A stretch of 64,000 nt of DNA from an uncultured Micavibrio sp. (GCA_964551435.1 CAZKBS010000008.1:4995-68994), one strand, 5' to 3'; shown: positions 1 to 64,000, numbered from the stretch's first letter. The notes: generated by a model from the letters alone, not told the origin. Program-made: numbers and translations.

Positions 1-48
1 AAACAAGTCCCTGCGTGCTACAAACCCCGCATCATTAGGAGAACCGAT

Positions 49-921
49 ATGTCCACGTCAAAAACCACCCAGCCACAGGCCAAGCGTCAGGTCACCACCG
101 CAGAGCGTCCGATTGACCGGCTGCTCGATATCATGGCCTACCTGCGCACCCATCCTGAAGGCTGCCCGTGGACCAAGGAGCAAACCCATCAATCGCTGGT
201 GCCGTATCTTGTCGAAGAGTCCTATGAAACCGCCGATATGATCGATCAGGGCCAGCATGACGGGCCGCTGCGCGACGAGCTGGGCGATGTGCTGCTGCAA
301 ATCGCTTTCCATGCCGAAATCGCCCGCGAACGCGGCAGCTTCACCTTTGACGACGTTGCGCAAGCGATTGTCGATAAACTGGAGCGCCGCTATCCGACCA
401 TCCTTGGCGACGAGCCGAACACCCTGACCACGCCCGAGGAAATCGACCGCCGCTGGGAAGAAATCAAAGCCGAAGAACGCGCACGCAAAGGCATCAAAAA
501 AGATGCCAGCATCCTTGATGAAATCGCGACAGGTTTGCCCGCGCTGGTACGCTCCGCCAAGCTGAAAGGCCGCGCGGCCAAGGCTGGCTGGGAATGGCCG
601 AACGTCGATATGCTGCTGGATAAAATTTCCGAAGAAGTCGGCGAACTCAAACAGGAAATTCACGCCGATAAACCCGACATGGAACGCGTCATGGCCGAAT
701 TCGGCGATTTGATGTTCATGATGGTCGATTTTGCGCGCTATCACGGCTTCGATGCCGAAGACGCGCTGCGTATCACCAACAGCCGGTTTGAAAAACGCTT
801 CCGCCACATGGAACAATTCCTGAAGCAAAAAGGCCATGCCGACATTCAATCCGCCCCGCGCGAAGACCGTCTGGCGGGCTGGAACGATGCCAAAGCTGTT
901 GAAAAAGCCGCGAAAAAATAA
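49..921 (+). CDS. mazG: Nucleoside triphosphate pyrophosphohydrolase MazG (tandem-domain)
   Basis: GCPWTKEQTHQSL, EESYET, DELGDVLLQIAFH and second domain EEVGE...EFGDLMF; AGGAG RBS upstream. Confidence 0.95.
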   Translation: MSTSKTTQPQAKRQVTTAERPIDRLLDIMAYLRTHPEGCPWTKEQTHQSLVPYLVEESYETADMIDQGQHDGPLRDELGDVLLQIAFHAEIARERGSFTFDDVAQAIVDKLERRYPTILGDEPNTLTTPEEIDRRWEEIKAEERARKGIKKDASILDEIATGLPALVRSAKLKGRAAKAGWEWPNVDMLLDKISEEVGELKQEIHADKPDMERVMAEFGDLMFMMVDFARYHGFDAEDALRITNSRFEKRFRHMEQFLKQKGHADIQSAPREDRLAGWNDAKAVEKAAKK

Positions 922-1000
922 AGAATTTTATTTTCATATCGCAAAGAGTATTGTCGAGACATATAGGCGCCTCGCGCGCAATACAAGATAAAGCAAAATC

Positions 1001-1462
1001 ATGAAGCTGATAGAACGCCTCGCCCAAAAATATGACCCGTCCCTCACCGGCGCGATTGGCATGATCGGCGGGATGATTGTGCTGGGCGCAGCTGTGGCCA
1101 CGCCGGTTGCGGCAGCGATTGGTGCAGGCGCGGCTACTTTATCAGGTGCCTCTGCACTCGTTGGTGCGATTTGGGGGGGCGGGATTGCTGCGGGCGGCGC
1201 TGCCGCGATTGTCAGCTGGATAGCCCTGCCGCAAATTGTCTATGCGCAGTGCTACGAACATATACTGAAAAAACACGTCGCGGACGGCGGCTCTACATCG
1301 GGTATGAAATGGGTGCCGGGTATCGAAAACATGCGTCAGGCGGTCCCAAGCCTTGGGCAGAAACGCGGCCTTAAAAACATTTTTGCGCGCGGCAAGAAAA
1401 ATACCGATGCGCATGCGAAAGCACCCGCAGACAACAAGCCCCGCCAACCGCCGAAACCCTGA
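1001..1462 (+). CDS. Orphan Gly/Ala-rich membrane-type protein with L-x3-F / Pro-rich C-terminal tail
   Basis: 153 aa ORF fills the mazG-IMPase gap; GAIGMIGG...GAIWGGGIAAGG hydrophobic block; ends SLGQKRGLKNIF...PRQPPKP. Confidence 0.75.
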   Translation: MKLIERLAQKYDPSLTGAIGMIGGMIVLGAAVATPVAAAIGAGAATLSGASALVGAIWGGGIAAGGAAAIVSWIALPQIVYAQCYEHILKKHVADGGSTSGMKWVPGIENMRQAVPSLGQKRGLKNIFARGKKNTDAHAKAPADNKPRQPPKP

Positions 1463-1470
1463 ATAAGGCT

Positions 1471-2286
1471 TCAGGCTGCTTTCATCAAACGCGGATAAAG
1501 AATTTCTTCGAGCATTTTCCAGCGGGCCTTATCTGGCGCGGCCAGCAGCATGCACGGGCGCAGCATATCCGGCGCAAACGGAATATCTTCATGCGCAAGA
1601 CGGACATACCCCCCCGCTTCTTCGGCCAGCAATACGGTTGCGGCGTGATCCCACGGGGTGACTTTATTGATATGCACCACGAAATCCGCGTCACCAGCTG
1701 CAAAATTCAAAAAATCGTGCAGCGAGCTGCGCACGTTAATAAGCCCTTTGATATGGCCATTGATGGATTCAAAATGCCACGCCTGACCGCCGCCGCCCAT
1801 GCCCGTCATTTCTGCCGGCGTCCCTGCGGACGTGCGCACATGCGCGGGCTTGCCGTTGATGGTTGCGCCTTTGCCTTTGATGGCAATCGCCATGCGTTCT
1901 TGCGGCGCATCGTAAACCCAGCCGTACTGCGTCACGCCGTTTTGCACCAGCGCCAGCAGGATACCGAAATGGCTGCGGCCATGCGCGAAATTATACGTAC
2001 CGTCAATCGGGTCGATGACCCAGACGGGGCTGCCGGATTTGAAACGCTCCAGCACGGTTTCGTCTTTTGATACTGCCTCTTCGCCAACAACGATGGAACC
2101 GGGCAGATAGGCCGTCAGTGCCGCGCTGAGCGCTTTTTCCGAAGCTTCATCGGCAATCGTGACGAAATCGCCAGGTTTTTTTTCGCGCACGTCACCGTCG
2201 GCAAGATTTTTGAAACGGGGCATAACCTCCGTCGCCGCAACATCGCGCAGGATATCCGCGACTTTCTGAACGTCGATATCCATCAT
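1471..2286 (-). CDS. Inositol monophosphatase family protein (SuhB-like)
   Basis: DFVTIAD, VGEE, WVIDPIDGTYNF, PWDHAA...EEAGG motifs; start overlaps the hflX stop. Confidence 0.92.
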   Translation of the reverse strand: MMDIDVQKVADILRDVAATEVMPRFKNLADGDVREKKPGDFVTIADEASEKALSAALTAYLPGSIVVGEEAVSKDETVLERFKSGSPVWVIDPIDGTYNFAHGRSHFGILLALVQNGVTQYGWVYDAPQERMAIAIKGKGATINGKPAHVRTSAGTPAEMTGMGGGGQAWHFESINGHIKGLINVRSSLHDFLNFAAGDADFVVHINKVTPWDHAATVLLAEEAGGYVRLAHEDIPFAPDMLRPCMLLAAPDKARWKMLEEILYPRLMKAA

Positions 2287-3701
2287 GCCGCACTGCCTTT
2301 CTTTTTCTGTGTCTGCTTTTTCGTGACTGTCTTTTTCTTTTGTGCCATTTTTTTCACTTTGGGCGCAGCCTGTTTTTTCGCCTTGCGCGGCTTGGGCGAC
2401 GCACGAAATTCATAGCCGAATTTATCGGTAAAACGGGCAACATCTTCAGGGTCGAGACGCACGGAAACGGCGGCGAATTCCTCGCCATCCAGACGCTCCG
2501 TCACTTCGCCGCGCGCATAAAGCCACGCCATGGCCTTGCCGTCTGTGAGCGGGATATCGGCATGCAGCGTCAGGCGGTCTTTACCCAGACGCGCATCAAT
2601 CAGCGAGAGCAGTCGCGCCATCCCCTCGCCCGTCAAGGCCGATACGGCGGCAAGGCTATTCTGCGCCTGTGCGCGTTTAACCGCGTAGCTGCGGTCATCG
2701 GCGGACAGGTTATCGATTTTATTCATGACCTCGATGACGCGCGGGTCGTCTTCGGCGATGCCGAGATCTTTGAGGATTTTAATCACATCCTCTTTCTCGG
2801 CTTCGGTATTTTCCTGCGAAATATCGCGGATGTGCAAAATGACAGCTGCTTCCTGCACTTCTTCCAGCGTCGCGCGGAAGGCGGCGACCAGATGCGTCGG
2901 CAGGTCGGAAATAAAACCGACCGTATCGGACAGAATGGCTTTTTTGCCCGACGGCAGCTCAATGCCGCGCATGGTGGTATCCAGCGTCGCGAACAGAAGG
3001 TCTTTGGCAAAAACCTCCGCCCCCGTCATCCGGTTGAACAGCGTCGATTTGCCTGCGTTGGTATAGCCCACCAGCGCGACAATCGGATACGGCTCTTTCT
3101 TGCGCGATTCACGCTGCAGACGGCGGTTTTTCTTGACGGTTTCAAGATCGACGTTCAGGCGCTTGATTTTTTCATCCAGGATACGGCGATCGAGTTCTTT
3201 TTGCGTCTCACCGGGGCCGCCGGTTTTGCCAAGGCCGCCGCGCTGGCGTTCAAGGTGGCTCCATGCCTTCACAAGGCGGGAGCGTTGATACGACAGCGCC
3301 GCCAGTTCAACCTGCAAACGCCCTTCTTTGGTGCGTGCGCGGGCGCCGAAAATTTCGAGAATAAGACCGGTGCGGTCAATGACTTTGCAGTTCAGTTCTT
3401 TTTCAAGGTTGCGCTGCTGCACGGGCGTGACGGTGGCATCGACGTAAACAAGGCCGACTTCTTTTTCTTTTGCCATCTGCGCGATGCGCTCGACCACGCC
3501 GCCGCCAATCAGGGTTGCGGGTTTTATCTGTTTGACGACCACGACTTCGGCGTGAACCACCTCAAGGTCGATAGCCCGGGCAAGGCCGATGGCTTCTTCG
3601 AGCGCGACGTGCGACGCGCGCAGATGCGTGCGCTGCCCGCCATCTTCCGCACGCGCAGACAGCGGCAGATCGGGATGCAGTACGATGATTTTTTCAGTCA
3701 T
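2283..3701 (-). CDS. hflX: Ribosome-associated GTPase HflX with Lys-rich C-terminal extension
   Basis: GPGETQ, GYTNAGKSTL, LFATLD, DTVGFI, NKID motifs; downstream of hfq. Confidence 0.97.
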   Translation of the reverse strand: MTEKIIVLHPDLPLSARAEDGGQRTHLRASHVALEEAIGLARAIDLEVVHAEVVVVKQIKPATLIGGGVVERIAQMAKEKEVGLVYVDATVTPVQQRNLEKELNCKVIDRTGLILEIFGARARTKEGRLQVELAALSYQRSRLVKAWSHLERQRGGLGKTGGPGETQKELDRRILDEKIKRLNVDLETVKKNRRLQRESRKKEPYPIVALVGYTNAGKSTLFNRMTGAEVFAKDLLFATLDTTMRGIELPSGKKAILSDTVGFISDLPTHLVAAFRATLEEVQEAAVILHIRDISQENTEAEKEDVIKILKDLGIAEDDPRVIEVMNKIDNLSADDRSYAVKRAQAQNSLAAVSALTGEGMARLLSLIDARLGKDRLTLHADIPLTDGKAMAWLYARGEVTERLDGEEFAAVSVRLDPEDVARFTDKFGYEFRASPKPRKAKKQAAPKVKKMAQKKKTVTKKQTQKKKGSAA

Positions 3702-3739
3702 TTGCTTTTCTGGTTTCCGCCTGCGAAAGGCGTTTTGTC

Positions 3740-4000
3740 TTACGCGTCGCTGCCGTCGTTACCGTCCGTGCCGTCTTCGTCGTTCAGGCGCACGGGCGAT
3801 GCCGGCATAATGGTCGAAATCGCGTGTTTGTAGATGAGCTGTGAGTGAGAGTCACGGCGCAGCAGCATGGAAAAATTGTCAAACCAGGTAATGATGCCCT
3901 GCAACTTCACCCCGTTCACCAGAAACACGGTGACGGACATTTTTTCCTTGCGGATTTTATTGAGGAATTTGTCCTGCAAGTTCTGGCTTTTCTCGGACAT
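3740..4000 (-). CDS. hfq: RNA chaperone Hfq
   Basis: QNLQDKFLN...[10 protein letters not shown]...[11 protein letters not shown]; start set at ATG 4000 (AAGGA upstream). Confidence 0.98.
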
Positions 4001-4132
4001 CTTATTTTTATCCTTCACAAAAATTTGTGTGTTTTAAAAGGCCTTGAGCCCTTTATACCCCTCTTGACCATATTTATTTTTAAAGCCGAAACCGCCGAAC
4101 CACAAGGGGTATGCAGCCGCTTTGGCCATGAA

Positions 4133-4831
4133 CTAACGGAAATATTCTCCGATAAATTCCATAAACATGCTGTGAGTTGCAAAACGGCGGGCAGGCAAAT
4201 TCTTGATCAACAGATCTTCCGGCGGCGGCTTGGTTTCGATGAGAATACCGCTGCAACCCGTGCGGTGCGCGCATATCATATCGGTATGGCTGTCGCCGAC
4301 AAACCAGACATCACGCGCAGGCGTAATGCCGCTGCCGTTCAGCGCCAGCGCAACGGGTGCTGGGTCGGGCTTGTCGGCTGCGGCATCCCCCGCCCCGACA
4401 ATCGCGCCGAAATATCCCGTAAAGCCCGCGCGCGCAACGTCTTCGCGCAAAAGATCGCCGCGCTTGTTGCTGACAACCCCCATGTACACACCCGCACGCG
4501 CCAGCGCCGCCAGCACATCACCGATGCCGTCCACCAGCTGCACGCCACGCTCGCGGCAAAGATTCAGGAAGGTTTGGTAATAAACGCGGTCGGCTTCCTG
4601 CCAGCGTTCTTCACCGAAAAGGATAATAAAAGCATCGCGGGCAGACTGGCCGGAACGCCGGCGGATTTCCGCCTCGCTCCAAGGCTCCATGCCCATATGC
4701 TCAAGCGTAGTGTTAATCGCATCCACGCCGATATGCCAGTTATTGACGACCGTATCATCCCAGTCGAACAATACGGCGCGCGGCTTTGGCACCTCCGCTG
4801 AAATAATCGGCGACATCAACGCGGATTCCAT
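4133..4831 (-). CDS. HAD-superfamily hydrolase (phosphoglycolate phosphatase-like)
   Basis: LFDWDDT, VSNK, KPDP, VGDSHTD motifs. Confidence 0.9.
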   Translation of the reverse strand: MESALMSPIISAEVPKPRAVLFDWDDTVVNNWHIGVDAINTTLEHMGMEPWSEAEIRRRSGQSARDAFIILFGEERWQEADRVYYQTFLNLCRERGVQLVDGIGDVLAALARAGVYMGVVSNKRGDLLREDVARAGFTGYFGAIVGAGDAAADKPDPAPVALALNGSGITPARDVWFVGDSHTDMICAHRTGCSGILIETKPPPEDLLIKNLPARRFATHSMFMEFIGEYFR

Positions 4832-5703
4832 TTCTGTTCCTTGCGCGACGGGTTCATGGCGTATTCCATGTAGAGGTCATAGAGCTTGTCGGTAATCGGC
4901 CCGATTTTACCATTGCCGATTTTGTGGCCATCGATACTGCTGACAGGCATAATCAGCGCCGTTGCAGAAGATGTAAAGGCTTCACGCGCCTTATAGGCTT
5001 CCTTGGGCGTAAAGGCACGCTCGACCAGCTCAATACCTTCCTGCTTGCAAAGCACCTGCAGCGCGCTGCGGGTAACGCCTTTCAAAATCGAATTATGCGC
5101 CGTAGGTCGCGTTATCAGGCGGTTTTTTGCATCCACAATCCACGCATTGCTCGATGCGCCTTCGGTAATATAGCCGTCGTCATCGACCATCCACGCCTCG
5201 GCAGCGCCTTCGCGCACGGCTATCTGTTTGGCCAGTACCTGCCCCAGCAGCGCCGTCGATTTGATATCGCGGCGTTTCCAGCGGATATCCGGCACAGTAA
5301 TCACCGGCTTTGCCGCCGCTTTCCGCGCCGGAATGTCAAATGACATATGACGCAGCGTCATGACCAGCGTCGGGCGCACCGCCGGCGACGGGAATTTGAA
5401 ATCACGCGCCGCAATACCGCGGCTGACCTGAATATACAGCGCGCCGTTTTTGATACGGTTGCGGCGCACCATTTCGCGCATGGCGATTTGCAGCACGCGG
5501 CGCGGCATCGGCATTGCGACATCGATTTCCGCAAGTGAACGCTCCAGCCGGTCAAGGTGTCCGACTTCATCGCGCAACTCGCCCTCAATCAGCGCGACGA
5601 CCTCGTAAATGCCATCGGCAAACTGGAAACCGCGATCCTCGATATGAATCTGCGCGGAACCGTGCGGCACATAGCGGCCATTGACGTAAGCGATACGTGG
5701 CAT
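4816..5703 (-). CDS. dat: D-amino-acid aminotransferase (PLP class IV)
   Basis: IEDRGFQFADGIYE, RDIKS, TEGASSNAW, ILKGVTR; usual position after trkA. Confidence 0.9.
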   Translation of the reverse strand: MPRIAYVNGRYVPHGSAQIHIEDRGFQFADGIYEVVALIEGELRDEVGHLDRLERSLAEIDVAMPMPRRVLQIAMREMVRRNRIKNGALYIQVSRGIAARDFKFPSPAVRPTLVMTLRHMSFDIPARKAAAKPVITVPDIRWKRRDIKSTALLGQVLAKQIAVREGAAEAWMVDDDGYITEGASSNAWIVDAKNRLITRPTAHNSILKGVTRSALQVLCKQEGIELVERAFTPKEAYKAREAFTSSATALIMPVSSIDGHKIGNGKIGPITDKLYDLYMEYAMNPSRKEQKWNPR

Positions 5704-5715
5704 GTGGAGTTATCC

Positions 5716-7092
5716 TTAGAAGTATTCGGGGCGCACCGCGAACATCTGTTCGACTTTGCGCACCTGATCGTGGGAGGCAAGAATAATAACGCGGTCATCC
5801 GGTTTGATGACGGTATCGGGGCGCGGCACGATGATGCGCTCTTCACGCAGGATCAGGCCGAAAATCATATCACGCGGGCGCTTGATTTCACTAATCGGTG
5901 TATTGACGATGGCGGAGGTTTCAAGCGCTTCGACCTCCAGAATTTCCGCAAAGCCGTCGCGCAGGGAATGCGCCGCCTTGATACGCCCGCGGCGCACATG
6001 CTGCAAAATCGTCGATACCGTAATCGCCCGCGGATTCACCACCGCATCGATGCCGACACTGGTCGCGAGGGAACTGAAGGAAAGGCTGTTGATCAGCGTA
6101 ATCGCCCGCTCGCAGCCATGCTGTTTGGCGAGCATGGAAACCAGAATGTTGCTCTCGTCGTGGTTCATGACGGCAATCACGGCTTCGGTGGTGCCGATGC
6201 TGGCTTCTTCAAGAATTTCGCGGTTCAGGCCATCACCATGCACGACGGTGACGCCGGACAGTTTTTCCGATACGCGCTGCGCGGTATCATAATCAGCCTC
6301 GATCAGGCGCACGGAAATATCGCGCATGCTGGACTGGATGTCCTCGACAAGGCGGGTACCGATTTTACCTGCACCGACCACCAGCACGCGGCGGGTTTGC
6401 GGATCGTTATATCCGAAAGCGCCCATCGCGCGGTACAAGTGGTCTGTGGACGATACGAAATAGACTTCGTCCCCGACCAGCAGCTCGTCATCCGCACCCG
6501 GAATGATTTTGGTATCGCCGCGAATAATCGCGAGGATGACAATAGACAACTCCGGAAACAGCGACGTCAGATGCTTCAGCGGCGTATTCAGCAGCGGGCA
6601 ATCCGATTTGCAAATCACGCTCACGACCTGCGCCAGTCCCTCCGCCATCGGAATGATGTTATAGGCGCCGGGTACACGGATACGGTTGGCAATCGCGCGC
6701 GCGACCTCGACTTCCGGCGAGATAATCACATCAATCGGCAGGTGATCGCGGCTGAACAGATTGGCCCATGCAGGGTTCAGATATGACTGGTTACGCACGC
6801 GGGCGATTTTCATCGGCACATTAAACAACGAATGGGCAACCTGACAGGCCACCATGTTCACTTCGTCGGAATGTGTTGCGGCAATCAGCATTTCGGCATC
6901 GGCAGCGCCGGCCCGCTCCAGCACATCGGGCTGCGACGCATGGCCGACATGACCGGTGACATCCAGTGCCTCGTTCACTTCGGCGATACGGTCGGCATCG
7001 CTATCGATAATGGTGACGTTGTTACCCTCATCCGACAGGTATTCGGCAATGGCTGTGCCCACCTGCCCTGCGCCGCAAATCACGACCTTCAT
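5716..7092 (-). CDS. trkA: Trk potassium uptake NAD-binding subunit
   Basis: MKVVICGAGQVG, DEVNMVACQVAHSLF, second GAGKIG RCK domain. Confidence 0.96.
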   Translation of the reverse strand: MKVVICGAGQVGTAIAEYLSDEGNNVTIIDSDADRIAEVNEALDVTGHVGHASQPDVLERAGAADAEMLIAATHSDEVNMVACQVAHSLFNVPMKIARVRNQSYLNPAWANLFSRDHLPIDVIISPEVEVARAIANRIRVPGAYNIIPMAEGLAQVVSVICKSDCPLLNTPLKHLTSLFPELSIVILAIIRGDTKIIPGADDELLVGDEVYFVSSTDHLYRAMGAFGYNDPQTRRVLVVGAGKIGTRLVEDIQSSMRDISVRLIEADYDTAQRVSEKLSGVTVVHGDGLNREILEEASIGTTEAVIAVMNHDESNILVSMLAKQHGCERAITLINSLSFSSLATSVGIDAVVNPRAITVSTILQHVRRGRIKAAHSLRDGFAEILEVEALETSAIVNTPISEIKRPRDMIFGLILREERIIVPRPDTVIKPDDRVIILASHDQVRKVEQMFAVRPEYF

Positions 7093-7128
7093 GTTCCCCC
7101 GCCTTCTTTCTTATTCTTCTTTTTTTCT

Positions 7129-8568
7129 TCAGGCTTCCGCGCGTTCTTTTTCGTCATCGCCGCGCAAATCCTTGTCGGCATCCTTGTCATTGGTCTGGAT
7201 GCCCAGCGATTTGAGTTTACGGTGCAGCGCCGAGCGCTCCATGCCGATAAACCCTGCGGTTTTCGAAATATTCCCGCCAAAGCGGTTGACCTGCGACAGC
7301 AGATATTCGCGCTCGAAAATCTCGCGCGCTTCACGCAGCGGCTTCGACATCAGCTCCACACCATCGCGGCCGCGTATCATGTCGACGGCCTGCTGTTTCA
7401 GCTCCGGCGGCAACATATCCGCGGTGATCGGCTGGCCCGGCTGGGCCGGCGCCATAATCAGCAGCCATTCGATGGCATTGCGCAGCTGGCGCACGTTTCC
7501 GGGCCAGTCATAGGCCTGCATCAGCGCCATCGCGTCATCGGAAAAGAAACGCGGCTGCACATTTGCTGTACGGGCGGACAAATCCATGAAAAACCGCGCG
7601 AGCACCGGAATGTCTTCCAGACGTTCGCGCAAGGATGGCATGTGAATAGGCACCACATTCAGGCGGTAGAACAAATCCTGACGGAACTTGCCCGCCATCA
7701 TGCGTTCCTGCAAATCCTGATTGGTCGTGGCCACAATGCGGATATCGACTTCTATTTTTTCGCTGCCGCCGATGCGCGTGAAATGCTGGTCTTGCAAAAC
7801 GCGTACAATTTTTGCCTGCGTTTCAAGCGGCATATCAGCGACTTCGTCCAGCAGCAACGTGCCGCCATTGGCCATTTCCAAGACGCCCGCCTTGCGGCCC
7901 TGCACGCCTTCGGTACCGAAAAGTTCGGTCTCGATACGCTCGGGCGACAGAATGGCGCAGTTGAGCGCAATATAGCTTTTATCCGCGCGCTTCGAATAGC
8001 GGTGTATCATGCGCGCGGCAACGTCTTTGCCCGTGCCCGCCTCGCCGGTAATCAGAATACGGCTGTTGGTCGGGGACACGCGCTCGATATTCTGGCGCAG
8101 CTGGTGCACAGCCTGCGACGTGCCATGCAGTTCGGACACGCTGCCAAGCGCCTTGAGCTTCAGTTCCTGATTTTCACGCTTCAGACGCGCCGCTTCCAGC
8201 CCGCGCTGGGTCAGCACCAGCAGCTTGTCGGTCTGGAAAGGCTTTTCGATGAAATCATAAGCCCCCATCTGGATCGCGGAGACGGCGGTTTCGATGTTGC
8301 CGTGCCCGCTGATCATGATGACAGAGGTATCAGGGTGGCTCTTGCTCAGCTTTTTGAGGAGCTGCATGCCATCCAGTTCGCTGTTTTCCAGCCAGATGTC
8401 GAGGATGACAAGATCCGGCGCCTTTTCGGCAATCATTTTTTCCGCGCTTTGCGAGTCTGCCGCGCTGCGGGTTTCATAGCCCTCATCCTCCAGAATCCCC
8501 TGAATGAGAGAGCGGATATCGGCCTGATCGTCGACAATCAGAATATCGGATATGTTATTTGGTTGCAT
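7129..8568 (-). CDS. ntrX: Response regulator NtrX (REC-AAA+-HTH)
   Basis: ILDIWLE receiver, GEAGTGKD Walker A, no GAFTGA loop, GMERSALHRKL HTH; follows ntrY. Confidence 0.95.
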   Translation of the reverse strand: MQPNNISDILIVDDQADIRSLIQGILEDEGYETRSAADSQSAEKMIAEKAPDLVILDIWLENSELDGMQLLKKLSKSHPDTSVIMISGHGNIETAVSAIQMGAYDFIEKPFQTDKLLVLTQRGLEAARLKRENQELKLKALGSVSELHGTSQAVHQLRQNIERVSPTNSRILITGEAGTGKDVAARMIHRYSKRADKSYIALNCAILSPERIETELFGTEGVQGRKAGVLEMANGGTLLLDEVADMPLETQAKIVRVLQDQHFTRIGGSEKIEVDIRIVATTNQDLQERMMAGKFRQDLFYRLNVVPIHMPSLRERLEDIPVLARFFMDLSARTANVQPRFFSDDAMALMQAYDWPGNVRQLRNAIEWLLIMAPAQPGQPITADMLPPELKQQAVDMIRGRDGVELMSKPLREAREIFEREYLLSQVNRFGGNISKTAGFIGMERSALHRKLKSLGIQTNDKDADKDLRGDDEKERAEA

Positions 8569-8570
8569 GG

Positions 8571-10814
8571 TTATGCTTTATCCCCTGCTGAAACATCCCT
8601 TGGGAAGACTATAACAGCTTTTGCGCCGGATTTAACGCCTTCGTCGATATAGTCTTCAATCTCGATGCTGCCATCGTGATCTTCCATAATTTTTTTAACA
8701 ATCGCAAGCCCGAGGCCCGAGCCCTTCTTTTTCGTCGTCACATAAGGCTCCAGAAGCTGGGTGCGCACCTTTTCGGGCAGGCCCATGCCGTTGTCGCGCA
8801 CGGTGATAATAATGTTTTCGCCCTTGGCTGCCACATCGAGCATAACCTGTCCCGCCGGCTCAGGGGTCTGCTGGCAACGCTCCTGCACGGAATCGACGGC
8901 GTTTATCAGAAGGTTATTCAAAACCTGCGTCAGTTGCGAACGGTCGCAGTTTGCGGGCAGTTCCTTTTCCGCCGCTTCGAACGTGAAGTGGATATCTGGA
9001 TAGGCCTGCTGTTGCAGCACCAACGCGTCGCGGCAAATCTCCGTCACGTTTTCGGGCTTTTTAACCGAAACCGGCATGCGGGCATAGGCCGAAAATTCGC
9101 CCACCATATGACCGATATCCGCCACCTGCCGGATAATCGTATCCGTACATTTGGCAAAGGTTTCGGGGTCTTCCTTGATTTGCGGCAGGTATTTGCGGCG
9201 CAAACGCTCTGCCGAAAGCTGTATCGGTGTCAGCGGGTTTTTAATTTCATGCGCGATACGCCGCGCGACGTCAGCCCACGCCGCATTGCGCTGGGCAGAC
9301 ACCAGTGCGGAAATATCGTCCAGCGTCGCCACCGCACCATCGCCCCCCTGCTCTGCCGTGATGCGCAGCAAAACAGTGCGGCGCGGCCCGTTGGCTGCGG
9401 CATACTCCAGCTGGCTTTGCACCAGTTTATCGTTACCGCCGGCGCGGGCACGGGCAAAAACATCTTCGGCTTCGGGAATGAAATCGGCAAGACGACGCCC
9501 ATGCAGGATACCGCCATCGTCGTTGGCGACGCCCATCAGCAATTCGCCCGCCCTGAAATTCGCAAGCGTGATCAGCCCTGACCGGTCAAGACCGATAATC
9601 CCCGACGACGCGCTGGCCAGCACCGCCTCGGTAAAGCGGCGGCGATCGTCCAACATACGGTTGGCGGCCAACAATTCCTTTTGCTGACTTTGCAGCTGGC
9701 TGGTCATACGGTTGAACGCACGCCCCAGAACCACGATTTCATCGTCCTGTTCGCTAGGCGCTGCACCGACATCGGATACGCGCGCCGCCAAATCGCCCGC
9801 GCGGACTTTTTCCGCGGCCGTAATCAGGGCACGGATAGGGGTGACCAGCTGCTCTGAAAACACAAGACCGAACCATACCGCCGCCAGCAAAAGCAGCAGG
9901 GAAATCGCCGCGAACATCGCCGTCATCGCGATTTGCACGCGGGATTTACGGCCATCGAGGGTCGTGTATTCTTTCACGGCACGCTCAGCGGTCGCCATGT
10001 GCTGTAACACGTTACCATCCACCAGACGCCCGACATACAGATATGCATCGAAAAAGCGGTCAAGCTTGAGCAGCGCACGGATACGGTCGCGGCTGTCGCC
10101 GGTTGCCAGCACAACTTCACCGTTGTCGGCTTGCTGCATCATTTCCTTGGGCACCTGCTCCATTTCCAGCAGCAGGGCCATGCGCGATCTGGCCAGCACG
10201 TCGCCGTTGCTGCGGAAAATAATCGCTTCGGGCAGGTTGCGGATGGTAGCCTGCGTTTGCACCAGCTGCGCGAAAGCCTGCGGATTTTCATCCAGAAAGC
10301 GTACATCGCGGTTCAAATCGTAGGCCATTGCCATGACATCGGCGCGCATGACTTCGCGGTGTTCATTCAAATATGCCTGCGCCACTGCAAGCGACTCGTT
10401 TACCGCGGTGCTGACCCGGTCGTTGAACCATGCCTGTACCCCGAAATAAAGAAAGATAGACGAAAAAACAGCCATCAGAATAGCAGGCGCCGCCGCCATC
10501 AGGCTGAACGCCAGCACCAGCCGGATATGCAACCGCGAACCGGCAACGCCGCGCTTTTTCTCGCTCCAAAGTTTTACAACTTGCCGCGCGATAACAGTGC
10601 CCAGCAGCAACAGCAGCACAAGGTCAAGGTTCAACAGCCAGTAAACCGTATTGATATCCGCACTGCGGCGGGTCAGAACCAGATAAGTCGCGACGCAGGA
10701 TGCAATCGCCGCTACGGTCAGAAAAACAGCCACATGACGCGACAAAGTCAGCATGGAGAGCCGCTGCGTCAAACGGTACAGGAATGTATCCGGCGAAAAC
10801 ATACTGACGGACAT
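8571..10814 (-). CDS. ntrY: Sensor histidine kinase NtrY
   Basis: N-terminal TMs, HAMP, PAS, AWADVARRIAHEIKNPLTPIQLSAERL, GSGLGL. Confidence 0.95.
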   Translation of the reverse strand: MSVSMFSPDTFLYRLTQRLSMLTLSRHVAVFLTVAAIASCVATYLVLTRRSADINTVYWLLNLDLVLLLLLGTVIARQVVKLWSEKKRGVAGSRLHIRLVLAFSLMAAAPAILMAVFSSIFLYFGVQAWFNDRVSTAVNESLAVAQAYLNEHREVMRADVMAMAYDLNRDVRFLDENPQAFAQLVQTQATIRNLPEAIIFRSNGDVLARSRMALLLEMEQVPKEMMQQADNGEVVLATGDSRDRIRALLKLDRFFDAYLYVGRLVDGNVLQHMATAERAVKEYTTLDGRKSRVQIAMTAMFAAISLLLLLAAVWFGLVFSEQLVTPIRALITAAEKVRAGDLAARVSDVGAAPSEQDDEIVVLGRAFNRMTSQLQSQQKELLAANRMLDDRRRFTEAVLASASSGIIGLDRSGLITLANFRAGELLMGVANDDGGILHGRRLADFIPEAEDVFARARAGGNDKLVQSQLEYAAANGPRRTVLLRITAEQGGDGAVATLDDISALVSAQRNAAWADVARRIAHEIKNPLTPIQLSAERLRRKYLPQIKEDPETFAKCTDTIIRQVADIGHMVGEFSAYARMPVSVKKPENVTEICRDALVLQQQAYPDIHFTFEAAEKELPANCDRSQLTQVLNNLLINAVDSVQERCQQTPEPAGQVMLDVAAKGENIIITVRDNGMGLPEKVRTQLLEPYVTTKKKGSGLGLAIVKKIMEDHDGSIEIEDYIDEGVKSGAKAVIVFPRDVSAGDKA

Positions 10815-12274
10815 CAGCTGCGCCCTCCTTTTTTCACATCGATATCCAGCTCACGGATTTTTTTGCGCAGGGTATTGCGGTTCAGCCCCAGCAAATCCGC
10901 CGCTTTAATCTGGTTGCCGCCAGTCATGGCCAGCATGCGGGTAATCAAGGGTTTTTCGACAAGCCGGATGATGCGGTCATAAACATCCGTCCCCGCCAAC
11001 AGCGACGCATCAGCGGCAAGGATATCGGCAATCGTCGACGATATATCACCGCGGGTAGCCATAGCCATGCCTTCTGTCATCACAGACATCGACGATGCCT
11101 GCAGGGCCATGCGCACCGCATCGGCATCTATCACATCCTCGGTATGCAGCGCGGCAAGGCGGCGCACGGCGTTTTCAAGCTCGCGCACATTTCCGGGCCA
11201 GCCATGCGCCTGCATAACCGCCATGGCCGCAGGTTCAACCACCTTGAGCGCTTTTGACTGACGCAGGAAATGCTGCACCAGCGCCGGAATATCCTCGGCC
11301 CTTTCGCGCAAAGGGGGCACCTGCAGCGGCACCACGTTCAGGCGGTAATAAAGGTCCTCGCGGAAACGTCCGTCGCGCACGCGCGCGCGCAAATCCTGAT
11401 GTGTGGCGGCAATCACGCGGGCGCGGGCCTTGACGTGGCGGCGTGCGCCGACGGGGGTAAATTCCCCCTCCTGCAGCACGCGCAGCAGGCGGGTTTGCGC
11501 CTCAATCGGCATATCGCCTATTTCATCCAGAAACAGCGTGCCGCCCTGGGCCTGTTCGAACTTGCCGATATGGCGCTGCGTTGCGCCGGTAAAGGCGCCC
11601 TTTTCGTGGCCGAACAGCTCGCTTTCAATCAATTCACGCGGAATGGCGGCCATATTGACGGCCACAAAGGGGCCATCCTTGAAACGGCTGAACTGGTGAA
11701 ACGCACGGGCGATCACTTCCTTGCCTGTACCGGACTCGCCTGTCATCAGCACCGTCAGATCGGCACTACGCAGGCGGGCAATGGTCCGGTAAATATCCTG
11801 CATTGCGCGCGACTGGCCGATCACAAAAGATTTATCAAGCGCAGCTGTGACGTTGGCCGTATCGTCTGCGTCATCGGCATTATTCTGTTCGCGCACAGGG
11901 CGGCGGCGCAGCGCGTTTTTGACAACGGACAACAGCTCGTCGATATCAAACGGTTTGGCCAGATATTCAATCGCGCCTTTTTCGGACGCCGATACCGCCG
12001 TCGTCAGGGCGTTTTGCGCACTGATAACAATCACGCGCATATCCGGCGCGCGGCGGTGGATTTTAGGAATAAGATCCAGCCCGTTTTCACCCGGCATCAT
12101 CACATCGGTAATCACCAGATCGCCGCGGCCTTCCAGCACCCATTGATATAATGTCGCGCCATTGTCGGCGGCTAGGACTTCATACCCCTCGCGCTTCAAT
12201 GCCTGCGTCAGCACAGTGCGCACCGAAAGGTCGTCATCCGCAACAAGAATGGTTTTGCCAACGGCTTTGGTCAT
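10814..12274 (-). CDS. ntrC: Sigma54-dependent nitrogen regulator NtrC
   Basis: TDVMMP receiver, GESGTGKE, ESELFGHEKGAFTGA, GNQIKAADLLGLNRNTLRKK; ATG 12274 overlaps the ntrB stop (ATGA). Confidence 0.96.
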   Translation of the reverse strand: MTKAVGKTILVADDDLSVRTVLTQALKREGYEVLAADNGATLYQWVLEGRGDLVITDVMMPGENGLDLIPKIHRRAPDMRVIVISAQNALTTAVSASEKGAIEYLAKPFDIDELLSVVKNALRRRPVREQNNADDADDTANVTAALDKSFVIGQSRAMQDIYRTIARLRSADLTVLMTGESGTGKEVIARAFHQFSRFKDGPFVAVNMAAIPRELIESELFGHEKGAFTGATQRHIGKFEQAQGGTLFLDEIGDMPIEAQTRLLRVLQEGEFTPVGARRHVKARARVIAATHQDLRARVRDGRFREDLYYRLNVVPLQVPPLRERAEDIPALVQHFLRQSKALKVVEPAAMAVMQAHGWPGNVRELENAVRRLAALHTEDVIDADAVRMALQASSMSVMTEGMAMATRGDISSTIADILAADASLLAGTDVYDRIIRLVEKPLITRMLAMTGGNQIKAADLLGLNRNTLRKKIRELDIDVKKGGRS

Positions 12275-13383
12275 GCGGTTTTCTCCTTGCGGCGCGGGGG
12301 CAGCGGAAAGCATATCTTGAATATGGTCTTATCGCCTGCGCGGCTGACATCAATCATACCGCCATGGCTGTCGATAATGCGCGACACGACGACAAGCCCC
12401 AACCCCTCGCCCTCAGGCTTGGTGGTATAGCAGGGCTCGAACAGGCGCGATGCCGTCTCCGCGCTCATACCCGGCCCGTCGTCTTCAACCGACAGGACAA
12501 TCGGCAGGCGCCGCCCCGTTTCGGGGTGGTATTGCGGCGAAAGATCATAGCGGGTTCGCAGAACGATATTTTTTGCCCCCGCCTCCGCCGCGTTTTTGAC
12601 AAGATTCAGCAGCGCCTGCACCAGCGCATCAACATACCCGTCGATATCAGGGAGCGACGGGTCATATTCCCCGCGCAAATCCACATCGGCGGCAAAGCCC
12701 GCCCGTGCGCAATCCATCACATGGTCGGTCACACCGTGCAGGTTGACAGCTGAAAAATTCTCGGGCGTGACGATATCGTCGAGCTGCGCAACCTTGCCCA
12801 GCAAACGCAAAATACGCTGGGTTTCCGCATCAATCAGCTGCGCCAGTGCGCGATCATCCTCGTCCTGCGCCGAGCGCTGTAAAAGCTGCGCCGCACCGCG
12901 AATACCCGCCAGCGGGTTTTTGATTTCATGCGCCAGCATCCGCGCCAGTTCACGCGCCGGCTTCATCACTGTACGCTGCTGCGTCAGCCATTCGCTGCCG
13001 AGAGAGAGTCTTTCGACCGGCCATGACAGCAAAACCGCCGTATCATCCCCCGCAGGAATCACGGAAACCGACAGGCGGGCAACGGTGTGGTGGCAAATGT
13101 CGAGGTCGCGCAAAATGACATTCTGCGCCCCCTTCGCCGCTGCCGCAGCGGCCGTGCAGGCCGGATGCGCCGCGCCGAAGACAGCCGCGAGCGGCTGGCC
13201 CGTCAGCCCCTTCGCACCGAGGCGCGTAAAATCCATCGCCGCATGATTGGCATAGACAATCACACCGCCTTGCAACGCCAATACGGCATCGGGCAAGGCA
13301 TCCAGCATCGCCAGCGCCTGCGGGGCGGCCGCGGAATTGTTTTTTGCTTTATTTTGCGTTTTCACACCGGACACTTTGGTCAC
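12271..13383 (-). CDS. ntrB: Nitrogen regulation histidine kinase NtrB
   Basis: PAS-like N-terminus, MLAHEIKNPLAGIRGAAQLL, YDPSLP, GEGLGL; exact start uncertain. Confidence 0.92.
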   Translation of the reverse strand: MTKVSGVKTQNKAKNNSAAAPQALAMLDALPDAVLALQGGVIVYANHAAMDFTRLGAKGLTGQPLAAVFGAAHPACTAAAAAAKGAQNVILRDLDICHHTVARLSVSVIPAGDDTAVLLSWPVERLSLGSEWLTQQRTVMKPARELARMLAHEIKNPLAGIRGAAQLLQRSAQDEDDRALAQLIDAETQRILRLLGKVAQLDDIVTPENFSAVNLHGVTDHVMDCARAGFAADVDLRGEYDPSLPDIDGYVDALVQALLNLVKNAAEAGAKNIVLRTRYDLSPQYHPETGRRLPIVLSVEDDGPGMSAETASRLFEPCYTTKPEGEGLGLVVVSRIIDSHGGMIDVSRAGDKTIFKICFPLPPRRKEKTA

Positions 13384-13406
13384 CTGCGCGGCTTTTTATC
13401 AGAAGC

Positions 13407-13452
13407 CGCCTATTTTTTATGCACGGATATGTTTCTGCACTATTTTTAGGCA
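13407..13452. promoter_or_regulatory. Tandem NtrC-binding boxes upstream of ntrB
   Basis: CGCCTATTTTTTATGCA (13407-13423) and TGCACTATTTTTAGGCA (13436-13452), both resembling TGCAC-N7-GTGCA. Confidence 0.7.
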
Positions 13453-13463
13453 AATAACAAGCG

Positions 13464-13492
13464 TTGACCCCTGTAAAACCAGCCCCTAAAGT
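13464..13492 (+). promoter_or_regulatory. Putative sigma70 promoter of ispDF
   Basis: TTGACC-N17-TAAAGT. Confidence 0.5.
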
Positions 13493-13547
13493 GCAAAAGA
13501 GCCTGAAATTCAGCGCTTCGACGTCGTCTTGAGGTGTTTTAAATATT

Positions 13548-14804
13548 ATGAATAATAATCACACCATCGCCGCCCTGATTGTTGCCGCCGGCAGCGGCAC
13601 GCGCTTTGGCGACACCTCCACCCCCAAGCAATACGCGGCGCTTCTGGGCCGGCCCGTACTGCGCTGGTCGGTCGATATGTTTTTTGCCCGGTCGGATATT
13701 TCGACGATTTGCATCGTTATTCAACCGGAACACCGCGCGCTCTGCAACGCCGCAGTCGCGGGCATTGATCCTGCGCGGATTTTGATTGTCGATGGCGGCG
13801 AAACGCGCCAGCAATCCGTGCGCTGCGGGCTTGAAGCGCTGGCGACGCTTGCGCAAAAACCGGCGTTTGTGCTTATTCACGATGCGGCGCGCCCGTGCGT
13901 GAGTGCCGCGTTGATACAATCCGTTTGCACGGCGCTGCAATCTGACCACAAGGCGGCCATTCCGGCACTACCCGTCACCGATACTATCAAAAAGCGCGAC
14001 AGCAGCGGTGCCGTCAGCACCCAAAGCCGCGACGGGCTTTATACTGTGCAAACGCCGCAAGGCTTTAGCTTTGACAGCATCCTGTCGCTGCACCGCCGTT
14101 TTGAATCCGAAAACCTGACGGATGATGCGGCACTGCTGGAGCGTGCCGGAGAAAACCCGCACTTCACCCAAGGCCAGCGCGACAACATCAAAATCACATG
14201 GCCGGAGGATATTTCGCTCGCGGAATCCATCCTCTCCGCGGCGCGCATGGATATTCGCACCGGCAAGGGATATGACGTACACCGCCTTGTGCCGCCACAG
14301 CATGATTTGCACAAACTGGTCATCGGCGGCATCGTCATTCCGCACGACAAAGCGCTCGAGGGACATTCTGATGCCGATGTCGGGCTGCATGCGATTACCG
14401 ATGCGCTGCTTGGCACGATTTGCGATGGCGACATCGGCATGCACTTCAGCCCCAAAGACGCCCGCTGGAAAGGCGCCGACAGCGGCATGTTCCTGCAACA
14501 TGCCGCCGCGCTTCTGGCTGCGCAGGGCGGCGTGATCACGCATGTCGATCTGACGGTGATTTGCGAAACGCCGAAAATCGGCCCGCACCGCGATGCGATG
14601 CGCGCGCGTATTGCATCGCTTTTGCACCTGCCCGTCAACCGCGTCAGCGTCAAGGCGACGACGACCGAAGGCCTCGGCTTTACCGGACGCGGCGAAGGCA
14701 TCGCCGCCGAAGCCGTGGTGACGGTGCGCCTGCCGTTTGGCATCGATTTACAATCTACAAACTATTCTTCCGAAACCCTTCACGCGACAAGGACAGCGAT
14801 ATGA
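13548..14804 (+). CDS. ispDF: Bifunctional IspD/IspF (MEP pathway)
   Basis: AAGSGTRFG..PKQY, LIHDAARP, VQTPQGF; GYDVHRL, GHSDADVGLHAITDA, VSVKATTTEGLGFTGRGEG. Confidence 0.96.
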   Translation: MNNNHTIAALIVAAGSGTRFGDTSTPKQYAALLGRPVLRWSVDMFFARSDISTICIVIQPEHRALCNAAVAGIDPARILIVDGGETRQQSVRCGLEALATLAQKPAFVLIHDAARPCVSAALIQSVCTALQSDHKAAIPALPVTDTIKKRDSSGAVSTQSRDGLYTVQTPQGFSFDSILSLHRRFESENLTDDAALLERAGENPHFTQGQRDNIKITWPEDISLAESILSAARMDIRTGKGYDVHRLVPPQHDLHKLVIGGIVIPHDKALEGHSDADVGLHAITDALLGTICDGDIGMHFSPKDARWKGADSGMFLQHAAALLAAQGGVITHVDLTVICETPKIGPHRDAMRARIASLLHLPVNRVSVKATTTEGLGFTGRGEGIAAEAVVTVRLPFGIDLQSTNYSSETLHATRTAI

Positions 14805-15346
14805 ACGCAAAAGCCGCGAACGACCAAGACCAGCCCGCTGCGAAAAAGAATTTCGGGCTGCGCCCGCTGCCTGAAAACACCGCCATGGGCAATCCGCATG
14901 TAATGATTGCTACATGGTTTGGCGTCGGGCGCCTGCGCCCCGCGCCGGGTACGCTGGGCACACTGGCGGCTATTCCTTTCGGCTACGGTATTGCCTATGT
15001 GTCGGGGATTGTGGGGCTGGCGCTGGCGGCGCTGCTGCTGCTGGCGCTTGGCACCATGGCCGCGAATTACTACGGCCGGAAATCCGGTGAAAAAGATGAC
15101 CAGACCATCGTTGTCGACGAAGTTGTCGGCATGTGGATTGCCGCCATCCCCGCCGCCCTGCATATCGATCTTTGGATCGTCGCCTTTTTGCTGTTCCGGC
15201 TTTTCGACATTTATAAACCATGGCCCGCATCGTTTTTCGACAAACGCGCAGGCAACGGTTTTGACGTGATGATGGATGATGTCGTGGCCGGTATATATGC
15301 CGCCATCGGCGTTGCGGCCTGTGCCGTCAACCTCAACATGTTCTAA
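14801..15346 (+). CDS. pgpA: Phosphatidylglycerophosphatase A
   Basis: PAPGTLGT, IVVDEVVG, LFRLFDIYKPWP, VMMDDVVAG; ATG 14801 overlaps the ispDF stop. Confidence 0.93.
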   Translation: MNAKAANDQDQPAAKKNFGLRPLPENTAMGNPHVMIATWFGVGRLRPAPGTLGTLAAIPFGYGIAYVSGIVGLALAALLLLALGTMAANYYGRKSGEKDDQTIVVDEVVGMWIAAIPAALHIDLWIVAFLLFRLFDIYKPWPASFFDKRAGNGFDVMMDDVVAGIYAAIGVAACAVNLNMF

Positions 15347-15413
15347 CCGACGTTTGCAGCATCCGTTATCATTTGCAAATACCCCGCGCCCGCAGGCGCA
15401 GAAAGTCTGCTTC

Positions 15414-15917
15414 ATGCCTTTTTTTCCCCCTCATATCTCAACGCTCGCCACCGAGGTTCTTGCCGCCGCGCGCGCCAAGAAACTGCGCATTGTCACGGCT
15501 GAATCCTGCACGGGCGGACTTATCGGCGCAGCGCTGACGGAAATCGCGGGTTCCTCCGATGTCGTCGATTGCGGCTTCACCAGCTATTCCTACGACGCCA
15601 AAGTCGCGCAGCTGGGCGTTGACCGCGACACGCTGCTGAAATCAGGCGCGGTCAGCGGCGACATTGCGCGCCAAATGATACGCGGCGCGCTGGCAGGCTC
15701 CTCCGCCGATATCGCAGTTTCGGCAACCGGCATTGCCGGCCCGGGCGGCGCAACGCCCGATAAACCGGTCGGACTTGTCTATATCGGCATCGGCAACCGC
15801 GTGAACGGGCATAGCCAATCGGTGAAAAACCTGTTCAGCGGCGACCGCAGCGCGGTGCGTATGGCCACGGTTGAAAAAGCTCTGGAGTTGCTGAAGCAGG
15901 AAATCGCCGCCGTTTAA
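15414..15917 (+). CDS. cinA: CinA C-terminal domain protein (PncC-like NMN amidohydrolase)
   Basis: TAESCTGGLI, GSSDV, TGIAGPGG..KPVGLVY. Confidence 0.9.
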   Translation: MPFFPPHISTLATEVLAAARAKKLRIVTAESCTGGLIGAALTEIAGSSDVVDCGFTSYSYDAKVAQLGVDRDTLLKSGAVSGDIARQMIRGALAGSSADIAVSATGIAGPGGATPDKPVGLVYIGIGNRVNGHSQSVKNLFSGDRSAVRMATVEKALELLKQEIAAV

Positions 15918-15929
15918 ACCGGCGGGCTT

Positions 15930-16373
15930 TTACTGAAGACTGCCGCCATAAAGCTGCACGGCGCGGGTTTCGAAGGCATTGATCATTTTGACCAGCGCCT
16001 TGTGGAAAAACTGGTCGACCAGCTTTTCGAACAGTTTCGATTCCAGCGAAAAATCCACATAAAAGTCGACTTCGCACTGCCCCGCGCGCATGGGGGTGAA
16101 GACCCATTTGTTTTGCAAATGACGCATAGGCCCTTTGAGGTATTCGACCTCGATGGCGTGCGGGCGGATGTAATGCACGCGGGAGGTAAATCTTTCGCGG
16201 AACATTTTATAGCCGATGATAACATCGGCGGTGACTTCGTTTTTACTGCGGCTGTTCACGCGCGCGCCGATGCACCACGGCAAAAACTGCGGATATTTTT
16301 CGATATCCATGACCAGGTCGAACAGCTGTTCGGCCGAATAGGGCAAAATGCGTTTTTCCTGATGCGACGGCAT
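15930..16373 (-). CDS. START/SRPBCC-domain protein, Coq10/RatA family
   Basis: FDLVMDIEKYPQFLPWC, ERFTS, LQNKWVF, AFETRA; usual position downstream of lipA. Confidence 0.9.
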   Translation of the reverse strand: MPSHQEKRILPYSAEQLFDLVMDIEKYPQFLPWCIGARVNSRSKNEVTADVIIGYKMFRERFTSRVHYIRPHAIEVEYLKGPMRHLQNKWVFTPMRAGQCEVDFYVDFSLESKLFEKLVDQFFHKALVKMINAFETRAVQLYGGSLQ

Positions 16374-16383
16374 GACGGCGCGG

Positions 16384-17364
16384 TTATTTCCCCTGCGCCA
16401 GCTTGGCTTCGCGCGCGGCTTTCAGTTTTTCGAAATCCGCATCGGCATGATAGGACGAACGCGTCAGCGGCGATGCCGACACCATCAAAAAACCTTTGGC
16501 GCGGGCGATGGTTTCCAGCGACTTGAATTCTTCCGGTGTCACGAATTTCTCGACGGCGGCGTGCTTGGTCGTCGGCTGCAAATACTGGCCGATGGTCAGG
16601 AAATCGACATCCGCGGCACGCAGATCGTCCATGACCTGCATAATTTCGGTTTTCGTCTCGCCAAGGCCGACCATGATGCCGGATTTGGTGAAAATCGTCG
16701 GGTCGATTTTCTTGACGCGGTTCAAAAGCTCCAACGACGTGAAATAACGCGACCCCGGACGGATGGTCGGGTACAAACGCGGCACGGTTTCAAGGTTGTG
16801 GTTGAACACATCGGGACGCGCGGCGACAATCGCCTCGATCGCGCCTTCTTTATCCTTGAAATCCGGCGTCAGGATTTCGACGGTCGTGCCGGGCGACAGA
16901 CGGTGAATTTCATTGATGGTTTTAACGAATTGCTGCGCGCCGCCGTCTTCAAGGTCATCGCGGTCGACGGATGTGACAACAACGTGTTTGAGGCCGAGTT
17001 TTTGAACGCCGATGGCCACGCGTGCGGCTTCAAACGGGTCCAGCTTGTCGGGAATACCCGTGGCGACATTGCAAAACGAACAAGCGCGCGTGCAGGTCGC
17101 ACCCAAAATCATGAAGGTGGCGTGTTTCTGTTTCCAGCACTCGCCGATGTTCGGACAGGCCGCCTCCTCGCACACGGTGGCGAGTTTCAGGTTGCGCATC
17201 AATTTGGTGGTTTCGTGATATTCGGGCGATGTCGGCGCCTTGACGCGGATCCACTCCGGCTTGCGCAGCACGGGCGTATCGGGCCGGTTGCGCTTTTCGG
17301 GGTGCCGGTGTTCGGATTTTTTCTTTTCGGCGGCGTTGTCGGCTTGCGGCGTATCTTGTTCCAT
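16384..17364 (-). CDS. lipA: Lipoyl synthase
   Basis: [34 protein letters not shown]. Confidence 0.97.
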
Positions 17365-17457
17365 GGCGTTCAATTCGTCCTTTTCAGGGGCTAATCTAGG
17401 ACTCTCTGTAAAAAGGGCAACATGATTTTGCCCCTAAAGTTCCATTTATTCACATAA

Positions 17458-18153
17458 TCAGGACGCTTTTGCCGTGACAGGCTGTTCCTGCCGCTGGTGA
17501 AAAGCAATCGCCAGTTCGCGCATCGTGGTAAAGGCGCGGTCGGGCTTGGCCGCCAGCACGGCCTCGCGCGCTTTTGCGGTCATATGGCTGCCGCCCAGAT
17601 AGGCCCAAACCTCCATCCCCGCCGCTTTCGCGCCGAGGATGCCGTGGATGCCGTCTTCGATGACAAGGCAGCTTGCCGGTTCCGCCCGCAGATGCTTTGC
17701 GGCATGCAGGAAAATATCCGGCGCAGGCTTGCCGTTGCGCACCATATCGGTACTGTAAATGTGGGAGCCGAAAAAGCCGCGCAGCCCCGTCACATCCAGC
17801 GTCAGATGCAGCCGCGGCAATTCGCTGCCCGATGCGACGGCGACGGGCGCTTTGCAGGTTTGCAAAAATTCGCGCACGCCCGGCGTCGCCTTCAGCTGCT
17901 TTTCAAACGCGGCATACTGTTCTGCTTTATAGGCGTCTTCGTCGAAACCGGCGCGGATATCAATGCCGCTTTCTTCGGCAATTTCGGCGCAGATGCGGCG
18001 GAAATTCTTGCCCATGAAGCGGATGATAAAATTTTCCAGCGTCATGTTATAGCCAAGCGCGGCGAAATGATCGAGCATCACACCGCAGGCAATCACTTCG
18101 CTGTCAATCAGTACGCCGTCGCAATCCCAGATAATCGCTGAAAAACGATTCAT
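17458..18153 (-). CDS. HAD-IA family phosphatase
   Basis: WDCDGVLIDSE, VASGS, GKPAPDIFL, IEDG..G..GAKAAGM. Confidence 0.9.
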   Translation of the reverse strand: MNRFSAIIWDCDGVLIDSEVIACGVMLDHFAALGYNMTLENFIIRFMGKNFRRICAEIAEESGIDIRAGFDEDAYKAEQYAAFEKQLKATPGVREFLQTCKAPVAVASGSELPRLHLTLDVTGLRGFFGSHIYSTDMVRNGKPAPDIFLHAAKHLRAEPASCLVIEDGIHGILGAKAAGMEVWAYLGGSHMTAKAREAVLAAKPDRAFTTMRELAIAFHQRQEQPVTAKAS

Positions 18154-18159
18154 GATACC

Positions 18160-18606
18160 TTAAGGGCACCCCGCGGCATTCTTGACGGCGGCCAGCGTCG
18201 ATTGCAGGTGGGCGATATACTGGCCTTCAATGCTTTTTTGTTCCTGCGCGTTTTCGACGACTTTTTCCTGCAAATCGTTTACCTCGCTTTGCATCGACGC
18301 TTCGGGCGCCGGAATGGCGGGCACTTTATCGCCCGCGGCCAGCGTCAGGCATACAGCCGTCGTTTTGGTATGCGCCTGCCAGCCGAACCATGCCAGACCG
18401 GCAATCAAAACGATTGCCAAAATGCGGCACATCGCACGGCAGCAGCACGATGTTTTGCCGCAAAGGCATTTTTTCGTGCCGCAAGCCCCCTTGGTGTCAC
18501 AAGAGGATTTTGTATCACAGCAACCGCCGGCGTTTTTAACCTCGGCAGGCTTGGTGTCGCAGGACGGCTTGCCGCCGCAGCAGGATTTTTCGATTTCGTT
18601 TGTCAT
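18160..18606 (-). CDS. Cys-rich (metallothionein-like N-terminus) single-TM protein
   Basis: 13 Cys in residues 9-60, TM at about 61-76, coiled-coil-like C-terminus; start overlaps the lpdA stop by 1 nt. Confidence 0.7.
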   Translation of the reverse strand: MTNEIEKSCCGGKPSCDTKPAEVKNAGGCCDTKSSCDTKGACGTKKCLCGKTSCCCRAMCRILAIVLIAGLAWFGWQAHTKTTAVCLTLAAGDKVPAIPAPEASMQSEVNDLQEKVVENAQEQKSIEGQYIAHLQSTLAAVKNAAGCP

Positions 18607-20006
18607 TATATGTGCAAAGCCTTTCCATACGCATCGAGCACGGATTCGTGCATCGCTTCGCTGATTGTGGGATGAGGGAAAATCGTGTGCATCAGGTCAA
18701 GCTCGGTCGTTTCCATGGTCTTGCCGACGACATAGCCCTGAATCATTTCGGTGACTTCAGGGCCGACCATATGCGCGCCCAGCAGCTCACCCGTTTTTGC
18801 ATCGAATACGGTTTTGATCATGCCGTCCGTCTCGCCCAGCGCTACGGCCTTGCCGTTGCCGATAAAGGGGAAGCGTCCGACTTTGACGTCATAGCCTTTT
18901 TCCTTGGCCTTCGCCTCGGTCAAACCGACGGATGCCACCTGCGGCGTGCAATAGGTGCAGCCCGGAATATTTTCGCGTTTCATCGGATGCACGTCGGGCA
19001 GACCCTTGATTTTCTCGATGCAAATCACGCCTTCGTGGCTTGCCTTGTGCGCCAGCCACGGGCCGGGCACGCAATCGCCGATGGCGTAAACGCCCGGCTC
19101 GTCCGTTTGCAGCCATTCATTGACCACGATGTGACCGCGGTCGAGTTTGATTTTGGTATTTTCAATGCCGATGTTTTCTGTGTTGGCGACGATACCGACA
19201 GCGGAAATCACGCGCTCAACTTTAATCTGTTCGGTCTTGCCGCTTTCTTCGACATGCACTGTCACATCGTTCGCGCCGCGGTCGAGTTTGACGACCTTCG
19301 CGCCCGTCATGATTTTCATGCCCTGTTTTTCGAACTGCTTGCGAGCAATCGCGGAAATTTCGGCATCTTCGACCGGCATCACACGGTCCATGACCTCAAC
19401 CACCGTCACCTCGGCGCCGAGCTGGCGATAGAAACTGGCGAATTCAATACCGATAGCGCCGGAGCCGACAACCAATACGGATTTCGGCATTGCGTCGGGG
19501 TTCATAGCCTCTTTGTAGGTCCAGACCAGTTTACCGTCCGGCTCCAGCCCCGGCAGCACGCGCGCGCGCGCGCCAGTGGCCAGCACGATATGTTTCGCGG
19601 CAATCGTGGCAACATTCTTGCCGTCTTTGGATACGTCAAGACGACCTTTGCCCAGCAGTTTGCCGTGACCGTCGAAAACCGTGACCTTGTTTTTTTTCAT
19701 CAGGTGCTTTATGCCGCCCGACAGCTGTGCGGCAACTTTGCGCGACCGTTCGATAATTTTTTTGAAATCGAAGCTATAGCTGTCGATTTTAAACCCATAC
19801 TGGTCGGCATGTTTAATCAGGCTGTTGATTTCAGCGCTGCGCAGTAGCGCCTTGGTCGGGATGCAACCCCAGTTCAGGCAAATGCCACCCAGATGCTCGC
19901 GCTCCACCAGCGCCGTATTGAACCCGAGCTGAGCGGCGCGGATCGCAGCCACATAACCACCCGGCCCGCCGCCTACCACCACGACGTCGAAATTTTGATC
20001 GGACAT
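18606..20006 (-). CDS. lpdA: Dihydrolipoyl dehydrogenase (E3)
   Basis: GGGPGGYVAA, GGICLNWGCIPTK, HPTISE. Confidence 0.97.
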   Translation of the reverse strand: MSDQNFDVVVVGGGPGGYVAAIRAAQLGFNTALVEREHLGGICLNWGCIPTKALLRSAEINSLIKHADQYGFKIDSYSFDFKKIIERSRKVAAQLSGGIKHLMKKNKVTVFDGHGKLLGKGRLDVSKDGKNVATIAAKHIVLATGARARVLPGLEPDGKLVWTYKEAMNPDAMPKSVLVVGSGAIGIEFASFYRQLGAEVTVVEVMDRVMPVEDAEISAIARKQFEKQGMKIMTGAKVVKLDRGANDVTVHVEESGKTEQIKVERVISAVGIVANTENIGIENTKIKLDRGHIVVNEWLQTDEPGVYAIGDCVPGPWLAHKASHEGVICIEKIKGLPDVHPMKRENIPGCTYCTPQVASVGLTEAKAKEKGYDVKVGRFPFIGNGKAVALGETDGMIKTVFDAKTGELLGAHMVGPEVTEMIQGYVVGKTMETTELDLMHTIFPHPTISEAMHESVLDAYGKALHI

Positions 20007-20130
20007 TTTCACACACCTTCATTTCATGACGGAGACAGCTATAAATACATCAAATAAAAGAATACTTTAAGCGATAAAACAGCCTTAATAGCCACAAAGC
20101 CCCTTTTGACGCTGCACACATTTTTATAGC

Positions 20131-20159
20131 TTGAAATATATGAAAAACCAGCCTAGTAT
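20131..20159 (+). promoter_or_regulatory. Putative sigma70 promoter of the 20162 orphan
   Basis: TTGAAA-N17-TAGTAT. Confidence 0.5.
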
Positions 20160-20161
20160 GA

Positions 20162-20659
20162 GTGGTCTCAACAAAAAAGAGTAAAAATGATGGATCCCAA
20201 AAAAAAATTTTCGACGTAATAAGTTATCCCTTTAAAAAGCTGAACCAGGGTTTAAGTCTCCTCGTGGACACTGTTTTGCCAAAAGGCACACAAAAATTCG
20301 TCGCAGACAAAAAGAACCTGATATATGGCGTCGCTATCTTTACTACCGCGGCTACGATTGTGGTGGCACCCGCGATCTTCCCGCCCCTCTTTGCTGGCAC
20401 AATGTTGTTTAATTTTATCGCAAGCTATTGCGAAGAAAACACACTTAAACGCAAAAATGCTGCACAAAGCGCTGAGCCTGCAAATACAGTCGATGCCTCA
20501 AACACGTCTGCCGCCCAAGAGACAAGCTTCAAACCGAACGCACTGTCACCCGATTTTAAATCGGCCCTGACAAATGCATCCTCGGAAGCCGCGAACAGTA
20601 ACGCAGCACCTGCGGATCAAACGTCCACCCCAAAGCGGGCCAATAACCGCACGCCTTGA
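20162..20659 (+). CDS. AT-rich orphan membrane protein with L-x3-F / low-complexity tail; true start possibly ATG 20187/20190 via slippage on A9
   Basis: Hydrophobic hairpin LIYGVAIF...LFNFIASY; tail SFKPNALSPDF...RANNRTP; own promoter and terminator. Confidence 0.65.
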   Translation: MVSTKKSKNDGSQKKIFDVISYPFKKLNQGLSLLVDTVLPKGTQKFVADKKNLIYGVAIFTTAATIVVAPAIFPPLFAGTMLFNFIASYCEENTLKRKNAAQSAEPANTVDASNTSAAQETSFKPNALSPDFKSALTNASSEAANSNAAPADQTSTPKRANNRTP

Positions 20660-20671
20660 GTAAACAAATTT

Positions 20672-20710
20672 AAAAAAAGACGCCCTCTTGAAAAAGAAGG
20701 CGTCTTTTTT
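20672..20710. terminator. Bidirectional intrinsic terminator
   Basis: AAAAAAAGACGCC...GGCGTCTTTTTT between the convergent orphan and pdhC. Confidence 0.8.
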
Positions 20711-20734
20711 ATTGCTGTTATGCCTGCTCTTTTA

Positions 20735-22024
20735 TCAGAGCAACAATCCGAACGGATTTTCGATCAGTTTTTTGAATACCTGCAGGTATTCCGCGCCGAC
20801 CGCACCGTCGATGGCGCGGTGGTCGAAGGATGCGGTGACGGTCATGACGTTTGCCACGGCCATCTGCCCACTCTTGACGACAACGCGTTCCTGCCCCGCG
20901 CCGACGGCCAGAATCGCAGCCTGCGGCGGGTTGATGATGGCGGAAAACTGGCTGATGCCGAACATGCCGAGGTTGGACACGGAAATCGTCCCTCCCTGAA
21001 ATTCCTGCGGCTTCAGCCTGCCCTCTTTCGCGCGTGCGCCGAGGTCTTTCATTTCGGACGAAATGACCTTGAGGCTTTTGTTTGCGGCATCGACAATGAT
21101 CGGCGTAATCAGACCGTTTGGCGTCGCCACGGCGACAGATACGTCCGCGCGCGTGTACTGCACGATATTATCATCCGTCCACGATACGTTGGCTGCGGGG
21201 AATTTTTGCAGCGCGACGGCGGTCGCCTTGATAATGAAATCGTTCACCGAGATTTTGAGACCGTCCATGCTGTCATTCAGCTGTTTGCGCAAGGACAGCA
21301 GCGCATCCAGTTCGCAATCGACCGTCAGATAGAAATGCGGCACGGTCTGTTTGGATTCAGACAGGCGGCGGGCAATCACCTTGCGCACGCCGGAATTGGG
21401 CGTCAGCGTATAAGGAATGCCGTAAGCATCCGCGAGCGCCTGCGCATTAACCGAAGACGTAGCGGGCGTAAAGCTGCCGCCAGCCGCTGCGGCCTTCGGC
21501 GCTGCCGCGCCTGCAGGCGCTTTATCAAGGTCGGCCTTGACGATGCGGCCATGCGGGCCGGAGCCCTTGATGGCCGAAAGGTCGATGCCTTTTTCCTTGG
21601 CGATGCGTTTGGCGAGCGGGCTTGCGAAGACGCGGCCCGATGCTTTGGCCTGCGCAGGGCTCGCCACGGCCATTGCCGGTGCTGCCTTCGCAGCTTCGGC
21701 GGCGGGCTGGTTGGCAGGCGTTACGGTTTTGGGCGCAGATGCCGGCGCAGCGGATGCCTTGGCAAGGGCCGATGCGTCTTCGCCTTCTTCCAGCAGGATG
21801 GCGATGAGACTGTTGACCTTGACGCCATCGGTGCCTGCGGGCACGACGATTTTGGCAAGAATGCCTTCGTCGACGGCTTCGACTTCCATCGTCGCCTTGT
21901 CGGTTTCAATTTCGGCAATCACGTCACCGGCCTTGATTTTATCGCCTTCTTTTTTGACCCACTTGGCAAGCTTGCCTTCGGTCATGGTCGGTGACAGGGC
22001 GGGCATCAGCACATTATGCGGCAT
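20735..22024 (-). CDS. pdhC: Pyruvate dehydrogenase E2 dihydrolipoamide acetyltransferase
   Basis: Lipoyl [16 protein letters not shown]3-binding domain, DHRAIDGA. Confidence 0.96.
21863..22006 (-). repeat. Lipoyl-domain repeat copy 1 (pdhC); copy 2 at 23238-23381
   Basis: 48 identical codon-encoded residues [11 protein letters not shown]...EAVDEG in pdhC and pdhB; near-identical DNA. Confidence 0.85.
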
Positions 22025-23399
22025 AGGTCACCTTTTTCGCGGCGTCGATGATGTGTTCTTCCTGCGGCAGCGCGAGCTTTTCGAGGTTCGCGGCATAGGG
22101 CATCGGCACATCCGCGCCATGCACGCGCACCACGGGGGCGTCGAGATAATCGAAGCATTGCTCCATCATCAGCGCCGCCATTTCGGAGCCCATGCCCGCA
22201 TAGGGCCAGCCCTCTTCAACCGAGATCAGGCGGTTGGTTTTCTTGACGGACTCGACAATCGTCGCGGTATCCAGCGGGCGCAGCGTGCGCAGGTTGATGA
22301 CCTCCGCGCTGATGCCTTGCTGGGCCAGCTTTTCGGCCGCCTGCAGCGCAACGCCGACCATGCGGCTGAAAGCCGTGATGGTGACGTCGGTACCGGCGCG
22401 TTCGATTTTCGCCTTGCCGATGGGCAGGATGAAATCGGGGTCAGCCGGAACGTCGAAAGACTGTCCGTACATGATTTCGTTTTCAAGGAATACGACCGGG
22501 TTCGGGTCGCGGATCGCGGCCTTGAGCAGGCCCTTCGCATCCGCCGACGACCACGGCGCAATCACTTTCAAACCCGGGCAATGCGCATACCACGATGCGA
22601 AGCATTGCGAGTGCTGCGCGGCCACGCGCGACGCAGCACCGTTCGGCCCGCGGAACACGATGGGGCAACCCAGCTGCCCGCCAGCCATATACAGCGTCTT
22701 GGCGGCGGAGTTGATGATGTGGTCAATCGCCTGCATGGCGAAGTTCCAGGTCATGAATTCGGTGACGGGCTTCAGGCCTGCGAAAGCCGCGCCGACAGCG
22801 ATACCGGCAAAACCGTATTCGGTAATCGGCGTGTCAATCACGCGCTTGTCGCCGAATTCCTGCAAAAGACCTTGCGTGACTTTATACGCGCCCTGATATT
22901 CGGCGACTTCTTCGCCCATGACGAAAACATCGCCATCGCGGCGCATTTCCTCGGCCATGGCGTCGCGCAGCGCTTCGCGTACGGTGACGCTGACGGTCGG
23001 GCCCGTCCATTCCTTTTCCGCAGCAGGCGCGGCGGCGGCAGGCTGCGCAGGCGTCTGCGTCGGCAGGCAGGACGGATTGACGAAGGGCGCATCTTCATGC
23101 GCAACCTTCGGCGCCGGCGCGGCCGATGCGGCGGCGGCAACATCCGCCGCGTTTTCGCCATCTTCGAGCAGCACGGCAATCGGCGTATTCACGGCCACGC
23201 CTTCGGTGCCTTCGGCCACGAGGATTTTGCCAATCACGCCTTCATCGACGGCTTCGACTTCCATCGTCGCCTTGTCGGTTTCAATTTCGGCAATCACGTC
23301 GCCAGCCTTGATTTTATCGCCCTCTTTCTTGACCCACTTGGCAAGCTTGCCTTCGGTCATGGTCGGGGACAGTGCGGGCATCAGGATTTGAATGGACAT
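22014..23399 (-). CDS. pdhB: Pyruvate dehydrogenase E1 beta with N-terminal lipoyl domain
   Basis: Lipoyl domain, [27 protein letters not shown]. Confidence 0.97.
23238..23381 (-). repeat. Lipoyl-domain repeat copy 2 (pdhB)
   Basis: Matches 21863-22006. Confidence 0.85.
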
Positions 23400-23402
23400 G
23401 GA

Positions 23403-24425
23403 TTAACCCTCCACCAGAATGTCGGTCCACAGCTCGGACGGATCCGGCTCCGGGCTTTGCTGCGCGAATTCGGCGGATTCATTGACTACCGCCTTCACGT
23501 CTTTTTCGATTTTTTTGAAATCATCCTCGCCGAACTTGCCGGTGGCCAGAATGGCTTTGCGGATTTGTTCGATGGGGTCGTGATTTTCTTTCATCATCTC
23601 GACTTCTTCTTTCGAGCGGTATTTACCCGGATCCGACATCGAGTGACCGCGGTAGCGGTAGGTATCGAATTCGAGGATATAGGGGCCGTTGCCGCTGCGG
23701 ACGTATTCAACCGCCTTCAGCGCGGCGGCGCGTACCGTCAGCACGTCCATGCCGTCGATTTTTTCGCCCGGAATGTCATAACCTTCGCCGCGTTTGTAAA
23801 GAACGCCGGCCGCGTGGCGCGTCTGGCTGGTGCCCATGCCGTATTTGTTGTTTTCGATGACGAAAATCACCGGCAGTTTCCACAGCGACGCCATGTTATA
23901 GGCTTCGTAAATCTGCCCCTGGTTGGCCGCACCATCGCCGTAATAAGCGGTGCAGATACCGTTGTCGCCTTTGTATTTATGCGCAAAGGCCAGCCCCGCG
24001 CCCAGCGGACCCGTCGCGCCGACGATACCATGGCCGCCGTAAAAACCCTTTTCACGGCTGAACATGTGCATGGAGCCGCCCTTGCCGCGGGAATACCCGC
24101 CCTTGCGGCCCGTCAGTTCGGCCATGACGCCGTTGGCGGACATACCGCAGGCCAGCATGTGGCCATGGTCACGGTACGCGGTGATGACGGTGTCCTGCGG
24201 CTGAAGCGCGGACTGCATCCCGACGACGACAGCTTCCTGCCCGATATAGAGGTGGCAGAAGCCGCCGATAAGACCCATGCCATAGAGCTGGCCGGCCTTT
24301 TCTTCGAAACGGCGGATAAGGAGCATGTCCTTGAAATATTCGAGCATCTGTTCCGGCGATGCGATGTTGGACGGCGATTTGACCGTCTCCAGTTTAGCCT
24401 TGCCGGATGTAGGTGTGCTTGCCAC
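23403..24425 (-). CDS. pdhA: Pyruvate dehydrogenase E1 alpha
   Basis: GFCHLYIGQEA, GDGAANQGQ, YRYRGHSMSDP. Confidence 0.97.
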   Translation of the reverse strand: MASTPTSGKAKLETVKSPSNIASPEQMLEYFKDMLLIRRFEEKAGQLYGMGLIGGFCHLYIGQEAVVVGMQSALQPQDTVITAYRDHGHMLACGMSANGVMAELTGRKGGYSRGKGGSMHMFSREKGFYGGHGIVGATGPLGAGLAFAHKYKGDNGICTAYYGDGAANQGQIYEAYNMASLWKLPVIFVIENNKYGMGTSQTRHAAGVLYKRGEGYDIPGEKIDGMDVLTVRAAALKAVEYVRSGNGPYILEFDTYRYRGHSMSDPGKYRSKEEVEMMKENHDPIEQIRKAILATGKFGEDDFKKIEKDVKAVVNESAEFAQQSPEPDPSELWTDILVEG

Positions 24426-24544
24426 GGGGGAGCCTCTTTATGCGGTTGAAAATAGACCCCCTTAATTAATCTTTTGGCCGCCGCTTTGCAAGCACGGCAG
24501 ACGCAATTAGGGCGTTTTGTATTTCACATAAAATAATATCCGGA

Positions 24545-24874
24545 TTATTTCAGGCGGCTATGCACAACCACGCGCTCTTCGGCCTTCATATAGCCGAGAA
24601 CCACACGCACGCGTTCATCCAGAAGGTCGAGGTCAAGACTTTCCGGACGCATCAGGCGCACACGGTTTTCCAGTTCCTCGCGGTCTTCTTTTTTCTGGGC
24701 GAGTTTTTGCTCTGCCGACGCCAGTTTGATGTCCAGCCCCTTGCGCGCGAAATAACCGCGGTCGCCATGCACCAGATGGTAGCCGAAATACAGAAACAGA
24801 CCGAAGCTGAGGATGGTGACCAGACTGCGGGAAATCGATTTCGGTTTTTGGGGCTGTTTGTAAGGCGTTCTCAT
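24545..24874 (-). CDS. ftsB: Septum formation initiator FtsB/DivIC family
   Basis: TM then GDRG, coiled coil, LDLDLLDERVR..LG; usual position upstream of pdhA. Confidence 0.85.
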   Translation of the reverse strand: MRTPYKQPQKPKSISRSLVTILSFGLFLYFGYHLVHGDRGYFARKGLDIKLASAEQKLAQKKEDREELENRVRLMRPESLDLDLLDERVRVVLGYMKAEERVVVHSRLK

Positions 24875-24974
24875 ACTTCCCATGGAATCACAGACGAGTC
24901 ATAACGTCAACTAAAAAGGCTTGGATTCAATGATTTATCAGCCCTCGCCCTGCCGCGCCACCTGAAAATACATA

Positions 24975-25002
24975 TTGACAGGGACGCCGCGCGCTTTACA
25001 TT
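24975..25002 (+). promoter_or_regulatory. Putative sigma70 promoter of kdsA
   Basis: TTGACA-N16-TACATT. Confidence 0.55.
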
Positions 25003-25047
25003 CAGGGCAAAGACGGATTTTTCCTTTATTGAAAGGCTTTTTTGCGC

Positions 25048-25914
25048 ATGACCGCCGCCACCGCACAGCACCATATTTCTATCGGCAACCTGAAAATGGG
25101 CAACGACCTGCCCTTCGTGCTGATCGCCGGCCCCTGCCAGATGGAAAGCCGCGACCACGCTTTCGACATGTGCGGCGCCATCAAGGAAATCACGGGCAAG
25201 CTGGGCATTCCGCTGGTCTATAAATCTTCGTTCGACAAGGCGAACCGCACCTCGCTGAAAGGCCAGCGCGGCATCGGGCTTGAAAAAGGCCTGCCGGTTT
25301 TCGAAGAACTGCGCAGCAAAATGAACCTGCCCGTCATCACCGATATTCACACCGCCGAACAATGCGCGATTGTCGCGCCGTCGGTGGATGTGCTGCAAAT
25401 CCCCGCATTTCTGTGCCGCCAGACCGACCTTCTGATCGCCGCCGCCAAAACCGGCAAGCCGATCAACGTCAAGAAAGGCCAGTTCCTTGCACCGTGGGAC
25501 ATGAAAAACGTCGCCGCGAAAATAATCGAAAGCGGCAACCCGAACGTGATGCTGTGCGAACGCGGCGTGACCTTTGGCTATAACACGCTGGTCAACGATA
25601 TGCGCGCCCTGCCCATCATGGCCGAAACCGGCCTGCCTGTCGTTTTCGACGCGACGCATTCGGTGCAGCAACCGGGTGGCGCGGGTACCGCATCGGGCGG
25701 CGACCGCCGCATGGTGCCGCCGCTGGCGCGCGCCGCGCTGGCCATCGGCTGCGCCGCGATTTTCATGGAAACGCATCAAGACCCCGACAAGGCACCGTCG
25801 GACGGTCCCAACATGGTGAAGCTGTCGGATCTCGAAGGCATTCTGACGCAGCTTGTCGCCATCGACCGTCTCATCAAACCCGAAGCTTACAGCCGCGCAC
25901 AAAAAGCGGCCTGA
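25048..25914 (+). CDS. kdsA: KDO8P synthase
   Basis: IAGPC, KSSFDKANRTS, QIPAFLCRQTDL, KKGQF, DATHSVQ, PSDGP. Confidence 0.97.
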   Translation: MTAATAQHHISIGNLKMGNDLPFVLIAGPCQMESRDHAFDMCGAIKEITGKLGIPLVYKSSFDKANRTSLKGQRGIGLEKGLPVFEELRSKMNLPVITDIHTAEQCAIVAPSVDVLQIPAFLCRQTDLLIAAAKTGKPINVKKGQFLAPWDMKNVAAKIIESGNPNVMLCERGVTFGYNTLVNDMRALPIMAETGLPVVFDATHSVQQPGGAGTASGGDRRMVPPLARAALAIGCAAIFMETHQDPDKAPSDGPNMVKLSDLEGILTQLVAIDRLIKPEAYSRAQKAA

Positions 25915-25945
25915 TTATCCCCCGGCATCCGCAGGAGATTTTGAT

Positions 25946-26491
25946 ATGGGCGATACGAATATGGACATGACCCGCAGCAAAATCTTCAACGTCGGCGTTT
26001 ACGCCTGCGCTGCCATCGGCGCGGTGACAGGCGCTGTCGGATATGGCGGCGGCACGCTTGGCGGTATTCTTGGCATGGGCGCGGTTGGCGCGGTGGCGGG
26101 CGGCCTTGGTATCCCCCTCGCCCTCACGGGTGCCGCGGTCATGGGCTATGTCGGATATGTCGGGCTTAAATCCACCATCAAGGCACTCAAAAGCGAAGGC
26201 GCTGCCGTACCGCTCGGCCTTGCCATCGTCGGCATCTCCGCTGCCAAGGCATTATTTGTCGAGCCTGTGAAATCACTCCACGCACTGTTCACCCGCGCGC
26301 GCGATAATAACGGACATCAATCCCCGCCCGCGCGCAGCATGGATGATGCGGGCAGCAGCAGCGCAGCGCCCTCACGCCTGAAGGCAGGCAAGCTCAAAGC
26401 CGCTTTTGCGGGTATCCTAAAACCGCTGCGTAAAAAATCGCCCGCCGAGAAACCGGCGGCAGCGCCGCAGCAAAAACCGCCCGCGCCTTAA
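25946..26491 (+). CDS. Orphan glycine-zipper membrane-type protein with L-x3-F / Pro-rich tail
   Basis: AGGAG RBS then ATG 25946; GAVTGAVGYGGGTLGGILGMGAVGAVAGG; tail SRLKAGKLKAAF...QQKPPAP. Confidence 0.78.
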   Translation: MGDTNMDMTRSKIFNVGVYACAAIGAVTGAVGYGGGTLGGILGMGAVGAVAGGLGIPLALTGAAVMGYVGYVGLKSTIKALKSEGAAVPLGLAIVGISAAKALFVEPVKSLHALFTRARDNNGHQSPPARSMDDAGSSSAAPSRLKAGKLKAAFAGILKPLRKKSPAEKPAAAPQQKPPAP

Positions 26492-26492
26492 T

Positions 26493-27245
26493 TCAAGGCG
26501 CGCCAAGACCCGAAGGCAGCGTCGGCATCGACGGCAGGGGCGGAATGGCGGGTAAATCATCCAGACTCATGGCAGGCGGCGCTATTTGCGGCTTGCGGCG
26601 CGGCAGAAAGACAGTCGTACCCTTTGCTGTCTTAGCCTCCGGCTTCTTGACCGTACCATGCGCAGGCGCCATCCCCAGATAGCCCAGCAATATATAGGTA
26701 TCCTCGCGCGGCAACTCGCCCTTGCGGGCCTGAATTTGCATGAAAGCCGCCGCCTTGTCGGACGTGCGCATGAAAACGCCCGCGTTATGTTCGCGCGCAT
26801 CTCCCTCGCCGATTTTATATTCGATATAAAACGCAGGCTCCCCGATGCCGTTTTCGAAATATTGAAGGTCGATGACCTCGGCCGTTTTTTTGTAGTTACC
26901 GACAAGAAGCTGCGCAAGACCCGTCATGATTTTCGTATCCGCATCGGCGCGGCCTGTCAGGCCGTAAACCGTGGTGGTTTGCAAACGCGTCCAGTTTTTG
27001 ACGTCGTGCCCCTCGGGCGTATATTCCAGCTGCGCGGTGCGGAACTGCGGGTCGGTAAATCCCGCCCATGTGAAAGCAGGGCAGCCGAAATCTTTGGCAA
27101 TCGGCAGAAATACCTGACCGGAAGCTTCAAGCGCGGCAATCTGGCTCGGCTCCTGCGCTTCGGTTTCAAAGGCACCGGCAGGCGCAGCCCATACAAGCGC
27201 ACAGAACAAAAACACTGTAAAACGGCTGAACAATACCATAATCAA
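26493..27245 (-). CDS. Secreted/periplasmic hypothetical protein with Pro-rich tail
   Basis: Sec-type signal ending APAGA-F; GGAGG RBS; C-terminal LPRRKP...PPLPSMPTLP. Confidence 0.72.
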   Translation of the reverse strand: MIMVLFSRFTVFLFCALVWAAPAGAFETEAQEPSQIAALEASGQVFLPIAKDFGCPAFTWAGFTDPQFRTAQLEYTPEGHDVKNWTRLQTTTVYGLTGRADADTKIMTGLAQLLVGNYKKTAEVIDLQYFENGIGEPAFYIEYKIGEGDAREHNAGVFMRTSDKAAAFMQIQARKGELPREDTYILLGYLGMAPAHGTVKKPEAKTAKGTTVFLPRRKPQIAPPAMSLDDLPAIPPLPSMPTLPSGLGAP

Positions 27246-27272
27246 AACACCTCCCGCTTCGCATCACCATAG

Positions 27273-28748
<1,476 letters not shown>

Positions 28749-28773
28749 AAACCGCGAAATTTCTGAAAAAATG

Positions 28774-28810
28774 ACAGGCGGCGGGCCCTAAAGCCTTTGC
28801 CGCCTGTTTT
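28774..28810 (+). terminator. Putative terminator after eno
   Basis: ACAGGCGGC...GCCGCCTGT followed by TTT. Confidence 0.5.
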
Positions 28811-28866
28811 ATTGCACTGCAATATATGGTAGGATTCCCGAAAACAACGCCCTGAGCAGGAATCCC

Positions 28867-29418
28867 ATGTTTGTCGATAAAATCTCCATCGGTAAAAACC
28901 CGCCCCACGAAGTGAACGTCATCGTTGAAAACCCCGTGGGCGGCGCACCGGTCAAATACGAAATCGACAAGGAAAGCGGTGCCCCCATGGTTGACCGTTT
29001 CCTGCATGTCGCCATGCAATACCCGGGCAACTACGGCTTTATCCCCCATACGCTGTCCGAAGACGGCGATCCGGTGGATGTGCTGATTATCGGCGCTATT
29101 CCGGTTGTGCCGGGCGCGGTCGTGGCCGTGCGCCCCGTGGGCGTCCTGAAAATGGAAGACGAAGCCGGCGGCGACGAAAAAATTATCGCCGTGCCGATCA
29201 GCAAACTCGACCCCGAATTCGAAGATATCAAAAACTATACCGACATTCCGGAATCCAAACGCAAGCGCATCGAACATTTCTTTGAACGCTACAAGGAACT
29301 GGAACCCGGCAAATGGGTCAAAGTCCACGGCTGGGGCGATGTCAACGAGGCCAAGAAAATGATCGAAGAAGGCATCGAGCGGCTTAAAAAAAAACTTAAC
29401 GCCACCCTTGCCGCCTAA
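28867..29418 (+). CDS. ppa: Inorganic pyrophosphatase (family I)
   Basis: [40 protein letters not shown]. Confidence 0.96.
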
Positions 29419-29435
29419 AAGCACCTGAACGCCTA

Positions 29436-30041
29436 TTACGGCGCGTATCTGTAATGTCCGGTGATTTTGTAGCTGAATAAAATATCTTCGACCTTCGTGC
29501 CGGCACCGATGTTGTGCACGACAAGCGGCCTTGTGCCGTCCGCCGTGCGCTGCGCGCTGATGATTCCGATATGCGGAATCATTTTTTGTGGCCCGGCCAG
29601 ATTCCATGTCACGATATCGCCGGGCAAATAATCCGAAGAACGCTCCGTCACAGGCAGGCTTTGGCCATGGCGCGTGAAAAAGACTTGCAGGTTCGGCACG
29701 CGGCGGTGGTCGATGTTGGGATCAGGGCGGCTGAGCCCCCATGTTTTCGGATACAATCCGAAATGCCGTTTCATATCCTCATGAACCCGCTGTTGCAAAT
29801 CAATGCCGAGCGCGCGGTAGGCGCGGATCACCACATCTGAACAAACGCCGGTTTCGCGCGGCACATCGCCATTCGGGTATGGTATGCGGCGGTAAGCGGG
29901 GTCGTAGCTTTTGGTATAGGCGGTTTGTTCTTCCGCCGCGGAGACAAGGCGCGCAGCGTCAAATCCCTCTGCGCGGGCAACCATGGGTGCAGCCGCCAGC
30001 AGCACACAGAACACCCACGCGGACAAAATCCGCCGCAGCAT
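29436..30041 (-). CDS. DUF1287 (YijF-like) secreted protein
   Basis: Signal peptide, YDPAY..IPYPNGDV, GVCSDVVIRA, NIDHRRVPNL, HIGI, VHNIG. Confidence 0.85.
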   Translation of the reverse strand: MLRRILSAWVFCVLLAAAPMVARAEGFDAARLVSAAEEQTAYTKSYDPAYRRIPYPNGDVPRETGVCSDVVIRAYRALGIDLQQRVHEDMKRHFGLYPKTWGLSRPDPNIDHRRVPNLQVFFTRHGQSLPVTERSSDYLPGDIVTWNLAGPQKMIPHIGIISAQRTADGTRPLVVHNIGAGTKVEDILFSYKITGHYRYAP

Positions 30042-31666
30042 CAGACCAGACGCGATTTTTCAACCGCCGCCTTGACGAAGGACGTGAACAGCGGATGCGG
30101 TTCAAACGGTTTGGATTTCAGTTCGGGGTGGAACTGCACGCCGACAAACCACGGATGATCTTTGATCTCCACGATTTCCGGCAGCTTGCCATCCGGCGAC
30201 ATGCCGGAGAAAACCAGCCCCGCGCCTTCCAGCTGCTGTTTGTAGGTCGTGTTGACTTCGTAGCGGTGGCGGTGGCGTTCGGAAATTTCCGTCGCGCCAT
30301 AAATCTCCGCGACGCGCGAACCCGCTGCCAGCTTGGCCTTGTACGCACCAAGACGCATGGTGCCGCCCATGTTGCCCGCTTCGTTGCGGCGTTCGACTTC
30401 GCCTTCTTTCATCCATTCGGTCATCAAACCGACGACCGGATTGCCGCATTTGCCGAATTCGGTGGAGCCGGCATCGTTCAGCCCCGCCAGATTGCGCGCG
30501 GTTTCGATGACCGCCATCTGCATGCCGAGGCAAATACCGAAATAAGGAATTTTACGTTCGCGCGCGAATTGTACAGCGCGGATTTTCCCTTCCGTCCCGC
30601 GCTCGCCAAAACCGCCGGGCACCAGAATGCCATGCACGTTTTCAAGCAGGTGCAGGTTGTCGTCTTTTTCAAAGACCTCTGCGTTCAGCCACGACAGATT
30701 AACTTTGACGTTATTGGCGAAGCCGCCATGCGTCAGCGCCTCCGACAACGATTTATAGCTGTCGAGCAGCGAGGTATATTTGCCGACAACGCCAATCGTG
30801 ACTTCGCCTTCGGGATGCTGGATTTTGTGCAAAATCTCCATCCATTTCGACAGGTCCGGCGCGGGTGCATCAAGGCCGAAGTATTTCAGCACCTGCTCGT
30901 CCAGTCCTTCGCCGTGATAGCTGACAGGCACCTGATAGATGCTGGGGACGTCAAGCGCGGGGATGACACGCTCCGGCAGGATGTTGCAGAACAGCGCGAT
31001 TTTGCGGCGCTCTTCCTTGGGGATTTCGCGGTCGGCGCGGATGAGCAAAATCGACGGCTGGATACCAACCGACAGCAGTTCCTTCACCGAGTGCTGGGTC
31101 GGTTTGGTTTTCAGCTCGCCCGCCGTCTTGATATACGGCATCAGCGTGACGTGGATGAACAGCGCATTCCTGAGCCCGACTTCGTTACCGAACTGGCGGA
31201 TGGCTTCGAGGAACGGCAGGCTTTCGATATCGCCCACGGTGCCGCCCACCTCGCACAGCACGAAATCGGCATCGCCGTTATCGCTCTGGATGAAATCTTT
31301 GATCTCGTTGGTGATATGCGGAATGACCTGCACCGTCCCGCCGAGGTAATCGCCGCGGCGTTCTTTGGTCAGCACGTTCCAGTAGATTTTGCCGGTGGTG
31401 ACGTTGTCGGTCTTGCGCGCGGCGACGCCGGTGAAGCGTTCGTAATGGCCAAGGTCAAGGTCGGTTTCCGCGCCGTCATCGGTGACATAGCATTCGCCAT
31501 GTTCATAGGGGCTCATGGTGCCCGGATCGACGTTGAGGTAAGGATCGAGTTTGCGCAAACGCACCTTGAACCCGCGCGCCTGAAGCACAGCCCCCAGCGC
31601 AGCAGAGGCCAAACCTTTTCCAAGGGAGGAGACGACCCCGCCCGTGATGAAGATATAGCGTGGCAT
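30041..31666 (-). CDS. pyrG: CTP synthase
   Basis: [39 protein letters not shown]. Confidence 0.98.
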
Positions 31667-31690
31667 CAATTCTCCCCCTGTTCGATGCTT

Positions 31691-32080
31691 TTACTGTCCG
31701 ATGGGCGCTTTCGGTGCGGGCGCGGTTTCCGGCGTGTCGGGTGCCGCGGCCTTTTCTTCCGGCTTTACGTCTGCCGGTGCGGCTTCGGTCTTTTCGCTCT
31801 TTTCGATAGGGGCAGGTTTTTTCGCGCCCATCTCGAGAATGCCTTCGGTCTTCGGGCTGCTGCTGGCGGTAATGGCCAGAAGCAAACTGGTGCAGAAAAA
31901 CAGACCCGCCAGAATGGTCGTCGTGCGCGTCAGCGCATCGGCCGTGCGGCGCGGCGCCATCAGGTTCGACATAGAACCCGAGTTGCCCATGAAACCGCCT
32001 GTTTCCGACGGTTGCAACAGCACAACGGCGATAATGCCAATCGCGACAATCAGGTGAATGACCAGCAGAACTTCTTGCAT
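31691..32080 (-). CDS. secG: Preprotein translocase subunit SecG
   Basis: Two TMs, VLLQ..GG, ALTRTT.ILA; upstream of pyrG. Confidence 0.9.
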   Translation of the reverse strand: MQEVLLVIHLIVAIGIIAVVLLQPSETGGFMGNSGSMSNLMAPRRTADALTRTTTILAGLFFCTSLLLAITASSSPKTEGILEMGAKKPAPIEKSEKTEAAPADVKPEEKAAAPDTPETAPAPKAPIGQ

Positions 32081-32232
32081 GGACGACAAAACTCCGGTTC
32101 AACAGTTATGGAAACGCAAGTCGCGTTTCCAGACATGGTTTTAAATCCCTTCCCGCCAAAAAGCCAGCGGTTTTTGAACGCTTTCAACAGCCTGAAAGGG
32201 CTTGCAAAAACGCACGCAGCGGCAGGGCGGGT

Positions 32233-34155
32233 TTATTCGATTTTCGCAGGGTCGTAAGTGGACTCGAGGATATTGTTATTCACCTTGACCTTGTACTTCG
32301 CCATCAGGCCCTTGCGGTACTGTTCGATAAGATCGCCCTGCAGCGCACGGCTGAGGCCCTGCTGCAGCAGCTTGGCCTCGCCCTCGGCGCTTTCCTTGGG
32401 CGTTTCGGTGCGGCGTTCGGCCACGCGCATGAACGACAGCGTATCTTCGCCGCGCACGGTGGTCGCCTGCCCCGTTTTTTCGATCGAGAACAGGGCCGGT
32501 ATCATCCCGCGGCCCAGCGGCGCCTTGGCGGCATCGCTGTCACGGCGCAGGAAATCGCTGCGGGTGAGCGACTTGCCAAAAGATTTCGCCACGGCATCAA
32601 AATTCTCGCCCATGTTGAGGCGTTCCATGACCTGCGCGGCTTTTTCATCCAGCAAGGCGTTTTTGCGGACGTCTTTCCAGTTTTGCACAACCTCGCGGCG
32701 CACGTCGGCGAAAGGCTTCGCCTCGGCTGGCGTCAGCTTGCTGACGGAAACGACAACAAAAGAACCGTCATCCGCCTCGATGAGGGAGCTGACCGCTCCT
32801 TCTTCCTTGAGCGCGAAGGCCGCTTCGATCACCTTCTCCGCCTTGGGCAGCGCATCCAGATCGGCCTTGCGGCCTGCGGCTGTAAAACCGCTGGCGTCGA
32901 CAGCCTCGATGGCAATCGGCTTCAGCTTGTATTCCTGCGCCAGCTGTTCCAGCGTCATTTCGTGACCGGCCAAGGCATCGTCGATGCGGTTGATGACTTC
33001 ATAAAGCGCATCCGCGCCTTTTTCGGCCTTCACGCGTTTGGCAATCTCGGCACGCAGGTCTTCGAATTTTTTCGACGTACCCGGCTTGGTGACTTTTACA
33101 ACACGCACGACGTGCCAGCCGAAATCGCTTTTGACAGGCTGGGAAATCGCGCCCGGCGCGGTGTCTTTGAACGCAGCAGCGGCGAGTTCTTCGGCGATGT
33201 CATCTTCGCTGTAGGTGCCGCCGACAACATTCGCCGTGACGCCTTTCAGCGCGGCAACGCCTTTTTTCAGGTCATTGCCCGCCGCCATCGCCGCTTCGCG
33301 GATTTTGTTTGCGGTGGCTTCGTCTTCAACGACCAGCTGTTCGATCTGGCGCTCTTCCGGCGTCGAATAATCGCGTTTGTGTTCTTCGAACCAGGCCTGC
33401 AGCTCTTCGTCCGTCACTTCCGGATTGACGCCCAGCGACGGGCCATCCAGCACAACGGCGCTGAGGGCGCGCAGTTCGGGCTGCATGTAGCGGCCCTTGG
33501 TCGCTTCGTAATGTTTTTGCAGGTCTTCGTCCGACGGTTCCGCCACCGTGCCGATTTCCTTGAGCGTCAGCGTGAAGTATTCCGCGCGGCGCGCTTCGTA
33601 GCGGAATTTCAGCGCGTCATCGACAAGGCGTTTGGGCGCATAGGCACCATAGGATACAGCCTTCAGAAGATTTTCGGCGGCAATCTGGCTGCGCACGCTG
33701 GCGAGCAGTTGCGCCTCGCTGAGGCCGGAGCTGCGCAGCAGGTATTGCAGCGCATCCTGCTCGCTCACGCCCTGCGACAGCAACGGCTGGATAAAGGCGC
33801 TATGCACGAACTGCGCGGCGGTGCGGTTATCGACCACCAGACCGGCATCACGCGCGGCGCGGCTGAAAATGCGCGCGTTGATTTCCTGATCCAGCATTTT
33901 TTGCGGCAGGCCGCTTGCGTAGGCATCCGCCTGCGAAATGCGCTGCTGCGAAATCGCGCTTTGCACCATGCGGTCGAATTCGGTCGTGGTCAGCTTTTCG
34001 CCGTCAATCGTTGCCAGCGTCGCCTTGGGCACGCCACGATTGAAAACACCCTGCACATCCATCAGCACAAGGCCGCCGCCGGCCAGCGCCAGCAGAAAAA
34101 GAAAAAAGCCTTTGATAAGGACCGATTGTCTGCCGGTTCGCATTGCACGCAACAT
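32233..34155 (-). CDS. ppiD: PpiD-like periplasmic chaperone / parvulin (SurA_N + rotamase)
   Basis: N-terminal TM, PEERQIEQL, PVKSDFGWHVVRV; CAGGAG RBS before ATG 34155. Confidence 0.85.
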   Translation of the reverse strand: MLRAMRTGRQSVLIKGFFLFLLALAGGGLVLMDVQGVFNRGVPKATLATIDGEKLTTTEFDRMVQSAISQQRISQADAYASGLPQKMLDQEINARIFSRAARDAGLVVDNRTAAQFVHSAFIQPLLSQGVSEQDALQYLLRSSGLSEAQLLASVRSQIAAENLLKAVSYGAYAPKRLVDDALKFRYEARRAEYFTLTLKEIGTVAEPSDEDLQKHYEATKGRYMQPELRALSAVVLDGPSLGVNPEVTDEELQAWFEEHKRDYSTPEERQIEQLVVEDEATANKIREAAMAAGNDLKKGVAALKGVTANVVGGTYSEDDIAEELAAAAFKDTAPGAISQPVKSDFGWHVVRVVKVTKPGTSKKFEDLRAEIAKRVKAEKGADALYEVINRIDDALAGHEMTLEQLAQEYKLKPIAIEAVDASGFTAAGRKADLDALPKAEKVIEAAFALKEEGAVSSLIEADDGSFVVVSVSKLTPAEAKPFADVRREVVQNWKDVRKNALLDEKAAQVMERLNMGENFDAVAKSFGKSLTRSDFLRRDSDAAKAPLGRGMIPALFSIEKTGQATTVRGEDTLSFMRVAERRTETPKESAEGEAKLLQQGLSRALQGDLIEQYRKGLMAKYKVKVNNNILESTYDPAKIE

Positions 34156-34257
34156 ACGCGGGTTCTCCTGTAAAATTCCTTGATAATCCACAGCTTTTTC
34201 GCCAAGATGTCAAGACACCAAACAGACAATTATTCAAAAAAATCAAAGGAGCCGCCG

Positions 34258-35016
34258 ATGTCCGCCACCAAGCTGATTGTGGGTAACTGGAAGATGAACG
34301 GTCTTCTGGCCGATAGCAAAGCCCGCGCGGAGCAACTGGGCAGCGCCGTCGCCGCCATCAAGGACAGCCCCTTTGAAATGGTATTATGTCCACCCGCCAC
34401 CGTGATCGGCACTGTTGCCGAGGTTCTGGCGGGCTGCGCCGTGCGCCACGGCGGGCAGGATTGTCATACCGAAAGCGCTGGCGCCTATACGGGCAATATT
34501 TCCGCCGCGATGCTCAAAGACCTCGGCTGCACCCACGTCATCGTCGGCCATTCGGAGCGCAGGCAGTACCACGCGGAAAGCAGCGCCCTCATCGCCGCCA
34601 AAGCGGCCGCCGCCCATGCCGCAGGGCTTGTCGCCATCATCTGCGTCGGTGAAACGGATGCGGAGCGCACGGCAGGACAGGCCGACAGCGTTGTCGCCGC
34701 ACAGCTGGCAGAATCCATTCCGCTGTCCGCGACATCTGAAAATACCGCGATTGCCTATGAACCCGTCTGGGCGATTGGCACGGGCAAAACGGCATCAGCC
34801 GATGATATTCGCCAGATGCACGCGCATATCCGTGCGAAAGTCAGCGACAAAATCACCGCCGGCGGCGCACAGGTGAAACTGCTGTATGGCGGTTCGGTCA
34901 AGGCCGCGAATGCCCGCGAAATCCTGCACCTGCCGCATGTCGATGGCGTACTGGTCGGCGGCGCCAGCCTTGTCGCCGACGATTTCATCGCGATCGCGAA
35001 GGCCAGCGCGGCTTAA
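34258..35016 (+). CDS. tpiA: Triosephosphate isomerase
   Basis: GNWKMNG, GHSERR, AYEPVWAIGTG, YGGSV, LVGGASL. Confidence 0.98.
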   Translation: MSATKLIVGNWKMNGLLADSKARAEQLGSAVAAIKDSPFEMVLCPPATVIGTVAEVLAGCAVRHGGQDCHTESAGAYTGNISAAMLKDLGCTHVIVGHSERRQYHAESSALIAAKAAAAHAAGLVAIICVGETDAERTAGQADSVVAAQLAESIPLSATSENTAIAYEPVWAIGTGKTASADDIRQMHAHIRAKVSDKITAGGAQVKLLYGGSVKAANAREILHLPHVDGVLVGGASLVADDFIAIAKASAA

Positions 35017-35032
35017 AAGCCCATTTAATTGA

Positions 35033-36052
35033 TTATTCGTTCAGCCCCGCCGGAACAACGGCAGCGGGCGCAGGCGCTGCGGCGCTATAGGCCTTTGCAG
35101 CGGCGTGGCGTTTTTTGATCATCTCGCTGAGGGGTATCAGCTCGATATTTTTTGCCGCCAGCGTCGGCAGCCAGCTTTGCAGCGCATCCAGCGTCACATC
35201 TTTCGGATGACCAATCGCCACCGCATAACCGCCGATGCGCGCAATGCGTTCGGTTTTTTCAAGCGCAGCCATGACCTGATCTGTGGTTTCGTAATGGTCG
35301 AGGAACACATCGCGGTGCGTGGTCGGGATGCCTTTAGACATCGCCATATCTTCGGCCACGCTGTCGGGCGCGGTTTTTGAATCAAGAAAATAAACGCCGC
35401 GCTTTTTCAAATCCCGCATCAAAACCGCAAGGCCGGGCGCGTGTTTTGTGAACGCGCTGCCCATGTGGTTGTTAACGCCTTTATAACCGCTGAAAGCATC
35501 CAGATTGCGCGCGATGCGTTTTTCCAGCTCCTCCGCAGAATGGCCGACGCCCAGAAAATCAGGCCCCGGATTAGCGGTCATGCGCGACGGCTCCATGGGC
35601 AGATGCACCATCAGCTCATGCCCCTTTTGCTGTGCGAGCGCCGCCTGCGCGGCGACATTGTTGGCATAGGGCAAAAATGCCAGCGTGACGCCCGCAGGCA
35701 AATCAATCGCACGGGCGGACCGTTTATGGTCGATACCCACATCATCAATCACAATCGAAATGAACACTTTGCGCTGCGGCGCCATCATGCCGGGACCGAA
35801 GGGACCGGACGCATCGGGCGGCGTTGCCATGACGGTCTGCACGCCGCTGTCAATCGCGCCCGCCGCATCCGCCGCTTCGCGGCAGGTGGTTTCATGGTCC
35901 GCAGGCGCGGTGTCTTTCCAATAGATATCATCCTGTTTGAACGCGGCCAGCAAATCGGTGTTTGTCTCGCCATCAAACGCGCGCGCCTGCGGCGCAGCCA
36001 GCATGACCGCCGCCAGCATCAGGCCTGCGAATAGTCCATTCAAAAAACGCAC
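35033..36052 (-). CDS. Divergent polysaccharide deacetylase (YibQ family)
   Basis: Signal peptide, IVIDDVG, HLPMEP, GVNNHMGS, FLDS, RDVFLD, AIGHP. Confidence 0.9.
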   Translation of the reverse strand: MRFLNGLFAGLMLAAVMLAAPQARAFDGETNTDLLAAFKQDDIYWKDTAPADHETTCREAADAAGAIDSGVQTVMATPPDASGPFGPGMMAPQRKVFISIVIDDVGIDHKRSARAIDLPAGVTLAFLPYANNVAAQAALAQQKGHELMVHLPMEPSRMTANPGPDFLGVGHSAEELEKRIARNLDAFSGYKGVNNHMGSAFTKHAPGLAVLMRDLKKRGVYFLDSKTAPDSVAEDMAMSKGIPTTHRDVFLDHYETTDQVMAALEKTERIARIGGYAVAIGHPKDVTLDALQSWLPTLAAKNIELIPLSEMIKKRHAAAKAYSAAAPAPAAVVPAGLNE

Positions 36053-36135
36053 GTCGAAACCCCGTATCTAACCCCAGTTCTTCGCGGCCATCATGACGGT
36101 TTTGCACGGCCTGGGAAAGACTTGTTTAAACCCGC

Positions 36136-36175
36136 TTGACACGAAAGAGGAATAAAGGTAGAACAAAATAAGAAT
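36136..36175 (+). promoter_or_regulatory. lexA promoter with overlapping alphaproteobacterial SOS boxes
   Basis: TTGACA(36136)-N17-TAGAAC; GAAT-N7-GAAC-N7-GAAT at 36150-36175 resembles the GAAC-N7-GAAC LexA repeat. Confidence 0.75.
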
Positions 36176-36200
36176 ACCCCGCTTAAGGAGCGCAAAGAGC

Positions 36201-36941
36201 ATGCTGACCCAGAAACAACGCGATCTTTTGATGTTCATTCACGACTACACGTCCCGCACGGGACTGTCGCCGTCGTTCGAGGAAATGAAAGAAGGTCTGG
36301 ATCTCAAATCCAAATCGGGCATTCACCGCCTGATCAACGCGCTGGTCGAACGCGGGTTTCTGGAGCGTTTGCCGAACAAGGCGCGCGCACTCGAAGTCAA
36401 AAAACTGCCGGAAAACGCGGCGGGCAAGCTGAATGTCCCCGCCTCCGGCGTACGCTCGGTATCAAGCCCTGCGACCGTCGCCGCCATTAAAAACCCCAAG
36501 GCCGGCGTGAAGCCGAATTTCAAGCAGTCCATGCCCGCCATGCCCGCCGCGAACAGCGATATGGCGGAGGTGCCGCTCTACGGCAAAATCGCCGCCGGCA
36601 GCCCTATCGAGGCACTGCGCCATGAAACCGACATGATCGGCGTGCCGTTCCACATGATGGGCAATACGCCCTGCTACGCCCTCACCATCGAGGGGGATTC
36701 CATGAGCAAGGCCGGCATCATGGACGGCGATATCGTGATTATCGAAGAATGCGACCGCGCCAATGACGGCGACATTGTGGTGGCGCTGGTGGACGAAGAA
36801 GAAGTCACCCTCAAACGTCTGCGCCGCGAGGTCGGCTCGGTCGTTCTGATGCCGGAAAACGACGCCTATCAACCCATCCGTCTGCCGCCCCACCGCGTGC
36901 GGATTCAGGGGCGTCTGCGCAGCCTTTTGCGGACGTATTAA
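36201..36941 (+). CDS. lexA: SOS repressor LexA
   Basis: MLTQKQ..LL, SPSFEEMK..L.LKSKSGIHRL, IAAG cleavage site, GDSM, VTLKR. Confidence 0.97.
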   Translation: MLTQKQRDLLMFIHDYTSRTGLSPSFEEMKEGLDLKSKSGIHRLINALVERGFLERLPNKARALEVKKLPENAAGKLNVPASGVRSVSSPATVAAIKNPKAGVKPNFKQSMPAMPAANSDMAEVPLYGKIAAGSPIEALRHETDMIGVPFHMMGNTPCYALTIEGDSMSKAGIMDGDIVIIEECDRANDGDIVVALVDEEEVTLKRLRREVGSVVLMPENDAYQPIRLPPHRVRIQGRLRSLLRTY

Positions 36942-36991
36942 CCCCGTCCGCAGCCTGCGCGGCAGCGAAAATCCGTTTTTTTCAAAAAGTT

Positions 36992-37013
36992 ATAAAGTAA
37001 CACTTTACTTTAT
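36992..37013. promoter_or_regulatory. Perfect palindromic operator-like site upstream of the DUF2061-like gene
   Basis: ATAAAGTAA-CACT-TTACTTTAT. Confidence 0.6.
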
Positions 37014-37058
37014 GCCGCGATGCGATATATCTTTCCGTAATCAAAGGAAAGAATAATC

Positions 37059-37394
37059 ATGCTTCTTGCAAAAACGGCTACTTACGGGGTTCTTCATATT
37101 GCTGTCGCCTTTCTGGTCGGCTGGACGGTCAGCGGCGATATACATATCGGCCTTGGGGTTGCCATGCTGGAGCCGCTGGCGCAAATCGGCGGTTTTTATT
37201 TCCACGAAAAAATCTGGCAAAAATATCAGGCGCGCAAGGCGCTTGAAAAAGGCCTGAGCGCCGACGAAGCCCACAAGCAATGGCATGTCAAAATGCCCTG
37301 CTGCGAAGCCACGCATGAAATGCTGAAACAGGCGCAGGTCATCAAGACCAAACTGCAAAACAAAACAGCGGATAGCCAGCAGCGCGCCGCCTGA
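37059..37394 (+). CDS. DUF2061-like small membrane protein
   Basis: KTATYGVLHIAVAF.V.W..SG, EP..Q...FYFHEKIW; AAGGA RBS. Confidence 0.8.
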   Translation: MLLAKTATYGVLHIAVAFLVGWTVSGDIHIGLGVAMLEPLAQIGGFYFHEKIWQKYQARKALEKGLSADEAHKQWHVKMPCCEATHEMLKQAQVIKTKLQNKTADSQQRAA

Positions 37395-37407
37395 CGGGTT
37401 TTTCCTT

Positions 37408-39546
37408 TTAATCTTTTTTATCTTTCGGCTTCGCGCCCGCCGTCCACGGGCGCTGGCCGCGCTCATCCTTGACGCTGCGGATATCGGGCGGCTTGCCCGC
37501 TGTCAGGTAAATCGCATGCGCGCCATCGCTGCGCAATGTCCAGCGGTCGATGACCGCAACCTTGCGCTTGCAAGCGGGCGGTAATTTAATAGCCGATTTT
37601 GAAATCATCACCGCTGCCGAAGCGCATTCTTCGGCGGCCGCTTCGGGTTTGCGGATAAACGATATGATATGCCCCTTCAGATTGGCGCGGCAGGCGGCAT
37701 CATCGCAGGACAGAAAATCCCCCGCACCGCCCGGTAACTGGCGTTCCGGCCAGACTCGTGGCGATGCCTCCCGGGCACGGGAAAGCCCGAAACGCCCTTC
37801 GCGCACCAGCCACTGCTCGCGCACGAATTTTTCCTTGGATAGCGTCGAAAACCATATTTTTCCATCCGGCGCACGCAGGGCGAAAAGATCCCCGCTGGCG
37901 GCCATCAAAATATCCGCCCGCGGCGTCAGGGCGGCCATCAGGGCGGCGACGGCCATCGGCGCCAGTCCTGCCCAGCGTATCCAGCCGCGCCACCCGCAGA
38001 CCCAGATGCCGCCGATGGTAAAAAGCCCCAGCCAAAGCGCATCAAAACTGCCGCCCTGCCAGCCCGCATATTCCCACCCCGCAACCAGTTCGGCGACATA
38101 CATGAAAACGTCGATGCTTTTTTCGGTCAGCAACAGCGGATATTTTTCAAGTCCGAAAGGCATCAGCAAACATGACAAAAGCCCGACCGGAAAGGTCACA
38201 AACGATGATACCGGCACCGCCACCATGTTTGCCGCCAGCCCGCCGATAAACGGGACGCGCCCGAAATGATACAGCGCGAAAGGCGCCGTCGCCGCACTGG
38301 CCACCAGCGAGGTTGAAAAACAGCCCAGCAGATAAAGCCCATATCGCACCGACCAATCCGCATCGCGGAAATGTTTTTTCCACCAAGGCGCGGTGCTTTC
38401 ATAAAAAGCAATCAGGGCGACGACGGCAGCGAAAGACATCTGGAAGCTCGGCCCCATCAGGCTTTCCGGCGCCAGAACAAACAAAAGCAGCGCCGCAAAT
38501 GCCGCCAGCCGCAACGTGAACGGGTCGCGGTCTATCATAATCGCCGTCATCACCACGCAGGTCATGATGACCGCGCGCTGTGCCGGAATGGGCGATCCTA
38601 TCAGCAGCATGTAAAAAATAGATACGGCCATGGCAACCGCCGCCGCGATTTTTTTAATCGGCCAGCGCAGCGCCGTATAGGGAATGGCCGCCAGAAGCGC
38701 GCGCACGAAAAAAAACGGAAACCCCGCAATCAACACGAAATGCGATCCCGAAATCGCAATCAGATGCGCGATGCCGGAATCCCGCGCCACCTGCCAGTCT
38801 TGTTCGGATATTCCCCTGTCCTCGCCAATCATAAAGGCGGTAATCATGGCGGCACGGTCGCGGTCTTCAATGGCGGCGAAGATTTTTTCGCGGATATGCC
38901 GGCGCAGTTTTTCAAAGAAAAATTCACCGCCCTGCCGCGGCGTCACAACCTCAAGATTGCCGAGGGCATATCCCGTACCGCCCAGCCCCTGAAAAAAGGC
39001 ATGGCGCTGAAAATCGAACGCCCCCGGCATGACGGGCGCCGAGAGCGGCAGCAGTGATGCACGTACCTCCACCACATCACCCGCCTGCGGCACGGCGGGG
39101 TCGTTGTTTTTAAGCCGGATGCGCACGCGCGCGGGCAGACTGTCCTGAAACAGCGTGCCTTTCACAACTGTAAAATCCTCCAGCACGATCCGGAAGTTTT
39201 TGGGCTGCGGCTGCACCTCCACCACCTTGCCGCGCAGGGTGATGGTATAGCTGCGCTTTTCAATCACAGGCGCTGCGACGTTATGCGTACGCCACTGCGC
39301 CGCCGCAAAACCGCCCACCGCCAGCAGCAGCGCCAGAAAGGGAATAAAAACCGCCTGATTCCGGTAAAATGCCCGCAAGAGCGGCAGCATAAACAAGGCA
39401 ACCAGACTGCCGAGCAGCAGCGGCGGCTCCCCGTGCAGGGCGAAATATGCCGCAATCCCAAGGGCCATGGGCACAGGCAGCCAGAAAATCCAGCGTTCCC
39501 GCTGGTTTTGCATCTCCTGCCAAAATGCGCCTAAATATCTTGCCAT
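37408..39546 (-). CDS. comEC: ComEC/Rec2 competence protein (no MBL domain)
   Basis: PGAFDFQR, SGIAHLIAISGSH, SFQMSFAAV; between lexA and gltX; start uncertain. Confidence 0.92.
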   Translation of the reverse strand: MARYLGAFWQEMQNQRERWIFWLPVPMALGIAAYFALHGEPPLLLGSLVALFMLPLLRAFYRNQAVFIPFLALLLAVGGFAAAQWRTHNVAAPVIEKRSYTITLRGKVVEVQPQPKNFRIVLEDFTVVKGTLFQDSLPARVRIRLKNNDPAVPQAGDVVEVRASLLPLSAPVMPGAFDFQRHAFFQGLGGTGYALGNLEVVTPRQGGEFFFEKLRRHIREKIFAAIEDRDRAAMITAFMIGEDRGISEQDWQVARDSGIAHLIAISGSHFVLIAGFPFFFVRALLAAIPYTALRWPIKKIAAAVAMAVSIFYMLLIGSPIPAQRAVIMTCVVMTAIMIDRDPFTLRLAAFAALLLFVLAPESLMGPSFQMSFAAVVALIAFYESTAPWWKKHFRDADWSVRYGLYLLGCFSTSLVASAATAPFALYHFGRVPFIGGLAANMVAVPVSSFVTFPVGLLSCLLMPFGLEKYPLLLTEKSIDVFMYVAELVAGWEYAGWQGGSFDALWLGLFTIGGIWVCGWRGWIRWAGLAPMAVAALMAALTPRADILMAASGDLFALRAPDGKIWFSTLSKEKFVREQWLVREGRFGLSRAREASPRVWPERQLPGGAGDFLSCDDAACRANLKGHIISFIRKPEAAAEECASAAVMISKSAIKLPPACKRKVAVIDRWTLRSDGAHAIYLTAGKPPDIRSVKDERGQRPWTAGAKPKDKKD

Positions 39547-39615
39547 AGCGGGAAACGATACGTTAAATTGCCACAAAAAACAGCCCCCAAATTCCAAGGT
39601 TTCAGAGACTTAATC

Positions 39616-41022
39616 ATGTCCAAAATCATCACCCGTTTCGCGCCGTCCCCGACCGGATACCTGCATATTGGCGGCGGCCGCACCGCGCTGTTCAACTGGC
39701 TTTTCGCCAAGCACATGGGCGGCCAGTTTTTGCTGCGTATCGAGGATACCGACCGCGCCCGCTCGACCGAGGCGGCGGTGGAAGCCATTCTCGACGGCAT
39801 GCGCTGGCTGGGTCTGGATTGGGATGGGGAGCCTATCTTCCAGTTCGCGCGCATGAACCGCCATGCCGAAATCGCGCACCAGCTTCTGGCCGAAGGCAAA
39901 GCCTATTACTGCTATTGCACGCCCGAAGAGCTGGAAAAAATGCGCGAGGAGCAACTCGCCAAAGGCCTGTCGCCCCGCTATGACGGCCGCTGGCGCGACC
40001 GCGACCCCAAAGACGCCCCCGCCGGCGTCAAACCCGCCGTGCGCATCAAGGCACCGAACCGCGCGAATGATGAAATGCTGGTCAAGGACGCCGTGCAGGG
40101 GGATGTGCGCGTGCCCTATACGCAGCTCGACGATATGATTTTGCTGCGCGGCGACGGCACGCCGACTTATATGCTGTCCGTGGTTGTCGATGACCATGAT
40201 ATGGGCATCACGCACGTCATCCGCGGCGACGACCACCTGACGAATACCTTCCGCCAGCGCATGATTTACGACGCCATGGGCTGGGATGTACCGCAATTCG
40301 CCCATATCCCGATGATTTTGGGCGAAGACGGCGCGAAGCTGTCCAAACGCCACGGCGCTGTCGGCCTGCATGAATACGCGAACAAAGGCTACCTGCCCGA
40401 AGCGATGCGCAATTACCTGCTGCGCCTTGGCTGGGGTCATGGCGATACCGAAATTGTGGATACCGAAGAAGCCGTCAAACTGTTCACGCTGGACGGTATC
40501 GGCAAATCCCCCTCGCGCATGGATTTCACCAAACTGGCGCATGTGAATGCGCATTACATGCGTCAGGCCGACGAAGACCGCCTGATGTCGCTGACCATGC
40601 CGTATATCGAGGAAAAACTCGGCGCGAAGCCGGACGACGCGGGTATTGCCCGTTTCAAATCCGGCCTGCATGCGCTGAAAGAACGCGCCAGCACGCTTAT
40701 CGAATTGGCCGATGCCGGATTGTTTTTCGTACGCCCGCGCCCGTTGCCGCTGACCGAAGACGCCGCCAAGGTGCTGGACGCCGACACGCGCGGCATGCTG
40801 GGTGAAATGAAACAGACGCTGGTATCCCTCGACGATTTCAAAGCCGAGAAAATCGAGGCCGCGCTCAAAGAATACGGCACGCAAAAAGGCCTGAAGCTTG
40901 GCAAAGTCGCCATGCCGCTGCGCGCCGCCATCACTGGCACGACCAACAGCCCGTCCATCTTCCACGTCGCGGAAATCCTCGGCAAGGAAGAAACGCTGGC
41001 GCGGTTGTCGGACGTTGCCTGA
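39616..41022 (+). CDS. gltX: Glutamate--tRNA ligase
   Basis: RFAPSPTGYLHIGG, LRIEDTD, IRGDDH, KLSKR. Confidence 0.97.
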   Translation: MSKIITRFAPSPTGYLHIGGGRTALFNWLFAKHMGGQFLLRIEDTDRARSTEAAVEAILDGMRWLGLDWDGEPIFQFARMNRHAEIAHQLLAEGKAYYCYCTPEELEKMREEQLAKGLSPRYDGRWRDRDPKDAPAGVKPAVRIKAPNRANDEMLVKDAVQGDVRVPYTQLDDMILLRGDGTPTYMLSVVVDDHDMGITHVIRGDDHLTNTFRQRMIYDAMGWDVPQFAHIPMILGEDGAKLSKRHGAVGLHEYANKGYLPEAMRNYLLRLGWGHGDTEIVDTEEAVKLFTLDGIGKSPSRMDFTKLAHVNAHYMRQADEDRLMSLTMPYIEEKLGAKPDDAGIARFKSGLHALKERASTLIELADAGLFFVRPRPLPLTEDAAKVLDADTRGMLGEMKQTLVSLDDFKAEKIEAALKEYGTQKGLKLGKVAMPLRAAITGTTNSPSIFHVAEILGKEETLARLSDVA

Positions 41023-41046
41023 TATTTTCAGAAAGACCTTGAAGCC

Positions 41047-41634
41047 ATGAACATCCGCGATTTCGGCAAAAAAGCCCTCAAGACAGCGCTGCAAGTCAGC
41101 GCCGTCACCCTTTATGCGGCGTCGCTGGGAAGTCCAGTGATCGGCGCTGTCGTCGGCGGCATGACGGGCGGTATTGCGGGTGCAGCCATTGGGCTTTTCG
41201 CAGGGCCGATTGCGGCGGCGGGTGTCATGACTGGGATTTACGTTGCGGCCAAAAGCGTACGCTTCGCAATGAAATCGCCGGAGGAGCGCAAAGAATCCCT
41301 CGCCGCTTTCGACGCCAGACAGACGCTGCGCGAAACGGGCCAAGGTATGGGCCGCGCGCTGGCATGGGCTGTCAGCCTGTCGGTTTTCGTCGGCACGCTG
41401 GGCCGCGTGAATGTCAGCCTTGATTGGGGACAGCCGTCTGACAATGATGATAATAACAGCAGCAGGAACGCGGGGCCGACAATTCAGCCCCCGCAAAAAG
41501 ACACGACTTCATCGCTGCCCGATACCCCGCTTGCCGCACGTTTCACAAACGCGAAAAACCCTGCACCAGAAGTCGCTGCGGCGGACAAGCCACAGCCAGC
41601 AAAACCGCAAAACCCACCCGCGCCGCGCGGTTGA
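41047..41634 (+). CDS. Orphan glycine-zipper membrane-type protein with L-x3-F / Pro-rich tail
   Basis: GAVVGGMTGGIAGAAIG block, second hydrophobic segment, tail SLPDTPLAARF...QNPPAPRG. Confidence 0.78.
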   Translation: MNIRDFGKKALKTALQVSAVTLYAASLGSPVIGAVVGGMTGGIAGAAIGLFAGPIAAAGVMTGIYVAAKSVRFAMKSPEERKESLAAFDARQTLRETGQGMGRALAWAVSLSVFVGTLGRVNVSLDWGQPSDNDDNNSSRNAGPTIQPPQKDTTSSLPDTPLAARFTNAKNPAPEVAAADKPQPAKPQNPPAPRG

Positions 41635-41917
41635 AAAGTGTCAACAGAACGACGCCGGCTAAAAACAAGACGCAAAAGACCTATTTATCCGGCGATTAAT
41701 TTGACACCCTGCAGCATTTCAGCGCGGTTTATGTCTAATAATTTTCCCTATTGGCCTCGCCCCTTGAATGTCCTATAAATCTTAACATATCAAGACACAG
41801 CCAGCACAAATAATAACAAGCCGCCCAAGCGGCATCGCGGTTGATAGAGTCTTTCTGAGACAACACGGTGTGTAACAAGATTTAACGTGTTTTTGTCAAC
41901 AAGGAAGGACCGTCTTC

Positions 41918-44239
41918 ATGGCACCGCTTAGCAAAAAAATCGTCGATGCTTTCAAAAGCATTCTGCCGTCTCTGTCGCAGACCGAAAAGGAAGCGCTTGA
42001 ATCCGGCACCGTGGGCTGGGATGGCGAGCTGATGAAAGGCACGCCCGACTGGGACGTGCTGTTCAAACTGCCCAAGCCTCAGCTGACCGCCGAAGAACAG
42101 GCTTTCCTCGACGGCCCCGTCGAAAAACTTTGCGCGATGATTGACAACTATAAAGTCAGCCAGGACGGCGACCTGCCCAAGGAAGTCTGGGACTTCATTA
42201 AAAAAGAAGGCTTCATGGGCCTCGAAATCCCGAAAGAGCATGGCGGGCATGGTTTCTCCTCCGCCGCGCATTCGGCTGTGGTCATTAAAATCGCCAGCCG
42301 AAGCATCGCCGCCGCAGTGACGGTGATGGTGCCGAACTCCCTCGGCCCAGCGGAGCTTATCCACGCCTACGGCACGAAAGAGCAGCAGGAATATTACCTG
42401 CCACGTCTGGCCGATGGCCGCGAAGTCCCCTGCTTCGCCCTGACAGAGCCGGATGCCGGTTCCGACGCGGGCAGCATGACGGCGCGCGGCGTCGTTTGCA
42501 AAAACGAAAAAGGCGAACTGGGCATCAAGCTGAACTGGGAAAAGCGCTACATCACGCTTGGCCCCGTTTCCACGCTGCTCGGCCTTGCCTTCAAACTGGA
42601 AGATCCCGACAATCTGCTTGGCAAAGATAAAAAAGACATCGGCATCACCTGCGCCCTCATCCCCAGCAACACGCCGGGCGTTGAAATCGGCGACCGCCAC
42701 CGCCCGATGGATCTGCCGTTCCACAACGGCCCGAACAAAGGTAAAGACGTTTTCATCCCGCTCGACAGCATCATCGGCGGACCGGAGCGTGCGGGTCAGG
42801 GCTGGAAAATGCTGATGGAAAGTCTGGCTGTCGGCCGCTCGCTGTCGCTGCCGGCACTGTCCACCGCAGGGGCGCAGCTGTCCAGCTTCGCCAGCGGTGC
42901 CTATGCCCGCACCCGCAAGCAGTTCAATACCGCGATTTCGAATTTCGAAGGTATCGAAGAGCCGCTGGGTAAAATGGCAGGCCTGACCTATATGATGAAC
43001 GCCGCGCGCGAAGCGACCCTGCAAATGGTCGATACGGGCGAGCGTCCGGCCATTCCCTCGGCCATCCTGAAATACCACCTGACCGAGGCGATGCGCACCA
43101 TCGTCAACGACGCCATGGACATCCACGGCGGCAAGGCGGTATCGAACGGACCGAAGAACACCTTCGCCGACCTCTACAAAGGCATCCCCATCGCCATCAC
43201 GGTCGAAGGCGCGAACATCATGACCCGCAACCTGATTATTTTCGGTCAGGGTGCGGTGCGTGCGCACCCCTATGTCCTGAAAGAGCTTCAGGCGGCGGAA
43301 GAGCCGAACCCGAACAAAGCCCTCGGCAAACTGCTCAAAACCATGGCCGCGCATGTAGGCAATGGTGTACGCAGCTTCGCCAAGGCTTTTGTCTACGGCA
43401 TTACCGGCGGCGCTTTCAGCAAAAAGCCGAAGGGGGTCGAAAAACAGACCAAAAAATACTACAACCAGATCAACCGTCTCAGCGCGTCGTTCAACCTTGC
43501 AGCCGAAGCCACCCTTGGCACCCTCGGCGGCGGTTTGAAATTCCGCGAGCGCGTATCTGCCCGCCTTGGCGATGTGTACAGCAACCTGTACCTTGCCTCG
43601 ACGGTGCTGTGGTACTACGAGAAGAACGGCCAGAAAAAAGAAGACTTGCCGCTGGTTCACTGGGCTTGCCAGCATGCCCTGAACAACGCCGAAAAGGCGC
43701 TGGATCAGGTATTGAAAAACCACCCGAACAAAGTGGTTGGCAAACTGCTGCAGCCGGTTATCTTCCCGCGCATGGCCGTGCCGTTCATGGATAAATTCCT
43801 GACCTCGGCCCCCAGCGACAAACTGGACAAGATGGCGGCGGACACCATCCGCAACCCGGGTGAAATCCGCGAGCGTCTGACCTCCGGCATCTTCAAACCG
43901 ACCGGCGAAAACGAACCGCTCGGCCGTCTGGAAGCCGCCTTCAAATCGGTCGTCGAGAGCGAACCTTTGGAGAAAAAACTCTACAAAGCACAAAAAGCAG
44001 GCACGCTGCAAAAAGAACTGCCGCGCGCAGCCATGCTTGACGCCGCTGTCACCGCCAAGGTGATTACAGCCGAAGAAGCAGAACTGCTGAAACGCACCGA
44101 TATCCTGCGCCGCGCTGTGGTGGATGTTGATGCTTTCCCGCAGACGCTGAAATCCGGCGCGATTGCCAACGATGACGACGTCAGCGCACGCCAGCGCCCC
44201 GTCGCCGCCGCGGCACCGAAACCGCCGGGCGCTGCGTAA
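41918..44239 (+). CDS. fadE: FadE-type acyl-CoA dehydrogenase lacking an N-terminal membrane anchor, with 33-aa C-terminal extension
   Basis: LPSLSQTEKEALESG, VMVPNSLGPAEL, CFALTEP.AGSDA, ITVEGANIMTR.L.IFGQG, SARLGD, VDAF; AAGGAAGG RBS. Confidence 0.9.
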   Translation: MAPLSKKIVDAFKSILPSLSQTEKEALESGTVGWDGELMKGTPDWDVLFKLPKPQLTAEEQAFLDGPVEKLCAMIDNYKVSQDGDLPKEVWDFIKKEGFMGLEIPKEHGGHGFSSAAHSAVVIKIASRSIAAAVTVMVPNSLGPAELIHAYGTKEQQEYYLPRLADGREVPCFALTEPDAGSDAGSMTARGVVCKNEKGELGIKLNWEKRYITLGPVSTLLGLAFKLEDPDNLLGKDKKDIGITCALIPSNTPGVEIGDRHRPMDLPFHNGPNKGKDVFIPLDSIIGGPERAGQGWKMLMESLAVGRSLSLPALSTAGAQLSSFASGAYARTRKQFNTAISNFEGIEEPLGKMAGLTYMMNAAREATLQMVDTGERPAIPSAILKYHLTEAMRTIVNDAMDIHGGKAVSNGPKNTFADLYKGIPIAITVEGANIMTRNLIIFGQGAVRAHPYVLKELQAAEEPNPNKALGKLLKTMAAHVGNGVRSFAKAFVYGITGGAFSKKPKGVEKQTKKYYNQINRLSASFNLAAEATLGTLGGGLKFRERVSARLGDVYSNLYLASTVLWYYEKNGQKKEDLPLVHWACQHALNNAEKALDQVLKNHPNKVVGKLLQPVIFPRMAVPFMDKFLTSAPSDKLDKMAADTIRNPGEIRERLTSGIFKPTGENEPLGRLEAAFKSVVESEPLEKKLYKAQKAGTLQKELPRAAMLDAAVTAKVITAEEAELLKRTDILRRAVVDVDAFPQTLKSGAIANDDDVSARQRPVAAAAPKPPGAA

Positions 44240-44262
44240 GCACCCGCGGTATCATAGCCCAT

Positions 44263-44298
44263 AAAAAAAGGCTGCACTTTGACGGTGCAGCCTTTTTT
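44263..44298. terminator. Bidirectional intrinsic terminator
   Basis: AAAAAAGGCTGCAC-tttgacg-GTGCAGCCTTTTTT. Confidence 0.88.
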
Positions 44299-44321
44299 CT
44301 TACTTCGCTATCTCTTACCGC

Positions 44322-45275
44322 TTACAGCGCGGGGGCCTTCGCCACAGGGGCGCGGTCTGTCAACTTGCGCAGGCGCTCCGCTCCTTCCGCCGCGATATCG
44401 GCGTTGATTTTTTGTTGCCCCGGATGCGCCGCATCCGCCGCCGATTTCACGGCATCATGAATGGCAGGCGCCACCAGTCCGGCGTTTTTGAGCGCACCCG
44501 TCACGCTGTCAACCGGCGCGGAAACAATCAGATATTGCCCGTCCTGCGAACGCGTGGCGGCAAGCCCCGCATCTTTCATCGCCTGCATCACGCGCGGCCC
44601 CTGGCCGCTGCGCAGTTCAATTTCGCTTTTGACTTCAAGGGCGCTCGCGCCTTTCAACTCGCTGAACTGTCCGTTTTCGCGAATAGAGGCAACGGGGGAT
44701 GTCGGATACCCCTCAAACCCCACATCGACATAAACAGCGGGTTTTGCAAATCCTTGCAGGAAGGCGCTTTCCTTGGACATGCCGATGGTCGTGATGGAAA
44801 CAAGCCCGGCCTCGACCGGTGTCATTTTCAAACGGTCCAGCTCGCCCGCGATAATCTGTCCGGCAACCTCGGTGCCCAGCACCGCGCCATAGAATGAATC
44901 GCCGCGCGGCCCTTTGGGGGCGTCGTGCGTCAGGGCGACGGTCAGTTTCATCAAATCTTTTTGCGAAACATCTTCGACCGATACGCTGAAGCCGGACGCA
45001 TTGCCGTGGCTGTTTACCTTCGCCTCGACCCCTGCGTTGACCGACAGCAGGCCGAGAACGGCCTCGATACGCTGATCGCGCTTGTCGGCGGGGGTATCAA
45101 ATACAAAGGTCGCTGTGAATTTGTCTTTTTGATAGGGGTTCTGATTGAGCGAGACGGAATCAAGCCCCTTGTCGCTGAGGCCGTTGTGATCCACGCCGGA
45201 ATAACGGTGGCAATCGCCATCGTGTTTGCTTTCGGCGGGATAAAACTCGTACTCGGCTTTATGCTTTACGGACAT
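44322..45275 (-). CDS. Soluble orphan protein, no signal peptide
   Basis: About 317 aa ORF with GAGGGG RBS before ATG 45275 and a shared terminator; no family recognised. Confidence 0.72.
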   Translation of the reverse strand: MSVKHKAEYEFYPAESKHDGDCHRYSGVDHNGLSDKGLDSVSLNQNPYQKDKFTATFVFDTPADKRDQRIEAVLGLLSVNAGVEAKVNSHGNASGFSVSVEDVSQKDLMKLTVALTHDAPKGPRGDSFYGAVLGTEVAGQIIAGELDRLKMTPVEAGLVSITTIGMSKESAFLQGFAKPAVYVDVGFEGYPTSPVASIRENGQFSELKGASALEVKSEIELRSGQGPRVMQAMKDAGLAATRSQDGQYLIVSAPVDSVTGALKNAGLVAPAIHDAVKSAADAAHPGQQKINADIAAEGAERLRKLTDRAPVAKAPAL

Positions 45276-45482
45276 GTAACCCCTCAATCCCTGATGTCGT
45301 TCATATATTATGATATTTATGTTAACAAAATACTACCAGATTAACAGAAACAGCTGAATAAAAATTTTTGCGCAGCGCGGCAAAGGAAGATTTGAAATCG
45401 TTTGGACTTAAACTATTATTAAACAAAGAAATTTATCCTCGGCTCTCGACGTTCTTCTTATTTTCTCAGGAATCCCGACATC

Positions 45483-46805
45483 ATGACAAACACCGCCGCC
45501 CCTGCGCCGCAATCCAAGAAAACCGTTACCCTGACCGATAACGAAACCGGCAAGCAATACGAATTTCCGGTACTCGACGGCAGCACGGGCCCGCGCGTGA
45601 TTGATATCCGCAAACTTTATGCCGAAACCGGCATGTTCACCTATGACCCGGGTTTCACCTCGACGGCGGCCTGCGAAAGCGGCCTGACCTACATCGACGG
45701 CGATCAGGGCATCCTGCTGCACCGCGGTTATTCGATTGCGGAACTGGCGGAGAAAAGCGATTTCCTCGAAGTCTGCTACCTGCTGCTGAACGGCGAGCTG
45801 CCGAACGCCACCCAAAAAGAAGAATTCGTCAACATCGTCACCAACCACACCATGGTGCACGAACAGATGCAGTTCTTTTTCCGCGGTTTCCGCCGCGACA
45901 GCCACCCGATGGCGGTGATGGTTGGCACCATCGGCGCGCTCTCGGCGTTCTATCATGACTCCCTGAATATTGACGATGCGCGCCAGCGCGAAATCGCAGC
46001 CTTCCGCCTGATTGCCAAGATGCCGACGATTGCGGCCATGGCGTATAAATATTCCATCGGCCAGCCGTTCATGTATCCGCGCAACGACCTCAGCTATGCG
46101 GAAAACTTCCTCTATATGACTTTTGCAGTGCCGAGCGAGCCTTACAAAATCAACCCCATCCTTGCACGTGCGATGGACCGCATTCTTATTCTGCATGCGG
46201 ATCACGAACAAAACGCCTCGACTTCCACCGTGCGTCTGGCAGGCTCTTCGCGCGCGAACCCGTTTGCCTGCATCGCTTCCGGTATTGCTTCGCTCTGGGG
46301 CCCGGCACATGGCGGCGCGAACGAAGCGGTTCTCAAGATGCTGGAGGAAATCGGCACCGTTGACCGTATCCCCGAATGCATCAAACGCGCGAAAGACAAA
46401 AACGATAGCTTCCGTCTGATGGGCTTTGGCCACCGCGTTTACAAAAACTTCGACCCCCGCGCGAAAATCATGCGCGAAACCTGTCACGAAGTTCTGGGCG
46501 AACTGAACATCAAGGACCCGCTGCTGGATATCGCGATGGAGCTTGAGAAAATCGCCCTGCAGGACGAATACTTCATCGAGAAAAAACTGTATCCGAACGT
46601 CGACTTCTATTCGGGTATCATCCTCAAGGCGATGGGCTTCCCGACGTCGATGTTCACCGTGCTGTTCGCCATGGCCCGTACCGTCGGCTGGATTGCGCAG
46701 TGGAAAGAAATGATCGAAGAGCCCACGCAGCGTATCGGCCGCCCGCGCCAGCTGTATACCGGCCCGACCGAGCGCAACTACGTGCCCATCGACAAACGGA
46801 AATAA
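45483..46805 (+). CDS. gltA: Citrate synthase (type II)
   Basis: [46 protein letters not shown]. Confidence 0.98.
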
Positions 46806-46840
46806 TACGCCGCGCGGCGGCACACCGAAAGGACGTCCGC

Positions 46841-47401
46841 ATGAGCGATAACAATAATTTCTGGAACGATTTCAGAAACCGCAGCATTTATGGCGATGCT
46901 GCGGGCCCGCCCAAGAACGCAACGGAACATGCCGCCGACAACCTTGCGAAATTCGGGCGCAGCCAGCAGACCACCACGGGCAGCGGCGGCTCCGGCGGGT
47001 ACATTGATATCGACATCAATTTCCGCTACCCGTGGCCGCGTATCGCCAAATGGCTGGGGGCTGCGGCTCTTGCCTATGGCGGCGACCATCTGGTCACGAC
47101 GTCTTTTTTCTCGCTGTCTTTCTTGCAATGGGTATTCATGCCCGCAGCTATCATCGCCGGTACGATTGGCGGCTGGCAGCTGCTTGCGAATATATTCAAC
47201 GCATCCATTTTCAACGGCATCCGTTTTATCAGGTCAAAGTCGGTGCGCTATGCTATTGCGGGCAGCGTGCTTTTTTATTTCCTGTTTGCCTATCTTGACC
47301 GTAAATTTTTCTTTACCGGATACGCGGACGAAGCCGGTATCGTCATCGGCGCGCTGGCAGGCGTTTTGCTTGCCCGCCGCAAAAAAGATCAAGCTCAATA
47401 A
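46841..47401 (+). CDS. Hypothetical multi-pass membrane protein
   Basis: AAGGA RBS, ATG 46841; polar N-terminal ~50 aa then about 4 hydrophobic segments. Confidence 0.65.
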   Translation: MSDNNNFWNDFRNRSIYGDAAGPPKNATEHAADNLAKFGRSQQTTTGSGGSGGYIDIDINFRYPWPRIAKWLGAAALAYGGDHLVTTSFFSLSFLQWVFMPAAIIAGTIGGWQLLANIFNASIFNGIRFIRSKSVRYAIAGSVLFYFLFAYLDRKFFFTGYADEAGIVIGALAGVLLARRKKDQAQ

Positions 47402-48384
47402 AAAACCGTCAGGGTACGGTGCCGCGGCCGCGCCATCAAATCCGGCTCATACCCGCGGTTCCACAGGATATGGTCAAGATTGACCGCCGTAATATCACGA
47501 TAGTCCGCCGCATGCGCCGCATCGCGCATACGCTCGACCGCGTGAATGGCGACAGCGCGGAGTTCTATTTCCGCATCACTGCCCGCCGGAATGTCTTCAT
47601 TCCCATCAATCCGCGCCGCAAGGGCTGAATCGTAAATCAAAACGCCCGCATGCCGCAGTACATGCGGCACCATATTGTCGGCAAATATGGTGAGGCGGTG
47701 CATGTCGGTAAAATCCGCAAGCCCCGCGCCACCCAGCGACAGCCAGACATCCGCCGCAAAAATCTGCGCACGTTTGTAGATAGGCACAGTCGCGCCGCGA
47801 TAATCGGCGACATCGGCAAATCCCTGCCATGCCCCCACCAGCGATGCGAGTTTTTCTGCCGAGCGCTCCGCCGCTTCCAGCAAATGCAGAGTTTTTCCGG
47901 CATAATCGGTAAGAATACGCTGGCCCGCCTCTTGCAGATGCCGCGCGAATAAAGCCATCAATTCATCCAGCTGCGGATGCAGGCCTGCAGGTATGCGAAA
48001 AATATCATGGCAGCGCGCGGGCGTTGCTGCCGCCCATGCGGCCGGAGCATCGAAACCGCCCTCATCGAAAGCGCGGCGCAGATGCAGCGCCAGATCGGCA
48101 TATTCAAGCGCCGCGCCGCTTTGCCGCGCCAGTTCGAAATAGCCAGAACCGAAATTAATCGCATCAAGCGCAAGCGCATAGGCGGTTTTTTGCTCGGGCG
48201 TTGTGCCGCCGCCGAGGGTTTGCGTATCCAGCGGTGTCATCTGTGCACGGCGGTCTTTCAGCAGTCGCAGAGTAAAATCAGCAATATGCTCTTCGTTCAA
48301 ATGCACATGCACCGCACGCGATGCCACATCGGCAGCGGCGCGGCGGATATCGTCGGTAAATCGGGCATTTGGATGAAAAGTCAT
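47395..48384 (-). CDS. Queuosine salvage family protein (DUF2419 / Qng1-like)
   Basis: LDAINFGSG, F.D...Y....V.IYKRAQI, LTIFADNMVPHVLR, EIELRA, LDHILW, HRT.T.FY; start overlaps the upstream stop (ATGA). Confidence 0.85.
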   Translation of the reverse strand: MTFHPNARFTDDIRRAAADVASRAVHVHLNEEHIADFTLRLLKDRRAQMTPLDTQTLGGGTTPEQKTAYALALDAINFGSGYFELARQSGAALEYADLALHLRRAFDEGGFDAPAAWAAATPARCHDIFRIPAGLHPQLDELMALFARHLQEAGQRILTDYAGKTLHLLEAAERSAEKLASLVGAWQGFADVADYRGATVPIYKRAQIFAADVWLSLGGAGLADFTDMHRLTIFADNMVPHVLRHAGVLIYDSALAARIDGNEDIPAGSDAEIELRAVAIHAVERMRDAAHAADYRDITAVNLDHILWNRGYEPDLMARPRHRTLTVFY

Positions 48385-49226
48385 TCTTCGGACTTGACGA
48401 CGGGCTCTTCGGCGGCGATTTGCTTGTCCAGCCATTCGGTGATCACATGCCCCGCATGATAATCATAAAGATCGTTATGATGGCCGCCGTTGATGGTGAT
48501 GAATTCTTTGGGATGGCTGGCTTTTTCATACAGGCGCTGCGCCAGCTCTATGGGTATCACCCCATCTTCGTCGCCATGCACGATCAGCAAATTGGTTTTG
48601 ATATCGGCGATTTTGTCGATATTATCATAGCGGTCTTTCATCAGGATATCGACAGGCAGGAAGAAGTATTTTCTTTTCGCTACATCAACCGCGCTTGAAA
48701 ACGGCGCTTCGAGGATGAGGTAACGCGGCTGGATTTCATAGGCCATTTGCGTGGCAACGCCGCTGCCGATACTTTCGCCGTAAAGAACAATCTGGCTTGC
48801 TGTGTATTCTTTCTGGTCAAGAAACCGCAGCGCCGCGCGGCCGTCTTTGTAAAAGCCCTGTTCGCTCGGTTTGCCCGGATTGCCGCCGAACCCGCGGTAT
48901 TCAACCAGCAAAACGCCGACGCCCTTTTCAATGAAATGCTGCGCCTTCACCGCGCGGTATCCCATATGGCCCGCATTTCCGTGATACATGACCACGATTT
49001 TCCCATCCCGTTTTTCCGGCGGCGCAAACCATGCGATCAACGTCAGGCCGTCTTCGGTTTTCAGTTCGACTTCGCGCATCGACGGCGCGGCGCTTTCACG
49101 CGGGTCGCCGGGGTGGTTCTTGTCGGGATGGTATTGCAAACTGCGCTGGCAGACATAAACCAGCAGAAGCACAACGGCATAAACCGCCAGCAGTTGAAAA
49201 ACCAGACGCGCCAAAAACACCACCAT
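48381..49226 (-). CDS. Membrane-anchored alpha/beta hydrolase
   Basis: N-terminal TM, YHGNAG, EYRGFG, GESIG nucleophile elbow, HGDED, GGHHND. Confidence 0.9.
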   Translation of the reverse strand: MVVFLARLVFQLLAVYAVVLLLVYVCQRSLQYHPDKNHPGDPRESAAPSMREVELKTEDGLTLIAWFAPPEKRDGKIVVMYHGNAGHMGYRAVKAQHFIEKGVGVLLVEYRGFGGNPGKPSEQGFYKDGRAALRFLDQKEYTASQIVLYGESIGSGVATQMAYEIQPRYLILEAPFSSAVDVAKRKYFFLPVDILMKDRYDNIDKIADIKTNLLIVHGDEDGVIPIELAQRLYEKASHPKEFITINGGHHNDLYDYHAGHVITEWLDKQIAAEEPVVKSEE

Positions 49227-49227
49227 C

Positions 49228-51000
49228 TTATGCACCCTCCTGCAAGAGGCTGCCATAAAGACGGCTATAAGCACCACCCGCCGCCAGCAGTTCTTCGTGG
49301 CGGCCGCTTTCGACAATGCGCCCTTCGCTGAGGACGTAAATAATATCCGCATCCATAATGGTCGACAGCCGGTGCGCGACCACGACCGTCGTGCGGCCTT
49401 GTTGCAGACGATCAAGGGCGGACTGCACCAGACGCTCCGACGTGGTATCGAGCGCGGATGTCGCTTCGTCCAGCAGCAGCAGCGGCGCATTACGCAGCAT
49501 CGCGCGCGCAATCGACAGGCGCTGGCGCTGACCGCCCGAGAGTTTCACACCGTTTTCGCCGACCACCGTATCGTAGCCCTGCGGAAGCTCTATAATGAAA
49601 TCATGCGCGGCGGCGCTTTTGGCGGCGGCGATGATATCATCTTCGCTCGCGCCTTCGGTGCCATAGGCAATGTTATCGCGCACGGTATCGTTGAAAATAG
49701 CTACTTCCTGACTGACCAGCGCCATGTTCTTGCGCAGGCTTTTCAGTGTTACATCGCGTATATCGGCGCCATCGATGCGGATAGCGCCGCCCGTGACGTC
49801 ATAAAAACGCGGAATAAGATTGAGAATGGTCGATTTGCCCGACCCCGACGCCCCGACCAGCGCCGCCGTTTTGCCTGCCGGCACACTGAAGCTGACGCCT
49901 TTCAGCGCCTCCGTCCCGTCGGCATAGGTGAAACGCACATCGTCGAAAACCATGGTCGGCTGCGCGACTTTCAGTTCCGCCGCATCGGGTTTATCGACAA
50001 TCGCGGGCGGGCTGTCGAGCAGCTTGAACATCCTATCAGCCGACGCCAGCCCCATTTGCATGACGTTGTTGAGCTGCGCCAGTCGTTTCATCGGTTCATA
50101 CGCCAGCAGGAACGCGGCGATGAACGAAAACAGCTGCCCCGTGGTGCTCTGCCCCGCCATCACCTGCATGCCGCCGTAAACGATGATGCTGACAATCGCA
50201 AGACCGCTCAGCGATTCCGAAATCGGCGTCGCCGTGGCCGATACGCGGTAGGTACGGTTCATCAGCGCAAGGATGCGCTGGATGACATGATTGATACGGT
50301 TTTTTTCGAATTCTTCCATGCCGTAGGATTTGACGTGCTTGCTGCCCTGAAACGCCTGCCCGAGCATGCTGGTCAGCTGGCCCGTTTCTTCCTGCGTTGT
50401 CGTTGACACCTTGCGCAGTTTTTTACCGAGGCGCGCGACAAAATACGCCGCTGCCGGAAAGGCAAAAATCGACACCAACGTCATTTTCCAGTCCTGATAG
50501 ACCATGACGCCGAGCAGGAACAGCAAAGTAAACACGTTTTTACCCAGCCCCGTCAGGCTCTGGTTCAGCGCGGCGCGGATATGGTTGACGTCCGATACGA
50601 ACCGCGACAGGAGCATCCCGCTTTGCTGGCCGTGGAAAAACGCCAGGTCTGCATAGACCAAGTGGGCGAACATATCGCGCTGCATATCGGCAATGCAGCG
50701 CTGCGCCATGCGGTTCATCATCACCGTATGGCCGTAGGTCGCAATGCCGCGCACCACGAAAACCAGCAGCACCAGCCCCGCCACCGGAAACAGCATGTCG
50801 CGGCGCTGTTCGGTAAAAATCTTGTCGATGATGGGTTCCATCAACTTGGCCATGGCGCCCGTCATCGCCGCCGAAACCATCATCAGAACAACAGCCACAG
50901 CCAACGTGCCCACATAGGGCCGCACATATTGACGCAGGATGCGCCGCATCAAAGGCCAGCTGGCCGTATGGGTGGGGGTGGAAACAGTAGAAGTCGCCAA
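49228..51000 (-). CDS. msbA: ABC exporter, MsbA-like
   Basis: 6-TM ABC membrane domain, GASGSGKST, LSGGQRQR, LLLDEATSALD. Confidence 0.8.
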   Translation of the reverse strand: MATSTVSTPTHTASWPLMRRILRQYVRPYVGTLAVAVVLMMVSAAMTGAMAKLMEPIIDKIFTEQRRDMLFPVAGLVLLVFVVRGIATYGHTVMMNRMAQRCIADMQRDMFAHLVYADLAFFHGQQSGMLLSRFVSDVNHIRAALNQSLTGLGKNVFTLLFLLGVMVYQDWKMTLVSIFAFPAAAYFVARLGKKLRKVSTTTQEETGQLTSMLGQAFQGSKHVKSYGMEEFEKNRINHVIQRILALMNRTYRVSATATPISESLSGLAIVSIIVYGGMQVMAGQSTTGQLFSFIAAFLLAYEPMKRLAQLNNVMQMGLASADRMFKLLDSPPAIVDKPDAAELKVAQPTMVFDDVRFTYADGTEALKGVSFSVPAGKTAALVGASGSGKSTILNLIPRFYDVTGGAIRIDGADIRDVTLKSLRKNMALVSQEVAIFNDTVRDNIAYGTEGASEDDIIAAAKSAAAHDFIIELPQGYDTVVGENGVKLSGGQRQRLSIARAMLRNAPLLLLDEATSALDTTSERLVQSALDRLQQGRTTVVVAHRLSTIMDADIIYVLSEGRIVESGRHEELLAAGGAYSRLYGSLLQEGA

Positions 51001-51147
51001 GAAGAGGTTTCCCGATGGACAGGTGTTAATGATTTCTCAAGCCGTGTTATACTACAGTCAGGGGCGGGAGTTTAGTCTCTAATCCCCACCCAGTCAAAGA
51101 TAAACATAATCAAGAATAAACATAATAATAACAAAAACGAGGCGACA

Positions 51148-52233
51148 GTGATGTTCGGCAAAGACAAAGATAAAAAAGGCCCCGACATTCCCCCGGCCAG
51201 TCCCGGGCTGAAAACCCAGTCGGAGGCGAACAAAGTCCACATGTCCGCGCCGCCGCGCATCGGCCTTGCGCTGGGCAGCGGCCTTGCCCGCGGCTTTGCC
51301 CACCTCGGCGTCATCCGCGCGCTGAAACGCCACGGCATCGAACCCACGGTTATCTCCGGCTCTTCCATGGGCGCGCTGATTGGCGGCGCCTATCTGGCGC
51401 ACCGGCTTGATGCGGTCGAGGAATGGGCCTATTCGCTGACGAAATTCAAGGTGCTGTCGTATCTCGATTTCCGCGTCAAGGCCAGCGGCCTGATCGGCGG
51501 CGAGCGCCTTATGAAACTCATGCTCGACAATTTCGGCGAAGTACGCGTCGAAGAATTGCCGCACCCCTTCATCGCCATCACCGCCGACCTTGTGACAGGT
51601 CACGAGGTCTGGCTGCGCAAGGGGCGTCTGGTCGATGTAATGCGCGCCTCCTTCTCCCTGCCCGGCATTTTTCCGCCCGTGTTCATGAACAACCGCTGGC
51701 TGATTGACGGCGCGCTCGTCAACCCCGTGCCGGTTTCGGCCTGCTCCGCCAATGGCGCGCGCATGACGATTGCCGTCAACGTCGGCGGCGATATCATCGG
51801 CAAAAGCAAACGTCCCGGCGACACCATCCCGACGGTGGCGGGCTTTGACCTTCTGAATTTCGAAGGGCCGCAGAACCTCGAAGAGCAAAAGAAAAAAGGC
51901 CTTATTCAGCGCGTGTTCCGCCGCGAAAATTCGGGGCCGAGCATTTTCGGCGTCATGGTATCGTCGCTCAACATCGTGCAGGACCGTCTTGCCCGCTCCC
52001 GCCTTGCGGGAGATCCGCCGGACGTGCTTATCGTGCCGCGTATCGGCCATATCGGATTGATGGAATTCGACCGCGCCGAGGAGCTGATTGAAGAAGGCGA
52101 AGCCGCCGTCGAACGCGCCATGCCCGATATCAAGGCCGCCTATGCCGTGCTGTGTACCGAATACGCGTCAGAGCCCGACGACGTCATCGACGATCCGCAC
52201 CCACCATCGACCAAACCCGGGCCGCACGAGTAA
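51148..52233 (+). CDS. Patatin-like phospholipase (RssA/NTE family)
   Basis: GSGLARG oxyanion loop, GSSMG, DGA. Confidence 0.9.
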   Translation: MMFGKDKDKKGPDIPPASPGLKTQSEANKVHMSAPPRIGLALGSGLARGFAHLGVIRALKRHGIEPTVISGSSMGALIGGAYLAHRLDAVEEWAYSLTKFKVLSYLDFRVKASGLIGGERLMKLMLDNFGEVRVEELPHPFIAITADLVTGHEVWLRKGRLVDVMRASFSLPGIFPPVFMNNRWLIDGALVNPVPVSACSANGARMTIAVNVGGDIIGKSKRPGDTIPTVAGFDLLNFEGPQNLEEQKKKGLIQRVFRRENSGPSIFGVMVSSLNIVQDRLARSRLAGDPPDVLIVPRIGHIGLMEFDRAEELIEEGEAAVERAMPDIKAAYAVLCTEYASEPDDVIDDPHPPSTKPGPHE

Positions 52234-52243
52234 TAGAAAAACA

Positions 52244-52273
52244 GAAAGGCGCGAAAATGTTTTCGCGCCTTTC
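52244..52273. terminator. Hairpin terminator between convergent genes
   Basis: GAAAGGCGCGAAAA-tg-TTTTCGCGCCTTTC. Confidence 0.8.
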
Positions 52274-52295
52274 CTTGATGTCAGATTAAAAAAGA

Positions 52296-53225
52296 TTATT
52301 CCTTCATCCGCGCGCGTTCGCGTTCGCGCAGGGCGGCTTCGGGGGTTTGCCAGATGAGGCTGTCCAGCACCCAGTTCGGGCGGATGCCGCCGTAGATTTG
52401 CGCCAGATGTTCCATTGACTTGCGGCGCTGGTCGGGGGAAATACCCGCCGGAAACGCGCTGCCGTGAATGCCGGAGGTGATAAAGGCCGTGTCCATATCC
52501 ACGGCAATCGCCCCCGCGATGTCATGCTGCAAAGAGTCACCAACGACAAGCACGCGCGACGGAATGACACCTTCGAACAAGCCCTGCGCGTAGCGGAAAA
52601 TGGTTTTATGCGGCTTGCCGATCAGATGCGCCATACCGCCGAGGTCGTGATAGCGTTTGGCGACCGCACCGGGGCCGACGGCGCGTTCATGGCCGTAGAC
52701 GGTAATCATGTCCGGGTTCGCGCAAATGGCGGGCAGACGGCGCACGACGGCCTTTTTGAAAACGGGGTCGAGGTCTTCAAGCTTCGTGCCGTTCGGATCG
52801 AAGCTGGTGATGAGGATGAAAGAAGCTTCGTCAATATCCGACGTAATTTCGATGTCGAGCCCTTCGAGCAGCCCGCGGTCATCGGCGCGGGAAATCAAAT
52901 AGCATTTCTTGCCGAGATCCTTGAACGGGGTTTCTTTCTGCGCGCGCAGCCCCTGCCAGGCGACCTCACCCGCCGTCACAACGGCTTTATACATCGACGG
53001 CTTGATGCCGAGTTTTTTGAGGCGTTCGATATTGTCGTCGGCACGTTTGGCAGAGTTCGAGAGGATAACGACCTGTTTTTTGCGCTGTTTGAGATGATTG
53101 AGGCTGTCAATCACGCCCTCGTAAGCCTGAACGCCGTTATGCAGGACGCCCCACTGGTCCATGATGAACCCGTCGTAGCTGTCCATGAGTTCGTAAAGGC
53201 CTTGGCAAAACGTCATCGTTGACAT
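52296..53225 (-). CDS. HAD-IIA family hydrolase (TIGR01459-like)
   Basis: DQWGVLHNG, LSNS, CANPD, GKPH, VGDSLQHDIAG. Confidence 0.88.
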   Translation of the reverse strand: MSTMTFCQGLYELMDSYDGFIMDQWGVLHNGVQAYEGVIDSLNHLKQRKKQVVILSNSAKRADDNIERLKKLGIKPSMYKAVVTAGEVAWQGLRAQKETPFKDLGKKCYLISRADDRGLLEGLDIEITSDIDEASFILITSFDPNGTKLEDLDPVFKKAVVRRLPAICANPDMITVYGHERAVGPGAVAKRYHDLGGMAHLIGKPHKTIFRYAQGLFEGVIPSRVLVVGDSLQHDIAGAIAVDMDTAFITSGIHGSAFPAGISPDQRRKSMEHLAQIYGGIRPNWVLDSLIWQTPEAALRERERARMKE

Positions 53226-53674
53226 GCGGTCTTATCCCCTTTTGTCTCTGCCTGTTGTTCATGCGTGCCTGCGAAATGGGCGCGCAGCCGCGCGATTTCG
53301 GCATCGCGGGCCGCGGCGTCGTACGGCACTTCCGGTATATCAAGCGCCCAGACGGGTTTGGGCCATGCGGCGTCCGTCTTGTAGCGGGCGAAAATGTGGA
53401 TATGCAGCTGCGGCACCATATTGCCGAGCGCGGCGGTATTGATTTTATCCGGCGCATAAAGCGCCTTGAGCGCGTTCTGCGCACGGGCGATTTCAGCCAT
53501 CAGCAACGACTGGTCATCCGGCGACAAGTCGCAGAATTCACGCACGCCCTCGCGCATCGGCACCAGATAGAGCCACGGCCAGTTTTTATCGTTTTTGAGG
53601 CATACGCGGCACAGCGCCCAGTCTTCGACATGGAACGAACTGTCTGCCAGACGGTGATCGAGTGTGAAAGTCAC
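53213..53674 (-). CDS. HIT-domain protein
   Basis: F.LD.RL..D, WPWL.LVP, KIN.AALGNMVPQLHIH..AR...D.AWP.PVW. Confidence 0.88.
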   Translation of the reverse strand: MTFTLDHRLADSSFHVEDWALCRVCLKNDKNWPWLYLVPMREGVREFCDLSPDDQSLLMAEIARAQNALKALYAPDKINTAALGNMVPQLHIHIFARYKTDAAWPKPVWALDIPEVPYDAAARDAEIARLRAHFAGTHEQQAETKGDKTACQR

Positions 53675-53785
53675 GCATCCCCCTTTGCATCGCTGCCACC
53701 GCCCGCATCCGCAAAAGCGGCCACGCGCAGCAACGCATATAATAGGCGATGAATAAGGCTATAAAAAAGTAAAAAAGCCGCTAAG

Positions 53786-54757
53786 ATGATGGAAACCGCC
53801 CGAAGGAGTGTTATAGAAAACGCCATGCGCCGCCCCCTTGTCATTTTTTGCTCTCTGACCGGACTGGCCGCGCTGGCGGTTGCCGCCGTTTATTACGCCC
53901 GCCCCGATATGCTGCCCGCGCTGCTGGCCCCCGCCGGAACGGCCGCGCTGCAAGCCGCACCCGCCAGTGCCGATGCGGCGGAAGACAAGGCTTTCTATGA
54001 CGAGCTGGAGGTTCTGGCCACCCGCGAAACCGCGGCAATCGTAACGGCCTATATCAACAAACGTGTGCGTGAAAAACCGCGCCTGCTGGCTGTTGCGATG
54101 GACTGGGCGCGCGACCATTCCGTCGGACAGCAGGATTTGCAAAAGCTGAACGGATATTACTATCTGCTCTACAGCGACCTGACGTTTATGGCCTCGCAGG
54201 CGTTCAAAATCGCCGGTATCGAAACCGAATACAAGGATATGGTGCGCACATCCTTTGCCAGCCTGCTGACGTTTGATTTACTGATGGCAACGGATGCCCT
54301 GCGCTGCAAGGACACATCGGTACGCGATATCCGCGGACCGCTGGTCAAGCCGCGCTATGAACTGCTGGATAACGCGTTTGATTATCTCGCGCCCGAAGAT
54401 ATTTACCGCCTGTTCCTGACCGTCAGCAAGGCGGAAAGCGCCATGGGCAGCCGCGCCCCGAATGCCGAACTGTGCGCGGGCGGCATTGTCGGCAAAACCG
54501 CGCAGCTGAACGACCCCGCCACGCAGCATATCGAGGTTGACAACCCCGACATGCCCGGCACCAAACGTACCATCCTGATGCCGCCGCCGGATTTCACATT
54601 CACGCCGGAATATGTGACAGATGACGAATGGCAGGAAGCGCGCGCCCGTATGCAGGCCGCCGTGCGCGATTCATGGTTCCAGCGTCAGATGAACCACAAA
54701 CTACGCGAAAATGCGGCGCCGTCCGCCGTGCCCGAACAAAGCGAGCCGACCCCTTGA
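53786..54757 (+). CDS. Hypothetical N-terminally anchored exported protein
   Basis: Basic then hydrophobic N-terminus; two Cys (DALRCKD, ELCAGG); start uncertain. Confidence 0.7.
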   Translation: MMETARRSVIENAMRRPLVIFCSLTGLAALAVAAVYYARPDMLPALLAPAGTAALQAAPASADAAEDKAFYDELEVLATRETAAIVTAYINKRVREKPRLLAVAMDWARDHSVGQQDLQKLNGYYYLLYSDLTFMASQAFKIAGIETEYKDMVRTSFASLLTFDLLMATDALRCKDTSVRDIRGPLVKPRYELLDNAFDYLAPEDIYRLFLTVSKAESAMGSRAPNAELCAGGIVGKTAQLNDPATQHIEVDNPDMPGTKRTILMPPPDFTFTPEYVTDDEWQEARARMQAAVRDSWFQRQMNHKLRENAAPSAVPEQSEPTP

Positions 54758-55806
54758 AACCTGTCAAAAAAGAATATCCGCCGATTTTCACGCAGCCCGC
54801 CGCAGGCGAAACCACAAAAATTATCGACGGCCTTTACTGGGTGCGGTTTTCGCTGCCCTTCGCGCTGGATCACGTCAACGTCTGGCTGCTGGATAACGGC
54901 GAAGGCGGCTGGAACATCATCGACAGCGGCTTTAACGACGGCCCGACGATCGCGCAATGGGATGCTATTTTTGCCCAAGGCGTTTTGGCAAAGGGCGCCG
55001 TCGAAAATCTGTTCTTCACCCATTTCCATCCAGACCATTTCGGACTGGCGGGATGGCTGCACAGCAAGACCGGCGCCAGCGTTCAAATGACGCCAGGCGA
55101 ATGGCGCATGGTGCAATCGCTGACCGACCCCGACAATGTCGAACGTCTGGAACAGCTCTACCGTCCCTATTATAACCACGCGGGCGTCGACGAAGACGTG
55201 CTGGAAAAACTGCTCAACCGCCGCATGGGATATCGCAGCGTCATCCATCCGCCGCCGCCGCATACCGAACCCGTGCATCCCGGCCAGACAGTCGCACTGG
55301 GTGGCCGCGCATGGAAAATCATCGGCGGCTATGGCCACAGCCCCGAACATGCGAGCCTGTATAACGCCGAAGATAAAATCCTGATTGCCGGAGACATGGT
55401 GCTGCCGTTCATCACCCCGAACATCAGCTATTTCCCCGGCAACCCGCCGGGCCATGACCCTGTCGATTTATATATGGAAACACTCAAAAGCATTCGCGCC
55501 GAGGTACCCGACGACGTGCTGGTGTTGCCGTCCCATGGCATCCCGTTCCGCGGGCTGCACGAACGCATAGACGACATTCTGGCGCATCACCGCCACAGGC
55601 TCGACAAACTGTCCGACGTCCTCTCCAGAGGCCCGCAAACCGGCTATGCCGCCATGCAGGGCCTGTTTGCCCACAGGCAGCTGAAATCCGGCGATGTTTT
55701 CTTTGCTTTGGGCGAAACCATGGCGCATTTGGTCTATGAAGTCCGCCGCGGAAATGTCCTTGAAAGATTTGAAGAAAACAGGATTATCTATCAGCGCGCC
55801 GGATAA
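54754..55806 (+). CDS. MBL-fold metallo-hydrolase with C-terminal winged helix
   Basis: LPFALDHVN, THFHPDHFG, GHSPEH, GDMVLP.ITPN, PSHG.PF; TTG start overlaps the upstream TGA. Confidence 0.88.
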   Translation: MKPVKKEYPPIFTQPAAGETTKIIDGLYWVRFSLPFALDHVNVWLLDNGEGGWNIIDSGFNDGPTIAQWDAIFAQGVLAKGAVENLFFTHFHPDHFGLAGWLHSKTGASVQMTPGEWRMVQSLTDPDNVERLEQLYRPYYNHAGVDEDVLEKLLNRRMGYRSVIHPPPPHTEPVHPGQTVALGGRAWKIIGGYGHSPEHASLYNAEDKILIAGDMVLPFITPNISYFPGNPPGHDPVDLYMETLKSIRAEVPDDVLVLPSHGIPFRGLHERIDDILAHHRHRLDKLSDVLSRGPQTGYAAMQGLFAHRQLKSGDVFFALGETMAHLVYEVRRGNVLERFEENRIIYQRAG

Positions 55807-55854
55807 AACCCTGATTTTCCGCCCAAAAAGCAATAATGTTACGGCAATGCTTGG

Positions 55855-55883
55855 TTGACTGGAATTTTCTGGCAAATTACACT
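55855..55883 (+). promoter_or_regulatory. Putative sigma70 promoter of pepN
   Basis: TTGACT-N17-TACACT. Confidence 0.6.
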
Positions 55884-55931
55884 GCCTGATATTCATTCTC
55901 ATTCACGCTAATGACCGGAGCCTGCACCCCC

Positions 55932-58709
55932 ATGGCCGAGAAAAAAGATTTTCTGTTTGATCCCGCCCGCAACCCGCTCTACCGCGACGATTACCGCCCG
56001 ACGGAATACAAAATTCCCGCGGTGAAGCTCGACATTGCTCTGGATGAAACCCAGACCGTGGTCACCAGCCGTATCCATGTCACGCGCAACCCCGACCTGC
56101 CCAATGCCGGCGGCGCGCTGGTGCTGGATGGCGAAGGTCTCAAGCTCAAATCCCTCAAGATCATCGAAAACGGCGTGGCGCGCGATATGGACCGCAGCGA
56201 ATTTGTGGTGACGGATAAAAACCTGATCCTCAAAAACCCGCCCGCGCAGCCGTTCGACGTCGAAATCGTCACCGAAATCAATCCGGCGGAAAACACCACG
56301 CTGTCCGGTATTTACATGGCGGGCGATATCCTGTGTTCGCAGTGCGAGGCGCAGGGATTCCGCCGCATTACCTATTTCCTCGACCGTCCCGACAATCTCG
56401 CGACCTATGACGTGACGCTGACGGGCGATAAACAGAAATTCCCGGTGCTGCTGTCGAACGGCAACGGCGAGCCTTCCAAAACCACCGACAACGGCGACGG
56501 CACGCACAGCATCAACTGGAAAGATCCGTGGCCGAAGCCGAGCTATCTGTTCGCGGTTGTCGCGGGCGATATGCATGTGCTCGAAGATACCTTCACCACC
56601 ATGAACGGCAAAAAAGTCGACCTGCGTATTTATGTGCAGGACGGATACGAAGACAAAATCACCTGGGCCATGGAATCGCTGAAGCGTTCGATGAAATGGG
56701 ACGAAGACCGTTATGGCCGTGAATACGACCTTGATTGCTTCCACATCGTCGCCGTTGATAAATTCAACGCGGGCGCGATGGAAAACAAGGGCCTGAACGT
56801 TTTCAACGTGAAATACCTTGTCGGCAGCGCCGAAGTTTCCACCGACGACGAGCTGATTGATATCGAAGCCGTCATCGGCCACGAATATTTCCACAACTAT
56901 TCCGGCGACCGCGTCACCGTGCGCGACTGGTTCGAACTGACACTGAAAGAAGGTTTCACCGTCCTGCGTGACCGCCAGTTCACCGAAGACATGCACTCCA
57001 AGGAAATCAAGCGTATCGACGATGCTGTCGGCCTGCGCTCCGCCCAGTTCATGGAAGATGCCGGCCCGACGTCGCACCCCATCCGCCCCGACCGCGTGGA
57101 GGAATTCGACAACATCTATACCGGCACCATCTACGAAAAAGGCTCCCACGTGCTGGGCATGCTGCACACCATGATGGGCGAAGCCACATGGCGCGCGGCG
57201 ACCGACGAATATTTCCGCCGCTTCGATGGTCAGGCTGTCACCTGCGATGATTTCGTGGACGTGATGCAGGAAGTATCTGGCATCGACCTCACGCAGTTCC
57301 GCCAGTGGTACAACCAGTCCGGCACGCCGGAAATCAGCTACACGGGCGATTATGATGCAGCCAGCAGAACCTACCGCCTGACGCTGACGCAAAACACGCC
57401 GCCCACGGCAGACCAGCCCGCGAAAGTGCCGCTGCATATACCCATCGCCGTCGGTCTGATCGGCCAGAGCGGCAAGGACGTGCCCCTCACCCTCGCCGGC
57501 GACACAGCGGGCAGCACCGCGCCGACCACGCGCGTGCTGCACCTGACCGAAGCCAGCCAGACGTTCGAATTCAAAAACATCGACGGGCCCGTGGTGCCGT
57601 CCATCCTGCGCGGTTTCTCCGCCCCCGTAAAAGTCACGACCCAGCCGACCGACGATGAACTCGTCTTCCGCATGGCGCACGACAGCGACGGTTTCAACAA
57701 ATATGAAGCAACCGAACGCCTGATGGTCAAAACTCTGCACAAGCTCATCAAACAGGCCGAAAACGACCTGCCGCTGACACTGGAGCAAGGCTTCATCGAC
57801 GCTTATGGCGAAAACGTCAAAAATGCGCTGACGGGCGATCTGGCGTTCAACGCGCGCACGCTCGGCCTGCCGCCTTATAACATCATCATTCAGGACCTCA
57901 AAACCCTCGACCCCGATGCGGTTTCCGAAGCGATTGATTTCATGAAGACCACGCTGGCCAAAACCTATGCGGAGGAATTCAAGAATATCTACACCGCCAC
58001 CGCCGCGCCCGCGGGCGAGACCTATAACGTCGTACCGACACAGGTCGGACGCCGCGAGCTGCACAACACCGCCCTTGGCTTCATTGGCAAACTAGAAACA
58101 CCGGATGCCGCGCTGGATGCCGTTGCGCAGTATGGACATTCCAAAAACATGACCGAAAAACTGGCCGCACTGGGTGTGATGACCCGCATGACCAACAAAG
58201 ACGCCGTGCTGGTTGCGGACAAGCTGCTGGAAGATTTCTATGGCCGTTACAAGGATAACAACAACCTTGTCGACAAATGGCTGTCGCTGCAGGCGGGACG
58301 CCCGGCCGACGGTGCGCTGGATCGCGTGCGCGAGTTGATGAAACACGAAGCCTACGACGCGACCAACCCCAACAAGGTTTACGCGCTGATTGGCGGCTTC
58401 ACGTCCGGCAATCCGTCCGCCTTCCACGACAAGGATGGCAGCGGGTATAAGTTCCTCGCGGATACCATCATCGACCTCAACGATGTGAATGCGAAAACGG
58501 CGACCAACCTTGCCAAACGCTTCACGCAGTTCAAGCGCTACGACGCAGACCGTCAGGTGCTGATGATTGCGCAGATGGAACGTATCATGGCCGTGCCGAC
58601 GCTGGATATCGGCATCAAGGAAATCATCGGCAAGGCGCTGGATACGGTGGAGAAAAAACCCACCAACGACAACGCCCGCAAAGCCGCTCCCGCGCGCAAG
58701 CAGGGCTGA
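55932..58709 (+). CDS. pepN: Aminopeptidase N (M1 family) with C-terminal extension
   Basis: [27 protein letters not shown], HEYFH-x18-E, NPNKV; GGAG RBS before ATG 55932. Confidence 0.93.
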   Translation: [925 protein letters not shown]

Positions 58710-58718
58710 TAGACACGA

Positions 58719-58767
58719 CAAACAAAAAACGGCGGCCGGAGAATTTCCGCGCCGCCGTTTTTGTTTG
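58719..58767. terminator. Bidirectional intrinsic terminator
   Basis: CAAACAAAAAACGGCGG...CCGCCGTTTTTGTTTG. Confidence 0.85.
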
Positions 58768-58779
58768 CTAAAAGCGTGA

Positions 58780-64000: not shown

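Follow-up and report, generated by a model that had tools for sequence, protein, structure and literature searches.

The analysed DNA, hereafter the window, is a 64,000-nt stretch from an uncultured Micavibrio sp. (GCA_964551435.1 CAZKBS010000008.1:4995-68994). Its plus strand carries the four open reading frames (ORFs) considered here, P0001 to P0004. P0001 (1001..1462) encodes a lineage-restricted small membrane protein of 153 aa, whose hydrophobic part, rich in Gly/Ala (about aa 17-82), precedes a basic tail of 70 aa. P0002 (20162..20659, 165 aa) and P0004 (41047..41634, 195 aa) encode lineage-restricted membrane proteins, the latter with a Pro/Ala-rich tail. P0003 (25946..26491), with hydrophobic helices and a disordered tail, has 181 aa when counted from the start of its database homologues; its longest ORF begins at 25853. 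The coding score was 60 for P0001 and weak for P0002 (8.9), and the tail scores of P0002 and P0004 fell at percentiles 73 and 98.4, respectively. An AF2 model of the P0003 family, of low confidence (mean pLDDT 53) and used for secondary structure alone, placed helices at 6-33, 38-83 and 89-120. The membrane topology of P0001, P0003 and P0004 was inferred from hydropathy and charge.

The initial annotation described the four proteins as unrelated orphans, each alone between conserved housekeeping genes, and proposed that they end in a shared alignable module, S-[LF]-x4-5-L-x3-F plus a tail, which would be the export signal of a large effector repertoire. All four ORFs translate, and the motif strings begin where that annotation had placed them. 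Phmmer and jackhmmer gave zero cross-matches among the four proteins, on which ground paralogy was rejected, and a P0003-P0004 BLAST match (E 1e-5 without composition correction) was treated as compositional. The proteins are not orphans in the strict sense, as orthologues of the four are present in 7, 4, 4 and 1 genomes out of 8 others from the genus. Searched against 1.84 billion proteins, P0001 had 10 representatives at E<=1e-3. Pfam returned zero families for the four ORFs at E<=0.01, its two sub-threshold matches both concerning P0004, and ESM Atlas look-alikes of P0001 and P0005 (scores <=0.84) were uninformative. The neighbours are mazG/IMPase-like genes for P0001 and lpdA/pdhC for P0002, as described. 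An unassigned 250-aa ORF lies between P0003 and eno, and the gene after P0004 encodes a FadE-like acyl-CoA dehydrogenase (41918..44239, plus strand) and is not gltA. The C-terminus of this dehydrogenase, ...APKPPGAA, is a further KPP-type tail in the window.

Profile alignment with hhalign, whose statistics may be optimistic on composition-biased tails, gave a single match between P0001 and P0003, tail to tail and in register (94.1%, E 1.2e-7). Weak alignments in that register linked the P0004 tail to those of P0001 and P0003 (28% and 45.5%), and the P0002 tail did not match the others significantly (1.4%). The shared module holds for P0001 and P0003, weakly for P0004, and not for P0002. In the P0001 and P0003 families, the tails are variable except for an L-x3-F island, their sole invariant patch. 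In P0001 this is L124-x3-F128 (1370..1384, plus strand), with F128 invariant among 11 family representatives of 28-64% identity. It aligns with L150-x3-F154 of P0003 (26393..26407, plus strand; 181-aa numbering), in which L150 and F154 are invariant in 21 homologues and lie inside a short predicted helix (148-162) with low-pLDDT segments on both sides. P0004 has L162-x3-F166 (41530..41544, plus strand), invariant in 6 close homologues. The P0002 tail has a D131-F132 island (20552..20557, plus strand), both residues being invariant in 8 sequences; K124 and A135 are the only other invariant positions of that tail, and a PPxP end is absent.

The very ends of the other three proteins are conserved as well. 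P0001 terminates in PPKP-COOH (1448..1459, plus strand), P142 is invariant in its family, and the PPxP-like end is kept, with homologues ending in PPKP, PPAP, QPKP, PPQP and similar. P0003 terminates in PPAP-COOH (26477..26488, plus strand), with P178 and P179 invariant in its 21 homologues. P0004 has a variant with two additional residues, PPAP plus RG (41614..41631, plus strand), and all 6 homologues keep its P190, P191 and P193.

Genome-wide, the consensus S-[LF]-x4-5-L-x3-F was rejected as a motif for lack of enrichment over shuffled tails. The loose form matched 14/2155 tails vs 8.69+-2.85 expected from 200 shuffles, four of the 14 being the proteins from which it had been drawn, and the strict form matched 7 vs 4.69+-2.07. 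Among the C-terminal signatures of this genome, [KR]PPxP-COOH is the strongest. PPxP stands at the exact C-terminus of 25/2265 genes, vs 1.73, 3.14 and 4.21 expected when the last 30, 15 and 10 residues were shuffled (maximum 11 in 300) and 0.61 expected from the internal PPxP frequency. When the last 30 aa were compared with protein bodies, KPP (73 vs 7.0), PKPP (29 vs 0.22) and PPKP (23 vs 0.75) were all enriched, and [KR]PP was found exactly 5 residues before the end in 30 proteins vs 5-10 at adjacent positions. A sibling ending, Phi-[RK][RK]R-x-P, occurs in 26 proteins, 13 of them ankyrin proteins (3.5+-1.8 expected). The 'F[RKT]L' tail class, with nine ankyrin proteins among its carriers, showed no overall enrichment (35 vs 27.3+-4.6). 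Codons and downstream DNA differ between tag carriers, so the tag is a protein-level feature and not a DNA repeat; a repeat or terminator as the origin of the ending was rejected on the same ground. The C-terminal tag is genuine, selected, conserved and anchored to the C-terminus.

Its carriers are enriched in ankyrin proteins and poor in proteins with N-terminal hydrophobic leaders. A PPxP ending was found in 8/61 ankyrin genes vs 17/2204 others (odds ratio 19, p 1.3e-7), and a basic/Pro tail score >=7 in 32/61 ankyrin genes, 121/2204 others and 9/2223 internal windows. N-terminal hydrophobic segments occur in 2/56 [KR]PP carriers and 1/61 ankyrin genes, compared with 537/2265 genes overall. 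Some carriers resemble ordinary cytoplasmic enzymes. Across genera of the family, a trx gene without a tail is preceded by a tailed thioredoxin paralogue, and 14/20 of the tailed orthologues have a P-x-P end. Close paralogues without a tail also exist for each of the tailed M20 peptidase, HAD, Hsp70, acyl-CoA synthetase and SLT-like proteins; the tagged cytidylate kinase is single-copy and has the tag in 7/9 genomes of the genus. A TM-like segment is present in only 3/25 PPxP enders, two of which are P0001 and P0003, and these are therefore atypical carriers. Of the initial proposal, a lineage-specific C-terminal signature on a large, mostly leaderless and ankyrin-rich set of proteins is supported; the consensus that the initial annotation stressed is not, and P0002 lacks the terminal tag.

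The distribution of the tag was followed in related genomes with a K-P-P-x-P-stop DNA pattern, substituted for a first loose pattern, CCNCCNNNNCCNTGA, that was unusable because it was swamped by out-of-frame Ala-rich coding. The pattern gave 268 vs 58 control hits in 25 genomes of family f1, and 20 vs 32 control hits in 16 genomes of other families. A PPxP end was found in 7/396 genes of a same-family genome of similar G+C and in 0/420 genes of a 400-kb sample from an out-family genome (39% G+C), a sample from which ankyrin-like genes were absent too. DotH/IcmK, a component of the type IVB secretion system (T4BSS), was found in 40/41 relatives from 8 families. In the genomes compared, the tag is restricted to one bacterial family, whereas the T4BSS is order-wide.

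A secretion system was located outside the window, as a Dot/Icm type IVB machine with DotL, DotM and DotN. The genome has matches to DotH/IcmK (9e-75), DotI/IcmL (2e-51), DotG, DotN and, weakly, DotF. DotM/IcmP (1e-49) adjoins a DotL-like coupling protein (T4CP), and ankyrin genes flank the pair. Whether or not a lineage has the tag, its DotM has a strongly basic soluble domain (pI 9.1-10.6), which thus offers no charge complement to the basic tag; co-variation of DotM charge with the tag was rejected. The 163-aa ORF between dotM and dotL was rejected as an acidic family-specific adaptor, being neutral (pI 6.6) and having homologues outside the family. A VirB4 (PF03135) profile search of the genome gave zero matches, and a 1019-aa ORF has weak VirB4/TraC similarity only. 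The single PF02534 coupling protein adjoins a candidate relaxase (read from its N-terminus) and looks like part of a mobile element. For the cultured M. aeruginosavorus ARL-13, the accessible text of the genome report gives no evidence for a type IV system (PMC3189940).

The tag resembles the signals of Dot/Icm effectors from Legionella, Coxiella and Rickettsiella in being non-cleaved, disordered and placed within the last ~20-35 residues, and in occurring on leaderless soluble and transmembrane proteins, many of them with ankyrin repeats. It differs in being Pro-rich, basic and fixed to the free C-terminus, and in its narrower range than the machine. Known Dot/Icm signals are depleted in D/E at the very C-terminus, according to the part of PMC12981334 available to us, and the ankyrin tails here share this depletion (2-5% vs 10-12%), with D/E only mildly up at -16 to -30 (14-17% vs 12.5%). 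The tag appears to differ from the E-block, hydrophobic -3 and FxxxLxxxK classes. It has no hydrophobic residue at -3, and the last residues of the ankyrin proteins are P/K/R-rich rather than hydrophobic. The LvgA-type FxxxLxxxK motif was rejected, as it was not enriched over shuffles in the genome's tails (14 vs 12.7+-3.2; [KR] variant 34 vs 27.8+-4.8); among basic-tailed proteins it occurs in P0003 and one other only.

Agrobacterium type IVA signals have an Arg-spacing consensus. The positive tails of the ankyrin proteins (K/R 23-26%) are a likeness to the VirB/D4 signals of Agrobacterium, Bartonella and Helicobacter. The Pro-Pro-x-Pro ending is absent from those signals, and the present genome has no PF03135 VirB4 match. 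Sortase, exosortase and rhombosortase signals (LPXTG, PEP-CTERM, GlyGly-CTERM) consist of a motif with a hydrophobic helix and then a basic stub after it; in contrast, the tag forms the last 4-5 residues, with zero residues beyond. Type IVA substrates, as summarised in the consulted sections of PMC12981334, have a net-positive unstructured C-terminus that is read by the coupling protein. The transmembrane effectors of Legionella reach their target by way of an inner-membrane intermediate and require both a cytoplasm-facing C-terminal signal and short periplasmic loops, as far as the accessible portion of PMC11602083 describes them; hydropathy and charge suggest a similar arrangement for P0001, P0003 and P0004, with short loops between the helices and a long basic tail. 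Titles and abstract openings of the literature found on Micavibrio or Micavibrionales with secretion or ankyrin made no mention of such a tag, and no literature was found that links Micavibrio to IcmK or Micavibrionaceae to type IV secretion. The evidence for a link between tag and export is correlative throughout.

Judged from sequence, the tag looks like an address or docking label for some 25-56 of the proteins encoded here, and it is possibly a secretion signal, which is the leading reading. As the best overall explanation we tentatively favour, at somewhat short of an even chance, a family-wide tag with a common cytoplasmic reader, likeliest the Dot/Icm coupling complex. P0001, P0003 and, more loosely, P0004 would be small inner-membrane proteins unique to Micavibrio-like bacteria, with disordered, basic and probably cytoplasmic tails. 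Each tail holds two conserved elements among drifting linkers, namely a short hydrophobic patch, Phi-x3-F, that probably forms a small helix, and [KR]-P-P-x-P-COOH some 22-24 residues further on. One common reader would bind the tag in the cytoplasm, most plausibly DotL/DotM/DotN plus adaptors. If that complex reads the tag, the tagged proteins would be exported substrates, and P0001, P0003 and P0004 would be transmembrane effectors, inserted into the inner membrane and then extracted via the cytoplasmic tail, as for Legionella. P0002 is a membrane protein of similar appearance that lacks the tag. A more specific and more doubtful version is that [KR]PPxP-COOH and its sibling Phi-[RK][RK]R-x-P form a new type IVB signal class, with a family-specific adaptor as reader.

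Rather unlikely, though the most credible of the rivals, is a label that serves docking, localisation or stability in the cytoplasm and has no role in secretion. A single hub protein peculiar to the family, such as a scaffold, a protease adaptor or a chaperone, would recognise [KR]PPxP-COOH and either bring membrane proteins, ankyrin proteins and enzyme paralogues together in one place or regulate their turnover. Such a hub would suit a tag limited to one family under an order-wide T4BSS, a DotM charge that does not co-vary with the tag, and the presence of enzyme-like proteins and a single-copy cytidylate kinase among the carriers. The over-use of Ala-Ala-COOH in the genome (152 vs 48.4+-6.4), an ending linked to ClpXP, gives a hint that the identity of the C-terminus has a bearing on proteostasis here. 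However, a candidate for this reader was not found, and the tie to ankyrin proteins and the enzyme duplicates that differ mainly by their tails resemble effector repertoires. The family, moreover, has the ankyrin expansion together with the tag, and the out-family sample has neither.

A type I (ABC/TolC) rather than a type IVB signal is very unlikely: the genome has five TolC-like OEP ORFs and the carriers are leaderless, but zero ABC/MFP partners are linked to the carriers, which include folded enzymes and polytopic membrane proteins, in general poor type I substrates. Slightly less credible again is PPxP-stop as a translational device, in which a terminal ribosome pause would serve folding, insertion or coupling and the peptide would have no reader. 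The motif is indeed locked to the stop codon, which is TGA in 20/25 exact enders, and Pro-Pro and Pro-stop contexts are slow translation steps. Against this, the ending of thioredoxin orthologues drifts to K-G-P-x-P, losing Pro-Pro and keeping P-x-P, conservation extends to the K/R ahead of the motif and to the Phi-x3-F island, and the ankyrin link is left without explanation. Least probable, and largely refuted, is an absence of function, the tails being low-complexity Ala/Pro/Lys extensions that composition and drift produced in a genome of 57% G+C, and the alignment of the four a matter of chance: the unenriched literal consensus, the P0002 misfit, possibly optimistic hhalign values and the general enrichment of A/K/P-rich k-mers in tails would fit it, but not a PPxP end about six-fold above shuffles of the last 10 residues, the sharp position of [KR]PP, the invariant residues within variable linkers, or the recurrence of the pattern in the same-family genome.

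A C-terminal tag that is legible from sequence would provide a candidate cargo list for an uncultured lineage without homology to known effectors, and would flag recruited housekeeping duplicates and small membrane proteins. It also raises the question of which bacterial reader recognises a Pro-Pro-x-Pro free C-terminus. A reader other than the coupling complex would mean a cytoplasmic docking system not described before. With the Dot/Icm coupling complex as reader, the known type IVB signals would extend past the Legionella-type classes, and Micavibrio-like 'predators' with ankyrin-rich injected repertoires would be suggested. If the new type IVB signal class is real, it would mark at least 100 substrates in bacteria labelled Micavibrio-like predators, among them about 60 ankyrin proteins, tailed thioredoxin, Hsp70 and peptidase duplicates, and small Gly/Ala-rich membrane proteins, and the lineage would manipulate eukaryotic or other target cells via a large injected repertoire.

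The four small lineage-restricted membrane proteins singled out by the initial annotation (P0001 to P0004) were recovered as described when the window was translated. P0001 (1001-1462) has 153 aa, P0002 (20162-20659) 165 aa and P0004 (41047-41634) 195 aa. The P0003 ORF spans 25853-26491, and its database homologues start at a Met encoded at 25946, giving a protein of 181 aa. Our own dicodon caller, which predicted 2265 genes in the genome (89% coding density), kept all four, with a weak coding score for P0002 (8.9) and scores of 53-73 for the others. As judged by NCBIfam, P0001 lies between mazG and an IMPase-family gene, and P0002 between lpdA and pdhC, both as first annotated. Two other neighbours had to be corrected. 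Between P0003, which adjoins kdsA, and eno there is an additional 250-aa ORF (26493-27245, reverse strand) with no NCBIfam match at E ≤ 1e-10, and P0004 lies between gltX and a FadE-like acyl-CoA dehydrogenase gene, not gltA.

None of the four proteins had a Pfam family at E ≤ 0.01. They are lineage-restricted families and not strict orphans, as they had been called, because all have orthologues among the eight other genomes of the same genus (P0003 in seven, P0001 and P0002 in four each, P0004 in one). In another genus of the same bacterial family, f1, distant P0003 relatives occur in tandem, with two to four copies (G024:C1:63236-64113; G022:C85:25243-25909).

All four had been proposed to share a C-terminal module, S-[LF]-x4-5-L-x3-F followed by an Ala/Pro/Lys/Asn-rich tail, which was read as an export signal. 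This consensus was not enriched genome-wide. The loose form, S-x(0,1)-[LF]-x(4,5)-L-x3-F, matched within the C-terminal 60 residues in 14 of 2155 proteins, against 8.69±2.85 in 200 shuffles, and four of the 14 were the ORFs from which it had been derived. The strict form gave seven matches (4.69±2.07 in shuffles), and the consensus rate was similar in tails and internally (0.65% vs 0.52%). Neither phmmer nor jackhmmer matched any of the four ORFs to another.

Alignments of each family gave a more differentiated picture. In 21 P0003 homologues, L150, F154, P178 and P179 were invariant, the linker was variable and the ending was KPP-x-x. The 11 P0001 representatives (28-64% identical) shared F128 and P142 and ended in PPKP, PPAP, QPKP or PPQP. 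Six close P0004 homologues kept L162, F166, P190, P191 and P193, with PP[AV]P followed by two residues at the end. The eight P0002 sequences had invariant K124, D131, F132 and A135, and a variable ending without PPxP. When family profiles were compared, the sole match between P0003 and P0001 was tail-to-tail and in register (94.1%, E 1.2e-7, 34 columns). For P0004, the matches to both of these tails were weak and kept that register (28% and 45.5%), and the P0002 profile matched no other tail (1.4%). The module is therefore real in two of the proteins, plausible in P0004 and unsupported in P0002. The Phi-x3-F patch is an island conserved at family level. In P0003, L150 and F154 were placed in a short helix (148-162) flanked by disordered stretches in a low-confidence AF2 model (mean pLDDT 53). 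P0002 and P0001 have a weak common patch after the membrane segment, [YC]-C-[YE]-[EK]-x-x-x-K-[RK]-[KH] (hhalign 18.6%, E 1.3e-3), which may be due to chance.

The shared and statistically robust element is a [KR]PPxP tag at the free C-terminus. The initial annotation had detected something real but picked out the wrong half of it. Exactly terminal PPxP was found in 25 of 2265 proteins, compared with 1.73, 3.14 and 4.21 after shuffling the last 30, 15 and 10 residues, a maximum of 11 over 300 shuffles, and 0.61 predicted from the internal frequency. Allowing up to two residues from the end, the count was 32 (4.88±2.24 expected). A search of tail k-mers without a prior motif returned KPP (73 vs 7.0), PKPP (29 vs 0.22) and PPKP (23 vs 0.75) as the most enriched, and PPKP (6), PPAP (5), PPQP (5) and PPRP (4) were among the commonest four-residue endings. 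The position was fixed: 30 proteins had [KR]PP at position 5 from the end, compared with 5, 9, 10 and 5 proteins at positions 4, 6, 7 and 8, respectively. A DNA repeat as the origin of the ending was ruled out, since codons and downstream DNA differ among the carriers; the tag is a protein-level feature.

Phi-[RK][RK]R-x-P, a sibling of this ending, occurred in 26 proteins, 13 of them ankyrin proteins (3.5±1.8 expected), with a fuller form Phi-x-x-P-x-x-Phi-[RK][RK]R-x-P, for example at C4:55713-57148 and C25:3500-4297. At C7:23047-23823 the sibling ending is fused with PPKP. Separately, 152 of the 2265 predicted proteins end in Ala-Ala (48.4±6.4 with the last 10 residues shuffled), and KKAA, GGAA and KAAA are also among the commonest endings.

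All exact PPxP enders except C2:67786 were scanned against Pfam (24 of 25). Eight had ankyrin repeats, one of them below cut-off. Nine were enzyme-like: a HAD protein, a DUF4442 thioesterase, an FAD oxidoreductase, an M20 peptidase, a thioredoxin, a cytidylate kinase, a carboxylesterase, and weak phosphatase and SLT matches. Seven, including P0001 and P0003, had no family. Ank_2 matched 120 times in the genome, in 61 called genes, apart from seven matches outside gene calls. PPxP endings were found in 8/61 ankyrin genes vs 17/2204 others (odds ratio 19.4, p 1.3e-7). In ankyrin proteins, D/E make up 2-5% of the last 15 residues, K/R 23-26% and Pro 16-26%. A tail score over these residues (K+R+P-D-E) reached at least 7 in 32/61 ankyrin genes, 121/2204 others and 9/2223 random internal windows; P0004, P0001, P0003 and P0002 were at percentiles 98.4, 96.4, 88.7 and 73.4. 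Judged by a crude hydropathy criterion, tag carriers lack leaders: an N-terminal hydrophobic segment was scored in 1/25 PPxP enders, 2/56 [KR]PP carriers and 1/61 ankyrin genes, compared with 537/2265 genes overall. Many of the 61 ankyrin genes in this 2.47-Mb genome cluster around the Dot/Icm genes of contig C1 (e.g. 100-270 kb), where putative DUF6782/M91-like metallopeptidase genes adjoin them.

Several tagged enzymes are tailed duplicates. The tailed thioredoxin is encoded by an extra gene directly upstream of the canonical, tail-less trx (G000:C4:113528-114341 in the source genome; orthologous loci L108-L124 in relatives). Its tail of ~25 aa has a conserved [ND][ND]-I patch and ends in K-[PG]-P-x-P. 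The pair is present in f1 genera g1, g2, g3, g4, g6 and g7, in genus g5 the tailed form is longer, and other families have the canonical thioredoxin only. Across a variable linker, 14 of 20 tailed thioredoxins end in P-x-P (KPPKP, KGPTP, GGPRP and similar). A close tail-less paralogue also exists for each of the tailed M20 peptidase, HAD hydrolase, Hsp70, acyl-CoA synthetase and SLT-like protein. Cytidylate kinase is single-copy, and its tag is young, being limited to 7/9 genomes of the source genome's own genus and absent from every other genus.

In 25 f1 genomes, the K-P-P-x-P-stop DNA pattern gave 268 matches vs 58 for the control, and in 16 genomes of seven other families 20 vs 32. PPxP endings occurred in 7/396 genes of a 400-kb sample from a different f1 genus (59% G+C), which also contained 27 ankyrin-like genes, 13 with basic tails. 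An equal sample from an out-family genome had 0/420 such endings and no ankyrin-like gene, a comparison qualified by its 39% G+C.

The initial annotation had placed the transporter outside the window, and Dot/Icm (type IVB) components were indeed found on two contigs. At least eight ankyrin genes flank a cluster on C1 that encodes DotH/IcmK (9e-75), DotI/IcmL (2e-51), DotN (4.5e-28) and a DotG-like TrbI protein. The cluster also contains a weak match to DotF and an ORF of 1019 aa that is faintly similar to VirB4/TraC. On C4, DotM/IcmP (1e-49) is encoded next to a DotL-like coupling protein, and two ankyrin genes come after these. The product of the small ORF separating dotM from dotL is neutral and not confined to the family. 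The genome also encodes TolC-like proteins and ATPases of the T2SSE family, five of each, and no T6SS sheath was found in it. This survey of secretion machinery identified no reader of the tag. At C2:193888-198960, a second coupling protein (PF02534/TraG-D_C) is encoded two genes upstream of an ORF of 494 aa, a candidate relaxase by reading of its N-terminus. With its adjoining low-coding-score ORFs, this locus looks like the remnant of a conjugative element.

Legionella transmembrane effectors are described as inserting first into the inner membrane; their C-terminal signal has to face the cytoplasm, and their periplasmic loops have to be short (PMC11602083). Positively charged signals are described for type IVA systems (PMC12981334). 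The FxxxLxxxK motif was not enriched in our genome. The M. aeruginosavorus ARL-13 genome paper reports no evidence of either a type III or a type IV system (PMC3189940); set against that statement, the Dot/Icm genes found here suggest that this lineage differs from the cultured strain, or that the system was missed there. Our searches returned no literature linking Micavibrio with IcmK or Micavibrionaceae with type IV secretion, and no such tag appeared in the titles and abstract openings of Micavibrio or Micavibrionales papers on secretion or ankyrins.

Our leading conjecture is that the tag is read by the Dot/Icm coupling complex, at somewhat less than an even chance. Against this reading, the machine is far more widely distributed than the tag: DotH occurs in 40/41 relatives, across all eight families, and the tag is enriched in f1 only. 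Also against it, the DotM soluble domain has a basic pI (9.1-10.6) whether or not the lineage carries the tag. Ranked next, and rather unlikely, is a non-secretory docking or stability label. Through the tag, all of the four ORFs but P0002 are linked with a large set of leaderless, ankyrin-rich proteins, and one common reader, for which we tentatively favor the Dot/Icm coupling complex, is strongly implied.
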